Virus record (IMG/VR): IMGVR_UViG_3300007171_000004
Coordinates: 64,001-128,000 of that record
Strand: one strand, 5' to 3'
DNA from: a virus
Lineage: Duplodnaviria; Caudoviricetes
DNA length: 64,000 nucleotides
The notes beneath the pieces are model-generated. The model ran no database searches. It was not told where the DNA came from and was given only the letters and a program-made list of their open reading frames with translations. The position numbers and the translations under genes were made by a program. Below, piece by piece: positions 1 through 64,000 of this stretch. How positions within the stretch are numbered: the first letter of the stretch is position 1; the number at the start of each line of letters is the position of its first letter.

Positions 1-475
1 AAGTTTTACCAGAACCACTTGGGCCTAATAATAAGATATTATATTTATCATTATAGTTAGTTTGATATGTAGCTCTAATATGTTCGTATACAGTCAGGCT
101 AATTCTCTTTTTAGCTTCATCTTGTCCAATTACTTTTTTATTTAAAGAATCATAAAAATATTTTGGACTTAAATGATTATAAGAACGTTTCCCTTTCATG
201 GCATTATATTGTTGTCTTGCCATAGGAATAAGATCGAAAATGTTATTCTTAAGATCTTCGCCTGATTTTTCGTCGTGGATATTTAGGAGTACTGATAAGA
301 GTTTGCCGTTAAGCTCCATCTGACCAAGAGTACTACCTACTTGAAAACAAGAATAATGATCATCGCAGAATTTAATGGCATCGCTCTCTTGAAATAGATT
401 GAAATTATCTATAATAGTATGAGCTGCCTTCTTATTACAGAACGAACATCTATTCTGTACTGTTATTTCTCTCAT
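1..475 (-). CDS. clpX: ClpX-like AAA+ unfoldase, N-terminal part (continues off the left edge; absent from ORF track)
   Basis: Manual translation from ATG at 475: [16 protein letters not shown]...FCDDHYSC...[30 protein letters not shown]...[15 protein letters not shown]. This shows the CSFC zinc-binding start, the VIGQxxAK ClpX motif and Walker A. No stop before base 1. Confidence 0.88.
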
Positions 476-481
476 TAGTGA

Positions 482-1366
482 TTATTGTACAGAATGTTTC
501 TTGTAATAATCCATAATAAGCTTTTGAACGTCTCTTTCTGGATACCAATTTCCCGGAGTTTGTACTAACTTCATTGTATGTATTTTCTCCAAATCATATT
601 TTCTTTCAAACCCTGCTAAAAATTGTATTGAAATAGCTTTAATATTAGATAAAACATCTTCAAGAGATAAATGCTCGCACAAAGTATCTAAGAATTGTTT
701 CTTTGATATAATAAAAGCTTTTTGTTCTGCATTAAAATCATTTTCTTTTTCAGCATAAAAATCATCATCAAGAACAGCTCTCATGAGAACTAAATCCCAG
801 AAGAATTTTTGATCTTCTCTTGGAGTCAATTGTTTAGCAACAGTTGACACTTCTTTCGATGGATGTTCTCTCAATTCATCAGAACTTTCAGAAAGAAATC
901 TATCAAACTTTGGAACTAAAGCATTTTCTCTTCTCTCATATGAACTTTTGCCAGATCCAGAAGAATATTGCACTTCAGTTGTTGCGGATTTAGCATATGG
1001 AGTATGAGAAAGAGTATAGCCCTGCATAGCTTTTAATGCATTTTCTCTATTTTGCATCAATTGTTCAGGTGTATGAAAAAATTCTTTAACAACATCAGCA
1101 TCTTTAATTTTACCAAGTAATTTAGCTTCAAATTGATATTTAGGAATTCTAAGCTCTTTGTGTCCGTAAGGAATAGAAAGATATCCTGGTAATGGTAAAT
1201 AATCTTTTGAATGTTCTTGTAAAATAGCGCCTAAAGTAGGGTTAATAAAGGCAATTTCGTTAATTGTTTTGCCAGATAGATCAACTACATCATCTTCATG
1301 AGAGAATTGTCGTCTATATACGGTGTTTCTATTTTTTTCTGATCTACTTAAGTTAAATGGTTCCAT
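482..1366 (-). CDS. Hypothetical protein (294 aa), directly upstream of clpX
   Basis: Long ORF ending 6 nt before the clpX ATG; no recognised motif. Confidence 0.75.
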   Translation of the reverse strand: MEPFNLSRSEKNRNTVYRRQFSHEDDVVDLSGKTINEIAFINPTLGAILQEHSKDYLPLPGYLSIPYGHKELRIPKYQFEAKLLGKIKDADVVKEFFHTPEQLMQNRENALKAMQGYTLSHTPYAKSATTEVQYSSGSGKSSYERRENALVPKFDRFLSESSDELREHPSKEVSTVAKQLTPREDQKFFWDLVLMRAVLDDDFYAEKENDFNAEQKAFIISKKQFLDTLCEHLSLEDVLSNIKAISIQFLAGFERKYDLEKIHTMKLVQTPGNWYPERDVQKLIMDYYKKHSVQ

Positions 1367-1472
1367 ATCTTTTATTTACAAATTCCTTAGAAAATTATCC
1401 TTGAATCACAGGTTATAATATTTATTTTTCAAGAATATTAGGATGTATTCTTGTATTTGAGAGGAAATTAAA

Positions 1473-1679
1473 ATGGCATTACCCGACAACAACCAAAACA
1501 GAGGCAAAGGAAATTGGCAGATCCACTTGTACAATCCTAGTGAGAAGATCGGCCCTATTTCCGGTAATCTAGTAGTTGGTAAAGACTTTCATGTAATTTA
1601 TGCTGACGATAGACTTACAGTTTGTTTAGCTAATGTACCAAGTCAAAATGTAGCTTATGTTTTAAATTTGAAGGACTAA
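1473..1679 (+). CDS. Hypothetical protein (68 aa)
   Basis: GAGGA Shine-Dalgarno before ATG; first gene of a coupled run. Confidence 0.7.
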   Translation: MALPDNNQNRGKGNWQIHLYNPSEKIGPISGNLVVGKDFHVIYADDRLTVCLANVPSQNVAYVLNLKD

Positions 1680-1683
1680 TATT

Positions 1684-1956
1684 ATGTGGATTAAACTTGC
1701 TAAGAACAAAGATGAAATTGGAGATGTTAAGTTAATAAAGAAGTTAGCTGAAACTGCCATTCGTAGTTTATTGTTCAAGCAAGGCCACTATAATCCTTCA
1801 GAGCATGACGTTAATTGGAGAGTTAAGCGAGTTCTTGAAGAAATTATGGAGGAATATGGCAATTTAGAAGATGTAAGAGCTAAGGGGACAATTTACCTTA
1901 AACCTTATGTGGAAAAAATTGCCTATAAAATTTTTAAGAACAGAAAGAAAGATTAA
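1684..1956 (+). CDS. Hypothetical protein (90 aa)
   Basis: ORF tightly packed between its neighbours. Confidence 0.7.
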   Translation: MWIKLAKNKDEIGDVKLIKKLAETAIRSLLFKQGHYNPSEHDVNWRVKRVLEEIMEEYGNLEDVRAKGTIYLKPYVEKIAYKIFKNRKKD

Positions 1957-2568
1957 TTGCATACGTTTGAAGATGAGATAATTAGTAAGATAAAAGAAAT
2001 TAAAGAGAGCAAGAATTCTGAAAACATTTTAATAGCTTTACATTCTTTTTTATCTGACAATTTAGATTCACCCTCAGTTATAGTAGAAAATATCAAAACA
2101 TTTGAAGAATTACACCACGAACTTTATTTTAAGTCTTTAGATGAAATTAGATTAGATAGATTAAAATTACTAAATAAATATATCGACTCTCAATATCTAT
2201 ATTCACTTCCTATAAATAAAATCAATAAAGCTCTTGATATCTTAAATTCATTTCTAGGTTTTACTATTTTTTATGATACTAGAAGGGCTGATTTTTTTGC
2301 AGAATGTTCATTAATCGATACATTCTCTAGCTTAAATCTGCCTGAAAAATTTAAAGAAATAATAAAAGAAAGAGAAGAGTTTGCTATCAGTACAAGAGAA
2401 AAAATCTTGAATGTCACCAGAAATACAAATAAGTACAACTGGAATACAATCTTTTATGAAACTGTAATCACAAAATCTCTTAAAAACTGGCAAAAAACTT
2501 ACGGCCATTCTATAAATTACATCTTAAATGATACCGAAAAGAGAATGAGCTCCCTAATATTGAAATGA
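1957..2568 (+). CDS. Hypothetical protein (203 aa, TTG start)
   Basis: TTG abuts the upstream TAA; ATGA overlap with the next gene. Confidence 0.7.
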   Translation: MHTFEDEIISKIKEIKESKNSENILIALHSFLSDNLDSPSVIVENIKTFEELHHELYFKSLDEIRLDRLKLLNKYIDSQYLYSLPINKINKALDILNSFLGFTIFYDTRRADFFAECSLIDTFSSLNLPEKFKEIIKEREEFAISTREKILNVTRNTNKYNWNTIFYETVITKSLKNWQKTYGHSINYILNDTEKRMSSLILK

Positions 2569-3116
2569 AAGCCTACCTAACGTTCTATAAAAAATCATCT
2601 CAATTTCTTGGTGTTTCTTTTCCCTTAGAATCTGAAATAGAAGAAATCCCATCAGGTTGCCCAGTCATTGTCGTAGTAGATCATGACTTTATTAAATGTG
2701 TCTATAGAGTCGGCACTAATGGGGAAATCAATCAAATTTATGGGTTTCAAGATTATCTGATTCAAATAGAAGAAATACTTGATCTTTCTTACAAATATTT
2801 AAAAATCTATCATTACATCAGATTTACTCTAGAACATTTATTTAGAGAATTACTTTTAGATGAATTAATAAAGAATAAAATATCCTTATTATTAATGGAA
2901 AAATCTATCAATGATAATTACTTCAATAATTCTTTAATTTGGGATGTTTTTAAATCAATTGTGTCTAAAGAAATAAGATCTTCTAAAATCGAAAATAAAT
3001 TGAAAACAAAATTGTCCAGCAAACTTAATAAACTAAGAGAACCTACAGCTTATGTAACATCTAAAAAAATTGATGTAAATATGGTGGGATACGATCTTAA
3101 ATTCACAAAACCCTAA
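2565..3116 (+). CDS. Hypothetical protein (183 aa)
   Basis: ATGA-coupled ORF; its stop overlaps the stop of the convergent gene. Confidence 0.7.
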   Translation: MKAYLTFYKKSSQFLGVSFPLESEIEEIPSGCPVIVVVDHDFIKCVYRVGTNGEINQIYGFQDYLIQIEEILDLSYKYLKIYHYIRFTLEHLFRELLLDELIKNKISLLLMEKSINDNYFNNSLIWDVFKSIVSKEIRSSKIENKLKTKLSSKLNKLREPTAYVTSKKIDVNMVGYDLKFTKP

Positions 3117-3514
3117 ACACCATATAGTTTGTTTTGGATAATATTAAAAATTCTAGCTTTATTGGCGCAAACTTCACAACAAGACTCTGATTTTTCCCAG
3201 ATTTTTCTTCCACCAGGCATTGTTCTAATTACACATCTACAATTATCATGAACTGTAGGAGGTAACCAAGAAGCTGGCCAATTTGCTGTCGGATCTTGTT
3301 TTGGTGGGACAATCTCATTTTGAACACCTGCGGGAGGATCTGGAGTAATTACAGGTTCTTCTGCCTCCTGTTCCTCTTCAACATTAGGCATTTCTTCAAC
3401 AATATCTTCCTCTGATTGATCTTCATCTGCAAAAAATCTTGTTGGTTTAGTTCTAATAGGATGACCATACAGATTATATTTTGTCGCAATGATATGTTTG
3501 TAGAGATTGAACAT
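3113..3514 (-). CDS. Small acidic/Pro-rich protein with HDNCRC and CCEVC Cys motifs (resembles the phage Mu gpF / SPP1 gp7 signature)
   Basis: PPTVHDNCRCVI resembles the PxHPNCRC signature of head-morphogenesis proteins. Start moved to ATG 3514; the track's 3541 start is non-ATG. Confidence 0.55.
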   Translation of the reverse strand: MFNLYKHIIATKYNLYGHPIRTKPTRFFADEDQSEEDIVEEMPNVEEEQEAEEPVITPDPPAGVQNEIVPPKQDPTANWPASWLPPTVHDNCRCVIRTMPGGRKIWEKSESCCEVCANKARIFNIIQNKLYGV

Positions 3515-3549
3515 AATTCTTATATTAATATATCTGTACAAAAAACCCT

Positions 3550-4500
3550 ATGGATAGCTTCGACCCTAATAAAATTATTGACTTTTCTAAAAATTATTAT
3601 GAGATTTTAGGAATTAATTCTGAGGATCTACCTAATGGGAAAAATAGAGCTGCTAAAGTTGAATGTAGTAATATTTTAGACAAAGCATTTAGAAATAAAG
3701 CTAGAACTTGTCATCCTGATTTTGGTGGGACTAAGGAAGCTTTTTTAGATATTGTTAGAGCCAGAAGAATTTTAGAAGATCCCTATTTACGAGATATTTA
3801 TGATGGCAAAGAACAAAAGCCAGAATTTTCAAACAATAGCGAATTTACTGTAGACTGGTCAAAAATTGGTAACTATAGAAAAGGCACACCAGAAGATACA
3901 GTAGGTTTTAGTTTATTCTTTGAAATTGTAGAAATCAAAGAAAATCTTAATATTGTTCCAGCTTTTATTCCTAAGTCTGCGGATCACAATTATGAATGGG
4001 ATTTTGCATTAGCTGAACAAAAGGTCAAACTTTCCCTATCTATTGTTAACGATGAGGATGAAGTATTAAGATTAACAGATTCATCAAAAATGGAAGAATC
4101 TTTACCATTTAAAATTTATATCTGTATTCCAAGAGCTAGTTTATCAATCTCTCGCAATGATGGATCTATTCAGGCAGCTTACAATGACTTCAATCTTTTA
4201 GAAACTACTTCTTTAAATGTTGCCAAAGAATATATTAGTTGTGGATTAAGTAAAGATTTAGAGCTTTTTAGGTCAGGCGAATTACAAGCTAAAAAAAGAG
4301 AAGAAGATAAGAAAAATAATCAAAGTAATTGGATAAGTGGAGATAAAATGAAAACTATCGACAAAAGCCAGCTTGATTATATCTTAAAATTAAAATCTTT
4401 CAATGTTACACCAGACGAAAATGCTGCTGATTTCTTGGAAAAATTACCCACAGAATCAAGGAACACATCACAAGAAGACACTCCTGAACTGCCATTTTGA
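3550..4500 (+). CDS. J-domain (DnaJ class C) protein with unknown C-terminal domain
   Basis: NYYEILGI...AFRNKARTCHPDFGGTKEAFLDIVRARRILEDP...RDIYD is a J-domain with intact HPD. No G/F region or zinc finger. Confidence 0.85.
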   Translation: MDSFDPNKIIDFSKNYYEILGINSEDLPNGKNRAAKVECSNILDKAFRNKARTCHPDFGGTKEAFLDIVRARRILEDPYLRDIYDGKEQKPEFSNNSEFTVDWSKIGNYRKGTPEDTVGFSLFFEIVEIKENLNIVPAFIPKSADHNYEWDFALAEQKVKLSLSIVNDEDEVLRLTDSSKMEESLPFKIYICIPRASLSISRNDGSIQAAYNDFNLLETTSLNVAKEYISCGLSKDLELFRSGELQAKKREEDKKNNQSNWISGDKMKTIDKSQLDYILKLKSFNVTPDENAADFLEKLPTESRNTSQEDTPELPF

Positions 4501-4575
4501 TAGGTCTAATTTGCCGTTTAAAAGAAATAAGATGTAGGGAAATAATTCCTTAAACCACTCCTTTGGAGGAACAAA

Positions 4576-5937
4576 TTGGCGAAACATATTTACATTATCG
4601 ACACCTGCGTTTTACTGCATGATCCGTTCGCCCTATATAAATTCAAAGAAAATGATATTTATATTCCTTTGGCCGTAATTGATGATCTAGACGACATTAA
4701 AACAAAAAGAGACAATATCGGCTTTGCTGCGAGAGAAGTATTTAGACAACTAGAAAATTACACTCTTCAAGATTTAATTAAAGGTGTCAAAATTAATGAC
4801 GAAAACGGAAAATTATTCGTTTATAACACCGAATCTCCGTTACAAAAAAATGAAAGACCAAACATTGTTAAAGTTCATTCTGATAACGCAATTATAGAAT
4901 GTTGTTTGGCTCTCAAAGCTGTTAATCCACGAAAAAAAGTTTGCATTGTTACCAAAGATACAGGACTCAGAATCAGAGCTATAACCTGGGGCTGTAACGG
5001 TGAAAATTATAGAGCTGATCTATTAGATGTTCAAGATTACACTGGAGTTAGACAAATTGAATGTACTAACGACGCTGATTGGAAGGGGCTCTGGGCATCT
5101 GAAACTGTTGAAATTTCTAAACTATCTCCAGAATTACAAGAATCTTTAGGGGAATGTTATCCTAACGAATTTTTGATTTTCAATTATGGCGAAGCAAAGT
5201 GTCCTACATATAATAAGAATGGCGTTTTGAAGATTCTAAAAGAAAAATCCAATGCTGAAAGAAAAGCTTACATGGGCATTGAAGGCAAGAATCTTGAACA
5301 AAAATGTGCCTTGGAAGCTTTATATGATAAGACAGTTCCTCTTGTAACCTTAACCGGAAAAGCTGGATGTGGTAAATCATTCTTGGCTATTGCATCTGCA
5401 CTTCAGCAAATCAACGAAGGCACATATGAGAAGATTATTGTCATGAAGCCTTTAATTCCAGTTGGCGGTAAAGATATCGGAGCATTGCCAGGAGATAAAT
5501 TTGAAAAGATCTCTGCATGGCTTGGACCTATCAAAGATAATATTGATCAAATTTTAGGCTCAAAGTCTCTTTCTTCTAATAACATGTTTGAAGAAATGGT
5601 TAGAGAAGGCATTATTGAAGTAGAAGCTATGGCATATATTCAAGGTAGAAGTATTCCTAGATCTATTATCTTACTGGACGAATGCCAAAATATCACAAAT
5701 AGAGAGGCCAGAATGGTTGTTGAAAGATGTGGAAAGGATTCTAAGGTAATTCTTTTAGGAGATTTATCACAGGTTGAAAATCCATATCTTGATGCCCAAT
5801 CCAATGGTCTTGCTCACGCAGTTAATGGCGGTATGAAGAGCCAATTAGTTGCATCTATCTTACTGAGAAAAGTTGAAAGATCTGAACTTGCATCTGTTGC
5901 TAGTGAAATTTTCAATCGCCCAGAACGCAGAAGATAG
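4576..5937 (+). CDS. phoH: PIN-domain plus PhoH-family ATPase fusion (PhoH2/YlaK-like)
   Basis: N-terminal PIN motifs IIDTCVLLHDP, DNAII and VTKDTGLRIRA; Walker A GKAGCGKS; YIQGRSI; Walker B ILLDECQN; LLGDLSQ. TTG start after GGAGG. Confidence 0.92.
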   Translation: MAKHIYIIDTCVLLHDPFALYKFKENDIYIPLAVIDDLDDIKTKRDNIGFAAREVFRQLENYTLQDLIKGVKINDENGKLFVYNTESPLQKNERPNIVKVHSDNAIIECCLALKAVNPRKKVCIVTKDTGLRIRAITWGCNGENYRADLLDVQDYTGVRQIECTNDADWKGLWASETVEISKLSPELQESLGECYPNEFLIFNYGEAKCPTYNKNGVLKILKEKSNAERKAYMGIEGKNLEQKCALEALYDKTVPLVTLTGKAGCGKSFLAIASALQQINEGTYEKIIVMKPLIPVGGKDIGALPGDKFEKISAWLGPIKDNIDQILGSKSLSSNNMFEEMVREGIIEVEAMAYIQGRSIPRSIILLDECQNITNREARMVVERCGKDSKVILLGDLSQVENPYLDAQSNGLAHAVNGGMKSQLVASILLRKVERSELASVASEIFNRPERRR

Positions 5938-5951
5938 GATAGAAACATCAT

Positions 5952-5985
5952 AGGGGAGAAAAAAATAATCAATTCTCCCCTTTTT
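5952..5985 (+). terminator. Intrinsic terminator after phoH
   Basis: Stem AGGGGAGAA / TTCTCCCCT with a 12-nt loop, then a T run. Confidence 0.65.
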
Positions 5986-5986
5986 G

Positions 5987-5992
5987 TATAAT
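5987..5992 (+). promoter_or_regulatory. Candidate -10 box (TATAAT) for the 6014 gene
   Basis: Perfect TATAAT just after the terminator and 21 nt before the ATG; no clear -35. Confidence 0.4.
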
Positions 5993-6013
5993 TCCCAAGA
6001 GGTTTTTTATTTT

Positions 6014-9000
6014 ATGTCACAAGCTTTTATCTGGACTGAACTTGACAATGTTAATGGAACTACAGTAATTAATCCAGAAATTCCTTATGTAGATTTTGGC
6101 AATTTTCAAGCATCCCTATATTCAGATAAAAAGATCGTTCAATTAAAATGGATCAATTCTAATGTTGAAGATATTAAACTTTGGATTGACACATATATTG
6201 CTGATGTTTATAGGGACGCAAATACTAAAAAACCTGAACTAAGACAAAATATATACAATCTTGGCTATAGAATCAAATATTGTTTATTAGATTCAATTGA
6301 GCCTATTACATTACCCGCTGCAAGAGCAATCTCATTAACAAATCTTCCAAACTTCTCATCTAATGTGATTGATCAAGTTAAAGATACTCATGATGGAGTT
6401 ACTTTAAATGTAGGAGATAATATTCTTGTAGCTTCTCAAACAACAAAGACTGAGAATGGTTTATATACTGTTGATTTAGCTTACCCAAATTCAACTTTCA
6501 AATACAATCTTATAGAAGAACCAATCCAAAGAGGCAGAATTGTTAATGTTGTAAATGCTTCTGCTACTGATAATGGAAAGTCTTATTTCATGTATGCTAA
6601 TGACACTGCTACGGAAAAAGGACCAGGATCCACATCTAATTATGTAGCTGGACTATCTGTAAAATGGATTGAAAGAACCACAAGAAGAACTTTAACAAAC
6701 TGTGTAGCTACAACAACTTTAATCAACAAAACAACAAATAGCATTACAGATTTTAATAACGCCCCAACTAGTTTAGATGGACAAACTTTAGCACTCAATA
6801 ATAGAATTTTAGTTAAAGATCAATGGGTAAATCCAAGTCAAAATGGAATCTATTCTGTCACTCAACTCTATGCCCCTAATACAAATAAAGTAACCATTGA
6901 CAGTAGAACAAACTTTATAAATAGTGCCATTGATAGCCAGAAAAGAGTGGGAATCAATATCTTAAAAGGAACAACTTATGGCGGAAAAACTTTTAGATAT
7001 TATTCCTCAGGTGCTCAATCTTCCACAACTTTAAATTGGACAGATGCAACAGCCTATTTTAGCAGCACAATTACAGTAAAAATTAGCATATCTTCAGGTT
7101 TTGGTACATGGTCCCCAACAAGTATCACAAGCGCTCCTAATGTCATATCTGGTGTATCTTTAATAAATGGAGATGTAATTTTAGTAAGATCAACAACTAA
7201 CGAATGGCAAAATGGTATCTACACAGTTCAAACAGCAGGTACAGGTTCTGATGGCATTTGGGTTAGGCATACAAGCTTTGATACGACAGCTGAAATAGTC
7301 CCAACAATTGTATATCTCACCAACGGAACTAACTCTTTTGGTGGCAATTTCTATTATATGACAAGAAAGAATGAGAGCTTTAGTTTCTTATTAAATTCTT
7401 TCAATACCAAGGGAGAAATTGCAGTATATGATAGATTGTTGTACCCTTTTAGATATCAAGATTGTTCAAACAGAATCATCGAAAATGTAAATCTTGCCGG
7501 GGCTGTGTCTGAAAAGAAATTTGAATTTAGTAACATTCAAAATGGACAAAGAGTTATTGTAAATTCCCAAACAACTAAGGGACAAAATGGAATATATACA
7601 ACTACCTTCGCATCTTCAGCTAACGAATTAGTTTATAGTAATGAATATACTATCAAAAGAGGCATGTACGCAACAATCACCTCTGGGTCACAAGCAACAA
7701 AGAAATATTTACTTTATGCTCCTGGTACATCTGAAGTCCCTGGATCTGCAAATATTACTTGGATTGATTATTCTACACCAACAGCATTAACAGGAAGAAT
7801 TGCATCTATTGACAATTTAACTGGTTACACTTCTGGAAATTTTAATAATGTAACAACTTCGATAGGTGGTATTGCAGTTAAAGATTTCTTAAATAATGAT
7901 AAAATTCTATTAAGATCACAAACTAATAAAAATGAAAATGGTCTTTATAGAGTTAATGGCGCACCAACTCCAGGAAGCAGTGTATTAACCAGAAATGCAG
8001 CTTGGGAAAATTTAGGAACAGCTGGTGGATTTTCTAGAATCGCTGTGGAACAAATGAAAGGTACAAATCATGGAAGAGTTTACCTTAAATACACCTCACA
8101 ATATAACAACCAATCTATTACACCGTTTTCTTCTAATGGTTTAATTACATCTCTTCCTTATTTAAGCGCAACAGTTGGTTATTATTATATTGGTGCTGCA
8201 TTTTCTTCAGGTGGTACTTCTTTTACTGATGGATTTGGAATTCTTAGGAGTATTTCTAATCTTGATACAATTCTCGTAAAAAATACTACAAATCCTCATC
8301 TTTCAGGAATTTATGTAAATAATGCTGGGGTTTGGACAAGAAATGTTCCTTATGATACAGCTTTTACATTCCAGATACCAACAAAAGTAAATATTACAAA
8401 TGCTCCTACTTTAACCCATAAATACATGACTGCTAAAAAGGGCGTTGGAACTAGTAACACAAGTTTTACTTTAAATAACGCCACAACAGGAATCATTAAT
8501 ATTTATGATGACATTCTTGGAGCTGGAGAAAATATTGTATCCGTAAATGGAACAAACAGAAATTTTGGATATATAAGCATTGATAGACTTCAAGATTGTA
8601 AATACACAGTTATATTAGAAATCAATGAGCAATTTGATTATGATGTCAATAATGTGAATGTCCAATTACCAATAAGCAAATTAATTGGATCAGGTACACC
8701 AAACTATGGAGATAGAGTTCTTGTAGTTTTTGCTTATGGTGGTGACATTAATGCTACAACCCCTCTTGCTGGCAATGTGGCTGGTGTTTATGTCTTTACA
8801 GGAACAGAAGTCATAAATGGTGTAGGTGGTTTTGCATCTCTTGAAAAATTACCAAATACAAATGCTAATGATGAAAATATATTCAGAATTGGAACATCAT
8901 TAAAAGCTCCATATTCTGATGCTCTTTATGGTGGTATTGATTTTACATACACCAATTATAACCCAGAAATTGAATGGTACTGTGTAAGTTCTTCAGGAAA

Positions 9001-10972
9001 TATTCATATCATTCCAAATATAGGTAAAAGTGCTACATATAAAACTGTCATTATTCATACCAGTAATGTTTCAAATGAATCTTCCTGTCCTTCAACAATT
9101 GATGGATACTCAGTTCTTGAAAACGATACAGTATTTTTAGCAGCTCAAGCTTTAGGTCCAACAATCCCACTTTCAGGCGTTTACAATTATGGATTTGGCC
9201 CTTATGTGATGAATTTGGTGAGAGATTCAAGTTACACAGCAATAGCCCCAATAGAAGTTACTGTAGGTGGTTCAACAGTTTACAGATCTTACTATGATCC
9301 TGCAAGTACTGTTTTAGGCACGAGCAATATTGAATTTCTAGCTTCTGCATCATTAACAGACAAAACAGTAAGAGTTGGCTCCACTACTAATATCACACCC
9401 TCAACACCACCTTCTGTAATTGATACTGTAACATTAGCAGTTGGAGATTTAGTACTTCTCAAAAATCAATCTACTGCTACACAAAACGGAATTTATTTAT
9501 ATGACCAAATTGATAGCTATAATTTAACAAGAGCTACAGATTTAGACAATGCTTCTGAAATTTATCCATTTTCGACTGTTAATATGAACAATAATGGATT
9601 TATCAGAAAATATGAACTTTGTGTACCTAATGGATATGGATCTTATGTTTTAGGAACAACTGCTATTGATTTAAAAGATATTACAACAGAAACTCTTTAT
9701 TCTAATCATGCTAATGTTCTTTCAGCTTCTAATATAGCATCTTTAACTGCCGGGGTTTCAGATACTATTGACAGCATAGATTTAACTTTAGAAACAAATC
9801 CATATATTCTTTTATCTGGACAAACAACATCATCTGAACGCTCTGTAAGATTATTTGAGAGAGGCGCAAAGCAAGTAGTATTATCTAGGGTTACAACTGG
9901 AAATGTTACACCTGATCAATTCTCTATAGAACCTTCTCAAGTTACTGTAACATCTTCTGCATCAGGACAAAATGTTTCTTGGGAATTATATTTTGATTCT
10001 GCAGCAACGACCGTGGGAACATCTAATAACTACTGGATGAGATCTAATACATGGGCTAGTAATTTTGCAAATGTAGATACAACCTCTTCTACAAACATCG
10101 ATTTAACTTTAGCAGCTTCTGGGACTTTAAATGGAGTGGCTATAACTGAAAATTTAAGAATATTAATTAAAGCACAGACAACAGGATCTGAAAACGGTAT
10201 TTATAAAGTTGGATATCAAAGAACTTTAAAATTAATTAGACATGAAAGAATGAATGAAACTTCTGATCTAAATGCCCTTCTTAGAGTACAAGTTTTAGAA
10301 GGCTCATTAAATGCTAATAAATATTTTGGAATTTGGATGCCGACAAGTTCTCCAGTTCTTAATTCTACAAGCATTTATTGGGTAGAACAAGGGAGTAATT
10401 TAAGGCTAAACAATTGTAAAGTAGCTACAACAACTGCAGTATCTAATCTTACTACAGCTGCTCCTTTAAGTGTTGATGGTGTTTCTTTAGCCTATGGTGA
10501 CAGAGTACTAGTAAAAAATCAAGCTTCAGCAATTCAAAATGGTGTATATTTTGTTGATAATCCAGGCACAGGAAGTAATGGTAGATGGCTAAGAGTTACA
10601 GAAATGGATTCTAACTCTGAAATATATCCTGGAATTGTGGTAGGAATTGATTTAGGTACTGTTAATGCTGGCAAAGAATTTATGATTTCATTACCTCAGC
10701 CAGCTGAAAGTCAACCATATTACACAATTGGCTCATCAAATATCAACTGGACTGAAGGGAATGGATTTGGTTCTTATAACACACATCCTAGTTTATGGAA
10801 CGATTTCCCAACATCTCTTAGTACAGCTATTCCTCTTGGTAAAGCTATCTTAAATAAAGCAAACGAAGCGAAAGCTACAAGAATCGGAATTGCAGCATAT
10901 ATTCCTAATGGACAATCTGCTGGACTAGTTAGAAACATAAAATTTATTACACAATACAAGCCTTCTCTTTAA
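6014..10972 (+). CDS. Large repeat-rich virion structural protein (about 1652 aa), probably tail or fibre associated
   Basis: About 12 copies of a GDR[IV]L[VL]KxQ...xNG[IL]Y unit, e.g. NNRILVKDQWVNPSQNGIY, GDLVLLKNQSTATQNGIY, GDRVLVKNQASAIQNGVY. Thr/Ser/Asn/Gly-rich. First ATG is at 6014. Confidence 0.75.
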   Translation: MSQAFIWTELDNVNGTTVINPEIPYVDFGNFQASLYSDKKIVQLKWINSNVEDIKLWIDTYIADVYRDANTKKPELRQNIYNLGYRIKYCLLDSIEPITLPAARAISLTNLPNFSSNVIDQVKDTHDGVTLNVGDNILVASQTTKTENGLYTVDLAYPNSTFKYNLIEEPIQRGRIVNVVNASATDNGKSYFMYANDTATEKGPGSTSNYVAGLSVKWIERTTRRTLTNCVATTTLINKTTNSITDFNNAPTSLDGQTLALNNRILVKDQWVNPSQNGIYSVTQLYAPNTNKVTIDSRTNFINSAIDSQKRVGINILKGTTYGGKTFRYYSSGAQSSTTLNWTDATAYFSSTITVKISISSGFGTWSPTSITSAPNVISGVSLINGDVILVRSTTNEWQNGIYTVQTAGTGSDGIWVRHTSFDTTAEIVPTIVYLTNGTNSFGGNFYYMTRKNESFSFLLNSFNTKGEIAVYDRLLYPFRYQDCSNRIIENVNLAGAVSEKKFEFSNIQNGQRVIVNSQTTKGQNGIYTTTFASSANELVYSNEYTIKRGMYATITSGSQATKKYLLYAPGTSEVPGSANITWIDYSTPTALTGRIASIDNLTGYTSGNFNNVTTSIGGIAVKDFLNNDKILLRSQTNKNENGLYRVNGAPTPGSSVLTRNAAWENLGTAGGFSRIAVEQMKGTNHGRVYLKYTSQYNNQSITPFSSNGLITSLPYLSATVGYYYIGAAFSSGGTSFTDGFGILRSISNLDTILVKNTTNPHLSGIYVNNAGVWTRNVPYDTAFTFQIPTKVNITNAPTLTHKYMTAKKGVGTSNTSFTLNNATTGIINIYDDILGAGENIVSVNGTNRNFGYISIDRLQDCKYTVILEINEQFDYDVNNVNVQLPISKLIGSGTPNYGDRVLVVFAYGGDINATTPLAGNVAGVYVFTGTEVINGVGGFASLEKLPNTNANDENIFRIGTSLKAPYSDALYGGIDFTYTNYNPEIEWYCVSSSGNIHIIPNIGKSATYKTVIIHTSNVSNESSCPSTIDGYSVLENDTVFLAAQALGPTIPLSGVYNYGFGPYVMNLVRDSSYTAIAPIEVTVGGSTVYRSYYDPASTVLGTSNIEFLASASLTDKTVRVGSTTNITPSTPPSVIDTVTLAVGDLVLLKNQSTATQNGIYLYDQIDSYNLTRATDLDNASEIYPFSTVNMNNNGFIRKYELCVPNGYGSYVLGTTAIDLKDITTETLYSNHANVLSASNIASLTAGVSDTIDSIDLTLETNPYILLSGQTTSSERSVRLFERGAKQVVLSRVTTGNVTPDQFSIEPSQVTVTSSASGQNVSWELYFDSAATTVGTSNNYWMRSNTWASNFANVDTTSSTNIDLTLAASGTLNGVAITENLRILIKAQTTGSENGIYKVGYQRTLKLIRHERMNETSDLNALLRVQVLEGSLNANKYFGIWMPTSSPVLNSTSIYWVEQGSNLRLNNCKVATTTAVSNLTTAAPLSVDGVSLAYGDRVLVKNQASAIQNGVYFVDNPGTGSNGRWLRVTEMDSNSEIYPGIVVGIDLGTVNAGKEFMISLPQPAESQPYYTIGSSNINWTEGNGFGSYNTHPSLWNDFPTSLSTAIPLGKAILNKANEAKATRIGIAAYIPNGQSAGLVRNIKFITQYKPSL

Positions 10973-11001
10973 AGGAGAAGGAAACATCAAACTGACAAAT
11001 G

Positions 11002-11007
11002 TATAAT
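11002..11007 (+). promoter_or_regulatory. Candidate -10 box (TATAAT) for the 11041 gene
   Basis: TATAAT in a 68-nt intergenic gap; no canonical -35 at 17 nt. Confidence 0.35.
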
Positions 11008-11040
11008 TAATTCAAGGAACATTTTGCTGGGAGTTTTTAT

Positions 11041-11499
11041 ATGCACTCTATTGAATCAGAACTACACAAATTATTAGACGACATTGCACCTGATGCACAT
11101 GATATTAATGAGAAAGCGATTATTGTTGCAGAAGCTTCAGCAATGTTCAATAAGTCTCTTTCAAAAATGACAAAGACAGCTACAAAGAATATTAGATTAG
11201 TAGAATCAAAAATGACAGATGCAATTTTATGCGCAATGTCTTTGGTTAATAATCATGATGAATTTTCTGATGATATCGTTCTTGCTGCAAATCTTTCACC
11301 TGAGCAAATTATCCGCAAGGCTTCACAAACTAAAAGCTCATTCGAGGGTATGCATATTATCAACCCAGATCTTTTAGAAAATTTATTATCTGAAGAAGAA
11401 GAACCAGTTGTTTTATTAGACGATACACATCATGAAACATCTGGTTTTCATACTCCTGGACGTGGTAAAGTTTGGTCTGATTCACTCTCAAGAAACTAA
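11041..11499 (+). CDS. Hypothetical protein (152 aa)
   Basis: ORF with GGGAG upstream; acidic C-terminus. Confidence 0.75.
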   Translation: MHSIESELHKLLDDIAPDAHDINEKAIIVAEASAMFNKSLSKMTKTATKNIRLVESKMTDAILCAMSLVNNHDEFSDDIVLAANLSPEQIIRKASQTKSSFEGMHIINPDLLENLLSEEEEPVVLLDDTHHETSGFHTPGRGKVWSDSLSRN

Positions 11500-11500
11500 C

Positions 11501-12097
11501 ATGAAATTCAATAAGCTTGCTCAATTGCCTGGAATGGATATGGGGATGCCTCCTATGGGTGGTCCTCCAACTGCCCCTATGGCTGCACCTGGTGGTGCTC
11601 CAGCAGCTACTACAAGAGAAGAAATTGGTTCCCCTCTTAGAGAACTTGGACAGATTTTATATGATGTTGATATTGAAACTCTACTTTCTCAAAAAATAGG
11701 TTCAGATTCATCTAAGGTTGCTCAAGATATTTGGGTTATGTATGGTGGTAATATTTTAGGTGGTATCGACGAAGATAAAGTTGGTAAAAGAACTGATCGT
11801 CAAAATGTATCCCCTGAAGATGAAGAATCAGAACAAGAAAAAACTGAAGACTCCAGATGGGAAAGATTACCTGAAGGAGAATCAATTGCTGATATCACTT
11901 CCCTTGATGAGTTAGAAGCTACAGTCAAAGGAATTGCTTCAGATATTGCTGCCAAGAAGAAAAAAGAACAAGCTGGTGGTGGAGCTGGAGGCGGTATGCC
12001 AATGGCTTCTGTAAAACTTCAATTAATCAAATTAGCAGAAAGATATGATCAGGCAGGAAGATATTCATTCGCAGACATATTAGAAAAGCCGTTTTAA
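11501..12097 (+). CDS. Hypothetical low-complexity protein (198 aa), possible head-internal protein
   Basis: ATG 11501 lies 1 nt after the upstream stop; the track's 11432 start overlaps the previous gene. Met/Gly/Pro-rich N-terminus, acidic core, C-terminal LIKLAERYDQAGRYSFADILE. Confidence 0.7.
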   Translation: MKFNKLAQLPGMDMGMPPMGGPPTAPMAAPGGAPAATTREEIGSPLRELGQILYDVDIETLLSQKIGSDSSKVAQDIWVMYGGNILGGIDEDKVGKRTDRQNVSPEDEESEQEKTEDSRWERLPEGESIADITSLDELEATVKGIASDIAAKKKKEQAGGGAGGGMPMASVKLQLIKLAERYDQAGRYSFADILEKPF

Positions 12098-12130
12098 GCT
12101 AAAAGTTATCAATTTTTCCCACTTTTAGGG

Positions 12131-12165
12131 TATAATGCTGTGGTATTACATCACAGCATTTTTTT
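12131..12165 (+). terminator. Terminator-like hairpin overlapping a TATAAT box upstream of gyrB
   Basis: TATAAT at 12131-12136; stem AATGCTGTG (12134-12142) / CACAGCATT (12152-12160), followed by TTTTT. Confidence 0.65.
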
Positions 12166-12184
12166 ATGCCAAAAGGAAAGATTT

Positions 12185-14311
12185 ATGGCCAATCAATATA
12201 ATGAAGATTCGATTCAGATTCTTGAAAGTCAAGAAGCTGTTCGTACTCGCCCTGCCATGTACATTGGTGACACTGGTAAAAAGGGTCTGCACCATCTTGT
12301 ATGGGAAATTTTAGACAATTCAGTTGACGAGCATATGGCTGGTCATTGTTCAAAAATTGATGTTATTGTATCTAAAGATAATAGATCTGTCACAATTATT
12401 GATAATGGACGTGGAATTCCTGTAGCAATTAAGCAAGAAGATCCAAAGAAGCGTTCTACTCTTGAGATTGTATTAACAGAGCTTCATGCAGGTGGAAAGT
12501 TTGGTGATGATGGTTCTGGATATGAAGCATCTGGTGGTCTACATGGTGTCGGTGCTTCCTGTGTAAACTTTCTTTCCTTAAGACTTGATGCAGAAGTATC
12601 CCGTGACAAGAAGAAGTATTCGCTTAGTTTTGATCGTGGAATTCCTGCATCTGGAGTAACTGAAACTGGTACTTCAACTTCAACAGGAACTAAAATTACT
12701 TTCACTCCAGACTATAACATTTTTGGTCAATTTGCAGTGGAAGATGCATTCCGTGAGCATTTGATTGATGATTTCGAGATTGATGAAGTTTTTGCTGAAT
12801 GTTCTGGTAAATGGCGCAAAGCTTTAATTAATGGTGAAGTTAACGGTGCTATTTTCTATGATATTTTTAAGCCAACAAATACTAGTGAACAATCTTTAGA
12901 TATTATTTACAAAATTTGGAATAAGCGGTCGAATGATAATATTCAATTTGATGAGCATGTTCTATTACGCCGTCTTCGTGAAACTGCATATCTTAATGGT
13001 GGATTGAAGATTGTTTATGAGAATAAGCACACTGGAACTAAAGAAGAATTTTACTTTGAAGGTGGGATTGCTGATTATGTCTCTTATCTAGCGTCTTCCC
13101 GTTCAAACTTATATCCTTCTAAGCCATTTTTCTTTGATAATAAGAGTGGAAAGATTAATGTTCAGGTTGCATTTCAATATGGTGATGAAGATGAAGAAAC
13201 AATCTATACCTATGCAAATAATATTTATACCCTTGACGGTGGCACTCATCTTAGTGGCTTCAAAACATCTATCACAAGAGTAGTAAATCAATTTGCTCGT
13301 AGCTCTGGTGTTCTTAAAGAAAAGGATGCTAATCTCACAGGCGAAGATATACGAGATGGAATTATTGCAATTATTTCTGTCAGACTTCCACAACCTCAAT
13401 TTGAAGGACAGACAAAGGGTAAACTCGGCTCTCAAGAAGTTGAAGGTGTTGTAAATAGACTCTTTTCTGAAGCTGTCGTTGAGTATTTTGAGAAGAATCC
13501 AAATATTGTTAAGCTTATTGCAGAAAGAGCTTTACGTTCAGCTAAGGCAAGAGCAGCTGCAAAGAAAGCATCTGAGAATATTAAGAGACAGAGCTTTTTG
13601 GGTCGTTCAGGTTCTTTGCCCGGAAAATTGTCTGATTGTAATTCTGAAGACAATGTAAATACTGAACTATTTATCGTGGAAGGCGATAGCGCAGCGGGTT
13701 CGAGCAAATTTGGAAGAGACCCAGAATTTCAAGCTGTCATGCCTATTCGTGGAAAAATCATCAATCCTGAGAAGAATGATTATGCTAGATTAATGCAAAA
13801 TGAAGAAGTTTCATCTATCATTTCTGCCCTTGGAACTGGAATTAGAGAAGATTTTAAGATTGAAGATTTAAGATATGGCAAGATTGTTATTATGACTGAT
13901 GCTGATGATGATGGAGCTCATATTGCAGCGCTTCTCATGACATTCTTCTATCGTTTTATGCGTCCTCTTGTTCTTGCTGGTAAACTATACATTGCAAAAC
14001 CACCCCTCTATCGTGTTAATGTAAAATCGCAAAAATATTACATACATTCCGATGAAGAACTTGATTCGTATCGTAAGAAGTATGGTGATAAAATTGAGGT
14101 AACTCGTTTTAAGGGTCTAGGTGAAATGGATGGAGATGAATTAGGTCATACTACAATGGAAATTGGCACAAGACAAATTATTCAAGTAGCTGTGGAAGAT
14201 GCAGAAGAAGCATCTAAGTTGTTATCGGTATTGATGGGTAGTGAAGTTGCTCCACGTAAAGAGCACATTATTAAGAAGTCCCAAGAAAGGGCTTTAGCTG
14301 AGGAAGTATGA
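12185..14311 (+). CDS. gyrB: DNA gyrase subunit B (708 aa) with an approximately 70-aa insertion in the ATPase domain
   Basis: EAVRTRPAMYIG, EILDNSVDE, DNGRGIP, GGLHGVGASCVN, TOPRIM EGDSAAG, PIRGKI, IMTDADDDGAHI, TRFKGLGEM. AAGGA SD before ATG 12185. Confidence 0.97.
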   Translation: MANQYNEDSIQILESQEAVRTRPAMYIGDTGKKGLHHLVWEILDNSVDEHMAGHCSKIDVIVSKDNRSVTIIDNGRGIPVAIKQEDPKKRSTLEIVLTELHAGGKFGDDGSGYEASGGLHGVGASCVNFLSLRLDAEVSRDKKKYSLSFDRGIPASGVTETGTSTSTGTKITFTPDYNIFGQFAVEDAFREHLIDDFEIDEVFAECSGKWRKALINGEVNGAIFYDIFKPTNTSEQSLDIIYKIWNKRSNDNIQFDEHVLLRRLRETAYLNGGLKIVYENKHTGTKEEFYFEGGIADYVSYLASSRSNLYPSKPFFFDNKSGKINVQVAFQYGDEDEETIYTYANNIYTLDGGTHLSGFKTSITRVVNQFARSSGVLKEKDANLTGEDIRDGIIAIISVRLPQPQFEGQTKGKLGSQEVEGVVNRLFSEAVVEYFEKNPNIVKLIAERALRSAKARAAAKKASENIKRQSFLGRSGSLPGKLSDCNSEDNVNTELFIVEGDSAAGSSKFGRDPEFQAVMPIRGKIINPEKNDYARLMQNEEVSSIISALGTGIREDFKIEDLRYGKIVIMTDADDDGAHIAALLMTFFYRFMRPLVLAGKLYIAKPPLYRVNVKSQKYYIHSDEELDSYRKKYGDKIEVTRFKGLGEMDGDELGHTTMEIGTRQIIQVAVEDAEEASKLLSVLMGSEVAPRKEHIIKKSQERALAEEV

Positions 14312-16833
14312 GAAAAAGTAAAAACAATACAGTAGAAATTAGTAGCGCTGTAGATAATGTTCTTGTGAAAGAATTTACAGAACTTATCGACGAGCGGTTT
14401 ACTAATTACGCTTTCGCTGTCATGGAAGATCGTGCATTGCCAGACGGAAGGGATGGTCTTAAGCCATCCCAACGCCGTACTCTTGTTGCTATGGATGATT
14501 TGAGTCTTCGTTCATCTGGTAAAACTAAGAAATGTGCTAAGATTTGCGGTGATGTTTCTGGTAATTATCACCCTCATGGAGAAGCAGTAATTTACCCTAC
14601 TCTTGTTCGCATGGCTCAAGAGTGGTCGTTACGCTATCCATTAATTCATCCTCAAGGAAACTTTGGATCTCCCGCACCAGAAGATAAATCGGCTCAGATG
14701 CGTTATACGGAGGCTAAACTCTCTACATTTGGTGATTACATGGTTTCGGAACTTTCGAATCAAGTTGTAGATTATATTCCTAACTACAATGATGAAATGA
14801 TGGAACCTAATGTCCTTCCTTCTCTTCTTCCAAACCTTATCGTCAATGGTTGTTCTGGTATTGCAGTTGGTTGGGCAACTAATATGGCTCCTCATAACCT
14901 TAGAGAAACAGCTAATCTAATTGCAGCATATATCAAGAATCAAAATCTTACTATCGATGAAATGCTTGAAATTATGCCTGGACCAGATTTTCCATTAAAG
15001 TGTAAGATTCTTGGGTCTGATGGAATTAGAAATTATTACACTAATGGTAGAGGTTCATTTCTTCTTGAGGGCTATCACACAATTGAGCAAGAGAAGAATG
15101 GTCAATGCTATATCAAAATTGTAAATCTTCCTTATGGTGGTTCTGCAGAGGGTTTTTGTCGTGAGATTAAAGAACTTGTTGAATCCCGAAAAATCGAGGG
15201 CATCACTAACCTTAAAAATCTGACAAATAAGAAGGGTATGGATGTAAGAGTTTGGGTTCATAAGTCTGCTAATGTAAATGTAGTCTTAAATTTAATCTTG
15301 AAGCATACGTGTCTTAGAACTAACTTTTCTGTAAATACCACTGTCCTATTAGATGGCAAAAAAGTAGTTGAAAATGTACCTATGCTTAAACTCGTAGAAA
15401 CATTTGTAAATCACCGAAAAGATGTCATAACACGTAAGTTTAATGCTGAATTATTTAAGAACAACAAGCGTATTCATATCTTAGAGGGTCTTATTGGAAT
15501 CACTTCTAAGATTGATGCTGTTATTAAGTTGATTCGTAATGCTGATAACAAGGAAGTTGCACAATCTGAACTTGTTTCTCAGGGATTTGTTTCTACTAAT
15601 GATCAAGCAGAAGCAGTATTGAGAATTACATTAGGTAATCTTACAAAGCTTGACACAGACTCTATGAATGATGAATTTGATAAGCTTGTGAAGAGAAATA
15701 CTTATCTTAATGAAATTCTTGGATCTGAGCGAAGACTTTTGAATTTGATTTCTAAGGAACAATTAGATTTAGCAGAAAAGATTGGAGATGATAGACGCTG
15801 TGAAATTATCTCTACTGTATTTGCCATGTCTAACGAAGAGCTTATTAAGGAAGAATCTATTGTAGTTTCTCTTACTAAGGATGGTTATATCAAGAGAGTT
15901 CCTTTAAATACTTATCGTGCTCAAAATCGTGGTGGCAAGGGTGTAATTGGTGTAAAGTCTCGTGAAGAGGATGAAGCTTCTAGTTTGTTCTTTGGCTCAA
16001 CTCATGATTACTTTATGTTCTTCACGAAGCAGGGAAACCTTTATAAGAAGAAGGGCTATGATTTACCTTTGGGATCAAGAACATCTAAGGGAATTCATAT
16101 CAACAATCTTTTGGAGCTTTCTGAGGGTGATGATCTTGCCTGTACCATGACCTTAAAGAGTCTTGATGTAGATGGGTATTTCTTGATGTCTACTAAGAAT
16201 GGATTAGTTAAGAAGAGTGAGATTCGTGATTATAATATTAATTTGCGAAAGAAGGGCACTAAAGCTATTGGAATTGTCGAAGGAGATGAATTAGCATTTA
16301 TTTCGATGACTGATGGAAACTCTGATATCATGTTTATCACTTCTAATGGTCTAGCTGCGAGATATTCAGAAGATGTTATCAAGGTATCTGGTAAAAACTC
16401 TCAGGGTTGCAAGGCTATGGTTCTTAAGGATGGCGATTGCTTATCTTCTATGATTTCGTTTGATAAGAATCATGACCCATCTGTTTTGGTGATATCTTCT
16501 ACTGGATATGGCAAGAGAACTGATGCTTCTGAATATCGAAGTGGGTCTGGAAGAAATATTCGTGGATTAAAGACCATTGATACAAATTCCCCTAAGGTTG
16601 GCAAGATTGTTAGTGCTTTAGCTGTTGCAGAAGATGATGAATTCTTGATTCTCACTGGCAAGGGATTGATTCAAAGAGTCCGTGTTAGTGATTTAAGATT
16701 GAAGGGCAGAGCTGGTTCTGGTATAAAAATTATATCTCTTAATGATGGTGATAATATCCAATCTGTTATAAAGGTTGATAAATCAGAGGAAATTGAGGAT
16801 ATGAATGAAGAAAATAGAGAGGTAAATGTATGA
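14308..16833 (+). CDS. gyrA: DNA gyrase subunit A (841 aa)
   Basis: DRALPDGRDGLKPSQRR, YHPHG, catalytic MRYTE, GyrA-box QNRGGKG, C-terminal pinwheel repeats and an acidic tail. ATGA overlap with gyrB. Confidence 0.97.
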   Translation: MRKSKNNTVEISSAVDNVLVKEFTELIDERFTNYAFAVMEDRALPDGRDGLKPSQRRTLVAMDDLSLRSSGKTKKCAKICGDVSGNYHPHGEAVIYPTLVRMAQEWSLRYPLIHPQGNFGSPAPEDKSAQMRYTEAKLSTFGDYMVSELSNQVVDYIPNYNDEMMEPNVLPSLLPNLIVNGCSGIAVGWATNMAPHNLRETANLIAAYIKNQNLTIDEMLEIMPGPDFPLKCKILGSDGIRNYYTNGRGSFLLEGYHTIEQEKNGQCYIKIVNLPYGGSAEGFCREIKELVESRKIEGITNLKNLTNKKGMDVRVWVHKSANVNVVLNLILKHTCLRTNFSVNTTVLLDGKKVVENVPMLKLVETFVNHRKDVITRKFNAELFKNNKRIHILEGLIGITSKIDAVIKLIRNADNKEVAQSELVSQGFVSTNDQAEAVLRITLGNLTKLDTDSMNDEFDKLVKRNTYLNEILGSERRLLNLISKEQLDLAEKIGDDRRCEIISTVFAMSNEELIKEESIVVSLTKDGYIKRVPLNTYRAQNRGGKGVIGVKSREEDEASSLFFGSTHDYFMFFTKQGNLYKKKGYDLPLGSRTSKGIHINNLLELSEGDDLACTMTLKSLDVDGYFLMSTKNGLVKKSEIRDYNINLRKKGTKAIGIVEGDELAFISMTDGNSDIMFITSNGLAARYSEDVIKVSGKNSQGCKAMVLKDGDCLSSMISFDKNHDPSVLVISSTGYGKRTDASEYRSGSGRNIRGLKTIDTNSPKVGKIVSALAVAEDDEFLILTGKGLIQRVRVSDLRLKGRAGSGIKIISLNDGDNIQSVIKVDKSEEIEDMNEENREVNV

Positions 16834-17066
16834 GTGAAGATGTAAAACCTGAAGATGTAATTTACCATCTTGAGGCTGACACACCAGTGTTGACACAAAC
16901 TGAATATTGTGTAAAATATACTGGCGATTACAAAGCTTTAGATTTGGTAGAGGTATATCTTCAAAGAGATAATACACAATTTCCTATAGCTGCTTTTCCT
17001 GCATTTTTTGTAGCTACTGGAAAACATACACTGGAAGAGATGGATGGCAACAACACAAGCGTTTGA
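16830..17066 (+). CDS. Hypothetical protein (78 aa) bridging gyrA and the structural array
   Basis: ATGA overlap with gyrA, GAGG SD, 23-nt overlap with the next gene. Confidence 0.7.
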   Translation: MSEDVKPEDVIYHLEADTPVLTQTEYCVKYTGDYKALDLVEVYLQRDNTQFPIAAFPAFFVATGKHTLEEMDGNNTSV

Positions 17067-19539
17067 ATATAACTTTGATTCAAGCTGCACAATCACACCA
17101 CTAAATTCCGTTCCGAAGCCTGTAATTTCATTACAGGCTTTTGGAGCTTCAGGGTCTACAATTTATTCGTACAGAGTAAGTGCTATAAATTCCTATGGTG
17201 AAACATTAGCAAGTGATCCTGTTGTCATCACTGGAAATGCGATATTAAGTAATAGTAATTTTATTAGAATATCTTGGACATCAAGTAGTTATGCTACAAG
17301 CTATAAAGTGTATGGTAGGACCGTCAATTCAGAGCAACTTTTAGCTACTGTTAATAATAATTATTTTGATGACATAGGTATTAATACACCTAATGGAACT
17401 TTACCAGCGAAAGATACTACTGGCTATGATCCAAGTAAATTAAATATTGGCAGATTTCAAAAATTATTCACGAGCACAACTACTCCAGAAAATAATTATA
17501 TCTCAAATCAACCTCATGAAATGTTTCATTTTTTTGATGAAATGAGAGTGATATACAATTCCACTTCACCTCCATTGTTATATATGTATTATGCTAATGA
17601 TGTTATTAGCTATACCGAAAGATATGATTTATTAATATTTCAAAGAAACGAAGCAAGTGGAAGTCAAATACGAAAATATCACTTGGTTATTTTTGATAGA
17701 TTTACATGGACATTCACACATAAAGGTTTTATAAATATAACATTTGCATCATCGGGTCAATCAGCTTGGGATTTTGATCTTGTTGCAATAATGGATAAAA
17801 CTACAGATGGTCTAGTCAATTTATCCACATCAACTGCTGAAGTTTCAGGAATAAATACTACATTTTTTGATAAGAAAATTTCTGTTGGGGCTAGAATTGG
17901 TTTTGGTTCTACAGATCCAGAAAAAATTACTACCTGGTATTATGTAAATAGGATTAACAGTAACACAAGTTTAACAATTGATAGATTGCCATCTGTTAAT
18001 CAAACTAACGTCCCATATATAATCGAGGAAATTAGACTTATAATATTACCCAATCCTGGGTTTGGACTATATTTTATAAAAGGCTTAAATATTGATGATT
18101 TTACAATAAATGGTACTGTAACAATACCATTTGCAAATAGAACAGATAGACAAAAAGCCTCGTATAATATCAGAGAATCATTTGTACCTACATCTACAAA
18201 TACTTATTATGGTATGTGTGTAACTCCTATCAAAGATAATAATACACAATATTTGTATATCAAGCAAGTAGATAATAATAATGTAAACAATAGGACAAGA
18301 ATATTAAGATATAACATTCGCAAAGATTTATCATTAGATGCGGGTACAGATTATAGTTGTTTTGATTTTACAACTGGCCAATTATTAGTTAACTCTTGGG
18401 GAAATGCTTATGGGGGATTGTTTCATGTTGTTATGAAATCTGGACCATATGCAAATAAACCTTCATTAATTTATAGAGGTGTTGATTTTTTTATAAGAAC
18501 GGAAGAAAGTTATATTGTCAGGAATGCATTGAATATACCTGGTGAAACTTTTTTTATACCTGCAATAAACTATGGCAATAGAATTCAAGATTTTAGAAAC
18601 TCCTATAGATATGTTTATGATGATTACACTGATTTTTTTTATAACAGCTATAGCGGGTATGGATTTTCGGCATTTAAATTTCAATTTGCAAATGAATTAC
18701 AAGGATATTATGCTATAGGTGGGCAAAATTTATACACTCCAGGTAAATGGAATCCTAAAAATACATTTAATTATCCTTTTAATGGTTACAACAAAACATA
18801 TAACGCTAAAAATGGAATAATATATACTTTTAACATAAATACATCTGTCCAAGATCTAATACATAGTAATATATTCGCAATGCCTGTAGGTGGAGATAAT
18901 GAAACACCTATGGAATATGAAAACAGAGTAATTTGTCCTGAAATTGACACCCATTCAGTAAGTAAATTTAATAAATTATTAGTCAATTATGCTGAAGAAG
19001 TAGCCTCTGAAGATTTCCCAGTGCAACCTGATCCATTTAGAGTATTTTATAGAACAACTGGAATAAAAGATAATTCAGGTACATGGACTAGATTATATTT
19101 GCCTTATGATTTATCTACTGTTAGAGTTCAAGATTCTATACAATTCATGTTCAATTTCAAAATATTTGGATTATCAATGTGTCCTGCAAGAATTCATTCA
19201 TATACATTATTGGCAGAAAAAGAAGAATTGCTTCCTAAATATTTTAAATTCAACAATAATATTACAAATCTTTCTCAAAATATATATGGATTTGAGCAAA
19301 TTAAAGTATATCCAAATAATCTTACTTTAAAAATATCTTATATTAGAAAAAAAGATAATAAATTAGTATTTACTCAAACTTCTTCTGAAACTACTTTTGG
19401 TAATTTTCAATATTTAGCTCAAGGAAATATTTGGACAAATGGTATAGGCACAAATGTAGTAGGAACACTCAGAAGATTTGTATTAACTGCCAGTGTGTTA
19501 ATATCTGATGAAATTAAAATAAAGATAGAAATAGTATAG
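17044..19539 (+). CDS. Putative fibre/adhesin scaffold protein, paralog 1 (831 aa; core only)
   Basis: Fn3-like YSYRVSA.N..GET...W....YKVYGR; GARIGFGS..P..I..WY; PYIIEE.R; RT.GI.D.SG.W; C-terminal G.FQY...W.NGIG.N..G..RRF. These blocks are shared with five downstream genes. Confidence 0.75.
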   Translation: MATTQAFEYNFDSSCTITPLNSVPKPVISLQAFGASGSTIYSYRVSAINSYGETLASDPVVITGNAILSNSNFIRISWTSSSYATSYKVYGRTVNSEQLLATVNNNYFDDIGINTPNGTLPAKDTTGYDPSKLNIGRFQKLFTSTTTPENNYISNQPHEMFHFFDEMRVIYNSTSPPLLYMYYANDVISYTERYDLLIFQRNEASGSQIRKYHLVIFDRFTWTFTHKGFINITFASSGQSAWDFDLVAIMDKTTDGLVNLSTSTAEVSGINTTFFDKKISVGARIGFGSTDPEKITTWYYVNRINSNTSLTIDRLPSVNQTNVPYIIEEIRLIILPNPGFGLYFIKGLNIDDFTINGTVTIPFANRTDRQKASYNIRESFVPTSTNTYYGMCVTPIKDNNTQYLYIKQVDNNNVNNRTRILRYNIRKDLSLDAGTDYSCFDFTTGQLLVNSWGNAYGGLFHVVMKSGPYANKPSLIYRGVDFFIRTEESYIVRNALNIPGETFFIPAINYGNRIQDFRNSYRYVYDDYTDFFYNSYSGYGFSAFKFQFANELQGYYAIGGQNLYTPGKWNPKNTFNYPFNGYNKTYNAKNGIIYTFNINTSVQDLIHSNIFAMPVGGDNETPMEYENRVICPEIDTHSVSKFNKLLVNYAEEVASEDFPVQPDPFRVFYRTTGIKDNSGTWTRLYLPYDLSTVRVQDSIQFMFNFKIFGLSMCPARIHSYTLLAEKEELLPKYFKFNNNITNLSQNIYGFEQIKVYPNNLTLKISYIRKKDNKLVFTQTSSETTFGNFQYLAQGNIWTNGIGTNVVGTLRRFVLTASVLISDEIKIKIEIV

Positions 19540-19547
19540 GTGAAACA

Positions 19548-20012
19548 ATGATCAATTATGGCGAATTAAGTAATGAAATTAATTTAGATCCTGAAAATTT
19601 AGGTTATTCTACTTTACTAGAGTTGGGCAATCATGTTGGTATTGCAGAAATATTAAACAACAAATATGTAGCTGGTGAAACAGTAATTAGCATAGATAAA
19701 TTAGAAGATTATATGTTAACCACTGGAAAAATATTATTAATTGAATCTGTTTCAAAGACAGATAATCCAGCTCAAAATGCAGCTCTTTTAATATTAAGAT
19801 TATTATCTTCTAGATTACAAACATTTAAATTTGAAGAACCAGCTGTACAAAATGTTTTAGATACGCTCATAGAAAACGAAGTAATTTCTGAACAGGATAA
19901 AATTGATATTTCAAACTTAGCCCCTAAAGAAATGTTATCGAGAGCTGAAATTTTATTTGGAAAAAATACCAGCATTACACACATAGATATTGGTAATGCT
20001 TTTAGGAGATAG
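19548..20012 (+). CDS. Hypothetical helical protein (154 aa) within the fibre cluster
   Basis: AGGTG SD; ELSNEINLDPENLGY N-terminus; function not assignable. Confidence 0.7.
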   Translation: MINYGELSNEINLDPENLGYSTLLELGNHVGIAEILNNKYVAGETVISIDKLEDYMLTTGKILLIESVSKTDNPAQNAALLILRLLSSRLQTFKFEEPAVQNVLDTLIENEVISEQDKIDISNLAPKEMLSRAEILFGKNTSITHIDIGNAFRR

Positions 20013-20014
20013 AT

Positions 20015-20434
20015 ATGAGTGCTTTAGGACCTGATTTTAGATTTTCTGTATATAATGGAACTGGACAAACAATTGCCTCTGGTGGAATTGTTGTTAAGTA
20101 TCGTGGATGGAAATATGCTAACGATGCATCAGTTGTTTTTGACGGATCTGCAACTGTACCTCTTAACTTAGGCGCAATTCCAGCATCCCCTACAACTTTA
20201 GTAAACACTGCTTATCTCAACTCAGCAGCTATTGATAATGGTGTGACTAAGTTAATTGGAGCTACGATTGAATTTACGGTTACAGCTCCAGCATCATCAA
20301 ATGGTGATGTTATTCTTTATATTGAAAGATCGCTTGACGATGGAACAACTTTTCCTGATAATGGTTTAGGCCAAGTTATTGCTATATTAAACTTCACAAC
20401 CTCTGGTACAAAGAGAAGAATCGTACATCTATAA
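20015..20434 (+). CDS. Small beta-rich virion-associated protein, copy A (139 aa)
   Basis: Clear paralog of 29631..30056 (TVTAPASSNGxVILYxERS.D.G...GLGQ...GTKR..VHL). Confidence 0.8.
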   Translation: MSALGPDFRFSVYNGTGQTIASGGIVVKYRGWKYANDASVVFDGSATVPLNLGAIPASPTTLVNTAYLNSAAIDNGVTKLIGATIEFTVTAPASSNGDVILYIERSLDDGTTFPDNGLGQVIAILNFTTSGTKRRIVHL

Positions 20435-23400
20435 ATGTTTCCAGGAAGTTCAGAATATAATTACAAACCTGCTCACGGCTCTTCTATTAATTGGAATCAT
20501 CCTTTAACAAATGGCCTTGTGCATTGTTTTTTATTTAATGAAAGATCTGGACTTCAAATTTTTGATCTTTGTGAAAAGCCTACTGTAGGAACATTAATTA
20601 ATGGTCCCATATTTTTTCCAAAAGATTATGGTTCTATATTTTTCGATGGAGTAAACGATTATATTGAACTTATTAATGATAATTATACTTTGCCGACTAC
20701 TGGATTATCTGTATTAGCTTGGTTTAGGACCTCTGTTACAGACAAATGGTTAATAGATAAATCAGGTGGAACATACGGACCTAATGGTTTTAATTTGTCA
20801 TGCGGTTCCGTTGGTGGAGTTGGTTTTACTGTTAATTCCGCACAATCCTATAGTACTGTCAATGTATGTGATGGTAACCTAAATTTTGCTTGTGGAACAT
20901 GGAGCCCTGGTAATTTTGTAAGAACATATGTAAATGCAAATTTAGCAATGGAAGTTACAGCATCTGTACCAACTGTTATAAATTCGCCGGGACATAATCT
21001 TAGAATTGGCAGAAGGGGCGGTGGAATTGACAATTTTTCAGGTCATATCTATCAAATTTATATATATAATCGACCTTTATCTGACGAAGAAATTAGATTT
21101 TTAGACGAGAATCCATTTGCATTTATCAACCCACCTGCTGCTTTAAAATACTATTCATATAGACAGCAAGGAATTTTATACGCACCTTCTATTGCATCAG
21201 CAGAATCTATGGGTTCTGCTATCATGCCTGGTCCTGTAACATTGGGCCTGAGTTCTATTTTATCTTCAGAATCATTTGGAAAACCTACTAATTCTTTAGA
21301 TACACCTGAAAGTGGATTATTAATAGAAAGTATTAGATTTGATAGTAAATTACCTGTAACAGATCTCAATGCTTTACTATCACCATCTATATCATCTGTA
21401 GTTCCTTTTGGCTCCACAGGATCAACAGAATATACTTATCAAATCAGTGCATACAATAAATTTGGAGAAACGTTACCATCATCAGTAGTTAAAATATCAA
21501 ATGGGAACAGTACTTTAGATTCCACAAATTACAACAGAGTTAAATGGACTAAAGTGCCAAAAGCAACAGGATATAGATTGTATGGTCGAACAGGAAATAA
21601 TATGAAATTATTAACTGACCTCTACAACAATTACTATGATGATATTGGGGTTACTTTACAAAATACAACTCCTCTATCAAAGAACACGTTAGGATACGAT
21701 CATAAAAAATTAAATGTATCAGAAGAACATTTTTTATTTACGGGTCCAAAATATTTAGATAATTATGTATCTATCAAACATAGATATGATTATAATCATG
21801 GAATAGTGCAGTTATATCCAGGTCTAGGAGAAGCTATTGCTTGGTCAGATGATATAACATGGATTCTTACAGATGAATCTAGAAACTGGACAGTATCCAG
21901 ATTACACTTACATATTTATGATAAAAGAACAAACACTATAGATTATGCTGGGAATGCATATGTAAATTACCCGACTACCCAAAACTTACAACCATATGAT
22001 AAACCATATGCAAGCTATACTGTAATAAATAATGGAACCGTATCTGTTTCTGGAACTACTGTAACTGGAACAAACACCACATGGAATGATCAAAAACTAT
22101 GTGTTGGATATAGAATAGGTTTTGGATCAGACACTCCACAATTTGTTACTGATTGGTATGAAATTGCTGCAATCAATTCTAATACGTCTATCACATTAAC
22201 AAATACAGCAAATTCTTATCCTGCAAACACACCTTATGTAATCGAAGAATTAATAATTGTCACAGCTAGACATAACAGTTCTGACTTCACTAAAGCTGGA
22301 TTATTTGTAGTAAAAGGTCTAAGCTATTTTGATTTCAATAATGAGAAGCAAACAAATATTCCAGCAGCAACCACTGTAGACAGAATTAAAGCAGCATATT
22401 ATTTAGACGATACTTTAAATCATTCTTATTGGTTTCCTAATTTTGTTTGTGGTCCTAAAGTTGATAATAATACACAATATGTCTATGTGGCTAGTTTAGC
22501 GAACAATAGTGGTTCAAATAATCATATATTAGTATTTAATTTAAGAGCTGATTTGACATCACTCAGTGCTGGAGTGTCTACTGCAGCTTTTATTGCTAGA
22601 AGTAATCCTTTTGTTACTTTACAATCCCCACCTTCTAATTCGGGTAAATTAACCTTAGCTACTACTTTATCTGGCGCTGGTAAAGATATAGAGTGTTTAT
22701 ATCTAGCTATCTATGGAAGAAATTATAGAATTCCTACAAAACCACTTTTAGTGCCAAATAATAACATAATAATATATGAATTTTCTGGTGTATTTGGTAA
22801 TGGAGGCTATACCGTGAGTGGTGGATGGTATAGTATGAGACACCAAAAATACCTACCTGAAGAAGATATGTTTTATGGTATGGAATATAGTTATGGACAA
22901 TTCTGTTTCTATAGATATAAGCCAGGTTTAAGAGATGCGATTAAACTCAAAAGAAAATATTATTCTGCTCATTATTCCTATCCACACAATAAGCTAGTTT
23001 ATGATGTAGGATATGATCATAACTGGTCATTAAACCCTGTCACACATATCGCAAACGGATCAATTTTTATCACTCGTGAAGGAACTGATCAATGGAATCC
23101 AGTGCAAGTTATCAGTTATAAAGCAGATGAATTATTCGCTAAAAAATATAATGCTTTTGTCATAACCCCAGCTATTAGTACCTATAATGCAAGAAAATTA
23201 TCTAAAATAATACTGTCTGATAATTTTTGCGAAGGCGATGATAGATTTACTAAATTACCTGCTGAGTATAATTTATATATTAGAACCGAAGGTATAGAAG
23301 ATAATACTGGTGTTTGGATACCCTTAAATCGAATGCATGATTTATCTGATATCAAAGCAACAGACAAATGCCAATTTAGATTTGAATTTGTTATGATGGC

Positions 23401-25861
23401 GCATTCTGCTATACCTCGTAAAATATTTAATTTAGATTTATTTTATGAAACAAAAAATATTATTTCACCAGAATTTAAATGGAATTTATCAGATTCTAGT
23501 ACTTTATATAATGTAGTAGGCTTTAAGCAAAAAGAACTATATAAAAAAGATTATGTATTATATGAATCTGAGCCATTAGTAGTAATCGAAGCCAAAGATG
23601 CAATAACTGGTAATATCATCTATACACAACGAAGCGATGATAACACATATGGACAATTCCAATACTATAATAATTCATGGATAAATGGCATTGGTCCTCA
23701 AGCTATAGAAAAAAGAATGAGATATGTCAATACTTATTCTTTCAATTCAACAGCAAAAATTATCTACAGCATTTACACCGCAAAATGGGATTTACTAAGA
23801 TTAGATAAAAGTAATAATAAAGATTTATCTGATTATAATAATACATTTATTTTAGATAATGTAGTAAGAAATACAGAAATAGATACTCCCTGGGTTTTCA
23901 ATGGTAATTCATCGATTACATTAAACTCACCAATATTTAATAAACTTTATAGCAATGGTTTATGTATGAGTATTACTTTTATAGTTAATGAAAACATTAG
24001 CTTTAGTAATATGAGTCTAATATCAAGAAATAATGGATCAACAGGTAATAATTTTTATCATTTATATATATCAAGTGATTATAAAATTAACTTCTGGATT
24101 GGAAATTCCAGCATTGTAGTTTCAGATGGAAATATTAAACCAGGATATATTTATAATGTTATTATTAACTTCACAGGTTCTAATTATTCACTATATATAA
24201 ACGGAAAATTAAACAAAACACAAAGTATTTCACCTACATTATCTTTGCTGTCTAGTAATTTGAAGATTGGTAATTCTGATTACTCAAATTCTGGTTTTAA
24301 TGGAAAAATCTATGAAGTTAGAATAATTGGTAAATCTGTAACAACTAACGAAATTTCAAGAATTTATTATGATGTAAATTTAAAACTTGACAATGAAATT
24401 ACCGGGCTCATAAGAAAAACATTACCTTCATCTATATATTACAGTGAAGGAACTATAACTATTGACTCTGGCACTTCGAATATTAATGTTCCAGGGCTTA
24501 GAGAAAGATTCTATCGTTTTTATGACCAGAATAGAGATTTTGATCATAATAATGGGGAGCTCATGAAAGATTATGAACATGTACATAATTTTGATTTAGC
24601 TTTTCATCAATCTATAACCGGTTACACGATTGATTATTATGGAAAATTTTTAGCTCCTTCAACTGGCTCATATACATTTAGTTATCAAGCCTGGGATATA
24701 GGTTACTTATGGTTAGGTCCATTAGCAGATAGCGGATTTACTAAAGCTAATAGAAATATATACACTAATACTGGCCTAAATACATATACTGTTAGCTTAA
24801 ATGCAGGAGAATATTATAGTATCAGAATTATGAATTCTGTATCAAGTACGAGAAGAATGCTTGTAACAATATCTGGCCCTGGTATCACAACAACATCTGA
24901 TTTTTATAACTATTTCTCTACTCCATATAGCAACAGAAAAACCCTGACAGGCACAGGCACTTCATTCATCAATAATGTTCCTTTTTCAAGAAACACAATT
25001 TTCTTAGGTTCCAGATCTATTTATGATAATGTAGAGGCTGTAGAAGTAACAAAAGCATTATCTAATACTAAATTAGCATTTAATACTTTACCAAATAAAA
25101 TTTATGGTTCAAATATCGAATATGCTGTTCTAAAAAATGTAGTGCTATATTTAGATGCTTCCGAAAAGAAATCTTATCCTGAATCTGGAAATATTTGGTA
25201 TGACTTAAGTGGATTTGGAAATCACTTTCAATGTAATGGGCATGTCGAATGGAATAAAGCTGGTTATTTTACATCATTTTCAATTAATGATTATTTTACT
25301 CCAGTAGCTGCTAATACTCTTGCTAAATCTTATCCATTTTATAATCAAGATTTCACTGTGTTTTTTGTAATAAGAAACCAGACTACACCTAACAGTTATG
25401 CCATATCAGATGTCTTTATGTACTTATTGCAAGGATCTTATAATCCTGTATATGGATATTATGGAAGAGGAACAGAATTTTTTTATAATGGCAACAGTAG
25501 GTATTACACAACTAGTGATAACTATCAACAAACTTATTCAGCTCCAAGATTTTATGTAGAAAATTATGATGAAAACACAGTAATGACTTTTTCTTACAGC
25601 AATACATCTAACTCTAATAATATATATGGTTATGAAAGATTTAGAATGTACAAAGACGGGCAGAAATTTTTATTGACTTATAGACCTAATACAACATTGG
25701 AAACATTATTTGGATTTTTCTCTATAGGTAATTCTTCTGCTTATCCTTATTATCCAATTAATGATGCGAAGATATATGCTGTAATGGTTGTAAATAGAAC
25801 AATGTCAGATGCAGAAGTGTTGGAAATGTCAAACTATTTTAGAGATAAATTTAATTTTTAG
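20435..25861 (+). CDS. Putative fibre/adhesin protein, paralog 2 (1808 aa): LamG + scaffold + LamG/PA14-like/LamG extension
   Basis: N-terminal NHPL.GL..C.LFNE cap and FDGVNDY concanavalin/LamG motif; shared scaffold; YYGKFLAPSTGSYTF PA14-like block; LYLDASEKKSYPESGNIWYDLSG LamG start. Confidence 0.78.
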   Translation: MFPGSSEYNYKPAHGSSINWNHPLTNGLVHCFLFNERSGLQIFDLCEKPTVGTLINGPIFFPKDYGSIFFDGVNDYIELINDNYTLPTTGLSVLAWFRTSVTDKWLIDKSGGTYGPNGFNLSCGSVGGVGFTVNSAQSYSTVNVCDGNLNFACGTWSPGNFVRTYVNANLAMEVTASVPTVINSPGHNLRIGRRGGGIDNFSGHIYQIYIYNRPLSDEEIRFLDENPFAFINPPAALKYYSYRQQGILYAPSIASAESMGSAIMPGPVTLGLSSILSSESFGKPTNSLDTPESGLLIESIRFDSKLPVTDLNALLSPSISSVVPFGSTGSTEYTYQISAYNKFGETLPSSVVKISNGNSTLDSTNYNRVKWTKVPKATGYRLYGRTGNNMKLLTDLYNNYYDDIGVTLQNTTPLSKNTLGYDHKKLNVSEEHFLFTGPKYLDNYVSIKHRYDYNHGIVQLYPGLGEAIAWSDDITWILTDESRNWTVSRLHLHIYDKRTNTIDYAGNAYVNYPTTQNLQPYDKPYASYTVINNGTVSVSGTTVTGTNTTWNDQKLCVGYRIGFGSDTPQFVTDWYEIAAINSNTSITLTNTANSYPANTPYVIEELIIVTARHNSSDFTKAGLFVVKGLSYFDFNNEKQTNIPAATTVDRIKAAYYLDDTLNHSYWFPNFVCGPKVDNNTQYVYVASLANNSGSNNHILVFNLRADLTSLSAGVSTAAFIARSNPFVTLQSPPSNSGKLTLATTLSGAGKDIECLYLAIYGRNYRIPTKPLLVPNNNIIIYEFSGVFGNGGYTVSGGWYSMRHQKYLPEEDMFYGMEYSYGQFCFYRYKPGLRDAIKLKRKYYSAHYSYPHNKLVYDVGYDHNWSLNPVTHIANGSIFITREGTDQWNPVQVISYKADELFAKKYNAFVITPAISTYNARKLSKIILSDNFCEGDDRFTKLPAEYNLYIRTEGIEDNTGVWIPLNRMHDLSDIKATDKCQFRFEFVMMAHSAIPRKIFNLDLFYETKNIISPEFKWNLSDSSTLYNVVGFKQKELYKKDYVLYESEPLVVIEAKDAITGNIIYTQRSDDNTYGQFQYYNNSWINGIGPQAIEKRMRYVNTYSFNSTAKIIYSIYTAKWDLLRLDKSNNKDLSDYNNTFILDNVVRNTEIDTPWVFNGNSSITLNSPIFNKLYSNGLCMSITFIVNENISFSNMSLISRNNGSTGNNFYHLYISSDYKINFWIGNSSIVVSDGNIKPGYIYNVIINFTGSNYSLYINGKLNKTQSISPTLSLLSSNLKIGNSDYSNSGFNGKIYEVRIIGKSVTTNEISRIYYDVNLKLDNEITGLIRKTLPSSIYYSEGTITIDSGTSNINVPGLRERFYRFYDQNRDFDHNNGELMKDYEHVHNFDLAFHQSITGYTIDYYGKFLAPSTGSYTFSYQAWDIGYLWLGPLADSGFTKANRNIYTNTGLNTYTVSLNAGEYYSIRIMNSVSSTRRMLVTISGPGITTTSDFYNYFSTPYSNRKTLTGTGTSFINNVPFSRNTIFLGSRSIYDNVEAVEVTKALSNTKLAFNTLPNKIYGSNIEYAVLKNVVLYLDASEKKSYPESGNIWYDLSGFGNHFQCNGHVEWNKAGYFTSFSINDYFTPVAANTLAKSYPFYNQDFTVFFVIRNQTTPNSYAISDVFMYLLQGSYNPVYGYYGRGTEFFYNGNSRYYTTSDNYQQTYSAPRFYVENYDENTVMTFSYSNTSNSNNIYGYERFRMYKDGQKFLLTYRPNTTLETLFGFFSIGNSSAYPYYPINDAKIYAVMVVNRTMSDAEVLEMSNYFRDKFNF

Positions 25862-25863
25862 TT

Positions 25864-28800
25864 ATGTTTAATAATAAATCAAAAATCAAACCTTCTTTAG
25901 GATCAACAATAGATTTCAATCATCCTCTTTCTCAAGGACTGATGGGATGCTGGCTATTTAATGAACAAACTGGAAATAAGATTTATGATTTGGCAAATAA
26001 ACATGATGGTACAGCTTATAATGGACCTACTAGAAATAATTCATATGATGGTTTTTATTCTTTTGATGGAACTAATGATTATATACAACATACACCTAGA
26101 AGCAAAAATCTAGAATTTCAATACAATACACCGTTCACTATTCATGTTTTTGCTAGAGTCAGGACTGCTGTTTCAGGAACAGGGTACATTATAACAAATC
26201 GTGGGGTTGATGGTAGTGGCATCCCTTATTCAGGCTGGGGCATAGCTAGAACTGGCAATACGATCATGACTTTGATTGGTGGATATACAGGGACAACATG
26301 GCAGATAAACACAATTTCAGAATCTGTATTTTCAAATTATATAGAAAATAAATGGGCTTCCATCACTTATGTAAATACAGGTATTACAGGACAGCAAAAA
26401 ACATATGTAAATGGTATCAATAAATCAGCTGGAGTAGCTTCAAACGATGCATATATAATCAATTATGAAAATAGCAATAATCCATTAAATTTTGCAAGAT
26501 CTGAAGCTGATGGGCCTGGTCATTATTTAAACTGTGATATATCTTATGCCTATATATACAATAGAGCTTTATCTGCTGAAGAAGTATTGTCGCTTTATGA
26601 ACAACCTTATCAATTCATAAATCCTCCAGCAGCTTTAAATTATTATTCTTATTCACAACATAGATCTTTAGCAGCCCCAAGTATCAAGACAGAAGAAAAG
26701 TTGCCAGTATTAAATACATTCAATCCAATAACTTATAAAAATGTATCAAGTATAGTCAAAAATGTTAAGGATTTTGAATTTAACCAATCTACACAATATA
26801 CAAGATATTCTGTTATAGATAAACCATCAAATGTGTCTATAACCAATTTTGGAACTGCTGGATCTACATCATATTCATATAGAATTAAAGCTATAGATGA
26901 ATTTAGTGAATCGATAGCAACAGACTCAATAATTACTACTACTGGCAATTCTACTTTATCAACAAATAATTTCAATAGAATCAAATGGAATTGGGTTGAT
27001 GGTGCTACTAGTTATAAAATATATGGAAGAATAAATGGTAGCGAACAATTACTAACAACTACAATTTATAACCATTTTGATGACACGGGATCTATAACTC
27101 CTAATGGAACTCTTATAACAAGCGCTTCGGGTGGATATGATTACAAAAAGTTAACATTAGGAACTTATTATTCTTTATTTACTGGAACAAATAAAGAAGA
27201 TAATTATGTCAAGCTTAAAGATTTTGATATAGCTAGACCTAAATATGACAGTGTTTATCAAGCTCAAGATGTTTATTGCTATATCATGGATGTAGCTGCT
27301 TGGTCTGATGATATTAATTATATTGTACTAGATAGACCTTCTACAGGTAATCCAAGAAGATTTGCATTATATAAACATTTTAAGTCAACAGGTAGAATGT
27401 CATACGTAGGAGATATTGGCTTAACAGGATCCTATGGTATTACAAATTTAAAAATAGCTATAACGAGATATTCCACTGGTACTGTTTCTGCTTCAGGAAC
27501 TACTGTAGCGGGAGTGAATACAGCTTGGAGAACTGCTAATTTTTCTAAAAATTCAAGAATAGGTTTTGGTACTACAGAACCTCATTTAGTTGATAAATGG
27601 TATTACATTACAGATTTGCCTTCGGATACATCTCTTACTGTATCTGTTACTATCTCAGAAAATATACCTGCTAATACACCTTATGTTATTGAAGAAATGC
27701 GAATCGTGTTTCATACAACAACTAATCTATATTTAATCAAAGGTGTTACAGAAAATGACTTTTATATTGGTAAATCATATGCACCAACCTTAACAGAATC
27801 TATTGGAGCTAATATTTACAATTTATCTAACCCTTCTATACTTGGCACTATATTTGCGATGCCTTTAAAGCCCATGGATGATTATAATACACAATATGTA
27901 TATTGTGTATACTATATTGGAACTTCTAATGTCATAGGTATTAAAAAATATAACATAAGACAAACTATGACTATATCATCACAAACATTACCTGGTTTCG
28001 CTAAATATGAATTTTCAGGTTATTTTGCTGATAATATAAATTTTATTAATAGTAATATTCCAATTTATGGTGGAAATTTTAATACAATTAATTTAGGACT
28101 TAACTTACCAGCTTGGACATATCACTATTATGGATATATAAACATCACTACACCAGGTTCATACACATTTTATTTAAGATCTGATGATGCAAGTTATTTT
28201 TGGATTGGAGCAAATGCTGAAAGTGGTTTTACGACTGCTAATGCTTTTTTATCAGAACCTGGCAGTCATGGAGTATATGAAGTAAGTGCAAGTATTACTT
28301 TATCCGCTGGGCCAATATTTTTAAGATTAATTTGTGGTGATGTTGGGGGTGGTGGAGGAATTTATTTAGAATATGCTGGACCAGGAATTTCAAGGACATT
28401 TGACTTTTCTTTACTGGGTGCATATTCTACAGTATCAACATTTGCGGACTCTTTAGTGCTAACTTGTGGAGGAACTATTCCTATTGCAAACCGTGATAGG
28501 TCTTTAATGAATGGTGAATTTTGCACTCCTAGACATGGAATTTATAAAGACACCCCTGTAATTATATTTACATCAACAAATGGCATTACTGTTATCAAAG
28601 ATTCTGATATTTATGCTAATAATATAGAATTATTTACGCATAGTTATCCTTTAGTATTTATGATTCCAAATATAGATCCATTATTATTTCAAAGTAGAAA
28701 TTATCAAGATAATATTGGATATGATTCATTATTAGACAGAGTGATTTATCCTCCTTACAGTTATTATCTCTTAAAAGGTTATATTTCAACATTAGGTAAT

Positions 28801-29631
28801 ATTGATAAATTTATTGACACAAATATGTTTAGTTTTTCAGGAATGAGCAATCCATTAGCAAAAACTGATGATTTTGTAGATTCAATACAAACTGCAGAAA
28901 ACTTTATTAGATCGATAAATGGATGGTCATACTTATTAAGATCCAGCAGTGCAAGAAATGCCAATACAATTTTTGCTTTTCCTCATGTCGCTCACTGGAC
29001 ATTTGCAGATAAATTTAAAAATTATTGCATATCTCCAATCATTTACTTAGATAGAAATACCCTTTTGAGAAGAATTCATTTAAATACTAATGTTTTATAT
29101 GGTGATAACGCAAATTCATTTTCTCCTGAACCAATAAGATTATATGTAAGAAATTATGGTATAGAAGATGATTCTGGCAAGTGGACTTTGATAGATTCTC
29201 TAGGAAATATTAGTGGAATACAAAATACTGGTAAGCTACAAGTAAGAATTGAGTCATCATTATTTTTGCACTATTGTAAAACAAAAAAGATTTATGGTTT
29301 TAGTATAGAATATGATAATAAGGAAACTATATCTAAAGGATTTTCCTGGAATTTATCTGACAGTGATACATCCTCTGCAATTGTAGGTTTTGTACAAAAT
29401 GAATTATATAAAACCATTCCAACTTTTACTATTAAATATTACAACAAAAATAACAATAAATTATATTTAATACAAAATTCTGATAGATCATCTACGGGAG
29501 ATTTTGAATATTACTCAGCTGGATGGCAAAAAGGTTATGGTCCAAATCAAATTGGACTGAGAAGAAGATTTGTTCCTTCAACTTCTTTACAAAAAAATAT
29601 AGAATATGATGTTGAATTAGAGGTTAAATAA
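25864..29631 (+). CDS. Putative fibre/adhesin protein, paralog 3 (1255 aa): LamG + scaffold with internal PA14
   Basis: LamG cap; YYGYINITTPGSYTFYLRSDDASYFWIG (PA14 with DD motif); shared scaffold and terminal G.RRRF. Confidence 0.78.
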   Translation: MFNNKSKIKPSLGSTIDFNHPLSQGLMGCWLFNEQTGNKIYDLANKHDGTAYNGPTRNNSYDGFYSFDGTNDYIQHTPRSKNLEFQYNTPFTIHVFARVRTAVSGTGYIITNRGVDGSGIPYSGWGIARTGNTIMTLIGGYTGTTWQINTISESVFSNYIENKWASITYVNTGITGQQKTYVNGINKSAGVASNDAYIINYENSNNPLNFARSEADGPGHYLNCDISYAYIYNRALSAEEVLSLYEQPYQFINPPAALNYYSYSQHRSLAAPSIKTEEKLPVLNTFNPITYKNVSSIVKNVKDFEFNQSTQYTRYSVIDKPSNVSITNFGTAGSTSYSYRIKAIDEFSESIATDSIITTTGNSTLSTNNFNRIKWNWVDGATSYKIYGRINGSEQLLTTTIYNHFDDTGSITPNGTLITSASGGYDYKKLTLGTYYSLFTGTNKEDNYVKLKDFDIARPKYDSVYQAQDVYCYIMDVAAWSDDINYIVLDRPSTGNPRRFALYKHFKSTGRMSYVGDIGLTGSYGITNLKIAITRYSTGTVSASGTTVAGVNTAWRTANFSKNSRIGFGTTEPHLVDKWYYITDLPSDTSLTVSVTISENIPANTPYVIEEMRIVFHTTTNLYLIKGVTENDFYIGKSYAPTLTESIGANIYNLSNPSILGTIFAMPLKPMDDYNTQYVYCVYYIGTSNVIGIKKYNIRQTMTISSQTLPGFAKYEFSGYFADNINFINSNIPIYGGNFNTINLGLNLPAWTYHYYGYINITTPGSYTFYLRSDDASYFWIGANAESGFTTANAFLSEPGSHGVYEVSASITLSAGPIFLRLICGDVGGGGGIYLEYAGPGISRTFDFSLLGAYSTVSTFADSLVLTCGGTIPIANRDRSLMNGEFCTPRHGIYKDTPVIIFTSTNGITVIKDSDIYANNIELFTHSYPLVFMIPNIDPLLFQSRNYQDNIGYDSLLDRVIYPPYSYYLLKGYISTLGNIDKFIDTNMFSFSGMSNPLAKTDDFVDSIQTAENFIRSINGWSYLLRSSSARNANTIFAFPHVAHWTFADKFKNYCISPIIYLDRNTLLRRIHLNTNVLYGDNANSFSPEPIRLYVRNYGIEDDSGKWTLIDSLGNISGIQNTGKLQVRIESSLFLHYCKTKKIYGFSIEYDNKETISKGFSWNLSDSDTSSAIVGFVQNELYKTIPTFTIKYYNKNNNKLYLIQNSDRSSTGDFEYYSAGWQKGYGPNQIGLRRRFVPSTSLQKNIEYDVELEVK

Positions 29632-30056
29632 TGAGTATTTTAGGACCTACATATAGATTTGCAGTCGAAAATAGAACTGGTCAAACAATTAGTACTGCTG
29701 GTGCTGTAGTACTTAGAATTAGGCCTTGGAAAATAAGTACAGCTGGTGAAATAGTTTTTGATTCCTCTTTTTCAACAATTTTAAACCTGTCATTTGTTCC
29801 TTTAGGCGGTGCGACATCTGTAGCTAACCTTGGATATTTATATTCTAATATTATTGATAATTTGGCAAATGCATATATTGGCGCTGAAGTTGAACTAACA
29901 GTCACTGCTCCAGCTTCATCAAACGGAAATGTAATTTTGTATTTGGAAAGATCAGTAGATGGTGGAGCTACATGGACTGATGCTGGATTAGGACAAATTT
30001 TAGGCGATATTTTATTTACCGCAGCAGGAACTAAGAGACTAGTTGTTCACCTATAA
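29631..30056 (+). CDS. Small beta-rich virion-associated protein, copy B (141 aa)
   Basis: Paralog of 20015..20434; TAATG overlaps at both ends. Confidence 0.8.
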   Translation: MSILGPTYRFAVENRTGQTISTAGAVVLRIRPWKISTAGEIVFDSSFSTILNLSFVPLGGATSVANLGYLYSNIIDNLANAYIGAEVELTVTAPASSNGNVILYLERSVDGGATWTDAGLGQILGDILFTAAGTKRLVVHL

Positions 30057-33000
30057 TGTTAGATTACTCACAATATAATTATAAGCCACCTCTCGGCTCA
30101 ACATTAAATACAAATCATCCATTATCAACTCATTTAATGGCTGGATATTTATTTAATGAAAACGGCGGAAATATTGCTTATGATTTTAGTGGGAATGGCA
30201 ATCATGGAGTTTTAAAAAATGGAGCTTCATTTCTAAACAACTCATTATTTCTTGATGGCCTTAATGATTATGTAGAAGTTCCAGATGCAAATTCTTTAAG
30301 TTCTCCAAGTGCTATATCTATTTTTTTTAGAGTAAATTCATCAGACGTTCAAACAAGATGGAATGATGTTCTAGGAAAAGGCGTTAGTGACACAGATGAA
30401 GAACTAGGTTTTTGGTTTATAAATACACAATCTTACTTTGATTTAGGATATCCATATGCAGCTACAAACATTGGATATAATAATAATACATGGTATACAT
30501 TTGCCAATACATTCCAAAAAACAGCGTCCAGTGCTATTATCCAAATGGCCTACAATGGAATTATAAGATCATTATGGCAAAGTGGCAATTTCAATTATAG
30601 TATTACACCTAATGCATATCCATTAACTATTGGAAAAAGATGGTACAATTCTGATCCTAATTCAAGAACTTTTAAAGGTTATATTGATTATGTAATGATA
30701 TTTAATAAAGCTTTAACTGATTCTGAAATAAGATCTTTGCATGAAAATCCTTATCAATTAGTAGATACTCCCTCATCATATAAATATTACGCTCCTTTAA
30801 ATAATCAATTAAAAACAGCAAGTATCCCTTCTGCTGAAAAATTAGGAAATCATATATTCCCAGGTAAGATTACTATTTCATCGCCTTCAATTTCATCGTC
30901 AGAAAATTTTGGTAACAGTAAAATGAATTTGAATAATTTATTAGAACCAAAATTATCCTCAAGAATTGACTTTGACTTAAATATTAAAACAACAAACTAT
31001 CTACCTATTTTGTCTCCTAATAATATTACTAGTGAGGTATTTGGAACAACAGGGAGTACTCAATATTTATATAAAATATCTTCTTGTAATGATGATGGAG
31101 AGTCACTACCTTCGAATATAATAACTATAAATAATGGTAATTCAACTCTTTCAACAAGTAATTTTATTCGATTAACTTGGGATTTATATGATTTTGCAAC
31201 TTATTATAAAATTTACAAATTAGTAGATAATAAATATCAACTACTATATGTATCAAGAGATGCTAATCATTTTGATGATGTTGGACAAACAACATTATCT
31301 GAAGAACCAAAAAGCATCAATACAACAGGTTATCATCCTAACAAGCTTAATCTAGGAAAATATATAAAACTCTATACTGATAAAATAAATAAATCAAAAA
31401 ATTATTTATCTACAATTAGTAATCAAGCTTTTTATAGTGGATATTACTATGCTACTTCAAGTGCATTTATGATTGATGCATTTAAATACAGTAATGATAT
31501 AACCTGGCTATTTACAAATCAAAATAACAACAGCAACTATAATACTATTGGATTATACGAACATAATACAAAAACGGATGATAAGTATTTCAAAGGAAGG
31601 GTTTATCTACCAAGGCCCAACAATTATTATGATGATTTTTTCAAAGTATCCGTAGATAGACATACTACTGGAACTATATCTGCTACAGGATCTACTGTCA
31701 CAGGGACAAATACTCTTTGGGTGACTAATCGAATTGCAATAGGAGCCAGAATTGGTTTTGGCTCTAAAGATGCAAGCCTAATCAAAACATGGTATCAAAT
31801 TACAGCAATTTCGTCTGATACAAGTATAACAATAGCAGAAGTATTACAGAATAACATTCCTGCCAATACACCTTATATAATTGAAGAAATAAGGTTTATT
31901 CAAAATCTTACCCAAACAAATCTTGTTGCTGCAAATAATGGTATTTTTATAACAAAGGGTGTAAATTATAATTTCTTTGATTTGAATAACTTTAGCGTAC
32001 CTATGGCTACAACAATAGATAATCAAAGAGCTACATACATTTTATCAGATGCTATGACATCTACAATGTATAATCCAGCATTAGCATTTTTAGGGCCAAA
32101 AATTGATAATCAAACACAATATATGTACGTTATGATATCAAACACATCTAGTAATTTACGTGGCTCAATTTACAAATTTAACATTAGAGCATCATTATCT
32201 GGTTTGTCGTCAGGAAGATCAACTTCTGGCTATTTATATAAAACCTTAGAAGTTGATCATAGTCCCTTGAATGTGATGGGCAGAGATCTTAGAATAGGAT
32301 GTTTTGCTAATGTCAATCATAGCACAGGTAAAGGTGTAAATTCACTTTATTATCACTATGATAATAGATTCTTATATAGAGTTCCAGAATATTCAATTGA
32401 AAATGGAAAAAATTACATTTTTGAAAGAGCTACTGTTGTTACTACAGTTAATGACGAAACAATTGTATTAGCTTCTTATGTAGATATGTCTTATGATCCA
32501 TTTACTGACAAATTTTTGATGGGTAGATACAACAGCTATAGACAAGCTCATAGATGTGAAATATTAGAATTTAGTCCCACGAATAGGCCTTCAGATGGAT
32601 ATTTAGGATTTGGCGGTGGACATGGATTATACAGAGATACGATGGATGATACTATTCGTCCTAATTCATATTCTGCCTTGAGAAACAACATAAGACAATA
32701 TGGTGTTTCTTTTGAGGGTATATATTATAGATCTGACCAAAATGCTATTTATCCTGAAATTTATTGTGCTGATTATACTTTAGCAGACAAATTTAAATGT
32801 TTTGCTATTACTCCTATTATTTCTTGTCCTGATAACGTAGGATTTGATAAATTACAAGTTGAGTATGATGATTATTTAGGAGATTTAGAGCAAGGTATTA
32901 CTGCTGATACTTTTAAGATATATGCTAGAACTTCTGGCATGATTGATGACACAGGCACTTGGACACTATTATCTGATTCAAAAAATTTATCTTCTTTTAG

Positions 33001-34540
33001 TACTAGTGATAAAATCCAATTTAAAATTATGTTTAAGACTATTGGAGGTTCTGGAATTTACGCCAGAATTCATAGTTTAACAGTCATATACAATCGAGAT
33101 TCGAGTTTTGATTTAAAATTTGATACAAAAAACACTTTAGCTAATAATAATACAATATACCTAAATCAAAATCAAATGCTGAATAAAGCATTACCATATA
33201 CTATTGATATTTACAATAATGATACTCTTTATGCAAGTCAATCGTCTGAAAATGTTACATATGGAAAATTAGAAACATATACAAATTTATGGACTACAGC
33301 GCAAATTTCAGACAAATCAAATAGTAAAAAAATAATTAATACTAATAATGTTTTTATTTCATCACAAAAGAAAAATAGTGTAAATTCTGTTTATTTTAAT
33401 AACAGTTATATAGCTACAAATAATTCAAATGATTTCAATTTTGATTCTGATTTTCATATTGAGTTTTTCTACAAACCTTTCTCATTGTCTGATTTTGGTG
33501 GATCGTCTTTTAGAATTTTGAGTTTTGGTGGATCAGGAAGAGATGCAGGATGGGAAATTGGAAAAGAAACAATTTCGAGTATAGATAAGCTAGTATTTTA
33601 TATCGGAAATAGTAGTGCAAACACATTTATTGAAATTTGTAATATATCTGAACTTTTGAATAACTGGAACAGAATATCAGTCTATCGAAGAAGTGGAGAA
33701 ATCTGCACATTTTTAAATGGAACAAGAAAAAGTAAAGTTACAAATACTACAATTTTCAATAATATCACTAACACCTTAAATATAGGTTGTGGAAATATAT
33801 CTAATTCAAATTCTTATATGAAAGGTTATCTAGATAATCTATTTATATTAAAAGGATATGCTTTAAATTCATTACAAACTCAAGTGATACCGCCTGATGG
33901 AAATAGCATTGTGGGATTTACAAGAAAAACATTTGGAAGCTATTGGGGTGGCAATTTATCATTTTTCAAAACTAATTTACCTACAGCTACAACAGTAGTT
34001 ACTAATATGAATGATAATGCTGTACCAACATTCACTAGTTATGAATTTTTCGGTTATTTATATGCACCTTATGATCAAACAGTTACGATTTCTTTAGCTA
34101 ATGATGATGAAGGTAGATTATACGTTGGTCCTGCAGCATTAGAAGAGAATTATTCAGCAGCAAACTCTTTAATATATTTTGCATCAGCATCTAGCACACC
34201 AGTATTTGCATCCTATTATGCTACTGCGGGCTATCATCCTTTTAGAATTCTTACTGGAAATAATGGTGGTCCAGGATATTGTCTTGTAACTATTAATGGT
34301 TTTTATGATGTGAGCAATTTTATATACACATCTCAACAGATTGGAGTTACTGACTATTTCTTGTTAGATACTAAAATATATACACAATGGAATAATTTTA
34401 GAAATAATTCCTTTAGTAAATATTGTGTATTGCATTTAGATTTTAAAGATGAAACAAATTATACAGGAGTTAAAAGAAGATTCGTTTTTAATACAGGAGT
34501 TTTAGATTCTTTAGGGAAAGTAAAAATTAAGATAAGATGA
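30056..34540 (+). CDS. Putative fibre/adhesin protein, paralog 4 (1494 aa): LamG + scaffold + LamG/PA14 inserted in the terminal module
   Basis: LamG cap; shared scaffold; FHIEFFYKP...MKGYLDNL LamG-like block; YEFFGYLYAP...LANDDEGRLYVG PA14; ends GVKRRF. Confidence 0.78.
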   Translation: MLDYSQYNYKPPLGSTLNTNHPLSTHLMAGYLFNENGGNIAYDFSGNGNHGVLKNGASFLNNSLFLDGLNDYVEVPDANSLSSPSAISIFFRVNSSDVQTRWNDVLGKGVSDTDEELGFWFINTQSYFDLGYPYAATNIGYNNNTWYTFANTFQKTASSAIIQMAYNGIIRSLWQSGNFNYSITPNAYPLTIGKRWYNSDPNSRTFKGYIDYVMIFNKALTDSEIRSLHENPYQLVDTPSSYKYYAPLNNQLKTASIPSAEKLGNHIFPGKITISSPSISSSENFGNSKMNLNNLLEPKLSSRIDFDLNIKTTNYLPILSPNNITSEVFGTTGSTQYLYKISSCNDDGESLPSNIITINNGNSTLSTSNFIRLTWDLYDFATYYKIYKLVDNKYQLLYVSRDANHFDDVGQTTLSEEPKSINTTGYHPNKLNLGKYIKLYTDKINKSKNYLSTISNQAFYSGYYYATSSAFMIDAFKYSNDITWLFTNQNNNSNYNTIGLYEHNTKTDDKYFKGRVYLPRPNNYYDDFFKVSVDRHTTGTISATGSTVTGTNTLWVTNRIAIGARIGFGSKDASLIKTWYQITAISSDTSITIAEVLQNNIPANTPYIIEEIRFIQNLTQTNLVAANNGIFITKGVNYNFFDLNNFSVPMATTIDNQRATYILSDAMTSTMYNPALAFLGPKIDNQTQYMYVMISNTSSNLRGSIYKFNIRASLSGLSSGRSTSGYLYKTLEVDHSPLNVMGRDLRIGCFANVNHSTGKGVNSLYYHYDNRFLYRVPEYSIENGKNYIFERATVVTTVNDETIVLASYVDMSYDPFTDKFLMGRYNSYRQAHRCEILEFSPTNRPSDGYLGFGGGHGLYRDTMDDTIRPNSYSALRNNIRQYGVSFEGIYYRSDQNAIYPEIYCADYTLADKFKCFAITPIISCPDNVGFDKLQVEYDDYLGDLEQGITADTFKIYARTSGMIDDTGTWTLLSDSKNLSSFSTSDKIQFKIMFKTIGGSGIYARIHSLTVIYNRDSSFDLKFDTKNTLANNNTIYLNQNQMLNKALPYTIDIYNNDTLYASQSSENVTYGKLETYTNLWTTAQISDKSNSKKIINTNNVFISSQKKNSVNSVYFNNSYIATNNSNDFNFDSDFHIEFFYKPFSLSDFGGSSFRILSFGGSGRDAGWEIGKETISSIDKLVFYIGNSSANTFIEICNISELLNNWNRISVYRRSGEICTFLNGTRKSKVTNTTIFNNITNTLNIGCGNISNSNSYMKGYLDNLFILKGYALNSLQTQVIPPDGNSIVGFTRKTFGSYWGGNLSFFKTNLPTATTVVTNMNDNAVPTFTSYEFFGYLYAPYDQTVTISLANDDEGRLYVGPAALEENYSAANSLIYFASASSTPVFASYYATAGYHPFRILTGNNGGPGYCLVTINGFYDVSNFIYTSQQIGVTDYFLLDTKIYTQWNNFRNNSFSKYCVLHLDFKDETNYTGVKRRFVFNTGVLDSLGKVKIKIR

Positions 34541-37500
34541 GCACTTACCCTTCATACAGACCTCCAATTGGTTCTACAATTAACTACAACAACCCCATTA
34601 CACATGGCTTGATAGCTTGTTACCCTTTTAATGATCAAATGGGTAATATTGCTCATGATCTGGTATCACAAAGAAATTTATCTTTAATTAATGGGCCTAC
34701 GTGGACAGCAGCAAATGGTGGTGGATTATCATTTGATGGGAGCAATGACTATGCTGAAAACGGAAGAATATTTATTCCATTTAATTCGTTAACATTTTCT
34801 ATTTGGGTATTTAAGCCAGTAACATTTGAAAGTGCATATAAAAAGATAGTTGTAATTGGAGATGCTGGTGGTAATGTTTCGCTCTATCTTTCGCAAGGAC
34901 CAGGACCTCAAATTTATTTTGGAATAGGTACAACTTCAGGACAAAACGGGCCTTTTTTAAATACTGCTTTAGCTGCAAATACTTGGCATCATTTAGTAGG
35001 TACATGGAATGGATCTGTAGTTAAATTATTTATAAATGGTAAATTTGTTAATCAAATAAATTACGCTGGAACATGGCCTGGAGGATATAGAAATTATCCA
35101 TTACGTGTAGGCTGGGGATATAGTGCAGAATATTTTAACGGGACAGTAAGAGATTTATTAATATTCGATAGAGCTTTAGACGCAGGTGAAGTTCAAAGCT
35201 TATATGAAAATCCAAAATCTGTTTACGCTGAACCTATTTCTTATAGTTTACCAGTCACTAATTATAGAATGTTAGGAGCTCCATCAATTGGTACAGGAGA
35301 ATCATTTGGAAACAACTATCTAAATGGTCCGATTCGATTCTACTTAAATTCTATCCAAGCTCCAACAGTTCCGCAAAATATCAATATTAAAAAGAATAAT
35401 GTTCTTAAATTATCTAACAAAAAATCAAAAATTTTAGAGTATGATTTTAATAAAGAAACACAATTTGCTAATTACAAATCTTTAGACAATCCTATTTCAT
35501 CTGTAGAAGTATTTGGTACAACAGGATCAACAATTTATTCATATAGAGTTACAGCATATGATAGCTTTGGTGAGTCTACATCTAATCAAGTAATTATAAA
35601 TAATGGAAATAATGTTTTAAATTCTTCTAATTTTAACAGAATAACATGGAAACCAATAAGAAATGTTATTGGATATAAAATATATGGCAGAACAAAAGAT
35701 AATGAAAGATTTTTAGCAACAATAACTAATACAAATTATTATGATGATATTGGATCTGCTACACCAACAATATTATTTCCATCAGTAAATACATCTGGCT
35801 ATAATCCGAATAAATTAAACTTAGGTCCTCTAATTAAAAAATACACAGGCGATAAACACTATGATAATTTTATTGGACCTAGAAAAGTTTATCACATTCC
35901 ATTAGATTATATTGGTAACTGGACTGATTTAATAAGAGTTTTTGAATATAATGATGATTTCAATTATATATTGACTTATTATTCATCTAGTGCTGGGCAA
36001 ATTAGACTATTATATTTATTTAAATTTTTCAAAAAAATAGATGAGTTTTTATATGTAGGTAGATTAGACTTGAATTTAAGTCCAACATCTAGTATGAGTA
36101 TCTACGGAAACCCTTTGGCTGAATTATATTATCATAATAATGGAACAGTATCAGTATCAGGAACATCAGTAACTGGCGCAAATACTACATGGGTGTCTGA
36201 TAGAATAGCTGTTGGCGCAAGAATAGGCTTTGGATCTACAGAAGCAAGATTCATCACAATATGGTATGATATTACTGCTATCAATTCAAATACATCAATA
36301 ACAATAAATACATCAGCTGGAACTATTAATTCCAATACTCCTTATGTCATAGAGGAGTTAAGAGTTATGATGTCTTCTAGGCAAACGGTGTCTCCTTTTA
36401 ATCAAGCTGGATTATATATAGCTAAAGGATTACACTTCGGATTATTTAGAATTTATTTGGGTAATTCAGTTCCTATGGCTACAACAGTAGATAATCAAAG
36501 AGCTGTATATAGATTAACTCATCCTACTACTCCTCCAAATGATATGTATATTGGTACGGATGAAAAATATACAAATACCACACATTATGTATATGGTAAT
36601 AATTATATTACTACACGTACTAACAGATTTTATAAATTTAATGTCAGGGCAGCATTGACAGATCTAGTTGCTGGCACATCTACACTAGCGGCAGTAGCAA
36701 TGACTGCTAATGTAAGCAGTAATAATAATCAAACATCTCATCTAACAAGAGTACATACTCCTAAATCTGGCCCTTATGCTGGAAGAAATATTATGCTCAC
36801 ACCGGATAGTAGCTGGTTATATGTTATAGATGTAGATAAAATAAAGAATTTTGCCACTGATATTTATTTAGATAGAACAAGATATATACGTTTAGGTGGT
36901 GACAACTATGCAGCTTTAGAAACAAGAAGTAGTCCAGAATTAAACTGTTATGATAATAATTTAGACTTATACTTTGGAACTATAACTAGACAGTCATTTT
37001 TGTATAGGTTCGAAAATTTAATTAACATAAGTACTTCAGAAAGAATGAGTTCTAATAATGCTGCATCAGAACATGAGAGTATGATCTATAAATATCCATT
37101 AAATGGAGATTATAATTATATTTGGAATTTGCCCGTGTATCAAATATCTGATGAAGGTTTGCATTATATGACAGCGAATAATCAAGGTAGAAAAAACAGT
37201 GTGCTAATATGGCCTTTATACGCTGAATCAAACATAGCTGAATTAACTAAAAATAGATTAGTTTTACCTAAATTTTCTACTATAAATGCTACATTATTTA
37301 AAAAAGTATATGTGCAAAATTCCCTAAACTTATATGATGAATCATTTGGAATTAGACCGGATCCATACAAAATATATGCAAGAACTATGGGTATTGATGA
37401 TGATTCAGGGAAATGGACTTTAATAGAAAATAATGATATGTCTGCAATTCAACCAGCTGATTATATTCAATTTATGTTCGAATTTAAAGTGATGAAAAAA

Positions 37501-37860
37501 ATTATGGTGTTTGCAAGATTATATTCATTATCTATGTCATATGAAACAGATGAATATTTGCCAAAAGAACTTACTTTTAATTTACAAGATACAGATTTAA
37601 ACAACAACGTGATTGGCTTTAAACAAAAATTCTTATTTGAATCGTTAAATTATTTAGCTATAGAAATTTATGACAAACAGAATGATAATTTAATATTCAA
37701 ACAATTAAGTACAGAAACAACATTTGGTAATTTTCAATATTATAATAATGGATGGGTCAATGGCATAGGAGCTAATATTATTGGAACTAGAAGAAGATTT
37801 ATAGTAACTGCATCTATGCCTAATACTTCATATAAAATAAAAATTTACAGAGGAATATAA
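34537..37860 (+). CDS. Putative fibre/adhesin protein, paralog 5 (1107 aa): LamG + scaffold
   Basis: LSFDGSNDY and WHHLVGTWNG LamG motifs; shared scaffold; ends NGIGANIIGTRRRF. Confidence 0.78.
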   Translation: MSTYPSYRPPIGSTINYNNPITHGLIACYPFNDQMGNIAHDLVSQRNLSLINGPTWTAANGGGLSFDGSNDYAENGRIFIPFNSLTFSIWVFKPVTFESAYKKIVVIGDAGGNVSLYLSQGPGPQIYFGIGTTSGQNGPFLNTALAANTWHHLVGTWNGSVVKLFINGKFVNQINYAGTWPGGYRNYPLRVGWGYSAEYFNGTVRDLLIFDRALDAGEVQSLYENPKSVYAEPISYSLPVTNYRMLGAPSIGTGESFGNNYLNGPIRFYLNSIQAPTVPQNINIKKNNVLKLSNKKSKILEYDFNKETQFANYKSLDNPISSVEVFGTTGSTIYSYRVTAYDSFGESTSNQVIINNGNNVLNSSNFNRITWKPIRNVIGYKIYGRTKDNERFLATITNTNYYDDIGSATPTILFPSVNTSGYNPNKLNLGPLIKKYTGDKHYDNFIGPRKVYHIPLDYIGNWTDLIRVFEYNDDFNYILTYYSSSAGQIRLLYLFKFFKKIDEFLYVGRLDLNLSPTSSMSIYGNPLAELYYHNNGTVSVSGTSVTGANTTWVSDRIAVGARIGFGSTEARFITIWYDITAINSNTSITINTSAGTINSNTPYVIEELRVMMSSRQTVSPFNQAGLYIAKGLHFGLFRIYLGNSVPMATTVDNQRAVYRLTHPTTPPNDMYIGTDEKYTNTTHYVYGNNYITTRTNRFYKFNVRAALTDLVAGTSTLAAVAMTANVSSNNNQTSHLTRVHTPKSGPYAGRNIMLTPDSSWLYVIDVDKIKNFATDIYLDRTRYIRLGGDNYAALETRSSPELNCYDNNLDLYFGTITRQSFLYRFENLINISTSERMSSNNAASEHESMIYKYPLNGDYNYIWNLPVYQISDEGLHYMTANNQGRKNSVLIWPLYAESNIAELTKNRLVLPKFSTINATLFKKVYVQNSLNLYDESFGIRPDPYKIYARTMGIDDDSGKWTLIENNDMSAIQPADYIQFMFEFKVMKKIMVFARLYSLSMSYETDEYLPKELTFNLQDTDLNNNVIGFKQKFLFESLNYLAIEIYDKQNDNLIFKQLSTETTFGNFQYYNNGWVNGIGANIIGTRRRFIVTASMPNTSYKIKIYRGI

Positions 37861-40265
37861 TGGCTATCGAAAGTATAGATTTTACATTTGATTCTAGCTT
37901 AAATTATAGAAATTATATTCCTGCAAAAGCACCAACCTTATCTAGATATGATAATATTGGAACTCCTGGAAATACATCTTATAGCTACAAATTGTCTTTA
38001 GTTAATAATGATGGTGAATCTGATTTATCAGACGAAATTATTACCTATAACTCTAATTCAGTGTTATCATCATCAAATTACGTAAGAATATTTTGGAATC
38101 AATCTGAGCTAACCAATTATTACAAATTATATAAATTAGTTAACGGATCTTATGTATTTTTAGCTAATATTTATGATCACTTACATTATGATGATATTGG
38201 AACAACACCTAGCTCAATTAATCATCAAGGATATAATTCAACAGGATATGACCCATCATATGTAAATCTTGGATATCTAATGTATAGGTACTCCGGTGCA
38301 AATAAATATGATAATTATGTATCACCCTTAAGATTAGAACATATATTTCATGGTGCTAATTATTATAACAATACATTTAGTTATTTATTTAAAGTAATAA
38401 GATATACAAAAAATTTAGATTATTTATTTACAACAAACACGTCAAGTACACAAAATATACAATACATGATTTATAATCGCAAAGAAAATAAATTTTATCA
38501 AGGTGGCGTAGTTTATATATTTTTCCGTGGCACTACAAATATGTATATATATGATGCTGATATAAATGTAGAAAGCTCATCTGATGGATATGTAACTGTT
38601 TCAGGAAATACAGTCACAGGTACAAATACTAAATTTAATTCTTCTGGATTTAGTGTTGGTAGTAGAATAGGCTTTGGTTCCACAAACCCTGAAGCTATAA
38701 CAGAGTGGTATGAGGTAGCATCTATTATTTCAGATACTTCATTAACCCTAACAGAAACATTAAGTAAAACTTACCCTCCTAACTCACCTTATATCATTGA
38801 AGAAGTGATAATGTTAAGTGCAAATTATTGGAATACCAGTCCTTATAACTTAGGTGGTGTTTATATAACAAAAGGCATGAATTTTACATTCATGAAACAT
38901 AATAACACAGTTCCTTTTGCCACTACAGTAGATAGAATTAGAGCTACATATAGAATAATTAATTCTGGAACGAATATTATTACTTATGCTGGTTCGTTAG
39001 TATCATTGCCAAAAGCATCTAATAATGAACATATTTTTTATGCATCTATCGAACAAGGTAATACATTAAGAATCGCATGTTTTAATGCAAAAGCTCCTCT
39101 AACTCTAGTAGCAGGAGAGTCAACAAGTGCTTTAAAATTCATCACGAAAAGTTATGATTGTATAAATACAGCTGATGGTTTAAGAATGTTCTGTTTACCT
39201 TTTGGACCTGGAAGAAATAAATATTCTATATATTTCAGAAGTGGAGGTGCAAGTGTATTACAAAGAATAGATTTAAATGATCTTAAACAAGATGCTGATT
39301 TATTTGGGCAAGATCATGGATATGTAAGACCAATAGCTAATGCCTACAGAGGTTTTAGCTTAGTTAATCCTTCTAATGCAAGATATATCCCAAATCTAGA
39401 ACAAGTGTTATTTTCAGCAACAACAAATACTGTAATGCCATATGATACAAATTATCCATACTACTATAATGAGTTTGGAGAAGTTAATTATGAAAGTTCA
39501 GATTACAGAATGCCTTCTAAAGATACTGTATCACACTTAAAAGAAAGTTCAAACTTTAATATTTCAGATGGGCTTTGGTATTATGTAGCAAACAGTTATA
39601 AACTAGGCGTATTTCCGGGAGAAGCTGATTGGAGATTTGCTTCAAGAAATAATGCAAGAATTATTACTCATTCAATCGATACTAGTCATATAACAAAATT
39701 CAATAAATTATTAGTACATCATCCTGAAGTATTAGGAAGTCATGATTTAGGGTCGATGCCTGAACCATTTAGAGTTTACTTCAGAACAGAAGGTATATCA
39801 GATGACTCAGGAGATTGGTGTCTATTAAATGATTCTTTTGATATGTCATTTATAACTCCAAAAGACAATATTCAATTTATGCTTGAATTCAGAATATTAG
39901 GCAGAGCATCTGTTCCTAATAGAATTTATGGTTTATCAATATCGTATTTTGTTGATGAAGATTTACCTACAGGATTTGAATGGAATTTATATGATTCAAA
40001 TGCATCATCATCAATTATAGGATTTGAACAAACAAGTGTATTGAATACTTTAGGCAATTTTAAGATTACATATTATTTATCAGAATCAGATGAAGAAGTA
40101 TTTACAGCATACAGTACAGAAAATATAAATGGTTCTTTTCAATATTGGAATGGATCATCTTGGATAAATGGTGTTGGACCTAATATGTTTGGAACTAGAA
40201 GAAGATTTGCAGCTTCACATTATTTACCAAGCACTGATGTATATGCTAAAATTGCTTTAGTCTGA
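37860..40265 (+). CDS. Putative fibre/adhesin scaffold protein, paralog 6 (801 aa; core only)
   Basis: Same architecture as 17044..19539 (GSRIGFGS.NP, ATTVDR.RA.Y, PEPFRVYFRTEGISDDSG, NGVGPNMFGTRRRF). Confidence 0.75.
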   Translation: MAIESIDFTFDSSLNYRNYIPAKAPTLSRYDNIGTPGNTSYSYKLSLVNNDGESDLSDEIITYNSNSVLSSSNYVRIFWNQSELTNYYKLYKLVNGSYVFLANIYDHLHYDDIGTTPSSINHQGYNSTGYDPSYVNLGYLMYRYSGANKYDNYVSPLRLEHIFHGANYYNNTFSYLFKVIRYTKNLDYLFTTNTSSTQNIQYMIYNRKENKFYQGGVVYIFFRGTTNMYIYDADINVESSSDGYVTVSGNTVTGTNTKFNSSGFSVGSRIGFGSTNPEAITEWYEVASIISDTSLTLTETLSKTYPPNSPYIIEEVIMLSANYWNTSPYNLGGVYITKGMNFTFMKHNNTVPFATTVDRIRATYRIINSGTNIITYAGSLVSLPKASNNEHIFYASIEQGNTLRIACFNAKAPLTLVAGESTSALKFITKSYDCINTADGLRMFCLPFGPGRNKYSIYFRSGGASVLQRIDLNDLKQDADLFGQDHGYVRPIANAYRGFSLVNPSNARYIPNLEQVLFSATTNTVMPYDTNYPYYYNEFGEVNYESSDYRMPSKDTVSHLKESSNFNISDGLWYYVANSYKLGVFPGEADWRFASRNNARIITHSIDTSHITKFNKLLVHHPEVLGSHDLGSMPEPFRVYFRTEGISDDSGDWCLLNDSFDMSFITPKDNIQFMLEFRILGRASVPNRIYGLSISYFVDEDLPTGFEWNLYDSNASSSIIGFEQTSVLNTLGNFKITYYLSESDEEVFTAYSTENINGSFQYWNGSSWINGVGPNMFGTRRRFAASHYLPSTDVYAKIALV

Positions 40266-40275
40266 GGATAAGAAA

Positions 40276-43200
40276 ATAGCTGATATTATTTCAGATGGCT
40301 CATTTTCAATTTACACGAGCACATCAAATCAAACTTCAACTTCTCTTAATTTTAATGGGAATGTAAGTTTAACTTCGTCTAGTCCTTATGTACAAACAGC
40401 CTTATCTTACAGTATATCTGATAGTGAATTAATATACTCGGTAGCTCAATCTGTATTTACAAAATCTGCTAATCCATTTTACACATATACTACTGACGGT
40501 TTAAAATTATATGTAAATGCGTTCTCTAAAGATTCTTACCCAGGTACAGGAAATGTTTGGTATGATCTTTCTGGTAATAATGCTAATGTCACTCTTGTAA
40601 ATAGTCCAATAAAATCTCCATATTCTTTTGATTTTTCTGGTGCTACAGATTATGCCACTGGAACTGTTGTCATTTCTGATTCAAATCCTGGCGATACAGT
40701 CACAGTTGAATTTTTGATGTTTGGAGATTTAGCTACTTTCACTGTGCCATTTAAATTTGATGGACTTAATTACGGTATTTACACAAAAAATGGGCATCTA
40801 GGATTCAATACATGGTCAGATGATATTTACGGTGTTACATCTGCACCATATGAAAATGAATACAACCACTTTGTATTTATTTTTAAACGAAATCAAGTTG
40901 AAAATTGTAAGATGTACATCAATGGCAATCTTCAAACTTTAACAAATAGAATGAATCCTTATAATAATTCCAATGCTAATTTTAATAGTGGTGGATTTAT
41001 TATTGGAAATACTTTAAATACAAGTGGTTATAATGCCAATGTCCGTGTATGCTACTTAAGAATCTACAATAAAGAATTAGCCCAAGCAGAAGTTACACAA
41101 AACTATATCTGGTCAACAAAGATCTTTTATCCATTCTTTACAATTCCGAGTGCACCAGAAAAAATTACACAAGATTTAGTATTAGATATTGATGCTGGAA
41201 ATCTTTATTCATATCCTAGCTCTGGAACAAAAGTAATATCACCTAAACCATATGATAATCCTTCTATTTTAAGATCTATGATTATGCCTCTAGGTCTATC
41301 AACAAATTACATTGGAGGAGACATTGAAGGTGTATTATATAATGGAGTTGGATTCTCTACAAATTTTGGCGGTGTGTGGAATTTTGATGGAACTAATGAT
41401 TATATAGAATTTCCATACAATAGTGCAATAAATAATGCTGATAATTTTACTTTTGAATGCTGGTTTAAATCTAACAATATAGCTTTAGAACAAGTAATTT
41501 TTAACACAAATAATTATGGACAAAGCCCTGAGAGAGGATATCATATAGAAATCTACCAATCTAAAATGATCTTGCAGGTTTTTCCCTCTCAGCAATTTAC
41601 ATTTTCTACTGTCACTTTGCAATCAAATGTTTGGTATTTTCTATCTGTCACATATAGTAATGGTTCTGTAAATTACTATGTTAACAATGTATCTGCTGGA
41701 ACTGGGAATTACACTTTTATACCTTCTACAGCAACTTTATTAATTGGAAGATATCCTCAAGGATTTTTTAATCTTAATGGTCAAGTGAGCAATTTAAGAT
41801 TCTATTCAAGAGTATTAACTGAAACTGAAAGAAAATTGAACTATGATGCTTTGTCTCCTAGATTCCAAGTACAAGCATTAAATAACGTAAACTATCTACC
41901 AACTAAAGAAATGTATCCAGATATTGTTCAAACTGGATTACTTTTGAATATTGATCCTGGATATTATAAATCTTACACAGGATCTGGAACTACAATTAAT
42001 TCTTTAGTCAACAATTATACTGGCACTCTTAATAATGGTGTTGGATATTTAGCAAAGAATTACGGACAACTAGTTTTTGATGGTACTAATGATTATGTAA
42101 GCATCCCAAATGCAGATCTTTTAAATCTTGGAAGCAGTTTTACTATTTCAGCATGGGTTAAGATTAATGATATTAGTGCTACTGGTGTTTATGCTATATT
42201 CAATAATGTTGACATAAATCCAGGTGTAGTTACAAAAGGCTATTCTTTTTATTGGATAGGCTCTGGAATATATGGCATTAATTCAAAAAGTATCGCATTA
42301 CAATTTGGACAAAATGCATGGGAATGGAATGTTTATTCTTCAGCCGTTAACTCTATAAATGATACAAACTTTCATCATGTTGTAGTAACTATTTCGAATG
42401 CTAATACAAACAACCCAACTGTAAACTTTTATATAGATGGAAATGTTTCAACATCAAACTGGTGGAATTCTTCAACAAAAAGAGCAATTAATTACAATGA
42501 TAATGTAAACGCAATAAGAATTGGTCATTATTTTATTCCAACAGATCCTAATTATGCAAACACTAATGTATACGCAAACATAAATTTAGGAAATGTTCAA
42601 ATCTACACTACAGCATTATCAGGTAAAGAAATAAAGCAAAATTATTATGCTACATATTGGAAATTTAACACACAAATAAAATCTGGTCAACAATTATATC
42701 TTGACGCTGGTAATAATAACTCATATTCTGGCTCTGGTACATCTATTTTAGATATATCAGGAAATTCCAGAAATGGGACTCTAGTAAATGGTGTAGCTTT
42801 TACTTCTAATTACGAAGGTGGATTAATTTTTGATGGCACTAACGACCAAATCCAATTAAGTAGTGTAATTTTATCAGGATCGCAAGATTTTACAATTAGT
42901 GCATGGGTGGAAAGTACTGGCGGAGTTGGAACCATTTTTGGTAACTACCCTGCTGGCACACTCCAAATGTTCTATTCTCCAAACTATATTGGTTTCTGGT
43001 TGAATAACAATAGTGCTTATGCCAATGCTGCTTTATATTACAAATCTGGGCCTGTAAATTTAACTGTCCAAAGGTCTGGAGGTTCTAATCTTTTTGTATA
43101 TCTAGATGGACTATTAATTAAAACAGGGTCTTCAAACGCATTAATTGGAACAACTTCAGATTTTAGAATTGGTGCTACAACTGCAAATGCTGAATTATTC

Positions 43201-46200
43201 CAAGGAAGAATTTATAACATCCAAGTGTACAACAGAGCCTTATCCTTCTCTGAAATACAAGAAAATTACACAGCATATGCAAGTAAATTCGGAAAATCAG
43301 GTATTAAATTCTTATTAGAGAGCTCATCGTTAAGAAATTTAAATACACCTCAACCGCCATCAATTATATCTGCAGAGAATTTACCATCTCATACATTCAA
43401 TAATATCTTCTATGATAAATTTGATTATGGATTAAATCTAACATTAGGAGATACAGATTTTTATGAATTTGCATCTGATTTTGGTATTCAACAACTTGGC
43501 ATGTACAACTCTTGGCTCTATCCTATGGGCTTTAATAATGATCCAGGGGCTAAATACTCTTTCAATATTGGATTAAATTCTTTCTTAGATTTTCCAGGCG
43601 CTCCAATTACAAACACTGCAAGCTTTGAAAGAAATGGTATATATAGAGCACCAAGCAGCCCAGGAAATAAAGTAATTGCATATAACGTAAATTATGCAAG
43701 AGGAACAAACTTCTTCTACTCTGGATTCTTAAAAACTAATCTATATTATGAAACAACAGGTCTTACAGGTCTTGGTATAGGTATTCAAGGGGACGTAAAA
43801 TTAGGTTACTTTGCAGTTATTGATGTTAGAAATGGTACTGGCGAAACTGCTGCATTCCAATTAAGAAAAGACATTAATAATACAGTACCTCTAGCAACTG
43901 ACACCTCAATCACAATTCAAGCAGATAGATGGTATAGAATTAGCTTTACATGGTCTTCTGCTGGCCTTATTATTGCAAAACTTTATGATGGGGTTGGAGT
44001 ACTCCTTTCAACATTAACAGTTACAGATACATCATACACCTCTGGATATCTAGGAATTACAAGTTTCTCATTAAGCTCTTATGATAACTTGACAAATATA
44101 TTCAATCTTTCTTTTAGTCCTTCAGCAATTACAACAGCGGAAGCATTGAATAATAATAACGTTATAATCCCTGGAAATGTAAATCTTCTTTCTGGGACAA
44201 TTTCTAAGACTCTTGTAACTAACGGCTTATCTTTACATTATGATATTGGAAACAGCTCATCTTATAATGGAACTTCAACAATAACAGACCTTCAGGGAAA
44301 TTATAACGGAACAATTTCTGGAAGTCCAGTTCTTTACAATACATATGGAAAATATTTAGAGTTAAATAGTAGCAGTAATATCACTCTAAGTACTCTTCCT
44401 GCAACATTTTGGAATAATGCTTCTTGGACAGTTTCTTTCTGGGTGTGGGGGAATAATCTTTCAGCAACTTCAATTTATTTATTAATTCACGGAACGGCAG
44501 GAATTAATAACAGCTGGCTGCATTTAAGAATTAATACTACAAGAAGTATTACCTTTGGAATGTGGAATAATGATTTAAATTCTGTAAGTTTATTAGAACA
44601 TAACAGATGGCATTATATAACATTTAGATTTGATAAAACTAATCTTACTAAATCTATCTATATAGATGGTAAATTAGATGCCACTTCTTCATCAAATGCA
44701 TATATAGGTACTGGTACAAATACAATTTTATTTAGCCCTTTTAGTGGTAGGTTTGCTAAATTTGAAGCATACAATAGAGCACTTCAACCGCAAGAAATTA
44801 ACCAGAATTACATGGCTAATAAAGATAGATTTGGTAACCACTATCTTATTCCTAAATTCTATGAACAGTTTGAATCGACAAGCATTTTCACAGAGGGCGA
44901 TTTAGATCATTACATAAGATTGATTGATTATGGTCCTGGTTATGGTATTAATGCATTATTTACCCCTCCTTATATGGCTGGTTATGTTTCTGCAGCTGGA
45001 TGGACAGGTTATGGATTAGCAAGAGTACCAGGCGAGTCTTTCAAAATTGTAAACACATCTTTTAGCTATCTTTCTGATTCTAATTTCTTTTGGTCTGGTT
45101 GGCTAAAAGTACAGCCTAATTATCAAACTTCTTCTATTTCTGGATTAGGTTTTGGAATACAATCTTCTAATGTTCTTGGATATTTTGCTGTAATTGATAT
45201 AAGAAATGGTACAGGATCTTCAGCAGCGTTCCAATTAAGAAAAGACATCTATTCTGTACCATTAGTAACAGCAACAAATATTACGATAGTTCAAGATGAA
45301 TGGTATAGAATTACAATCACTTGGAATAATAGCTTAATAACTGTAAATCTTCATAATAAATTTGGAGATATCATTTCTACTTTAACAACAACAGATTATT
45401 CATATACTAGCGGAAAAGTGGGAATTGTTTCGTATTCTAATGCTTCCTTTGATAACTTTACAAACCTTACATATTTAACGATTTCTAGGGCAAAAGTAAG
45501 GCCTGATTTAATATCTGACAATCTACAATTCTACTATTCTCCATCAAATTTAGAATCATATCAAGGAACTGGGAATGCTTTGATAGATATGTCAAAAAAC
45601 TATGACATTATTAAAACAGGGCTAATTGTTCATCTTGAAGCTGGAAACAAATCTTCATATCCCGGTTCTGGTAATATTTGGTATAGTTTAGTAGGAAATG
45701 CATATGGAGAGCTGATTAACAATGTTGGTTTTGTAGATAATTATAAAGCTAGTTATTTTACATTAAATGGCACTAATCAATACATTCAATTAAACAATTT
45801 TACTTTTACTCAATCTTCTTCAGCAAATCAGTATACAATTATTATATCTGCAAAATTAAATTCAACATCATCTTCTAGAAGGCAATTAATATCTCCTGAC
45901 AATGCTGGTTTTGATTGGGGATTTGGAGCTGGAGATGGAACTAAATTCTCAATCTTTACTGGAGATAATATACAAACAGGAAGAAACCAAGACACTAATT
46001 GGCACATCTTCGCTGGACAATGGAGCTCTACTGGTACTAAACTATATATAGATGATGTAATTGATATCAATACTACTACAATTGGTTATGATTCAAGTAT
46101 TAATGTAACAAATATCGGTAGAAATCCAAGCTTTGGGGAATATTGGCATGGAACTGTATCAACTGTTTTAATTTATGATAGAATTTTAACAACACAAGAA

Positions 46201-48705
46201 TTAACTCAAATATATAACTCGCTAAGAATCACTACATTCCCAGCTTTACTTAACAACGTCACATACTCAACAGACAACTCAGGATCTTTAGTATTTGATG
46301 GAACAAATAGCTACATTGATGTTCCATATACCCAAACATCTATCACAAAATACTCAATATCTTTGTGGGTAAAAACTACACAATCTGCAACAACACTTAT
46401 CTACAACAGAGGAATTACTTCAACTTCTGGTATTTCTGCAACTCTTGGAATAGCTGGTGGGAAAGTTAAATTTGTACCTTGTGATGGAAATGGTATTATC
46501 TTCGGAATTACTGGATCAACTACAATAAATGATAACGTCTGGCATCACATTGTAGCTGTAATTGATGGAACAACTGGATTAACACCAACAGAACAAAACT
46601 TTAATTCGTTTATCAGAATTTATGTTGATAATACTCTTCAAACATTAACATACACAGGAGCCATGAATGCACCAGCTCTTCCATACACAGGCTTAGAAAA
46701 CTTACAAATTGGAAGATCTGTTGCTTGGAATGAATACTACTCAGGTCAAATTGGCACAGTGCAAATTTTCACTAAAGCCCTAACACCAACAGAAGTGAGA
46801 GGTATTTATTTAGGAGAAGAAAATCCAAATATTGGCACACATACAATTAAACCTGAACTTGTCAATATCCCAACAGGAACAATACCATCCTTAGAAAATG
46901 TTAACATACAAAATATCTATGCTAATTACAATCTAAGACATCTTTCTGTTCTAAGTTCCGAAATTGTACCAAATACAAATTCATTTACAAATATTTTCTA
47001 CGAACAATTTGAAACTGCTAGCTCATTAAACTTCGGAGATACTGTCAACTATGTAAAATCCGATACAACAGATCAGATATATGGTCTTAATACATTTAAT
47101 GAGCCACCTCCAATAAATGCTGGTGCTACAGGATTTGGAATTTACTGGTTTACAATGGGCCCTCTTTATAAACCATTCGTAAAATATACTGGAATTTCTG
47201 GTTTTGGCATGAAGAGGGTAGATAATCAAAGCGAAAATAAGGTTTTAATCTACCAAACTCAATATAGCAGATCTTCTACTTTCTTCTGGTCAGGATTTGT
47301 TAGAACGACACCAGGATATATTACAACTGGACTTTCTGGAATTGCTTTTGCTATACAACCTAATAATATCTATAATGGATACTTTGCTGTCATAGATATT
47401 AGAAATGGTATTGCAGACACAGCAGGATTCCAATTAAGAAAAGGTATCAATAATCTTACTCCTATAGCTTTTGATGCTGGAGTAAATATAACTTTAGATG
47501 CATGGTATAGAATTACAGCTGAATGGAAAACAAACGGAGATATAACTGTAAGACTATATAGCTTCGAAAATATTTTATTATCAACTCTTTCTGTAAATGA
47601 TAATACATACTCAACAGGTTATATTGGACTTACATCTTATTCTAACAGCTTATTTGATAATTTTACCAACATAAATTCTCAAACTGCATTCCCATCGACA
47701 ATTGCATCTAGAGAATTTGTCAGTTTACATAGAATTGCTCCAGGTCAAGTAGGAATAACTCAATCTGGATCTATCTTAACTGGTGAAGCAACTGGAATTC
47801 ATCGTATTAAGACTGAAGTGGTTTATCTTGTTTCTGGATCTATATCGTCTCAAGAATTTTTACCCACACAAAGAATAAATGCTGGTGCTGTTAGAATCTT
47901 ACATCAAGGTTTCACAAATGTATCAACTCTAGGCTCGCATACATTATTAGCTGGTGGAAAGAACTTATCACCAACAACAATCTTAAGTGGACAAATTCTT
48001 GGAACTCATACAATTAAGCCTGAAGCTGCAAAGATTTTACATCAAAGCTTAATTAATACAAACATCTTAGGAATACATAGACTTAATCCTGGAAATGTAA
48101 ATGTAACTGGTGTAACATCCATACCTACAAGAGAACAATTTGAAAGTTATAAGTTAATTGCTGGTGTTGCGAAAATCTTGCCAACATCATTTACAGTTGC
48201 TCATGTTTTAGGAATTCATACTGTAAGACCTGGAGTTGTTAATATTCTATCTGGAACAATTTCTTCAAGGGAATTTGTAAACAGACATAGTTTATCTTCA
48301 GTAGCTAGATTATTACCAACAAGCATTCTGACAGGACAAGCTTTAGGATTACATAGATTCGAACTTAAGAATAATATTAGTGCTGGAACAATATTATCTG
48401 CAGAAGCCTTTGGAATTCATCTATTTAGAGCAGTTCATAAGATTTTACCACCAACATTAATCAATAATTCTTATGTTGAAACTCCTAAATTTATCTTTGC
48501 ATTCCGTGATGGCATTCTTAAGGTTATGATATTACCTTTAGGAACAATAGGAATGACAACTAATGACTACGGTAATATCAATGTAAGTGTAAGAGATATT
48601 TCAGTAATTGAAGAACAAATTAGTAGTAAATATCTTTTGGAAAATGAAGTCGATAACAAATACATTATGGAAATTAAAATTTATGATAGTGAAAGGTTAC
48701 CTTAG
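40276..48705 (+). CDS. Giant multi-lectin fibre-like protein (about 2809 aa), probable ATA start; about 7 LamG-like domains, 3 copies of a second beta-sandwich, C-terminal shaft repeats
   Basis: The frame is open from TAG 40258-40260. GAGGA SD at 40264-40268, 7-nt spacer, then ATA-GCT. The extension carries TDGLKLYVNAFSKDSYPGTGNVWYDLSGN, the start of LamG domain 1, so the track start at 40714 lies mid-domain. Confidence 0.78.
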   Translation: MADIISDGSFSIYTSTSNQTSTSLNFNGNVSLTSSSPYVQTALSYSISDSELIYSVAQSVFTKSANPFYTYTTDGLKLYVNAFSKDSYPGTGNVWYDLSGNNANVTLVNSPIKSPYSFDFSGATDYATGTVVISDSNPGDTVTVEFLMFGDLATFTVPFKFDGLNYGIYTKNGHLGFNTWSDDIYGVTSAPYENEYNHFVFIFKRNQVENCKMYINGNLQTLTNRMNPYNNSNANFNSGGFIIGNTLNTSGYNANVRVCYLRIYNKELAQAEVTQNYIWSTKIFYPFFTIPSAPEKITQDLVLDIDAGNLYSYPSSGTKVISPKPYDNPSILRSMIMPLGLSTNYIGGDIEGVLYNGVGFSTNFGGVWNFDGTNDYIEFPYNSAINNADNFTFECWFKSNNIALEQVIFNTNNYGQSPERGYHIEIYQSKMILQVFPSQQFTFSTVTLQSNVWYFLSVTYSNGSVNYYVNNVSAGTGNYTFIPSTATLLIGRYPQGFFNLNGQVSNLRFYSRVLTETERKLNYDALSPRFQVQALNNVNYLPTKEMYPDIVQTGLLLNIDPGYYKSYTGSGTTINSLVNNYTGTLNNGVGYLAKNYGQLVFDGTNDYVSIPNADLLNLGSSFTISAWVKINDISATGVYAIFNNVDINPGVVTKGYSFYWIGSGIYGINSKSIALQFGQNAWEWNVYSSAVNSINDTNFHHVVVTISNANTNNPTVNFYIDGNVSTSNWWNSSTKRAINYNDNVNAIRIGHYFIPTDPNYANTNVYANINLGNVQIYTTALSGKEIKQNYYATYWKFNTQIKSGQQLYLDAGNNNSYSGSGTSILDISGNSRNGTLVNGVAFTSNYEGGLIFDGTNDQIQLSSVILSGSQDFTISAWVESTGGVGTIFGNYPAGTLQMFYSPNYIGFWLNNNSAYANAALYYKSGPVNLTVQRSGGSNLFVYLDGLLIKTGSSNALIGTTSDFRIGATTANAELFQGRIYNIQVYNRALSFSEIQENYTAYASKFGKSGIKFLLESSSLRNLNTPQPPSIISAENLPSHTFNNIFYDKFDYGLNLTLGDTDFYEFASDFGIQQLGMYNSWLYPMGFNNDPGAKYSFNIGLNSFLDFPGAPITNTASFERNGIYRAPSSPGNKVIAYNVNYARGTNFFYSGFLKTNLYYETTGLTGLGIGIQGDVKLGYFAVIDVRNGTGETAAFQLRKDINNTVPLATDTSITIQADRWYRISFTWSSAGLIIAKLYDGVGVLLSTLTVTDTSYTSGYLGITSFSLSSYDNLTNIFNLSFSPSAITTAEALNNNNVIIPGNVNLLSGTISKTLVTNGLSLHYDIGNSSSYNGTSTITDLQGNYNGTISGSPVLYNTYGKYLELNSSSNITLSTLPATFWNNASWTVSFWVWGNNLSATSIYLLIHGTAGINNSWLHLRINTTRSITFGMWNNDLNSVSLLEHNRWHYITFRFDKTNLTKSIYIDGKLDATSSSNAYIGTGTNTILFSPFSGRFAKFEAYNRALQPQEINQNYMANKDRFGNHYLIPKFYEQFESTSIFTEGDLDHYIRLIDYGPGYGINALFTPPYMAGYVSAAGWTGYGLARVPGESFKIVNTSFSYLSDSNFFWSGWLKVQPNYQTSSISGLGFGIQSSNVLGYFAVIDIRNGTGSSAAFQLRKDIYSVPLVTATNITIVQDEWYRITITWNNSLITVNLHNKFGDIISTLTTTDYSYTSGKVGIVSYSNASFDNFTNLTYLTISRAKVRPDLISDNLQFYYSPSNLESYQGTGNALIDMSKNYDIIKTGLIVHLEAGNKSSYPGSGNIWYSLVGNAYGELINNVGFVDNYKASYFTLNGTNQYIQLNNFTFTQSSSANQYTIIISAKLNSTSSSRRQLISPDNAGFDWGFGAGDGTKFSIFTGDNIQTGRNQDTNWHIFAGQWSSTGTKLYIDDVIDINTTTIGYDSSINVTNIGRNPSFGEYWHGTVSTVLIYDRILTTQELTQIYNSLRITTFPALLNNVTYSTDNSGSLVFDGTNSYIDVPYTQTSITKYSISLWVKTTQSATTLIYNRGITSTSGISATLGIAGGKVKFVPCDGNGIIFGITGSTTINDNVWHHIVAVIDGTTGLTPTEQNFNSFIRIYVDNTLQTLTYTGAMNAPALPYTGLENLQIGRSVAWNEYYSGQIGTVQIFTKALTPTEVRGIYLGEENPNIGTHTIKPELVNIPTGTIPSLENVNIQNIYANYNLRHLSVLSSEIVPNTNSFTNIFYEQFETASSLNFGDTVNYVKSDTTDQIYGLNTFNEPPPINAGATGFGIYWFTMGPLYKPFVKYTGISGFGMKRVDNQSENKVLIYQTQYSRSSTFFWSGFVRTTPGYITTGLSGIAFAIQPNNIYNGYFAVIDIRNGIADTAGFQLRKGINNLTPIAFDAGVNITLDAWYRITAEWKTNGDITVRLYSFENILLSTLSVNDNTYSTGYIGLTSYSNSLFDNFTNINSQTAFPSTIASREFVSLHRIAPGQVGITQSGSILTGEATGIHRIKTEVVYLVSGSISSQEFLPTQRINAGAVRILHQGFTNVSTLGSHTLLAGGKNLSPTTILSGQILGTHTIKPEAAKILHQSLINTNILGIHRLNPGNVNVTGVTSIPTREQFESYKLIAGVAKILPTSFTVAHVLGIHTVRPGVVNILSGTISSREFVNRHSLSSVARLLPTSILTGQALGLHRFELKNNISAGTILSAEAFGIHLFRAVHKILPPTLINNSYVETPKFIFAFRDGILKVMILPLGTIGMTTNDYGNINVSVRDISVIEEQISSKYLLENEVDNKYIMEIKIYDSERLP
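47692..48489 (+). repeat. About 12 tandem 22-24-aa protein repeats (xSIxSxExxGxHxIxPGxVxI-like)
   Basis: PSTIASREFVSLHRIAPGQVGI, SGSILTGEATGIHRIKTEVVYL, PTTILSGQILGTHTIKPEAAKI, PTSILTGQALGLHRFELKNNI, AGTILSAEAFGIHLFRAVHKI and others. Degenerate at the DNA level. Confidence 0.8.
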
Positions 48706-48774
48706 TGTATAAAAAAGGATAACTAAGAACTATTTGTAGAAAATTACTATTATACTTCTTGTGAGGAACAATAT

Positions 48775-49179
48775 ATGGCTAACGCTCTTTATGATACTGG
48801 TAGAAATGCATTCTTATTAGGTCAAATTAACTGGTCCAGCAATACATTCAAGGTTGTGCTTTTATCCAGTGCTTATTCAGTTAACTTAACAACACATCAA
48901 TATTTATCGGATATTACTGCTGGTGCTAGAGTTGCGACATCATCTGCTTTAACAACATCGACTCCTGGTGCTGGTGTTGCTAATGCTTCTAACATCACTC
49001 TTACTGCTGTTTCTGGTTCGCAAATCACCCAGTTCGTAATTTATAAAGATACTGGCACTGAAGGAACATCACAATTGATTGCTTATTTCGATACTGCAAC
49101 AAACTTGCCGATTCAACCAAACGGTGGCGACATCACTGTACAATGGTCAACAGATACATCGAAAATTTTCAAGCTCTAA
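48775..49179 (+). CDS. Conserved phage virion/tail-associated protein (134 aa)
   Basis: MANALYD.GR..FL.G.INW...IYKDTG...S.LIAY.D.AT.LP..PNGGDI.V.W...KIFKL is a pattern I recall from other tailed phages (not verified). GAGG SD. Confidence 0.6.
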   Translation: MANALYDTGRNAFLLGQINWSSNTFKVVLLSSAYSVNLTTHQYLSDITAGARVATSSALTTSTPGAGVANASNITLTAVSGSQITQFVIYKDTGTEGTSQLIAYFDTATNLPIQPNGGDITVQWSTDTSKIFKL

Positions 49180-49197
49180 TTTTAGGAATTAAATAAA

Positions 49198-49458
49198 ATG
49201 GATTTTTCAACATTAACTGACGAGCAACTTAATGAGCTTTGGGCAGAAAAACAATTAGCTGTAGAAGTTGCAAATGAAGAATTAAATCAAGTTGCTACAG
49301 CTGTAAAGGCAAGATTGATTGAAGCAGAGATTGTGAGAAAGATTGGTGGAATTACTCCTGAAGAATTAGAAGTTCTTAGGAATATGGCCCCAGCTGCACA
49401 AAGCATGAACACTTCATCGATCGAATCTGCGGAAAGTGTTGCCTGGAACGAGAAGTAA
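49198..49458 (+). CDS. Small coiled-coil hypothetical protein (86 aa)
   Basis: AGGA SD; heptad-like helix; C-terminal SSIESAES echoes the SIxSAE motif of the fibre proteins. Confidence 0.7.
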   Translation: MDFSTLTDEQLNELWAEKQLAVEVANEELNQVATAVKARLIEAEIVRKIGGITPEELEVLRNMAPAAQSMNTSSIESAESVAWNEK

Positions 49459-49477
49459 CATTTAAATATCTATCCTT

Positions 49478-49506
49478 AAAAAGCCAGCTTAATGCTGGCT
49501 TTTTTT
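49478..49506 (+). terminator. Intrinsic terminator (A-flanked, potentially bidirectional)
   Basis: AAAAAGCCAGC-TTAAT-GCTGGCTTTTT plus further Ts. Confidence 0.85.
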
Positions 49507-49554
49507 GTAAGAATACTAGCATTCATTTAAGAATATATTTAAAGAGGTAACGCT

Positions 49555-49854
49555 ATGAATCAAAAATTATATTCGAATTCTACGATTAGGATTGAAGCTC
49601 AAGTAAAATTAAGAGATGGAACTTTGACAGATCCTACGGGTATTAGATTCTTAATTACTGATCCAGCTGATGTCACCACTACTTATGTTTATGGTACAAA
49701 TGTCCAACTCAAACACGATGTTGGAGCTACAGGCATTTATTATGTAGAATGGTTAGCTTTATTACCCGGAAAATATAGATACACTTGGGAATCGTATGGT
49801 GATATTTCAATTGCTCAAAAAGGCATGTTTGAAGTAGAAGATTCAAGGTGGTAA
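49555..49854 (+). CDS. Small Ig-like/beta-sandwich hypothetical protein (99 aa)
   Basis: GAGG SD; beta-rich pattern DPTGIRFLITDP...GIYYVEW...PGKYRYTWE. Confidence 0.65.
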   Translation: MNQKLYSNSTIRIEAQVKLRDGTLTDPTGIRFLITDPADVTTTYVYGTNVQLKHDVGATGIYYVEWLALLPGKYRYTWESYGDISIAQKGMFEVEDSRW

Positions 49855-49858
49855 TTAG

Positions 49859-50809
49859 ATGCCTTATCCTGGTCCTATAAATAATCATGAGGGTGCAACT
49901 GGTTTATTAATAAGAAGTTTAAAAGTAAATAATTATTATCTTATGGTTGATGATTTTAGCATTAATCAAAAACAAGATATAGAAATAAATCAAAACTTCA
50001 TACAAGGTGGACCAGGGGCAGCTATTTCAAATATTGGTGCTAAAAGATTTGAAGGATCTTTAACTTGTCCATTACGAGTTGATAGAAATGGAAATTTAGA
50101 TCCTGCTGTTAAAGAATTATTAAAGCATGCTGAAAATCCCATGACAGCTTTAAGGATAGATACAAACCACGTAGCTTCTCATTATGGTTTAACTGCAGGT
50201 AGCATTCCAACAATTAACAATGAACTTTTATCTTTAGATTGTGTTTTAATAAAAAATTTAAAAATCAACTGTTCTCCTGATGATGAATATGCAAAATTGA
50301 CAGCAGATTTTGTTGGAATGATAGATGTAAGAACCAGTTTGGGATATGTTGCTCCTTCTGATGCTACATATTTAAAAAGAGCTTTATCTTGGCTTGATCT
50401 AGATGCTTACAGAGAAGAAAGTCAAATGAGATCTTTATCAGGATTCAGCATAAATATTGAAAATCAATCTGAAACACATGCTTTTCTTATGCCTATTAGT
50501 ACAACCGTTGCACAAAGAAATGATCAAGTCCAATTCATAGGTGTTAAAGGTACTAAGTGGACTGGAGAAATGAATGAAGTAATGAGAAGAGGATTAGAAT
50601 TACATCAACACATTCATGGTGGCTGGATGGTTAATGAAAATTTAACTTTTAAGCTTGGTAAATTACAAATAACCTTTCATCATCCATTATTCAATATATC
50701 TGATGTACCTTTGTCTGCTAAAATTCTTAAGAGAACTACATCTTGGACTAAAATTCAAGCTCCTAATGAACCAATGACAGCAGGAGGACTTTTTACTTTT
50801 AATGAATAA
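49859..50809 (+). CDS. Putative tail-tube-like protein A (316 aa)
   Basis: Aligns by eye with 50902..51921 (SLKV...NFIQGGP..AI.NIG...SL..PL.V). Beta-strand-rich; tube fold is inferred. Confidence 0.5.
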   Translation: MPYPGPINNHEGATGLLIRSLKVNNYYLMVDDFSINQKQDIEINQNFIQGGPGAAISNIGAKRFEGSLTCPLRVDRNGNLDPAVKELLKHAENPMTALRIDTNHVASHYGLTAGSIPTINNELLSLDCVLIKNLKINCSPDDEYAKLTADFVGMIDVRTSLGYVAPSDATYLKRALSWLDLDAYREESQMRSLSGFSINIENQSETHAFLMPISTTVAQRNDQVQFIGVKGTKWTGEMNEVMRRGLELHQHIHGGWMVNENLTFKLGKLQITFHHPLFNISDVPLSAKILKRTTSWTKIQAPNEPMTAGGLFTFNE

Positions 50810-50901
50810 ATCTTTAATAACAAGGAAAATAAAGAATTCTTGTAATATAAAAAGTTATATCGTGTCGCAAAAACGAAATTTAAATTTATAGGTGGAACAA
50901 C

Positions 50902-51921
50902 ATGCCTCTTAATAATAACCTTTACGGTGTATATAAGACCCTCAGAATTGGTGGGACTTCGTACATCGTTGAAAATGCATCTAGAAATAGATCGATGGAA
51001 GTTAGCCCTAAGAGCTACGTCCAAGGAACTCCTCTTTCGGCTATCTTGGACATTGGTGGCGTAACAGAAGACATTTCGATCCAAGCTCCAATTCTTGTCG
51101 GTGGTGCTTCTGCTCATGACGGTAGATCGCTTGCTAATACAAAGATTACTGAAATTCTTTCTCCTTCGACAGCTACATTGCCATTGCTTCAAAATGCAAA
51201 CTTTAGAGTTTCTGAGGGTGGAGCTTCGGTTTCCATGTCTCTTATGTCTGATGGTTCGGCTGCATCTTCGCTTGCTGGTTACTTCCAGTTAGTCAATAGC
51301 CCAATTCCTGCTTTGAGCCCAGTTTCTGCTGGTGGTCCTACAAGAGTTGCAAGATTCTACGACTTCCGTGTAAACATCGGTGGTAGAACATTCTTCGTTA
51401 TTGAAGCGAACATTGAAGTCAAGTCCCAAGTTGACAAGAAGTACTTCCTCGTTCCTAATGCTACATCGACCAACATTATGGATGAAACCGGACAAGGTGA
51501 GCTTGTTACCATTCCTAATACAGGTGGTACACAATACTCCTTCGGTAACCAATTCCCATTTATTGGTATCACTGGTGTAGAAATCTCCGGTGGTGGTAAG
51601 GCTGCTGTTCTTTTACAAGACCTTAACTCTGACGGTGACTTCACTGACTATACCGCAGGTACAACTGATGAATCTATCAACCTTACCTACGGTATCAACG
51701 AGCCATCTTCTGGAGACCTTACACTTCAAATCCCTGGTGGAGCTGTTTATGAATCAGTTGCGTTCTCCTTTGAGATCTACAACCCATCAACTGATGCATG
51801 GGTCAGCCTTCTCCCATCACTCAACCTTACAAGATCGGTTATCAACAAGTCTAACTTCGAGATTACCAACGGTCTTCTTACTGTAGACTTCGGATTCACC
51901 TGCTGGGTTACCACAGCTTAG
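50902..51921 (+). CDS. Putative major tail-tube-like protein B (339 aa), high-expression codon bias
   Basis: Paralog of the preceding gene; AGGTGG SD; strong preference for AAC/TAC/TTC/ATC/GAC/GGT codons, unlike its neighbours. Confidence 0.55.
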   Translation: MPLNNNLYGVYKTLRIGGTSYIVENASRNRSMEVSPKSYVQGTPLSAILDIGGVTEDISIQAPILVGGASAHDGRSLANTKITEILSPSTATLPLLQNANFRVSEGGASVSMSLMSDGSAASSLAGYFQLVNSPIPALSPVSAGGPTRVARFYDFRVNIGGRTFFVIEANIEVKSQVDKKYFLVPNATSTNIMDETGQGELVTIPNTGGTQYSFGNQFPFIGITGVEISGGGKAAVLLQDLNSDGDFTDYTAGTTDESINLTYGINEPSSGDLTLQIPGGAVYESVAFSFEIYNPSTDAWVSLLPSLNLTRSVINKSNFEITNGLLTVDFGFTCWVTTA

Positions 51922-52331
51922 TGATTTTTGCATAATTTACAAGATTCGCATAAACTTTTGTTTATCTTATATGAGTAAATTATCAAAATAGATCCTATAA
52001 CTAGTAACAAATTAAACACTAGGTTGCTCTTATTTATATGTTCATGTAATGTATGGATAAGAGCAACCATTCCAAACCCAACATAAAAATACAGAGATGC
52101 TTTGATTGATTTATGCCTTTTATATCCAAAGCACATAGTTAACAATCCTGAAATTCCTGATAACAACAATAAAATTAATTCAAGATTTTCATCTGCAAAC
52201 ATACTAATTCCCAATAAAGGCAAAAAGGTCATTAATATTGGCATCAATGTGCAGTGAATTGCACAAATAAAGGATGCAGAATATCCAAGCTTTTCAAATA
52301 AATTTATAAGAATACGATTTCCTGTGAACAT
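51918..52331 (-). CDS. MerC-family membrane protein (137 aa)
   Basis: LGYSASFICAIHCTLMPIL matches the MerC-domain ASxxCAIHCxxxP motif. Four hydrophobic segments, GYKRHK loop, Cys/His-rich tail CESCKLCKNH. Confidence 0.78.
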   Translation of the reverse strand: MFTGNRILINLFEKLGYSASFICAIHCTLMPILMTFLPLLGISMFADENLELILLLLSGISGLLTMCFGYKRHKSIKASLYFYVGFGMVALIHTLHEHINKSNLVFNLLLVIGSILIIYSYKINKSLCESCKLCKNH

Positions 52332-52893
52332 CTGTTAATCCATTTTCTATAATAGCTTGAATATGATCTTTAGTTAAATATCCCTTGTTTGATAAAAATT
52401 TGTAATTGGGATATTGTTCATCCAAATCTTTCATTAAGCGACACTGAATAACTTTAGCTACTATGCTTGCACATGCTACCACAAAACTAGTCGAATCGGC
52501 TTTAGGTAGCATGTGCATATTTTTTAAACTTATATCAGAAGCTTGATCTAAGATAAATAAATCTACTTTATGATATTTTAATACCTCTAAAGCAGATTCT
52601 TCTATAATATCTTTATTTGCCCGATTTATTCCATGTTTATCGATGAAATATTGATCACGAGTAGAAACATGAATCTTTATAGCCTTTTTTAAAATTTGCT
52701 CATATAATTCATCTCTTTTTTTCTCTGATAGTTTTTTAGAATCATTAACACCAGGGATAAAAACAGTAGAATCCATCAATACACATGCTGCAACAATACT
52801 ACCTGCACAAGATCCTCTACCACATTCATCTATACCAGCAATATATTCTCCATGAACGCTTCTTAAATCATCATCATAGTTTTTGAGTGACAT
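52294..52893 (-). CDS. rnhB: Ribonuclease HII
   Basis: AGIDECGRGSCAG, VNDSKKLSEKKR, KADS.S..VACASIVAKV, NKGY.T..H. Start placed at ATG 52893. Confidence 0.92.
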   Translation of the reverse strand: MSLKNYDDDLRSVHGEYIAGIDECGRGSCAGSIVAACVLMDSTVFIPGVNDSKKLSEKKRDELYEQILKKAIKIHVSTRDQYFIDKHGINRANKDIIEESALEVLKYHKVDLFILDQASDISLKNMHMLPKADSTSFVVACASIVAKVIQCRLMKDLDEQYPNYKFLSNKGYLTKDHIQAIIENGLTDVHRKSYSYKFI

Positions 52894-54607
52894 GCTCTTT
52901 TGCCTTTTTGTAAACAATTTGACTATATTCTTTTATATCATCATTTGTAGATTCTAGCAAGCCGGTCAACATTTCAATATTATTAGACTCGCTAGATTCT
53001 TGAAGAGATTTTTTCATATCAGTTAAATCTTCTACTATATGTCGTGGCAATACATCTGTTCTCAACAATTCCTCAATCTGAATAATCCTGTCTGTCAATT
53101 GAGATTTAATGTTAGAAATTTCCAAGAATAATTTATCATCATTTTTATTATTTTCAGCTTCTTGGATTAGCTTTTGAATTTGGTCGCTTGTCAAAGATGA
53201 TGAACCTTCAAGAGTAAGATATTTTGAAATTCCAGAATCCTCATCTTTTGCCATAACTGAAAGAATACCATTAGAATCAATTTCAAATGTAACTTCGATT
53301 TTTGGCACACCTCTAGAAGCTTTTTTAATACCATCTAATGTAATCTTTCCCAATAAATGATTAAAAACTGCCTGTGGTCTTTCGCCTTGATAAATTGAGA
53401 CATCTACTTTTTCCTGATTATCAAAAGCTGTAGTAAATGTTTCTGTTACTTCTGCTGGAATTGATGAGTTTCTTTTAATCATAACATTCATCAAACCACC
53501 CTGAGTTTCAATTCCAAGAGATAAGGGAGTGACATCTACAAGAAAAATCACCTTATCACTATTTCCAGACAAAATATTTGCTTGAATAGCTGCTCCGATT
53601 GCCACAGCCTCATCTGGGTTAATAGACTTGTTAGGATTCTTGTTTGTCCATGCTTTTACAGATTCAGATATATATGGAACTCTAGTTGACCCACCTACAA
53701 AAACTACTTCATCAATATCATGAAACTTAAGACCAGCATCAAAAAGTGCTTGATCTACACATTTTTTAGTTTTATCAATTAAACTTTGAATTTTACCTTG
53801 AAACTCTTCCCTATTAATTGTTACTTTTAAATTAATTGGTTTGCCATCGATAAATTCATAATAAGGTATAGATACATTAGTTTCTGTTTTGAATGATAGT
53901 TCTTTTTTAGCTTTTTCTGCTGCATTTCTTAATCTAGGATCATTACTTTGATTAACACCATGTTTTTCTACAATTAGATCTACTAAACATTTATCAAAGT
54001 CATCGCCACCTAATTCTGTGTCACCTGAGGTACTTAAAACATGAAAATCCATTCCTTCAGCGATTTTAAGTACAGTAACATCAAAAGTTCCTCCGCCTAA
54101 ATCGTATACAAGAATAGTTTGATTAAGATTCTTATCTAAACCATAAGCAAGAGAAGCAGCTGTAGGTTCATTTATGATTCTGGAAACTCTAAGACCAGCT
54201 AATTCTGCAGCAACTTTAGTGGCTTTTCTTTGGTCATTATTAAAATATGCAGGAACGGTTATAACAGCAGAATCGATAGTGTCACCAATAAATGTTTCTG
54301 CATCTTTTTTAAGTTTTGATAAAATAAATGAGGAGATTTGCTCCGGTGAATATTCTTTATTATTTAGGACATATGTAAAATTTTTGCCCATATTTCTTTT
54401 AACAGATCTTATAGTTTCAGCTGGATTTTCATTTTCATTATCAACTGCAGAAAGACCAACTAAAATTTCTTGCCCGGCAAATGACACAACAGATGGAGTA
54501 GTGCGAAATCCTTCTTCATTTGTTAAAACTTGTGGATTACCGTTATTATCAATATAAGCTACTACAGAATTAGTTGTTCCTAAATCAATTCCTACTGTTA
54601 CTGGCAT
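52874..54607 (-). CDS. dnaK: Hsp70 chaperone DnaK (577 aa)
   Basis: GIDLGTTNS, AVITVPAYFNNDQR, INEPTAASLAYG, VYDLGGGTFDV, FVGGSTRVP, DVTPLSLG, GVPKIEVTFEIDSNGIL. GAGG SD. Confidence 0.97.
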   Translation of the reverse strand: MPVTVGIDLGTTNSVVAYIDNNGNPQVLTNEEGFRTTPSVVSFAGQEILVGLSAVDNENENPAETIRSVKRNMGKNFTYVLNNKEYSPEQISSFILSKLKKDAETFIGDTIDSAVITVPAYFNNDQRKATKVAAELAGLRVSRIINEPTAASLAYGLDKNLNQTILVYDLGGGTFDVTVLKIAEGMDFHVLSTSGDTELGGDDFDKCLVDLIVEKHGVNQSNDPRLRNAAEKAKKELSFKTETNVSIPYYEFIDGKPINLKVTINREEFQGKIQSLIDKTKKCVDQALFDAGLKFHDIDEVVFVGGSTRVPYISESVKAWTNKNPNKSINPDEAVAIGAAIQANILSGNSDKVIFLVDVTPLSLGIETQGGLMNVMIKRNSSIPAEVTETFTTAFDNQEKVDVSIYQGERPQAVFNHLLGKITLDGIKKASRGVPKIEVTFEIDSNGILSVMAKDEDSGISKYLTLEGSSSLTSDQIQKLIQEAENNKNDDKLFLEISNIKSQLTDRIIQIEELLRTDVLPRHIVEDLTDMKKSLQESSESNNIEMLTGLLESTNDDIKEYSQIVYKKAKEHVTQKL

Positions 54608-54633
54608 ATTAAACCTCTTTTAATATATTGTAC

Positions 54634-54649
54634 AGGATATTATATCTTA
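54634..54649 (-). promoter_or_regulatory. 16-bp near-palindromic element containing TATAAT upstream of dnaK (copy 1)
   Basis: Minus strand TAAGATATAATATCCT, identical to 56682..56697. Confidence 0.7.
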
Positions 54650-54653
54650 GATT

Positions 54654-54662
54654 TGGTACAAT
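54654..54662 (+). promoter_or_regulatory. Extended -10 promoter candidate (TGgTACAAT), divergent from dnaK
   Basis: TGn plus TACAAT about 70 nt upstream of the 54732 small ORF. Confidence 0.45.
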
Positions 54663-54731
54663 AGATGAGGGTAATCACTGTAGATTCTCACTCCATATTG
54701 TTGTGGATATTAACATATAAAGGAGAAGGAT

Positions 54732-54803
54732 ATGAGAATCTTTAAAGACATGGAAAAAATGTTCGGTGAAGTGATTGATATGTTGTTTAAATTAGAGTTG
54801 TAA
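54732..54803 (+). CDS. Unannotated small ORF, 23 aa: MRIFKDMEKMFGEVIDMLFKLEL
   Basis: Strong AAGGAG/AAGGA SD immediately upstream, candidate promoter, and a terminator 4 nt after the stop. Confidence 0.6.
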   Translation: MRIFKDMEKMFGEVIDMLFKLEL

Positions 54804-54807
54804 ATAC

Positions 54808-54837
54808 AAAAAGGAGCTTAACTTTAAGCTCCTTTTT
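54808..54837. terminator. Bidirectional intrinsic terminator between the small ORF and the helicase
   Basis: AAAAAGGAGCTTA-ACTT-TAAGCTCCTTTTT, a perfect 13-bp inverted repeat. Confidence 0.88.
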
Positions 54838-54838
54838 C

Positions 54839-56680
54839 TTATTCAGCCTTTATGGGATAATATTGCCATGCTCTTTCATTCCTATAAACTCTTGCTCTTA
54901 AATTTGAATGAGTTTTAAGGTTTTTATGATTAACTTTAAAATCAACAATAATAGCATTAGGTTTTCCATTTTCAGCAGATTGTTTAGCATCCATACCTAC
55001 ACATCTCAAAACTCTTCCAACTTGCTGATACGTAGTGATTGGAGAACTGCTACTTCCTGCTAATATAAGAGCTGTAATTTTGGGAGCATCAACACCAACA
55101 TTTGCCCATTGAGTTGCTATAAGAATAATTTCATTGTTTTCAACTTTATTTAGCATCCTTCGGCGATAATTTTTCTCTTCATCTGATGGATCTAATTCCC
55201 CCTTATCCCCTCCTGGCACAAAAACTGCATTTTCAATAATCTCTTCTAAAAGATTACCATGCTCCATTCTTTCTACTAAAATAAGGGTCGGAGTACCATT
55301 ATCTTTAAATGTCTCAGCAAATTGTTTAATTCTATAGTTTCTTTCAGTGTTTTTGATTATATTAAGTTCATAAGCTTCTTGATATGTTTGAGCTTCGTGA
55401 TGTTCTTTAATTTCACATTGGAAGATTTTAGGTGGTACTAGAAAACCTCTTTCCACTAAATCACTTGCAGAAACTTCAATAATTTTTTGACCTAACGTAC
55501 CTTCAATTCGAATTTCTTGATTGTCAGTACGATAGGGAGTAGCTGAAAGTCCTCCACGAATAGTTGCATTTACAGCATATTTACCAATCTCTTCTATAAT
55601 AACAGATGCTATATGTGCCTCGTCAACAATATAAGCCTGACATGCAGTAACTAAATCTCTAATTTTGTTTTTATCTTCTGAAGTTGCCATTCTGTTTTGA
55701 TATACAGAATCTGCCTTTTTGAAGTTGTTATTTTGAAGTTTTATTAATGAGTCATATTTTCTCGAATATTCTTTAAGCTTTAGATCTAAATCTTTTTGAG
55801 CTTTATTTAATATTCTTTGATTTTTAGTATCCAAATTATCCTGAAATAAATTAGTTAGTTCTTCAAATTTAGCTTGTAATGAATCAATTTCTAACTGAAG
55901 ACTTTTAAGTTGGTTTTTAGCACTTCTCTTAGCAATAGAAAGATCTTTAAGTGCTTTCTCATATTCTTCTTCGATTTGAGCATTTGATTTCCTAACACCA
56001 TCTGAAGGAGCTATGTCAACAACCTTGTATTGACTTTCAACATACTTCTTATCATATGCGCCTAAAACTGTTTGATAAGTTACTACGTTTATGCCTTCCA
56101 TGTTTAAATCACAAATGCTATCACCTGCGATTCCAACTTTTACTGGTTTTCCATCTAACCTTAAGTACTTTTCAAATTCTTTTTTAGTTTGTTTGAGAAG
56201 TTCAAGAGCTGGAACTACAAAAATAACTGGAGCAACTTTAAGCTTTGAAAAAATATAACAAGAAGTCATAGTTTTACCAGCACCAGTAGCTAATGAAAGT
56301 ATGCCACCATTTTGCTTATAAAACTCATCTCCTGCTTTGATTTGATAATCTCTTAATGTCTTTGGACCAAAATCACAAGTAAATGGGTAATTTCGTTGAA
56401 TATCGGGCCTTTTATCGACCGTTTCAAATTCAACATTAAGATTCTGCAATAGATTCTTGACTTTTGGATATAAACCTATTGGAAATGTGCCGAATTTCTT
56501 GTTGTAAAGTGATATTTTGCCATCCCATTGTCCAAGTTTATATTTTGGACTCCAATCGGCATTTGGTTGTATATAAGATAATTCATCTCTTATTACAGAA
56601 TGTAGGCTATATAAAACATGAGGGTCAGATAGATTAAAGTCTATCTGACACCTTTCATTAAATAAGTTTATTACTATCAC
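54839..56680 (-). CDS. Superfamily 2 DNA helicase, UvsW-like, with a long coiled-coil insertion (613 aa, GTG start)
   Basis: N-terminal YKLGQWDGKISLY, LRDYQ, ATGAGKT, TYQT, VDEAH, GLSATP, LVERMEHG, ATQWANVGVDAP, QQVGRVLR. Confidence 0.85.
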   Translation of the reverse strand: MIVINLFNERCQIDFNLSDPHVLYSLHSVIRDELSYIQPNADWSPKYKLGQWDGKISLYNKKFGTFPIGLYPKVKNLLQNLNVEFETVDKRPDIQRNYPFTCDFGPKTLRDYQIKAGDEFYKQNGGILSLATGAGKTMTSCYIFSKLKVAPVIFVVPALELLKQTKKEFEKYLRLDGKPVKVGIAGDSICDLNMEGINVVTYQTVLGAYDKKYVESQYKVVDIAPSDGVRKSNAQIEEEYEKALKDLSIAKRSAKNQLKSLQLEIDSLQAKFEELTNLFQDNLDTKNQRILNKAQKDLDLKLKEYSRKYDSLIKLQNNNFKKADSVYQNRMATSEDKNKIRDLVTACQAYIVDEAHIASVIIEEIGKYAVNATIRGGLSATPYRTDNQEIRIEGTLGQKIIEVSASDLVERGFLVPPKIFQCEIKEHHEAQTYQEAYELNIIKNTERNYRIKQFAETFKDNGTPTLILVERMEHGNLLEEIIENAVFVPGGDKGELDPSDEEKNYRRRMLNKVENNEIILIATQWANVGVDAPKITALILAGSSSSPITTYQQVGRVLRCVGMDAKQSAENGKPNAIIVDFKVNHKNLKTHSNLRARVYRNERAWQYYPIKAE

Positions 56681-56681
56681 G

Positions 56682-56697
56682 AGGATATTATATCTTA
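56682..56697 (-). promoter_or_regulatory. 16-bp near-palindromic element containing TATAAT upstream of the helicase (copy 2)
   Basis: Identical to 54634..54649. TATAAT lies 6 nt before the GTG start, and there is no SD. Confidence 0.7.
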
Positions 56698-56704
56698 TAG
56701 TTCT

Positions 56705-57148
56705 TTATGCTGCAAATTTCATAATTCCAATTTGAACATCTCTACTAGATTTATTCTCAATCATTCCAAGAGTTGTGACAATCAAATCTTTAACAATTTC
56801 ATATTCAGAATCAGAGAGTTCAATATTATTCTTGCTTGCTACAATCTTAATAAATCTAAGAAATGAATCAGCTTTATCATTTTCATCAAAAGTGCCGTCA
56901 ACACAAGATTTTAAACCCTCTGCCCAAGCATCAATAATAATAACTGCTTTTGGCCCTAATTGAGCCGCTAATACACTTTTGACAATTAATAGAGCTTTAT
57001 AAACAAAATCACTTTCTCTTGTAAATCTTCTTGCAATGTGAGGAGCCAAAATAATTACCAGAGCTGTGCAAATTAATAAAGTTAAATGTTCTTGAACCGC
57101 ATGTAGTAATAGTTGCTTAATTTTTAAAGCAGTGAATAGTTGAGACAT
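56705..57148 (-). CDS. Membrane-anchored hypothetical protein (147 aa), possibly holin-like
   Basis: One clear N-terminal hydrophobic helix (LTLLICTALVIILAP) followed by helical soluble region. The holin idea is weak inference. Confidence 0.55.
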   Translation of the reverse strand: MSQLFTALKIKQLLLHAVQEHLTLLICTALVIILAPHIARRFTRESDFVYKALLIVKSVLAAQLGPKAVIIIDAWAEGLKSCVDGTFDENDKADSFLRFIKIVASKNNIELSDSEYEIVKDLIVTTLGMIENKSSRDVQIGIMKFAA

Positions 57149-57149
57149 T

Positions 57150-57365
57150 CTAGCAATCCTTAGCGATTACATCATCTCCTGTATCGGATGCTTCTGGGTC
57201 AAGAAATACATCAGCAACGACAGGAATTTCCAAAACATCCTTTACTACAATAGATTGAGCTTCAGGCGCATCGGTGGTCTCTTCAACTTCCGACGCTTGT
57301 ACTTCTTCACCTTCTACATCTGTAAACTGTTCAATTCTTCCGGTAGCACGTTTAATCATAGACAT
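57150..57365 (-). CDS. Small acidic hypothetical protein (71 aa)
   Basis: AGGAG SD; very Asp/Glu-rich. Confidence 0.7.
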   Translation of the reverse strand: MSMIKRATGRIEQFTDVEGEEVQASEVEETTDAPEAQSIVVKDVLEIPVVADVFLDPEASDTGDDVIAKDC

Positions 57366-57376
57366 TGTTTTTTCTC

Positions 57377-58378
57377 CTATTTTAAAGTAGACACATAATT
57401 TTGCAAGATATCTTTTTGTTCTTGAGACAGATTCTTAGGTGTTTTATACACTACATTAATTACGAAATCTGTTCTTGCGTTCTCATTCTTAAATAAGCCC
57501 TTTTGAGATAAATTAAACTTTTGACCATTAGTAGTATATTCTTTCATTTTAATTGTAGTTTTACCGCCTTCAGGCAAATCAACTTCAACATCTTTACCTA
57601 ATATTGCTACTACTGGATCAATTTCAAAATCAAGTTTTACATTACCATTTCTATCAAATTCAAAATGTCCAACATCTGTAAGTTCAAAATCTATAATTAC
57701 TGGTCCAGGATCAATTGTTCTATTCTCTTGATTACCCTTACCTTTAATAAATTGAGAATTGAAAATCGATCCTTTTTTAACTTCTATTTCAATTGTTTCT
57801 GAAACTAATTTTAAGCCAGAAGAATTACAATCAGAACAATTTGATGTATATCTAGAACCTTTGCCTTGACAAGAACCGCAAGGAGTAATGAATTGCTGTG
57901 TAAACATACCTTGGCGGATTTGCTTAACTACATTTCCTGCACCATTGCATTCTTTACAAGTAATTTTTTCTCCTAAACCACCATTGCCATTACACTTCAC
58001 GCAAAAAACATTTCTATTAAATGTGACATTTTTTTTGAAATTTTTGAAAGATTCTGCTAATGTAATGTTAACTCTAATAGAAACTGGAGAATTTTCCATC
58101 CTATTCTGTCTCTGATGCCCGAAGGGATTAAAGTCAAAATCAAATCCAAATGGCATTCCTCCTCCAAAAGGACTACCATGCTGCTCTGCTTCATACCTAG
58201 CTTTTTTCTGAGGATCTGTCAAAATAGAATAAGCCTCACCTATTTGCTTGAATTTATCTTCAGCATCGGGAGACTTATTAACATCTGGATGATATTCTCT
58301 AGCTAATTTACGATAAGCTGATTTAATTTCATCAGCTGTAGCATTTTCATTTAAACCAAGAACTTCATATGGATTCAT
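57377..58378 (-). CDS. dnaJ: DnaJ (class A) co-chaperone (333 aa)
   Basis: J-domain with YHPD, short G/F region, four zinc motifs (CVKCNGNG, CKECNGAG, CGSCQGKG, CSDCNSSG) and C-terminal domains. Confidence 0.95.
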   Translation of the reverse strand: MNPYEVLGLNENATADEIKSAYRKLAREYHPDVNKSPDAEDKFKQIGEAYSILTDPQKKARYEAEQHGSPFGGGMPFGFDFDFNPFGHQRQNRMENSPVSIRVNITLAESFKNFKKNVTFNRNVFCVKCNGNGGLGEKITCKECNGAGNVVKQIRQGMFTQQFITPCGSCQGKGSRYTSNCSDCNSSGLKLVSETIEIEVKKGSIFNSQFIKGKGNQENRTIDPGPVIIDFELTDVGHFEFDRNGNVKLDFEIDPVVAILGKDVEVDLPEGGKTTIKMKEYTTNGQKFNLSQKGLFKNENARTDFVINVVYKTPKNLSQEQKDILQNYVSTLK

Positions 58379-58386
58379 GTATGTTA

Positions 58387-59064
58387 TTATACATTAATTT
58401 TTTGCAGCAAAGATTTAATTTTATTGGATGGGCATACTGAATTTTCACCAATAGCAATATCTGCATGTTCGCCTGTAACACCAATAACTAAGCCGTAAAC
58501 CAATCCATCTGTACCAATAACCATACCACCAGAGATACCTTGCAAAATATCAGCATCAATAAAAATTAAATCTGACCAAGCTGGAGAATCTGCATTTCGA
58601 ACCGTTTGATGAATATTAGAAATTCTACCAACAGTTGCAGTATCATGCCATCCCTCTGGCGATCCAATAGCTGCAATAATATCTCCTACTTCAGCAGTGT
58701 CAGAATCTGCTAAACTGACTGCTGTGACAGAATCTGGAATATCTTCGCAATAAAGAATCGCTACGTCTAGATTTGGCTGGGAATCAATTACTCTTGCTCC
58801 AAATGAATTTTTACCATCAAAACTAACTTGCAACCCCATGTAATTATTAATAAGTTTAGGAGGAGCAACGTGTGATGCTGTAGCAATTAACCCATTGCCA
58901 ATATGAAATCCACTACCAGTCCATTGCTCTTTACCATCTTTAACAAAAATTGTACATGATGCTGCAATTGCATTTTGGATGACAATCTTAATTGGATCAT
59001 CAACTTTATTTTGAGCTTCTCTTAAGAACATCTCAACCATATTTGCATCTAAACGTAGCGACAT
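58387..59064 (-). CDS. Trypsin-like serine protease (S1C/HtrA-like catalytic domain, no PDZ, no signal peptide)
   Basis: GSGF, triad His in ATASHV, Asp in LDVAIL, Ser in QGISGG; GDIIAAIGSP; IGRIS. Confidence 0.88.
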   Translation of the reverse strand: MSLRLDANMVEMFLREAQNKVDDPIKIVIQNAIAASCTIFVKDGKEQWTGSGFHIGNGLIATASHVAPPKLINNYMGLQVSFDGKNSFGARVIDSQPNLDVAILYCEDIPDSVTAVSLADSDTAEVGDIIAAIGSPEGWHDTATVGRISNIHQTVRNADSPAWSDLIFIDADILQGISGGMVIGTDGLVYGLVIGVTGEHADIAIGENSVCPSNKIKSLLQKINV

Positions 59065-59068
59065 AAAT

Positions 59069-59533
59069 TTAATACCCTAGAATTTTATACTCAATCTCAT
59101 CAAATGTCAAAGTGCCAAATCTTCTTGAATCATCAGAATGAAATGTGTTATCACCCAAAACATAATAATGATTTTTTGGAACTCTTGTAATTGTCAATAA
59201 AGAACCATAGACTTTTTTAAACTCTAATAATTCTTTTGTGTCGTAGCCTTCAAGTAAAATAGCGTTTGTATTTTCTAAGTCAAGCAAAGAAGCATAACTA
59301 TCTCCACCTACATACTTGACTCTTTTTATAATCGCATCTTCACCCTCTAGATTACAAACAACAATATCATTTTTCTTGATATCTTTAGTTTTATAACCAA
59401 TTAATATTTGACCATGATGAAGAGTGGGATACATCGAATTGCCTCTTACAACAATTACTCTGAATGGCCTGTAGTATATTAATAACAAACAAGCCAAACT
59501 CAATACCGTAGTCAAAATAAATTTAAGCTTCAT
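59069..59533 (-). CDS. lepB: Signal peptidase I (S26)
   Basis: N-terminal TM helix; catalytic Ser in GNSMYPTL; catalytic Lys in IIKRV; YYVLGDN...SDDSRRFG box. Confidence 0.92.
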   Translation of the reverse strand: MKLKFILTTVLSLACLLLIYYRPFRVIVVRGNSMYPTLHHGQILIGYKTKDIKKNDIVVCNLEGEDAIIKRVKYVGGDSYASLLDLENTNAILLEGYDTKELLEFKKVYGSLLTITRVPKNHYYVLGDNTFHSDDSRRFGTLTFDEIEYKILGY

Positions 59534-59584
59534 AGTCCTCTCCTTTTATGCGTGTAGAGAAGGACATTTTTGTTTTTTAAGCCC

Positions 59585-60499
59585 TTAATTAAATTTCATA
59601 TTAGCGTATTTAGGGACACCAAATCCCCAATCACCAGTTCTTCCAACTGTGATGTTTTGAGATTCTAATGAAGAAATATCATCTAATCTCTGAAGCATAT
59701 CCTTATAATCACAAATAGGCTTCAAGTTTGGATTTTTTCTTGTCCATGCTAACATCAACGCACAGACTCCAGCAATAAATGGACAAGCTTGTGATGTGCC
59801 ATTTAATTTAGCATATCCATTGTCCTTATAAGTTGAATAAATATCTACTCCAGGAGCAATCGCATCCACTTCTGGACCATGACTTGAAAAATGCGCCATG
59901 TTCCCTCTAGCATCTAAAGCAGCAACTGCAATCACTTCTTCAAATCTAGCTGGATAATTTACAGCTCCAGCGTCATTGCCAGCAGCAGCAATCATAATTA
60001 CCCCAGCATCTGCAGCTCTCTTAATAGCAGTATAGAGTTCTGGAGGAGCAGAAGATGCACCCAAAGACATGCTGATAATATCCACATTGCAATCTACAGC
60101 AGCATTAATTCCAGCAATAATATTATCATAAGATCCATTACCACCATTACCCAAAACCTTGACTGGAAGAATTTTTGCTTTAGGAGCTACACCAACAACG
60201 CCAAAATCATTATTAGCTGCTGCAATGATTCCAGCACAGTGAGTTCCGTGGCCATTCCAGTCCTTATCATCTGATTCACCTGAAAAATTTAAAGCTGGCA
60301 ATAGATTATCTCTTAAATCGGAGTGGTTCCATACACCAGTGTCGAGAACAGCAATTGTAATACCATCGCCCTCAGTATAAGCCCAAGCACCAGGAATATT
60401 GGATTGCATCAAGCCCCAGTCTGTAGTTTGACTGAGAGTTTGCATCACATGAATCGGTTGCATCTCAATATCTGGAATAAACTGAATTTCTTTATCCAT
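59585..60499 (-). CDS. Subtilisin-family (S8) serine protease, no signal peptide (304 aa)
   Basis: Asp in AVLDTG, His in GHGTHCAG, oxyanion Asn in AAAGND, Ser in NGTSQACP. GGAG SD. Confidence 0.95.
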   Translation of the reverse strand: MDKEIQFIPDIEMQPIHVMQTLSQTTDWGLMQSNIPGAWAYTEGDGITIAVLDTGVWNHSDLRDNLLPALNFSGESDDKDWNGHGTHCAGIIAAANNDFGVVGVAPKAKILPVKVLGNGGNGSYDNIIAGINAAVDCNVDIISMSLGASSAPPELYTAIKRAADAGVIMIAAAGNDAGAVNYPARFEEVIAVAALDARGNMAHFSSHGPEVDAIAPGVDIYSTYKDNGYAKLNGTSQACPFIAGVCALMLAWTRKNPNLKPICDYKDMLQRLDDISSLESQNITVGRTGDWGFGVPKYANMKFN

Positions 60500-60556
60500 T
60501 TTTAGTCTCCAATTGTTTACTAATTATTTATTCTTGAAACCTAACCAGAATAACTT

Positions 60557-63500
60557 TTAAGAAACTGTAATATCTTCTGATCTTACAGGGTCGCCATACA
60601 TAGATCCGTCATAAGGTTTAACTATAAATGAAATTGTTTTGCCCTTTACAACTAAATTAGATGGAAGAGTTGCTTTAGTTGATATTGGCTGAAGTTCATC
60701 ATTGTAATACCAAGAAATACTGTTGGTAGATTCTTGTCCTTCGTAAATAATATTAGAGCTTCCAGTTTCACCATCATTAAATATAAATCTAGCTTTCAAT
60801 TCTGTGCCTTCTGTAACATAATTGACTCCACTAACTGTTGTCTTATTGGCGCATGCTATACTAACGTCATAAACATAAGGTCTTTTGGTTCCTAATAATG
60901 TAGCAATATTTGATTCATAAGGAATTCCAGTTGTAATTCCGTCAGAAGGTCTTACAATTACTTTAACTTTATCGGTGGAAATAAATAATGAATTTAAGTC
61001 GCTTAATTTTTGGACAGTTCTGTTATCGTAATTTGGCATTGAATTTGAAGCATTAACTCTTAAATATGCACCATTTGATCTTGATCTGTACCATTCTGTC
61101 TTAGTGTCTAATTCTTTATTGTTGTCTACTGAAACATATTTATATTCAATGTAGAGTCTTTCACTTACATTAGGAATAGATGGCAATAATTGTAATGTTC
61201 CAGGATAGATTGTTGGACTAGGAGAATTTGCAAAAGAATTCTCAAGATCTGAATTAGTTATTGTAGTATATGTTAATCCAAACTGTATCAACCCTAAAGA
61301 AACATTAGTGTAGTTTTTGATTTGAATACCAACTCTAAATTTATCTGACGGAGCAACATACACAGTAATCTTATCCGAATCATTTTGTTCCTGTGTGAAA
61401 GTAATTGTTCCTGATTCTCTATTTACAAAGTATCCACCACGAACAATAGAATTATTTTTAAGAACAATAATCGTTGAATCACTTGGATATCTACCATTAC
61501 TTAAATAATAAGTCCTGTTATCAATAGTAGTAGTTAATTCACCATTCAATTTATAAACTTCAGATGGTGTAGTTATGTCAACTGTTACAACTACTGTAGA
61601 TGGCTTTTCAGTACTAAAATAAATCAAACCATTTACATTATCAAGAGAATAATAACCATCACTGTCTGAAGTAGCAATACCATCTAATCTAATAGTGACA
61701 ATATCAGTAGAAGACCATTTGGCCTTTGACCCATTAACTTCATATACTTGATAAATAAAATAATCTGAAGTTTTTGTTGAAAGTCCAGTTTTGCTTACTT
61801 CATCTGTGAACAAAATCGATTCTTGTCTGTTAGGCAATACGCCATTTCTTCTGGAGATAATTGGTGAATAATCAGCCCAATCTAAAGAATCACCTCTACA
61901 AATTCCCCATGATAATTTAGCAGTTTCTGGGATTGAACTCTTTGGCGATAAAATATATTCAAACATAGATCCATTTATGTTCTGTGGATAAGTAAAGATA
62001 TAACTTGTTGATGGATTGATTATGACATGATAAAGTTCAGTTACAAATGGCTTAACAGGAGCAGACCCATTCCATCCATCAGCAAGAGTGACTTTATATT
62101 CAATTGCTAATATTTCTCTATTAATTAAGCTGTCAACATTATTAGTTAAAGTAATCCAGGAACTATAGCTTCTTCTATCGCTTGAATATCTATACTGTAT
62201 GATGCAGGAACTATTAACTGTTGAAAGAGGAGCAGTAAATGCACTATAAACTTTCGATACATAAGTCAAACTTTCATAATCAAATTTACGTGTCCATGAT
62301 GCTTTGAAAAGATTATTTGATCCGCCATGTAAGAAAGAATCAAATGTTGTGTCAAAATCCTGAGCATTGGCATCTGTAGAAATATGAATAAATTTTCCTC
62401 TAGATGTTCCAATTGTCTGAAGATCTTTGTTGAGGTTTGATTTACCTAACAAGAAACTATAAACATTTACTCCAAGATCATTCCAAGATGATTCAGCGGT
62501 TGTAACAATTTCATCAGCAGTATATTCTGATATATTTTTACCATCAGCAAAAATAGTTGAGAATGGAATATAAGAATTAGCCCATTTACTAACAAAATAA
62601 GTTCTAATATTCTCTGATGATTTGATAGTATTTATTTGACCATCCCAATCTGATCTTATAACAACCTTTAGAATATCTGTCAAAAGAAGAGGCGTAGAGA
62701 ATGTAATTTGACCTAAAGAGGGATTAATACTAAATCCTGATGATTGAACAATATTATTTACACTTACTTCGATATATGGATAAGTTGCAGTTGACCATGT
62801 AAAAGTGTCAATTCCATTCAAAGAAAGAGTGATTGGATTTACGTTTAACGCAGTTTTTGGAATTAAAGTTTCTTGATAATCTGATTGTGCATACCAAGAT
62901 TTCAATTCATCTAATCCAAGAGCATTAATAGAATTCAAATAATCTACAATTGCTCCAACTCTTATCTGATTATTTGCCTCATCATCAACTTTTAAAATAG
63001 ATTCAACAATTGCTTCAGGATTCATAGAAGTAATTGAAGCATTAACAGACTCTAATAATGTACTACTAATACCATTTTGCCTGAGAGCTGATACGTTAGA
63101 TTTTAATTGAGTTCTATTGTTGATAAATCCATTTGTTCTATCTTGCAACTTATTATTGAAAACATATTGAGATGTGTATGTTTTAGGGAATAAAGTTGAA
63201 ACTACTGTAGAATCTGTGCGATCATAAATTCTATCAATAAATCCATTAATTTCAGCCTCAAAATTAGATGTTCCAAATGCATTAAGAATAGAATATGAAT
63301 CATCAATCACCATAGACATTGCAAATTTAAAGTCGGTAGTTAAGTATCCACTATCATTTACAATAACACCTAAACTATCACCAAGAAGCCAATTGTTTAT
63401 ATTAAGCGAATTATTTCTTCCAGCAACCTCAATTGTTTCAGAATATTGATTTGTCCCTGTGAAATTAACTTTAAAATAGAAATCATCACCTGAATTTAAG

Positions 63501-64000
63501 GCTGACCAAGATGTCCCATTATTGCTTGAATATGTTCTTCCAAGAGTATATGGATTAGTCGAAGGTGATTTTTTCCATGTTACAATTGACAATCCTCCAA
63601 CATTATTTTCTTGTAATACTAAAGCATACGTCGAAGTTGAGTTAGGCAAAGTCACTGGAAGATTAATGCTATAAAATCCAGGGTATTTAATATCTCTGGC
63701 AAGCAACAAGTCATTGGTAATTGAGTTACTTGAAAAACCTGCCAAAATAAATCCAGAATTGCCAGTAAATCCTTGAGAAATGATAGATCCAACTGAATTT
63801 GATGTATTGTAAAATCCATTTGAAATCAAATTATTAATTGTTGTACTATTTGACAAAGCAATAGGAGTAGTTGGAATACCATTACCATCTGTTAAATATA
63901 TAGCAGCTGTAATTGTATTATTTAAAGATGCTTCATATAATGGATTAGTTTTAAGATCTTGTAATTCGAAATAACCAGAAATCTTAAATATCTGAGTTTG
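60557..64000 (-). CDS. Large virion structural protein with a vWA-like domain; 5' end lies beyond the window
   Basis: The frame stays open from the track's TTG at 63856 to base 64000 (QTQIFKISGYFELQDL...). MIDAS-like VIDDSYS, IFADG, VNVYSFLLG; repeated G.I.F beta units. Confidence 0.7.
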   Translation of the reverse strand, partial: QTQIFKISGYFELQDLKTNPLYEASLNNTITAAIYLTDGNGIPTTPIALSNSTTINNLISNGFYNTSNSVGSIISQGFTGNSGFILAGFSSNSITNDLLLARDIKYPGFYSINLPVTLPNSTSTYALVLQENNVGGLSIVTWKKSPSTNPYTLGRTYSSNNGTSWSALNSGDDFYFKVNFTGTNQYSETIEVAGRNNSLNINNWLLGDSLGVIVNDSGYLTTDFKFAMSMVIDDSYSILNAFGTSNFEAEINGFIDRIYDRTDSTVVSTLFPKTYTSQYVFNNKLQDRTNGFINNRTQLKSNVSALRQNGISSTLLESVNASITSMNPEAIVESILKVDDEANNQIRVGAIVDYLNSINALGLDELKSWYAQSDYQETLIPKTALNVNPITLSLNGIDTFTWSTATYPYIEVSVNNIVQSSGFSINPSLGQITFSTPLLLTDILKVVIRSDWDGQINTIKSSENIRTYFVSKWANSYIPFSTIFADGKNISEYTADEIVTTAESSWNDLGVNVYSFLLGKSNLNKDLQTIGTSRGKFIHISTDANAQDFDTTFDSFLHGGSNNLFKASWTRKFDYESLTYVSKVYSAFTAPLSTVNSSCIIQYRYSSDRRSYSSWITLTNNVDSLINREILAIEYKVTLADGWNGSAPVKPFVTELYHVIINPSTSYIFTYPQNINGSMFEYILSPKSSIPETAKLSWGICRGDSLDWADYSPIISRRNGVLPNRQESILFTDEVSKTGLSTKTSDYFIYQVYEVNGSKAKWSSTDIVTIRLDGIATSDSDGYYSLDNVNGLIYFSTEKPSTVVVTVDITTPSEVYKLNGELTTTIDNRTYYLSNGRYPSDSTIIVLKNNSIVRGGYFVNRESGTITFTQEQNDSDKITVYVAPSDKFRVGIQIKNYTNVSLGLIQFGLTYTTITNSDLENSFANSPSPTIYPGTLQLLPSIPNVSERLYIEYKYVSVDNNKELDTKTEWYRSRSNGAYLRVNASNSMPNYDNRTVQKLSDLNSLFISTDKVKVIVRPSDGITTGIPYESNIATLLGTKRPYVYDVSIACANKTTVSGVNYVTEGTELKARFIFNDGETGSSNIIYEGQESTNSISWYYNDELQPISTKATLPSNLVVKGKTISFIVKPYDGSMYGDPVRSEDITVS

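Follow-up and report, generated by a model that had tools for sequence, protein, structure and literature searches.

We have analysed a window of 64,000 nt, the whole stretch of DNA under study, which derives from a 300.5-kb IMG/VR phage contig (an uncultured water phage) with a CheckV completeness of 84%. Portal and TerL genes lie on the same single-piece contig, at 193-209 kb, and together with the IMG/VR record and CheckV they establish that the contig is viral. The window encodes a ClpX-like N-terminus, a J-protein, DnaK, a class A DnaJ and three serine proteases, of types S8, S26 and S1; a ClpP homologue and a third J-protein are encoded outside it in the same genome. Every gene named in a preliminary description of this DNA was present, and coordinates for dnaK and dnaJ can now be added. 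The HMM searches which that description had called for matched PF00012, PF00226, PF00082, PF13365 and PF10502, while the full ClpX-like protein scored 254 bits on the NCBIfam ClpX model NF003745, below its cut-off of 359. The features are as follows.

2..475, minus strand: N-terminal 158 aa of a ClpX-like AAA+ unfoldase (full ORF 450 aa, genome 63123-64475, partly outside the window)
482..1366, minus strand: 294-aa protein without assigned function, encoded on the clpX strand 6 nt upstream of that gene
3550..4500, plus strand: J-protein J1 (PF00226, 31.6 bits against a cut-off of 27.8; HPD present)
16834..48774, plus strand: variable island of ten ORFs (139-2663 aa) with lectin-type domains (Laminin_G_3, PA14/GLEYA, weak tail-fibre PHROG matches)
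51918..52331, minus strand: MerC-like membrane protein (PF03203, 67 bits), last gene of the dnaK unit, syntenic in relatives
52294..52917, minus strand: RNase HII (PF01351, 102 bits), directly after dnaK
52874..54607, minus strand: DnaK (Hsp70), 577 aa (PF00012, 592 bits; NF001413, 649.7 against a cut-off of 648)
54808..54837, minus strand: terminator-like hairpin after uvsW with a U run behind it (-17.3 kcal/mol, z -5.3)
54839..56680, minus strand: UvsW-type helicase (PF04851, PF21241; phrog_16)
56705..57148, minus strand: 147-aa protein with two membrane segments predicted from hydropathy, kept in the row (24-37% identity, syntenic)
57150..57365, minus strand: conserved 71-aa ORF after dnaJ (56% identity to the copy in relative G002; also in L007-L009, L087 and L088), without a Pfam match
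57377..58378, minus strand: class A DnaJ, 333 aa (PF00226, 90.7 bits; PF00684, 38.1 bits; PF01556, 64.2 bits)
58387..59064, minus strand: S1C HtrA/DegP-type protease domain, 225 aa (PF13365, 70.9 bits; His65, Asp100, Ser178)
59069..59533, minus strand: minimal S26 type I signal peptidase, 154 aa (PF10502; TIGR02227, 77.5 bits against a cut-off of 47; Ser33, Lys70)
59535..59565, minus strand: hairpin pairing the Shine-Dalgarno of the S26 gene (architecture shared by five lineages, stem sequences different; z -1.6 to -3.5)
59585..60499, minus strand: S8 subtilase of the intracellular (ISP-like) type (PF00082, 193 bits; Asp53, His84, Ser236)
60557..64000, minus strand: C-terminal 1147 aa of a giant 2894-aa protein with Ig-like repeats (genome 124557-133241)

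The three proteases are consecutive between 58387 and 60499 and retain their catalytic residues, as had been described, and these residues are unchanged across the six genomes compared, at 34-57% identity. In S8, the N-terminal FIP[DE] motif, the D-H-S triad and the oxyanion Asn are all invariant, and the top PDB match is the intracellular serine protease 7y6m. On the one hand, S8 resembles the bacterial ISPs of B. clausii and Planococcus (PMC6220982) in having no signal peptide, no I9 prodomain and a short N-terminal extension whose residues 7-10 make up a proline-centred motif. On the other hand, its motif is F-I-P-[DE] and not the [LVI]-[IFLV]-P-[YFH] of the bacterial enzymes (PMC6220982). 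S8 proteases about 40% identical to it occur in Bacillus and Moorella phages. S1 has a trypsin-fold protease domain with an invariant His-Asp-Ser triad, and its best PDB matches are the protease domains of DegP, DegQ and HtrA. It differs from these in having only 225 aa, with neither PDZ domains nor a signal peptide; accordingly, it would be cytoplasmic and devoid of the usual regulatory domain. The earlier observation that neither soluble protease has a signal peptide holds, as both S8 and S1 are without a hydrophobic N-terminus.

Residues 4-20 of the S26 enzyme form an N-terminal membrane anchor (the hydropathy of residues 1-19 is 2.04), and the enzyme's Ser33, Lys70 and GDN..SDDSRRFG box are invariant. 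Among solved structures, it matches S. aureus SpsB and further short signal peptidases best. It shares with the short Gram-positive-type enzymes (SipS/SpsB, MEROPS S26A) the single N-terminal anchor, the SM-PT serine, the K-R lysine and the GDN..S-DSR boxes, but it stands at the small end of their size range and is phage-encoded. A search of the isolate-phage collection gave matches only to dubious records without annotation. RNAalifold on a MAFFT alignment of the hairpin at its Shine-Dalgarno gave no consensus. The preliminary description had reasoned that such an enzyme implies exported phage substrates; to this we can add, by a heuristic search only, four phage ORFs with Sec-type signal peptides as candidate substrates.

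Upstream of S8 lies the giant gene, whose Ig-like repeats resemble those of fibre and decoration PHROGs. It is probably structural, a call made solely from these repeats, and the earlier placement of the proteases directly downstream of a structural gene stands at that strength. A counterpart of 2860-3060 aa precedes S8 in relatives, so that a giant gene (about 2.9-3.1 kaa) is the constant neighbour of S8. From S8 to uvsW the intergenic gaps measure 1-51 nt, and no hairpin of that kind occurs ahead of the terminator-like one after uvsW. Considering that dnaK is parted from the protease-dnaJ unit by the UvsW gene and this strong terminator hairpin, and that RNase HII then follows dnaK, the row is not one dedicated operon. 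The function of UvsW is in DNA, not in proteostasis, and with UvsW and RNase HII interleaved and gyrase nearby, the genes may be neighbours because the genome order is frozen and not because they share a function. A TGTACAAT box is found at about 54627-54634, just before dnaK, and TGTA(C/T)AAT stands 8-25 nt before the dnaK start codon at all six loci. Four relatives carry an AGGA-N19-GAAT box pair between the giant gene and S8; upstream of the window's own S8, an AGGA box at the right spacing was not found. The looser pair AGG-N19/20-GAA shows an approximately 3-fold enrichment in the regions upstream of ORFs, among them ORFs of the head region beside the portal and terminase genes. The sole true metatranscriptome contained only small contigs, in which DNA carry-over is possible.

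The order giant gene, S8, S26, S1, DnaJ, membrane protein, UvsW, DnaK recurs in 17 of the 29 IMG/VR loci that hold S26, on contigs of up to 358 kb, as well as in several metagenome contigs from JGI, ENA and NCBI. Protein identities are 30-59%, the related viral contigs with this order number at least 17, and one relative is collinear over 90 kb. The set is under purifying selection (dN/dS 0.016-0.08 against a 95%-identical relative). IMG/VR classes the record of one relative as a provirus.

DnaK belongs to a clade of short DnaKs from large metagenome contigs, which is separated by one bipartition from 77 cellular DnaKs (SH-aLRT 100, stem 0.41). Its best identity to the cellular DnaKs sampled is 43-50%, with no phylum favoured, and its origin is non-host; a comparison of phylogeny with hosts had been proposed earlier, and this is its outcome for DnaK. 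The class A DnaJ consists of a J domain, a CXXCXGXG zinc domain and a C-terminal domain, and the six genomes compared all keep its HPD and its four Cys motifs unchanged. GrpE was found neither in this phage nor in eight relatives, and GroEL/ES and Hsp20 were not found in this phage genome; the earlier suggestion to look for clpP, grpE and groEL elsewhere on the contig therefore yielded clpP only. The ORF at 52294..52917 encodes RNase HII and not GrpE.

The 158-aa ClpX fragment alone has no Pfam match. The best PDB matches of the full protein are ClpX chains (E 3e-52), and it keeps Walker A and B, the Arg finger and the IGF tripeptide. Records of six of the eight relatives contain ClpX (47-52% identity); among the ClpX sequences, IGF occurs in six of eight and the pore loop is invariant. 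The neighbouring 294-aa protein, which has a syntenic G002 homologue (29% identity), matched nothing in Pfam, PHROG, NCBIfam or Atlas. J1 accompanies clpX at 3-4 kb in six of the eight relatives (50-57% identity). Its N-terminal J domain has a fold match at Z 7.8 (65 residues at an rmsd of 2.2 A). Its C-terminal domain, conserved and of alpha/beta type, has weak fold matches only (Z 5-6.6), and the protein ends in a conserved P-x-L-P-[LFV].

Phage-encoded unfoldases of ClpX type and peptidases of ClpP type are likewise known from Bacillus phage G (gp257/gp258; PMC12484599) and, as ClpX, ClpA and ClpP, from jumbo phages (Iyer et al. 2021, PMC7824862), and they have been proposed to act in assembly or protein turnover. 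Jumbo-phage J-proteins and ClpX in particular have been proposed as assembly aids (PMC7824862). In phage G, however, clpP and clpX lie side by side and the virions were found to contain both proteins (PMC12484599), whereas here the genes are 230 kb apart. The present ClpX also differs from those systems in lacking the RKH loop and having a GFQG pore loop, and ClpP was found in only one of the eight relatives. The moraphages, freshwater uncultured jumbo phages of up to 307 kb, encode DnaK and DnaJ, with PhoH, UvsW, a Clp ATPase and a sigma factor among their core genes (Perez-Hernandez et al. 2025, PMC12619734). Our phage is, like them, an uncultured aquatic jumbo phage with DnaK and DnaJ. Seven moraphage DnaKs, however, were placed inside Flavobacteriaceae and called recent transfers (PMC12619734), whereas the DnaK described here stands in a clade separate from every cellular DnaK sampled, those of Flavobacteriales among them. 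A further difference is that the Pfam models for T4-type sheath, gp25 and baseplate-J have no match in this phage; with Pfam, no sheath, baseplate or T4-type prohead-protease genes were identified. ClpX, ClpP and signal peptidase are unmentioned in that paper, and 'protease' appears only in VOG names of its core-gene list (PMC12619734). RB43 Rki (Perrody et al. 2012, as cited in PMC12619734) and other phage J-proteins have unrelated C-terminal parts that presumably steer Hsp70, as here; the present phage differs in that it encodes a DnaK and a complete class A DnaJ as well, and that the C-terminal domain of its J1 is without a clear fold match.

The notion that the genes are recent host captures, or a chimeric assembly with bacterial DNA, and have no phage function could be drawn from the families, all typical of cellular housekeeping, and from the one relative recorded as a provirus. 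It is refuted by synteny and phylogeny, and we regard it as scarcely credible. Neither a normal bacterial chromosome nor host-identical genes were found: portal and terminase stand on the single-piece contig with 84% completeness, the order is repeated across many independent assemblies, dN/dS is 0.02-0.08, and DnaK, in its own clade, is at most 50% identical to sampled cellular DnaKs. Considering the conserved order, the low dN/dS and the separate DnaK clade, the set does not consist of recent host captures. That the chaperone and protease set is real, under selection and the phage's own, the core of the preliminary description, is upheld by the same evidence together with the invariant catalytic residues. 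Its further proposal of a folding and maturation line dedicated to the fibre proteins of 0.8-2.8 kaa that fill half the window (17-49 kb) has fared worse. These ORFs are huge, lectin-rich and in the same window, but their 31.9-kb island lies outside the conserved set and on the opposite strand from the protease, dnaJ and dnaK row. Between gyrA and a 134-aa ORF it is missing in three relatives (G002, L087 and L088; in G002 the two genes abut directly), all of which have ClpX, J1, DnaK, DnaJ and all three proteases in unchanged order. As an exclusive role, service to these fibres is contradicted, and we consider a line of this kind very improbable.

Host DnaK and DnaJ remodel the lambda P-DnaB complex and P1 RepA in replication. 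The phage DnaK and DnaJ could by analogy serve mainly to remodel phage DNA-replication complexes, with the proteases as unrelated neighbours; dnaJ and dnaK flank the UvsW gene, RNase HII follows dnaK, and gyrB/gyrA are a few kb away in relatives. However, dnaJ lies 8 nt from the S1 gene in a unit that begins behind a giant virion gene, neither a replication initiator nor a helicase loader was observed next to it, and DnaJs of class A bind substrates generally, so we find a replication role unlikely. Host take-over or counter-defence is a possibility that we hold as doubtful; the J-proteins, ClpX and the cytoplasmic proteases would then not serve phage assembly but would divert host chaperones and break down regulators or defence proteins of the host. 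The third J-protein starts with MWYKKA, a putative capsid-cargo tag, and may accordingly be injected. ClpX keeps its IGF loop although most relatives have no phage ClpP, so that it probably hijacks host ClpP. As cited in PMC12619734, the RB43 J-protein acts on host DnaK and sigma-32, and a bacterial NLR defence requires DnaJ. On the other hand, the protease-dnaJ unit ends a long same-strand run of giant virion-type genes and is not among early genes.

We favour, at somewhat better than even confidence, a lineage-conserved, phage-owned proteostasis set in three separate modules that would fold, hold and quality-control the phage's own large virion proteins. Its timing, its clients and every biochemical step are what we infer. 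The first module, of late type, would follow the giant virion gene directly and comprise S8, S26, S1, DnaJ, two small proteins and, last, the UvsW gene; its intracellular-type subtilisin is probably made auto-inhibited. The second, dnaK-RNase HII-merC, would be transcribed separately, and the third would be the clpX/J-protein pair 50 kb away, joined in this phage by the ClpP homologue and the third J-protein. The phage would thereby supply its own Hsp70 cycle of DnaK and three J-proteins, with nucleotide exchange either host-provided or replaced by spontaneous release. The ClpX-like unfoldase would dock on ClpP, necessarily that of the host in most members. As host synthesis falls, the Hsp70 cycle and the unfoldase may fold, hold and quality-control very large beta-rich virion proteins. 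S8 and S1 would trim or clear phage or host proteins in the cytoplasm, and the substrates of the signal peptidase would be those few phage proteins that bear Sec signal peptides.

In the literature searched, we found no description of this gene arrangement or of a phage-encoded signal peptidase. Phage DnaK/DnaJ, ClpXP and S8 proteases have been published; what appears to be new is the conserved trio of proteases that includes signal peptidase I. Each component is of a known kind, and it is the arrangement and the phage signal peptidase that set this phage set apart.

The window (positions 64001-128000) lies on a single contig of 300,536 bp, whose positions are given here as genome coordinates. 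This contig has a GC content of 32.8%, carries five tRNAs near 291-293 kb, and is held in IMG/VR as a linear virus record with a CheckV completeness of 84%. On the same contig as the window, we located two further genes:

genome 193488-195893, portal gene
genome 205677-208892, large terminase gene

With both genes present, the contig is phage DNA, and the normal bacterial chromosome that the preliminary description had considered as a possible surrounding is not what flanks the window. The window also encodes PhoH, gyrB/gyrA, and a helicase of the UvsW type, as well as successive giant ORFs in which Ig-like, Laminin_G_3, and PA14/GLEYA domains occur. Near-identical DNA occurs in metagenomes from estuary, reservoir, river, and other aquatic sources, and the region from dnaK to S8 had no megablast match in the isolate-phage collection. 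A Macro-domain protein (genome 59695-60468(-), or L001:4695-5468:- within a genome stretch; PF01661, 25.6 bits) is encoded upstream of the clpX region; its counterpart in the related contig G002 is 55% identical. A 322-aa phage protein (genome 268177-269145(-), or L177:1177-2145:-) combines a prepilin-type N-terminal methylation motif with DUF1559 (PF07963 and PF07596). Such a pairing is characteristic of Planctomycetota and Verrucomicrobiota, and the protein is a possible clue to the host, as well as a possible phage pseudopilin.

The window carries three serine proteases next to chaperone genes in the following arrangement:

59585-60499, minus strand, S8 (subtilase), catalytic residues D53/H84/S236
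59069-59533, minus strand, S26 (signal peptidase I), catalytic residues S33/K70
58387-59064, minus strand, S1 (HtrA/DegP-type protease), catalytic residues H65/D100/S178
57377-58378, minus strand, class A DnaJ with J, zinc, and C-terminal domains above the Pfam cut-offs
52874-54607, minus strand, DnaK, 577 aa, PF00012 at 592 bits

The spacing is 51 nt between S8 and S26, 4 nt between S26 and S1, and 8 nt between S1 and dnaJ. Two earlier claims hold here: three consecutive proteases have intact catalytic residues, the triads and the dyad being readable in the sequence, and the soluble proteases S8 and S1 have no signal peptide, their N-termini not being hydrophobic. In related contigs, the genes follow one order, namely a giant gene of 2.9-3.1 kaa, S8, S26, S1, DnaJ, an ORF of ~71 aa, a membrane protein of ~147 aa, UvsW, DnaK, RNase HII, and MerC. 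This order was read from the DNA in five loci (L007-L009, L087, and L088) and from the gene table in one (the 204-kb P0006 contig); RNase HII is missing in some loci. When IMG/VR was scanned with the S26 alignment, 29 loci were found, 17 of them in row order, on contigs of up to 358 kb. The row proteins are 30-59% identical to those of the window, and the catalytic residues, HPD, and zinc motifs are invariant across the six compared sequences. Against a 95%-identical relative, dN/dS was 0.016-0.08 for S8, S26, S1, DnaJ, the membrane protein, DnaK, and UvsW. G002 (94 kb) runs collinear with roughly 42-133 kb of the genome and carries ClpX (51% identity), a 294-aa protein, the second J-protein J1 (51%), PhoH, gyrB/gyrA, and the entire protease-chaperone row.

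Across six genomes, S8 shows no variation at D53, H84, S236, or the oxyanion residue N175. Among solved structures, it is best matched by an intracellular serine protease, and neither a signal peptide nor a prodomain is present. Bacterial intracellular subtilisins (ISPs) carry an inhibitory [LVI]-[IFLV]-P-[YFH] motif (LIPY/F motif) at the N-terminus. S8 has an invariant F-I-P-[DE] at residues 7-10, at the same distance from the N-terminus, which departs from that motif at positions 1 and 4. S8 is probably an auto-inhibited cytoplasmic zymogen, despite these two deviations from the ISP motif. S8 proteases of ~40% identity are common in Bacillus and Moorella phages. S1 (225 aa; PF13365, 70.9 bits) has invariant H65, D100, and S178 residues and the features of a trypsin fold. 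It has no PDZ match and scores 78.9 against the TIGR02037 cut-off of 416, and is an HtrA-type protease domain without PDZ or envelope-export signal.

S26 exceeds the TIGR02227 cut-off (77.5 against 47), its S33, K70, and GDN..SDDSRRFG are invariant, and a hydrophobic segment at residues 4-20 provides an N-terminal membrane anchor; by sequence, S26 belongs to the short Gram-positive SPase I type and is a minimal, anchored member of it. In the isolate-phage collection, it matched only unannotated records, which are probably host-contaminated, and the literature searched, itself a limited collection, held no description of a phage or viral signal peptidase. As candidate S26 substrates, a home-made hydropathy and A-x-A rule picked four phage ORFs:

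genome 22603-23028, plus strand, candidate exported ORF with Sec-type signal peptide
genome 33686-34159, minus strand, candidate exported ORF with Sec-type signal peptide
genome 34156-34488, minus strand, candidate exported ORF with Sec-type signal peptide
genome 267762-268121, candidate exported ORF with Sec-type signal peptide

The three small ORFs at 22603-23028 and 33686-34488 have textbook Sec signals ending in A/S-F-A/S-Q and no family match.

DnaK scores above the NF001413 cut-off (649.7 against 648) and below that of TIGR02350 (618 against 822). Its ATPase and linker motifs (GIDLGTT, IINEPTAA, DLGGGTFD, and DVTPLSLG) are all present and invariant over 15 clade members. A search returned more than 100 metagenomic proteins of 563-593 aa with 52-60% identity, many of them on contigs of 100-380 kb, and the nearest cellular DnaKs, among the best 80 of the first 600 pattern matches, were 43-50% identical and spread over many phyla. 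In a maximum-likelihood tree built with this cellular sample, 27 short DnaKs, for only some of which a phage context is demonstrated, formed one branch against 77 cellular sequences (SH-aLRT 100, stem 0.41). In this tree, which has Flavobacteriales MAGs among the 77 cellular sequences and holds no sequences of moraphages (the freshwater jumbo phages of PMC12619734), DnaK did not nest inside Flavobacteriaceae. The genes are not the host-identical recent captures that had been thought of as an alternative, given the separate DnaK clade, the synteny of the row, and the dN/dS values.

A cognate GrpE encoded alongside DnaK, as in bacterial operons, was not found: PF01025 had no match in the 84%-complete contig and none above the cut-off in the records of eight relatives. 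The 207-aa ORF after dnaK was considered as GrpE and rejected, as it is RNase HII. The Pfam models of GroEL, GroES, and Hsp20 had no match in the contig either. Since the contig is 84% complete, the absence of GrpE, GroEL, GroES, Hsp20, and the structural markers is unproven. The proposal that clpP, grpE, and groEL be looked for elsewhere in the contig was borne out in part, as clpP was found but grpE and groEL were not found in these 84%. Behind dnaK and RNase HII, the row closes in all relatives with the gene of a MerC-family membrane protein (window 51918-52331(-); PF03203, 67 bits), and besides it no further mer genes were seen.

In addition to the class A DnaJ, the genome encodes two J-proteins, and two of the three are confirmed in relatives:

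3550-4500, plus strand, J1, the second J-protein
genome 273818-274327 (L005:1441-1950:+ within a genome stretch), plus strand, third J-protein, 169 aa, starting MWYKKA

In the class A DnaJ, PF00226, PF00684, and PF01556 are above their cut-offs, HPD and the four Cys motifs are invariant, and the Gly/Phe-rich linker is short; its score against the NCBIfam equivalog TIGR02349 is 236, under the cut-off of 377. J1 is found at 50-57% identity in relatives, always 3-4 kb from clpX. Its model (mean pLDDT 65) recovers the J domain; the C-terminal domain matched only common alpha/beta arrangements (Z 5-6.6), with no convincing fold, and the ESM Atlas gave no usable match for this domain or for the 294-aa protein. 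At the C-terminus of J1 (window 4450-4500), a conserved P-x-L-P-[LFV] tail stands behind a variable acidic stretch and could be a docking or degradation tag. The third J-protein, with its MWYKKA start, may be packaged and injected.

The gene named clpX in the preliminary description stands as that of a ClpX-like unfoldase, but window positions 2-475 encode only the first 158 residues of a complete 450-aa ORF, and this ORF remains below the equivalog cut-offs (NF003745, 254 against 359; TIGR00382, 228 against 371). ClpX is by far its best-matching family, and the ORF is clearly ClpX-like in sequence. The zinc ribbon (CxxC...C-x2-[HC]), Walker A/B, the Arg finger, and sensor-2 (GTRAL) are present in all eight phage sequences. 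The pore-1 loop reads GFQG or GYQG instead of GYVG, and there is no RKH loop at the aligned position. The IGF of the phage ClpX aligns with that of E. coli, which is the ClpP-docking loop; IGF is found in six of the eight ClpX sequences, with VSL instead in two near-identical relatives. ClpX is present in the records of six of eight relatives and is a core gene of the lineage. The genome also has a ClpP homologue:

genome about 294.1-294.8 kb, ClpP-family protein, 230 kb away, amid small ORFs and tRNAs

This protein (PF00574, 101.8 bits) has an intact Ser-His-Asp triad when aligned to a solved ClpP, and its top PHROG match is the ClpP-like head maturation protease family. Only one of the eight relatives has ClpP, and this copy, in the 358-kb relative G004 (C1:206392-206925), is much more canonical (PF00574, 227 bits, versus 102 bits in the window genome). 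The two are 36% identical. These differences in score and sequence suggest that clpP was acquired twice independently within the lineage. Most likely, the phage ClpX works with the host ClpP or alone.

From S8 through uvsW, the gaps are 1-51 nt, a hairpin with a U run (-17.3 kcal/mol, z -5.3) lies directly 3' of uvsW, and a TGTA(C/T)AAT box stands 8-25 nt before the dnaK start codon in six of six loci (TGTACAAT in the window). Accordingly read, S8 to uvsW probably form one transcription unit, and dnaK, RNase HII, and merC another of their own. The box resembles the TTGTACAA palindrome of the same genome. Relatives have a Cys-rich ORF of 118-126 aa between uvsW and dnaK; in the window (54608-54838(-)) and in L007, the terminator hairpin and non-coding DNA of about 190 nt take its place. 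Between the giant-gene stop and S8, four relatives share AGGA-N19-GAAT; in the window, the AGGA box is missing at this spacing upstream of S8, and GAAT alone is present. The strict motif has 11 matches genome-wide, of which 2 precede ORFs. Loosened to AGG-N19/20-GAA, the pattern shows about 3-fold enrichment in front of ORFs, among them head-region ORFs beside the portal and terminase genes, and this enrichment lends the two-box motif modest support. A promoter/terminator scan gave counts at chance level and missed the hairpin after uvsW, which was later confirmed by folding. In five lineages, a hairpin preceding the S26 gene (window 59535-59565(-)) pairs its Shine-Dalgarno; in single-sequence folds, the stem sequences differ and the shape is the same (z -1.6 to -3.5), with an A-rich tract before it. 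This hints that translation of the signal peptidase may be throttled. RNAalifold gave no consensus for the S26 leader because MAFFT leaves the stems unaligned. The region is present in one metatranscriptome as small contigs only, and two "RNA-Seq" runs are probably DNA.

Window positions 16834-48774 form a 31.9-kb block of ten fibre-like ORFs (Laminin_G_3, PA14/GLEYA) on the strand opposite to the row. In G002, the 134-aa ORF found at 48775 in the window lies 72 bp after gyrA, and the same is seen in L087 and L088, indicating that the block is a variable insertion. Different large ORFs occupy the site in another relative, and the site resembles a hot spot at which receptor-binding genes are exchanged. 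Since the set is kept in these three relatives, where the block is missing, it is not a line dedicated to the fibre proteins of the window, as had been proposed; the fibres of the block could be clients among others. The invariable neighbour upstream of S8 is the gene of 2.9-3.1 kaa, whose Ig-like repeats resemble fibre and decoration proteins, and which ends a 40-kb same-strand run of ORFs of 665-2894 aa. PHROGs gave nothing for the upstream ORFs of 1221, 1278, 967, 1400, and 665 aa, and a tail or baseplate identity is unconfirmed by Pfam or PHROGs. The Pfam models of the T4 prohead protease S77, tail sheath, gp25, and baseplate J had no match in the contig at its 84% completeness.

On balance, we consider it slightly better than an even chance that this is a phage-owned proteostasis set serving phage protein production, above all that of giant beta-rich virion proteins, in which the signal peptidase would handle the small exported phage set. 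The possibly injected J-protein, a ClpX that would dock on host ClpP, and the J-protein precedents in the literature would also suit a set for host take-over or counter-defence, a reading to which we give about one chance in five. The neighbouring UvsW, RNase HII, and gyrase genes point to remodelling of the replication complex, which seems a little less probable still. A fibre-specific version of the set is improbable in view of the relatives without the fibre island, and a mere passenger or artefact is refuted.

A narrower proposal, which we hold tentatively and regard as rather unlikely, is that S8, S26, S1, and DnaJ are a dedicated extracapsid maturation line for the giant tail/fibre protein encoded just upstream, plus secretion processing. 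Here, the 2.9-kaa chain, held by DnaJ and DnaK, would be trimmed by the ISP-like subtilisin together with the HtrA-like protease, and the phage signal peptidase would process exported phage proteins. If true, this would be a multi-protease virion-maturation/secretion system without a described counterpart in tailed phages.

Chaperones encoded by phages are generally regarded as sporadic extras of host origin. For freshwater jumbo phages, DnaK and DnaJ were described in 2025 (PMC12619734); also published are the ClpXP of phage G and, for jumbo phages more widely, ClpX, ClpP, and J-proteins (PMC12484599, PMC7824862). The finding is therefore known in kind. What appear to be new are a row of fixed order, with three different serine proteases, throughout the lineage; a signal peptidase I encoded by a phage; a separate clade of DnaK that comes without GrpE; and a ClpX with an IGF loop that is near-universal while ClpP is patchy. 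The moraphage core VOGs include T4-type tail sheath, gp25, and baseplate genes (PMC12619734), in a study that used VOG models. The Pfam models PF04984, PF04965, and PF04865 had no match here. The moraphage DnaK was nested in Flavobacteriaceae and read as a recent Flavobacteriales capture (PMC12619734), whereas the DnaK here forms its own clade without GrpE, moraphage sequences not being part of the comparison. Our result thus conflicts with the published view of the freshwater jumbo-phage DnaK.

In summary, a lineage of aquatic phage contigs of 100-360 kb has retained a single fixed set that is under strong purifying selection, and its ClpX probably uses the host ClpP. This makes testable how giant virion proteins are folded in a dying cell, whether signal-peptide processing is run by the phage, and whether an Hsp70 cycle can run without a cognate exchange factor.

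Follow-up and report, generated by a model that had tools for sequence, protein, structure and literature searches.

A conserved array of six lectin-bearing paralogs in a freshwater jumbo phage, candidate surface proteins of the virion

What does a phage do with six large paralogous genes that share one scaffold and differ in the lectin domains attached to it? The question is raised by six co-oriented genes (17044-40265, +) in a 64,000-nucleotide stretch (the window) of the genome of an uncultured 300-kb freshwater jumbo phage. A preliminary description, made from the sequence alone, had proposed a family of co-displayed or interchangeable fibres. The reading favoured here, at somewhat better than an even chance, is that the array provides the phage with six different glycan-binding virion surface proteins, a fixed set whose members are made and displayed together.

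The homology of the six copies is far beyond chance. Their pairwise identities are 26-40% (E = 1e-15 to 1e-140, all-against-all BLASTP), and a core of about 800 aa is common to all of them. The MAFFT alignment of the six cores (A1) contains 63 invariant columns, and these include the ordered blocks by which the genes had first been taken for paralogs, namely G129-Y130 (in TGY.P.KLN.G), R269-I-G-F-G273 (GxRIGFGS), P310-Y-x-I-E-E315 (PYxIEE), the A362/Y364 region (ATTxDxxxAxY), R642, G645, D648, G651 and W653 (RTxGIxDDxGxW), W768, and the terminal RRRF. The shared core, together with the Pfam domains given below, bears out the proposal of one scaffold with differing lectin payloads.

The two outer copies, paralog 1 (P0001, 831 aa; 17044..19539, +) and paralog 6 (P0006, 801 aa; 37860..40265, +), are bare cores, as had been described, and no lectin domains are detected in them by Pfam. 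All four inner copies begin with a LamG domain that exceeds the Pfam gathering cut-off of Laminin_G_3 (LamG_3, PF13385; 27.6 bits). In paralog 2 (P0002, 1808 aa; 20435..25861, +), this domain (aa 71-220; 108.4 bits) is followed by the core (aa 297-1115), a second LamG (aa ~1193-1308), a GLEYA/PA14 domain (aa 1397-1467), and a LamG-like region (aa ~1563-1808); these last ~250 aa resemble, by BLAST, the repeated LamG domains encoded in the giant gene nearby (E = 2e-8). In paralog 3 (P0003, 1255 aa; 25864..29631, +), the LamG (aa 68-241) scores 41.5 bits when the N-terminus is scanned alone, and the core is in two parts (aa 303-706 and 873-1254), as a PA14/GLEYA domain (aa ~726-836) interrupts its propeller. 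Paralog 4 (P0004, 1494 aa; 30056..34540, +) has a LamG at aa 68-225 (61.0 bits) and a core at aa 304-1091, with a further LamG (aa ~1115-1266) and a GLEYA domain (aa 1330-1413) inserted ahead of the last core strands (aa ~1466-1494, GVKRRFVF...KIKIR). Paralog 5 (P0005, 1107 aa; 34537..37860, +) has the N-terminal LamG (aa 67-220; 76.7 bits) and the core (aa 300-1104).

Three inner copies (1808, 1255, and 1494 aa) thus carry GLEYA/PA14 as well, and the C-terminal LamG domains (PF13385; 63.5 and 36.5 bits) lie in the 1808- and 1494-aa copies, in agreement with the preliminary description. The GLEYA scores (PF10528, cut-off 26.2 bits) are above the cut-off in all three (49-50.6, 39.8-44.9, and 31-33.6 bits, respectively). 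The PA14 scores (PF07691, cut-off 24 bits) range from 17 to 24.1 bits, and the cut-off is reached only by the C-terminus of the 1808-aa copy scanned alone. We know of no earlier description of such domains set in a propeller loop or ahead of a scaffold's last strands. No obvious hydrophobic leader is seen by eye at the starts of the six translations. In jumbo phages, LamG3 lectin domains have been described on tail fibres as well as on further parts of the virion (PMC7824862). Here LamG_3 and GLEYA are above the Pfam threshold, while PA14 mostly falls just short of it.

The preliminary description had overlooked three small genes inside the array, as well as a 78-aa ORF at its upstream end. 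The ORF (16830..17066, +), read from the sequence, overlaps the stop codon of gyrA (ATGA) and runs 23 nt into paralog 1; it has no match in a Pfam scan, and it is called and conserved in three relatives (L098, L099, L100) with changes mostly of synonymous type. The 154-aa gene (19548..20012, +) shows no kinship with the other array genes and no match in the family search; its position is kept in relatives, where its orthologues are 154-155 aa long (L095, L098, L099, L100). The other two encode small beta-sandwich proteins of 139 aa (20015..20434, +), with an Asp-box-like S-x-D-x-G-x-T-F motif, and of 141 aa (P0126; 29631..30056, +), with the Asp-box S-V-D-G-G-A-T-W. These two are paralogs of each other (52% identity, E = 1e-47) and are part of the array; in L092, L095, and L098 the 139-aa gene has been kept ahead of the gene of the 1808-aa type.

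The core fold was predicted from paralog 6. The AlphaFold2 model is confident (pLDDT 87, pTM 0.80) and shows a compact, globular, multidomain monomer, with an Fn3-like sandwich (aa 1-115), a propeller of the six-bladed type (aa ~155-595) that contains a 75-aa inserted domain (aa 242-316), and a C-terminal beta-sandwich (aa ~600-801). The prediction of the monomer that had been called for is thereby supplied, and it gives no support to the word 'fibres', because the model is compact rather than an extended intertwined trimer. The Fn3-like unit that had been noticed holds as a beta-sandwich in the model, but not as a sequence match: the Fn3 profile (PF00041) stays below its cut-off of 25 bits, with a best score of 18 bits (E = 0.0034) at the N-terminus of the 831-aa copy and none in the other copies. 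The conserved polar residues of the core include K338, D358, R642, and D648, and the propeller could equally be an enzyme.

A propeller joined to carbohydrate-binding modules is indeed a build typical of glycan-active enzymes. The array might then encode polysaccharide depolymerases, either free or bound to the virion, in which the propeller is a glycosidase, lyase, or esterase and the lectins are its binding modules. The family does have several invariant polar residues, but the invariant columns are mostly glycine or aromatic, no catalytic family is found by Pfam, and propellers without enzymatic function, of the NHL and WD kinds, are equally good matches. An enzymatic function is accordingly considered quite improbable. 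Propellers also occur among receptor-binding and tailspike proteins, such as Gp45 of Staphylococcus phage phi11 and the phi92/K1F endosialidase. These are intertwined trimers with stalks, and for some of them catalytic residues are known; in contrast, the core is modelled as a compact monomer, has an identity of only 8%, and has no known catalytic motif.

The Foldseek list against the PDB is headed by podovirus nozzle chains (9efk_M of LME-1, E = 6.9e-8, then Kp7, A4, and T7), and 'stabilization protein' and Phage_nozzle clusters are among the BFVD and Atlas structure matches. Nozzles (T7 gp12, P22 gp10, LME-1) are likewise all-beta proteins of about 800 aa, centred on a propeller with inserted domains, and the scaffold could in principle be a true nozzle that lines the DNA exit channel. 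The nozzle architecture consists of a platform, a seven-bladed propeller, a fibre dock, and a nozzle tip. The fibre-like gene with a conserved N-terminus that lies 3' of the family gene in most relatives also recalls the docking of fibres on nozzles, as T7 gp17 docks on gp11/gp12. However, the TM-scores of the core to the nozzles are only 0.13-0.18, the best matches of the propeller are six-bladed folds, and neither Phage_nozzle (PF25675) nor Phage_stabilise (PF11134) is found when the six proteins are scanned with Pfam at E up to 0.01. Moreover, the core carries lectins, is present in up to six copies per genome, and belongs to a family with members beside unrelated head modules and in phages encoding a tail sheath above the cut-off (G008 and G007; PF04984, PF17482). 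A true nozzle is therefore highly improbable, and for the sheath-bearing genomes it is already largely refuted.

The core family comprises 2,628 cluster representatives, and most members are single-copy proteins of about 712 aa. The preliminary description had seen here a candidate for an undescribed structural system, and no well-characterised family has emerged to contradict it: the scaffold has no Pfam family and no whole-length PHROG, and a profile of the six cores has no match among PDB sequences at E up to 1. For this reason the scaffold is regarded as an undescribed family. Further searches were also negative, namely tblastn of the INPHARED records with the 801-aa copy and a 712-aa relative, a search of Bacillus phage G with a profile, and a single-protein query of IMG/VR with the 1494-aa copy, which found no close relatives.

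In most of the 80 loci parsed, the single-copy family gene is followed 0-5 nt 3' by a partner gene, whose product has a conserved N-terminus of about 55 aa and a hypervariable C-terminus, 80-583 aa long. After a loose motif filter, 32 distinct partner N-termini were left. An HMM of the N-terminal domain of the partner has no match better than E = 1.2 among all ORFs of the genome of the array. The 139- and 141-aa proteins are therefore not the partner.

The surroundings of the family gene differ between the window and the relatives. In several relatives the setting is one of tail and fibre genes, with collagen-like tail-fibre genes just upstream in L019, L031, and L047 and a tail sheath gene about 2 kb downstream in G008, a complete genome of 171.7 kb. 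In the window, by contrast, the array lies flush behind gyrB-gyrA, and some 40 kb or more separate it from the tail-side genes observed; its neighbours are gyrA and a giant LamG gene, and giant surface-type proteins with PHROG virion and head-decoration matches and 7 LamG domains are encoded nearby. Pfam sheath models have no match in the genome itself, which is 84% complete. The array has no conserved promoter of its own in the window and relatives. A sigma-70-like element (TTGACA-16-TAAAAT, 16890-16917) was considered as an array promoter and rejected, because the relatives have not kept its first hexamer.

Some of these neighbours raise the possibility of a location on the head, with the scaffold set on the capsid, perhaps through the jellyroll-like 139/141-aa proteins, and a lectin coat that would hold the particle in polysaccharide-rich surroundings. 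The 1662-aa protein encoded upstream of the array matches head-decoration PHROGs, and in L009, L061, and L072 the family gene comes after head genes. The model of the 141-aa protein matches a viral cluster (TM 0.69/0.82, 108 residues, rmsd 1.7) of which 14% of the members carry Bbp16 (PF21190), the capsid cement protein of BPP-1 (PMC3863775). This weak likeness to a capsid cement would point to the head and not to the tail. On the other hand, neither small protein has a Bbp16 match in Pfam even at E up to 1, and their family aligns with the 145-aa 'head protein' of L009 at an hhalign probability of 0.3%. The neighbours in other phages and the inserted domain are related to tail fibres: this domain is similar to PHROG tail-fibre families 1591 and 1980 over their N-terminal part and is found again in a tail-fibre-like protein of 1278 aa encoded by this genome (for which PHROG and Pfam give nothing useful), and some family members have 2-4 copies of it. 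A head decoration thus appears unlikely. The array proteins are nevertheless probably surface parts of the virus particle.

The relatives also bear on how the array arose. In the tree, the six copies fall into six orthologue clades (SH-aLRT 97-100; 99 for that of paralog 1), and one clade with support of 100 holds all six. Gene order is kept in four relatives (L091, L092, L095, L098) that are only 40-50% identical, and in L096 the fifth copy is shortened. Both the alignment with tree and the survey of related phages had been suggested as checks, and the six clades with conserved order in diverged relatives point to one old expansion, as judged from sequence comparison, and not to cassette swapping. 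Candidate structural variants in contigs from four runs, which cover the whole array, were rejected, as one side of each joint was no more than 21-39 nt long and the joints linked homologous places of the paralogs.

Of the two alternatives first put forward, co-display is plausible, because all six copies have been retained in order as separate clades in such distant relatives. That the proteins are interchangeable is not supported, since domain architecture does not change among orthologues, core and lectin domains diverge equally fast, and close orthologues have no hypervariable patch. The same evenness and lack of variable patches, however, are atypical of fast-evolving receptor-binding proteins and count against the favoured reading.

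Even divergence is what a structural part would show, and the six paralogs may instead form one hetero-oligomeric ring or collar of pseudo-six-fold symmetry at the neck or baseplate, with an architectural scaffold and secondary lectins. Exactly six copies are present, all kept in fixed order without loss in four diverged lineages, the copy numbers in the family are 1, 3 (G006), and 6, and the nearest structures by Foldseek and shape are nozzles, which are hexameric (PMC12407071). Yet a copy number without stoichiometry is numerology, the shortened fifth copy of L096 does not fit, and the low TM-scores given above apply here as well. Such a ring is considered rather unlikely. It is distinctly doubtful that the paralogs are different subunits of a tail-axis ring (a collar or baseplate rim), derived from a homo-oligomeric nozzle-related propeller, in which each of the six positions would bear its own fixed lectin set and the host-binding face would be rotationally asymmetric by design; if the ring were real, phage tails would offer one of the few instances of programmed symmetry breaking.

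Under the favoured reading of a fixed set of surface binders, the compact scaffold would attach each protein to the virion, with the tail or neck as the likeliest site, and would display LamG and PA14/GLEYA domains at the N-terminus, in a propeller loop, before the last strands, or at the C-terminus. In most phages, a single scaffold of about 712 aa would work with the separately encoded partner, the conserved N-terminus of which would bind the scaffold while the variable C-terminus contacts the host. In the jumbo-phage clade, where the partner is absent, the scaffold would have been multiplied six-fold once, long ago, and binding modules fused to it, so that the six proteins may be specialised, non-redundant binders of host surface polysaccharide. 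Large phages are known to carry multi-RBP sets, such as TSP1-4 of CBA120. These sets and the tandem arrays of large phages are likewise side-by-side paralogous surface-type proteins that are thought to be co-displayed, but they are described as shuffling fast or as docking through short N-terminal tags held in common, whereas the present array is old and fixed and has a scaffold of 800 aa in common.

The core family takes in thousands of phage proteins of lake, river, and estuary origin that have a confidently predicted fold and yet no name, Pfam family, or whole-length PHROG, and it has no solved sequence relative. Four or more sites of its scaffold accept grafted domains, a property that makes it interesting for display engineering. 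The single scaffold with a separate variable partner and the six fused, specialised copies would be two solutions to one task, and large phages may build a complex and stable host-binding surface without swapping cassettes.

The array (17044-40265) lies in an IMG/VR source record of 300.5 kb with an estimated completeness of 84%, and all of its ORFs are co-oriented and tightly packed. It encodes, in order, paralogs of 831, 1808, 1255, 1494, 1107, and 801 aa, which are referred to here by length. In an all-against-all BLASTP comparison every pair was matched at 26-40% identity (E 1e-15 to 1e-140). The paralogy proposed in the preliminary description thus holds far beyond chance, and each of the ordered motif blocks listed there is found within the 63 invariant columns in the alignment of the part common to the six proteins (the core).

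The bare 801-aa copy, together with 40 aligned relatives, was used as input for AlphaFold2. The model (mean pLDDT 87, pTM 0.80) is all-beta, with a sandwich (residues 1-115), a propeller (~155-595), an inserted five-strand domain (242-316), and a C-terminal beta-sandwich region (~600-801). The N-terminal sandwich agrees with the Fn3-like unit suggested earlier, although by sequence this unit is sub-threshold (18 bits versus a cut-off of 25). With so high a pTM, the unit is more likely compact and globular than an extended, intertwined fibre. Podovirus nozzles are near the top of the Foldseek ranking by E-value (LME-1 nozzle 9efk_M [PMC12407071], 6.9e-8, then Kp7, A4, and T7), and the BFVD and Atlas matches include 'stabilisation protein' and Phage_nozzle clusters. 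However, the TM-scores are low (0.13-0.18 for the PDB nozzle chains, ≤ ~0.4 in Atlas), and no Pfam nozzle or stabilisation family is found in the six proteins; that they are true podovirus nozzles is hardly credible.

The distribution of lectin domains is as first described. The two outer copies (831 and 801 aa) are bare, and Pfam places LamG_3 at the N-terminus of all four inner copies, in the 1255-aa copy (41.5 bits) when the N-terminus was scanned by itself. PA14 and/or more LamG occur in three: GLEYA/PA14 was found in three copies, and further LamG domains in the 1808-aa and 1494-aa copies. In the 1808-aa copy, the C-terminal ~250 residues begin with a motif that is the hallmark of the LamG repeats in the giant gene next to the array (BLAST E 2e-8). 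This motif, LYVNAFSKDSYPGTGNVWYDLSG, lies within 40276-40714 (+), 3' of the array and upstream of the first canonical start of the giant gene (TTG, 40714), a position that supports a start further upstream at a non-canonical codon.

The add-on domains occupy differing scaffold sites from copy to copy. One graft site, ahead of the Fn3-like unit, is used in all four inner copies. In the 1808-aa copy, further add-ons come after the whole core; in the 1255-aa copy, the add-on lies within the propeller (profile match broken at positions 406/421); and in the 1494-aa copy, the add-ons precede the two final core strands. The final 29 residues of the 1494-aa copy (GVKRRFVF...KIKIR) align to the C-terminal ends of the other cores and are kept in its orthologues. 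That the proteins are propeller enzymes equipped with carbohydrate-binding modules is quite improbable.

The scaffold appears undescribed, as had been proposed, since the core has no match to a Pfam family, a whole-length PHROG, or a PDB sequence; the sole match is that of the 75-aa insert to PHROG tail-fibre families 1591 and 1980, in their N-terminal part. Searched with a profile, 1.84 billion cluster representatives yielded 2,628 family members at E ≤ 1e-3 and 290 at E ≤ 1e-30, most of them ~700-720 aa long and without the Fn3-like unit. In some members of 886-1035 aa the small insert is present two to four times at differing places in the propeller; therefore, the propeller serves generally as a platform on which domains are grafted. 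Three Fn3-bearing members (816, 838, and 813 aa), all lacking lectin domains, form an independent tandem array at 470812-478111 in a complete 478.8-kb genome (G006, IMGVR_UViG_3300044957_000763). The insert domain also occurs once (GSVST...ARIGFGSTNPSAITTWF) in a 1278-aa protein of the same genome as the six (G000:C1:144773-148606 (-), equivalent to locus L094:774-4607). Its HxH motifs are tail-fibre-like and its C-terminus is NHL-like; it gave no match in PHROG or Pfam, and it is probably a genuine tail-fibre or baseplate component of the phage.

Eighty IMG/VR loci that were parsed have one scaffold copy each, and in most of them a partner gene begins 0-5 nt past the scaffold stop (for example, L009:12139-13890 and L024:12079-12381). 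The first ~55 residues of the partner are conserved (M-x-L-x-x-G-G...L-V-R-D-x-G-T...V-Q-G-F); the remaining 80-583 residues are unrelated from phage to phage, with WIKVSGVWK triple repeats in some and 500 aa of Ala/Ser/Thr repeats in others. The partner family has no match in Pfam or PHROG. Such a pairing of a constant N-terminus and a variable rest is classically seen in proteins that attach by one end to an invariant virion component and contact the host with the other.

The module is found in genomes of very different kinds: 3' of the portal gene in a 57-kb phage, 3' of the head genes both in a complete 94.7-kb genome and in a record of 38.6 kb (61% complete), immediately 3' of collagen-like tail-fibre genes in three loci, and, in a complete genome of 171.7 kb, ~2 kb 5' of the gene for the tail sheath. 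For members in sheath-encoding phages, a podovirus nozzle is ruled out. Capsid decoration, the reading in which the proteins would coat the head, is unlikely. Since the portal and capsid families differ among the carriers (phrog_113/phrog_29 versus phrog_6547/phrog_11589), the module must move between phage lineages, like accessory host-recognition modules. In one locus (L019:155-6780) the tail-fibre genes and the scaffold gene are immediately preceded by genes for sugar-modifying enzymes (methyltransferase-like, FabG-like reductase, and Zn alcohol dehydrogenase family).

In a maximum-likelihood tree of 56 cores, each of the six proteins has a clade of its own (SH-aLRT 97-100), with 3-6 orthologues from other metagenomes, and the six clades are jointly separated from the single-copy proteins with a support of 100; the branching order among the six is left undecided by this tree. 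The gene order, small genes included, is kept in contigs of relatives at only 40-50% identity: 155-139-1818-1240-140-1487-1107-798 (aa) in L095, an identical order in L092, 141-1664-1104-800 followed by a giant LamG gene in L091, and gyrB-gyrA-78-831-154-139-1809 in L098. Between orthologues the lectin domains are, with one exception, as conserved as the core (69-75% versus 65-80% in the 1808-aa type). This exception, in the 1255-aa type, is the N-terminal LamG (25864-26613), with 45% identity and gaps against 71-90% elsewhere in the protein (closest orthologue), which suggests local replacement or fast change. Among ten close orthologues of the 801-aa copy, 259 sites vary, evenly spread without a hot spot. 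The six clades, the kept order, and the even divergence indicate a single ancient six-fold expansion followed by specialisation, rather than interchangeable cassettes. A hetero-oligomeric structural ring of paralogs is rather unlikely. In a relative (L096:7903-10989) the fifth-type gene is just 675 aa, with ~1 kb lacking a called gene before it, and has perhaps been truncated or disrupted.

The 139-aa and 141-aa genes (52% identity, both with an Asp-box, S-x-D-x-G-x-T-W/F) precede the 1808-aa and 1494-aa types, respectively, in all of the relatives observed; as counterparts of the partner domain of small phages, they were rejected upon comparison with the partner. They may act as an assembly aid, an adaptor, or a decoration. 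The 154-aa gene is conserved in relatives. gyrB-gyrA lie directly 5' of the array without a gap, and a conserved 78-aa ORF (16830-17066, +), for which no family match was found, overlaps the gyrA stop (ATGA), to which it is translationally coupled, and the first 23 nt of paralog 1; its changes in relatives are mostly of the synonymous type. A sigma-70-like site upstream of paralog 1, a single good match, was discarded as a candidate promoter because relatives do not conserve it. A terminator-like hairpin (12134-12160, +; 11 pairs and a T-run) overlaps the listed gyrB GTG start (12140), and since the gyrB of a relative has 708 aa versus the 723 listed, the gene probably starts 3' of the hairpin. 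Array DNA at 85-99% identity occurs in estuary, freshwater, and river metagenomes (at least four studies).

On balance, we lean towards the six being a fixed set of virion surface proteins that would bind glycans and be displayed together on a docking scaffold, and whose location, stoichiometry, ligand, and timing we infer. In the jumbo clade, the six fused copies would replace the scaffold-plus-partner pair of most phages. Side-by-side paralogous binding proteins are a known theme. LamG lectins on jumbo-phage virion proteins are likewise known (PMC7824862). What is new here is the scaffold family itself with its two-gene form, and the ancient, fixed six-copy fused form with its several graft sites.

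What the first reader, a model, noticed from the sequence alone, without database searches (positions are those of the whole stretch)
53891..54457. DnaK has lost both nucleotide-cleft salt bridges: predicted GrpE-independent Hsp70
Seen: GLSAVDNENENP (54457-54422) aligns to E. coli GQPAKRQAVTNP, giving K55V and R56D. RLRNAAEKAK (about 53905-53935) aligns to RLKEAAEKAK, giving E264N. Catalytic K70, E171 and T199 equivalents and the long subdomain IIB loop are intact. Established: the K55-E267 and R56-E264 bridges slow ADP release in DnaK, and HscA, which lacks them, needs no GrpE. No grpE is in this window although two J-proteins are. Inference: a self-exchanging viral Hsp70 independent of the host exchange factor.
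Basis: partly seen in the sequence, partly recalled or inferred. Interest (0 to 1): 0.7.

Follow-up and report, generated by a model that had tools for sequence, protein, structure and literature searches.

The report
Phage Hsp70 without DnaK's cleft latches
A huge aquatic phage carries a divergent Hsp70 chaperone in which the residues that hold ADP in bacterial DnaK are replaced, in every relative found, so it probably recycles nucleotide without the exchange factor GrpE; this is untested, and the same phage also keeps a fully canonical DnaK.

Summary
The 577-aa Hsp70 at 52874-54607(-) has K55V, R56D and E264N (E. coli numbering). E267 and the catalytic residues are kept. The V59-L257 hydrophobic patch is also gone (N, S).

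This is not a one-off loss. All 121 members of this protein's family have a hydrophobic residue at 55 and D/E at 56. They form one clade, and in all four genomic contexts read they sit in the same huge-phage module: proteases, class A DnaJ, UvsW-like helicase, Hsp70, RNase HII, MerC. Of these members, 55 have also deleted 10 residues of the IIB hairpin, as HscA has. Changes at canonically conserved positions are enriched on the published GrpE-contact surface (17/28 vs 60/214, p=9e-4).

No grpE was found in the 300.5-kb record, which is estimated 84% complete.

It keeps both bridges and the GrpE hairpin, as do all 120 of its phage homologues.

GrpE-independent fast exchange is the best reading (about 0.55), by analogy with HscA and HscC. 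The strict conservation of D56 and E58 leaves a re-wired latch or a new partner surface open.

This scan noted the same gene module in another genome, but not these residue changes.

The parts
52874..54607 (-). Divergent Hsp70 ('K1', 577 aa, P0001): NBD, linker VIFLVD, SBD-beta and a short helical lid
54422..54457 (-). Subdomain IB loop GLSAVDNENENP (E. coli 51-62): K55V, R56D, A58E, V59N. Net charge is reversed. In DnaK this loop is part of the GrpE contact surface
53906..53935 (-). Subdomain IIB helix RLRNAAEKAK (E. coli 261-270): E264N, E267 kept, K263R. I271K follows directly
53801..53896 (-). Subdomain IIB beta-hairpin (E. coli 276-302). It is full length here but the GrpE-signature sequence has changed (DGKPIN). 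55/121 relatives lack 10 residues of it
57377..58378 (-). Class A DnaJ (333 aa; HPD, four CxxCxGxG, DnaJ_C), the likely cognate J-protein. It is syntenic with K1 in relatives
3550..4500 (+). Second J-domain protein (316 aa, HPD present)
54839..56680 (-). UvsW-like helicase, a conserved neighbour between dnaJ and K1
52294..52917 (-). RNase HII, overlapping the K1 stop. It is a conserved downstream neighbour
51918..52331 (-). MerC-family membrane protein, a conserved downstream neighbour

Best explanation
K1 is the founding example, in this window, of a phage-specific Hsp70 subfamily. The subfamily is a core gene of a clade of about 300-380-kb aquatic huge phages. It descends from a DnaK-type ancestor and has replaced all three elements that latch the nucleotide cleft of DnaK: the K55-E267 bridge, the R56-E264 bridge and the V59-L257 patch. 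By analogy with HscA and HscC, it is inferred to release ADP quickly on its own and to cycle with its co-encoded class A DnaJ without GrpE. It would serve as a specialised chaperone, probably for the giant virion proteins and proteases encoded beside it. The co-resident canonical DnaK (K2) would remain a GrpE-type machine. Shown here: the substitutions, their conservation, the synteny, the absence of grpE in the record, and the contrast with K2. Inferred: fast exchange, no GrpE binding, and the identity of the clients.
For: The substitutions are established. Position 55 is hydrophobic and 56 is D/E in 121/121 relatives. Position 59 is almost never hydrophobic in them (2/121; Ala in 25), although L257 itself is kept in 51/121. 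The family forms one clade, sister to KR-type Hsp70s. Of the relatives, 55/121 have an HscA-like 10-residue hairpin deletion. Published roles of the bridges, the hairpin and the 49-61 GrpE contact come from PMC8215388 and PMC10825016. Canonically conserved NBD positions are changed at 17/28 GrpE-interface sites versus 60/214 elsewhere, Fisher p=9e-4. No GrpE was found with Pfam at E<=10, nor with a profile of 50 Bacillota GrpEs (best E 0.34), nor in three fragmentary relatives. K2 and 120/120 of its homologues keep KR/EE and a GPKH or GPLH hairpin, in phage contexts. The catalytic, linker and J-binding residues (R167, N170, T173) are kept. The DnaJ...Hsp70 module is conserved in all four contexts read. 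E. coli HscC also has V at position 55.
Against: There is no kinetic or binding measurement. P0001 itself keeps the long IIB hairpin. D56 and E58 are each conserved in 117/121 members, together with R263 (112/121), K268 and K271 (120/121). This would also fit charge-swapped cleft contacts, so the latch may be rebuilt rather than lost. The record is about 84% complete, and the relatives that could be searched whole are 7-29% complete, so a phage grpE is not excluded. The host and its GrpE are unknown. The interface-enrichment test used a Bacillota-biased reference set, and surface loops vary more readily in any case.
Confidence: 0.55

Rival explanations
1. The latch is re-wired, not lost. The acidic IB loop (D56, E58) pairs with basic IIB residues (R263, K268, K271), so the cleft still closes tightly. 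K1 then still needs an exchange factor, either a host GrpE adapted to this surface or an unrecognised phage protein.
For: D56 and E58 are each conserved in 117/121 members, R263 in 112/121 and K271 in 120/121, while canonical DnaK has K263 and I271. P0001 keeps a full-length hairpin. Two small conserved ORFs of unknown function (71 and 147 aa) lie between dnaJ and the helicase.
Against: Position 264 is E or D in 24/121 members, which would repel D56. Nearly half the clade has deleted the hairpin that active GrpE must contact. No GrpE homologue was found. The 147-aa ORF looks membrane-anchored by eye, and neither small ORF matches any family. The geometry could not be checked because no coordinates were available.
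Confidence: 0.22
2. The conserved acidic IB loop is a docking surface for a different partner. K1 might act on the co-encoded canonical DnaK as Hsp110 acts on Hsp70, or it might recruit a phage client or co-factor. The changes would then reflect neofunctionalisation rather than tuning of nucleotide exchange.
For: Two Hsp70s are conserved in one phage clade with no GrpE in the record. The new residues are under strong purifying selection. The substrate arch residue M404 is Q in P0001.
Against: K1 has none of the Hsp110 hallmarks: no SBD insertion and no C-terminal extension at 577 aa. It keeps a normal linker, SBD and J-binding residues and sits next to a class A DnaJ, as an ordinary foldase would.
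Confidence: 0.1
3. The drift is neutral. K1 is an ordinary DnaK whose surface drifted in a fast-evolving phage, with no consequence for exchange, and it uses host GrpE normally.
For: P0001 just reaches one NCBIfam DnaK cut-off (649.7 vs 648). Other divergent Hsp70 representatives also vary at positions 55 and 56.
Against: The changes are fixed across a clade whose members are only 52-60% identical overall. They hit exactly the three latch elements and the GrpE contact. The sister gene K2 in the same genome keeps all of these elements.
Confidence: 0.08

Closest known systems
HscA (Hsc66), Fe-S cluster Hsp70 of proteobacteria
   Same: HscA lacks both cleft salt bridges. It has a 10-residue shorter IIB hairpin, which 55/121 K1 relatives share. 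It works with one dedicated J-protein and no GrpE (PMC8215388).
   Different: K1 is 37% identical to E. coli HscA, against 44-48% to DnaKs. It scores below the HscA cut-offs and has no N-terminal extension. P0001 keeps the long hairpin. The context is phage morphogenesis and replication genes, not isc.
HscC (YbeW) with DjlB/DjlC
   Same: HscC has V at position 55 and no basic residue at 56 (PAVS vs PAVD). It lacks residues 76-101, is short (556 aa) and is predicted to be GrpE-independent.
   Different: Identity is only 34%. K1 lacks the HscC insertion in SBD-beta loop L1,2. K1 pairs with a class A DnaJ rather than a DjlC-type J-protein.
Canonical GrpE-dependent DnaK (e.g. G. kaustophilus 2V7Y; the phage's own K2)
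   Same: This is the best sequence match (E 3.5e-150). The domain plan, catalytic residues, linker and J-binding residues are the same, and P0001 has the same hairpin length.
   Different: Both bridges and the hydrophobic patch are absent. The GrpE contact loop is charge-reversed and the GrpE signature is altered. K1 scores below the TIGR02350 cut-off.
DnaK/DnaJ genes reported in large aquatic 'moraphages' and in huge phages (Lak, LR7565xx)
   Same: These are phage-encoded Hsp70 and J-proteins in large genomes from aquatic or gut metagenomes (PMC12619734).
   Different: Those DnaKs are described as recent host-derived copies from Flavobacteriales. In addition, 76/79 viral-contig DnaKs that I checked are canonical KR/EE. 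The moraphage paper never mentions GrpE, and none of the papers listed by three literature searches looked relevant to phage Hsp70 cleft residues.

Membership tests
Hsp70 superfamily (PF00012) | Actin-fold NBD with catalytic D8/K70/E171/D194/T199, a hydrophobic linker, SBD-beta and a helical lid | tested here: met
   PF00012 scores 592 bits. All catalytic residues are present. The linker and SBD align without gaps.
DnaK-type (GrpE-dependent) Hsp70 | Curated DnaK equivalog score | tested here: inconclusive
   NF001413 gives 649.7 against a cut-off of 648. TIGR02350 gives 618 against 822.55. The relative P0088 is below both. K2 passes both.
DnaK-type (GrpE-dependent) Hsp70 | Cleft salt bridges K55-E267 and R56-E264 | tested here: not met
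   The residues are V55, D56 and N264, with E267 kept. The same holds in 121/121 relatives.
DnaK-type (GrpE-dependent) Hsp70 | Hydrophobic patch V59-L257 | tested here: not met
   The residues are N59 and S257.
DnaK-type (GrpE-dependent) Hsp70 | Long IIB beta-hairpin with the GrpE signature (residues 290-295) | tested here: inconclusive
   The length is kept in P0001 but the sequence is DGKPIN instead of A(T/D)GPKH. The hairpin is 10 residues shorter in 55/121 relatives.
DnaK-type (GrpE-dependent) Hsp70 | A GrpE partner is available | tested here: not met
   No GrpE is found in the 300.5-kb record. A host GrpE cannot be assessed because the host is unknown.
HscA | HscA equivalog score, N-terminal extension of about 17 residues, isc/hscB context | tested here: not met
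   TIGR01991 gives 506.7 against 708.55. There is no N-terminal extension. The neighbours are helicase, RNase HII and DnaJ. The rest of the genome was not searched for hscB.
HscC | Insertion of 4-8 residues in SBD-beta loop L1,2 and a DjlC-type J partner | tested here: not met
   There is no insertion at the E. coli HscC NRQG position. The neighbouring J-protein is class A DnaJ.
NEF-independent Hsp70 (functional class) | Intrinsic ADP off-rate orders of magnitude above DnaK, with no stimulation by GrpE | not testable with these tools
   This needs stopped-flow kinetics.

The most novel reading that the evidence does not exclude
The huge-phage clade runs a self-contained two-Hsp70 system with no GrpE. 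In this reading the cleft-open K1, with its conserved acidic IB loop, serves as the nucleotide-exchange partner of the co-encoded canonical DnaK (K2). That would be a prokaryotic-virus analogue of the eukaryotic Hsp110-Hsp70 pair.
Probability: 0.04. Interest if true: 0.8.

Novelty: new variant of a known kind. Interest (0 to 1): 0.45.

Why it matters
HscA and HscC are so far the only prokaryotic Hsp70 types thought to work without an exchange factor. Here a third lineage reaches the same cleft design from a DnaK-type ancestor, and part of it also reaches the same hairpin deletion. This lineage is confined to huge phages, where it sits next to a dedicated DnaJ and the giant virion genes. Its canonical sister gene in the same genome acts as a natural control. 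If kinetics confirm fast exchange, the pair would be a clean natural experiment on why generalist Hsp70s need exchange factors and specialist ones do not. It would also show that large phages bring a chaperone that cannot be throttled through host GrpE.

Tried and rejected
1. Complex prediction of the K2 NBD with full-length K1, to test the Hsp110-like idea, gave 'no answer' (score 0.00). This is evidence neither for nor against.

2. My first home-made GrpE profile hit K2 at E=3e-7. This was an artefact: six truncated DnaK N-termini had contaminated the seed set. The cleaned profile found nothing.

3. Whole-record GrpE searches in relatives were possible only for three IMG/VR fragments that are 7-29% complete. 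The 100-380-kb ENA, JGI and NCBI contigs are not held, so absence of grpE across the clade is not established.

4. The scan of genome contigs with K2 gave only 60-69% matches to Bacillota DnaKs. This is ordinary cross-phylum similarity and does not identify a host.

5. Laying metatranscriptome contigs mostly caught a 50-nt conserved Hsp70 motif from other organisms. A few short contigs that match K1 and dnaJ with about 2-5% differences over their length (53383-53605, 54341-54484, 57735-57857, 58190-58365) are at best a weak hint of transcription, because DNA carry-over is not excluded.

6. The Jug gut-phage paper was checked as a possible identity for the clade. It does not mention chaperones, and this phage is aquatic.

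7. I did not fold the structure, because the tool returns no coordinates and the salt-bridge geometry could not have been measured.

8. I considered the conserved 117-118-aa gene upstream of Hsp70 in relatives as a possible co-factor. It is absent from this window, where only 231 bp separate the helicase and K1.

Full report
**What is there**

The window is positions 64001-128000 of a 300,536-bp IMG/VR virus record, linear and estimated 84% complete by CheckV. The ORF at 52874..54607 on the minus strand encodes a 577-aa Hsp70, here called K1 (P0001). It matches PF00012 at 592 bits. Its best solved relatives are Gram-positive-type DnaKs: G. kaustophilus 2V7Y at E 3.5e-150 and M. tuberculosis DnaK. 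Like these, K1 lacks E. coli residues of about 76-99.

**Check of the observation**

GLSAVDNENENP is residues 51-62, which corresponds to window 54457-54422. RLRNAAEKAK is residues 225-234, window 53935-53906.

I aligned K1 to E. coli DnaK taken from NC_000913.3.
- The substitutions are K55V, R56D and E264N, with E267 kept.
- D8, K70, R71, E171, D194 and T199 are kept.
- The HMMER alignments to solved DnaKs show the same register: "glsavdnenenp" against "gevakrqaitnp".
- The IIB hairpin has the E. coli length.

These remove the hydrophobic patch, which I recall (from memory of Brehmer et al. 2001, not re-read here) as a third cleft-closing element. In addition, the hairpin's GrpE-signature sequence has changed, from ATGPKH to DGKPIN.

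**The literature premise holds**

Mayer's 2021 review (PMC8215388) makes these points:
- K55-E267 and R56-E264 bridge the DnaK cleft.
- HscA lacks them and releases ADP about 700-fold faster.
- HscA and HscC lack the GrpE signature (residues 290-295) and are thought not to use GrpE.

Rossi et al. (PMC10825016) add that the functional GrpE interface comprises DnaK residues 28-33, 49-61 and the 276-302 hairpin. They also report that GrpE-using Hsp70s keep a long hairpin, whereas Hsc70-type and HscA-type Hsp70s have hairpins 4 or 10 residues shorter.

It follows that the loop carrying K55 and R56 is itself a GrpE contact. In K1 its charge is reversed (D56, E58, E60).

**Not a one-off**

The 120 best homologues are 52-98% identical and 563-593 aa long.
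- All have V/M/L/I/C at position 55 and D/E at position 56. E267 is kept in 120/121.
- D56 and E58 are each present in 117/121.
- Position 264 varies: N 58, A 17, E 14, D 10, and others.
- Fifty-five of the 121 carry a 10-residue deletion of the hairpin (288-297), the same size as in HscA.

In a FastTree phylogeny with 102 other Hsp70s the family is one clade, with SH-like support of 93-97. Its sister group has KR/KK-type residues, and most of the short-hairpin members sampled fall in one nested group.

Other viral DnaKs are different. Of 79 Hsp70s on IMG/VR contigs, 76 are canonical (K/R-R, E/D-E, long hairpin). The three exceptions belong to this family.

I also looked at NBD positions that are at least 80% conserved in 79 canonical DnaKs. 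The family has replaced 17 of 28 such positions on the GrpE interface, against 60 of 214 elsewhere (odds ratio 4.0, Fisher p=9e-4).

**Genomic setting**

Three distant relatives (53-58% identical), on contigs of 97-380 kb, show the same gene order:
- a giant ORF of about 2900 aa
- S8 peptidase
- S26 signal peptidase
- trypsin-like protease
- class A DnaJ
- two small ORFs
- UvsW-like helicase
- (a 117-118-aa gene)
- Hsp70
- RNase HII (absent in one relative)
- MerC
- further on, gyrase A and B in two of the three

The window has the same order, except that the 117-118-aa gene is absent.

K1 is therefore a vertically inherited core gene of a huge-phage clade. The gene sequence is held by runs from 11 studies, mostly estuary, reservoir, freshwater and aquaculture metagenomes.

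The neighbouring DnaJ (57377-58378) has an HPD motif, four CxxCxGxG repeats and the C-terminal domains. K1 keeps the J-binding residues R167, N170 and T173 and the linker.

The genome encodes a second Hsp70, K2 (P0329, 605 aa, genome position 254471-256288, minus strand).
- K2 is fully canonical: AKRQAV, RLKEAAEKAK, hairpin ITADADGPKHLD. It passes both DnaK equivalog cut-offs.
- Its 120 closest homologues (76-99% identical, apart from one longer protein at 62%) all have K55, R56, E264, E267 and a long GPKH or GPLH hairpin.
- The two whose contexts I read lie among phage-type genes (thioredoxin, protein kinase, DUF5856, ORFs of about 1080-1100 aa), with no grpE or dnaJ beside them. The homologues overall lie on contigs of up to 446 kb.

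The huge phages carrying K2's homologues, probably the same clade, thus keep a canonical DnaK under tight constraint alongside the cleft-altered Hsp70. This internal contrast is the strongest argument that K1's changes are functional rather than drift.

**GrpE**

No GrpE was found anywhere:
- Pfam GrpE finds nothing at E<=10 in the record, while the controls are positive.
- A profile I built from 50 grpE genes upstream of Bacillota dnaK finds nothing; the best hit has E 0.34.
- Three fragmentary relatives also lack it.
- No Hsp20 or Cpn60 is present.

The genome has three J-domain genes.

**Interpretation**

The best reading (about 0.55) is a phage-specific, specialised Hsp70 that exchanges nucleotide on its own and works with its own DnaJ. 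This would be convergent with HscA and HscC; E. coli HscC even shares V55.

Fast exchange and loss of GrpE binding are both inferences.

The main rival (about 0.22) is a rebuilt latch. The acidic IB loop and the basic residues R263, K268 and K271 on the facing helix are all strongly conserved and could form charge-swapped contacts. I could not test the geometry.

A partner-surface reading (about 0.1) includes K1 acting on K2 as Hsp110 acts on Hsp70. It is not excluded, and the one complex prediction gave no answer.

Neutral drift is unlikely (about 0.08).

**Novelty**

Phage DnaK and DnaJ genes have been reported, for example in moraphages (PMC12619734) and in huge phages. Exchange-factor-independent Hsp70s are also known. 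That paper never mentions GrpE, and three literature searches listed no paper that looked relevant to a conserved phage Hsp70 lineage with HscA/HscC-like cleft features, or to the paired canonical plus divergent arrangement.

I class this as a new variant of a known kind, of moderate interest, pending kinetics.

Noticed in passing
G000:C1:254471-256288 (-), outside the window (L001:1405-3222): A second, canonical DnaK (605 aa) has both salt bridges and the GrpE hairpin. It has no adjacent grpE or dnaJ, and an HNH-like 168-aa ORF lies just downstream. Its homologues at 76-99% identity lie on contigs up to 446 kb, and the two contexts read are phage-like.
   Followed up: yes
Relatives P0031, P0088, P0111 and others (e.g. 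L010:10001-11692): About 45% of the K1 family (the 563-565-aa members) have deleted 10 residues of the IIB hairpin, as HscA has. Most also have S11 and F13 in the phosphate-1 loop (DLGSTF), the latter resembling eukaryotic Hsp70 Y15. Nearly all members of the family have K at position 271, where eukaryotic Hsp70 has R272.
   Followed up: partly
window 53504-53551 region (K1 SBD): The substrate-arch residue M404 of DnaK is Q in K1 and several relatives, while A429 is kept. This hints at altered client specificity.
   Followed up: no
window 58387-60499 (-): Three different serine proteases lie in a row (trypsin-like, S26 signal peptidase, S8 subtilase). They sit directly upstream of dnaJ and downstream of giant virion-like ORFs, and are conserved in relatives.
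   Followed up: partly
window 56705-57365 (-): Two small conserved ORFs lie between dnaJ and the helicase: a very acidic 71-aa protein and a 147-aa protein with a hydrophobic N-terminus. Neither has a Pfam match, and their function is unknown.
   Followed up: partly
window 54608-54838: Relatives carry a 117-118-aa gene directly upstream of Hsp70; another scan note calls it a Zn-finger. Here only a 231-bp spacer is present.
   Followed up: no
G000:C1:273815-274330 (+): A third, minimal J-domain protein (about 170 aa, HPD present) lies about 17.5 kb from K2.
   Followed up: partly
window 52800-58400: Near-identical DNA is held by runs of 11 studies, mostly estuary, reservoir, freshwater and aquaculture metagenomes. 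A few short metatranscriptome contigs match K1 and dnaJ with about 2-5% differences, which is a weak hint of transcription.
   Followed up: partly
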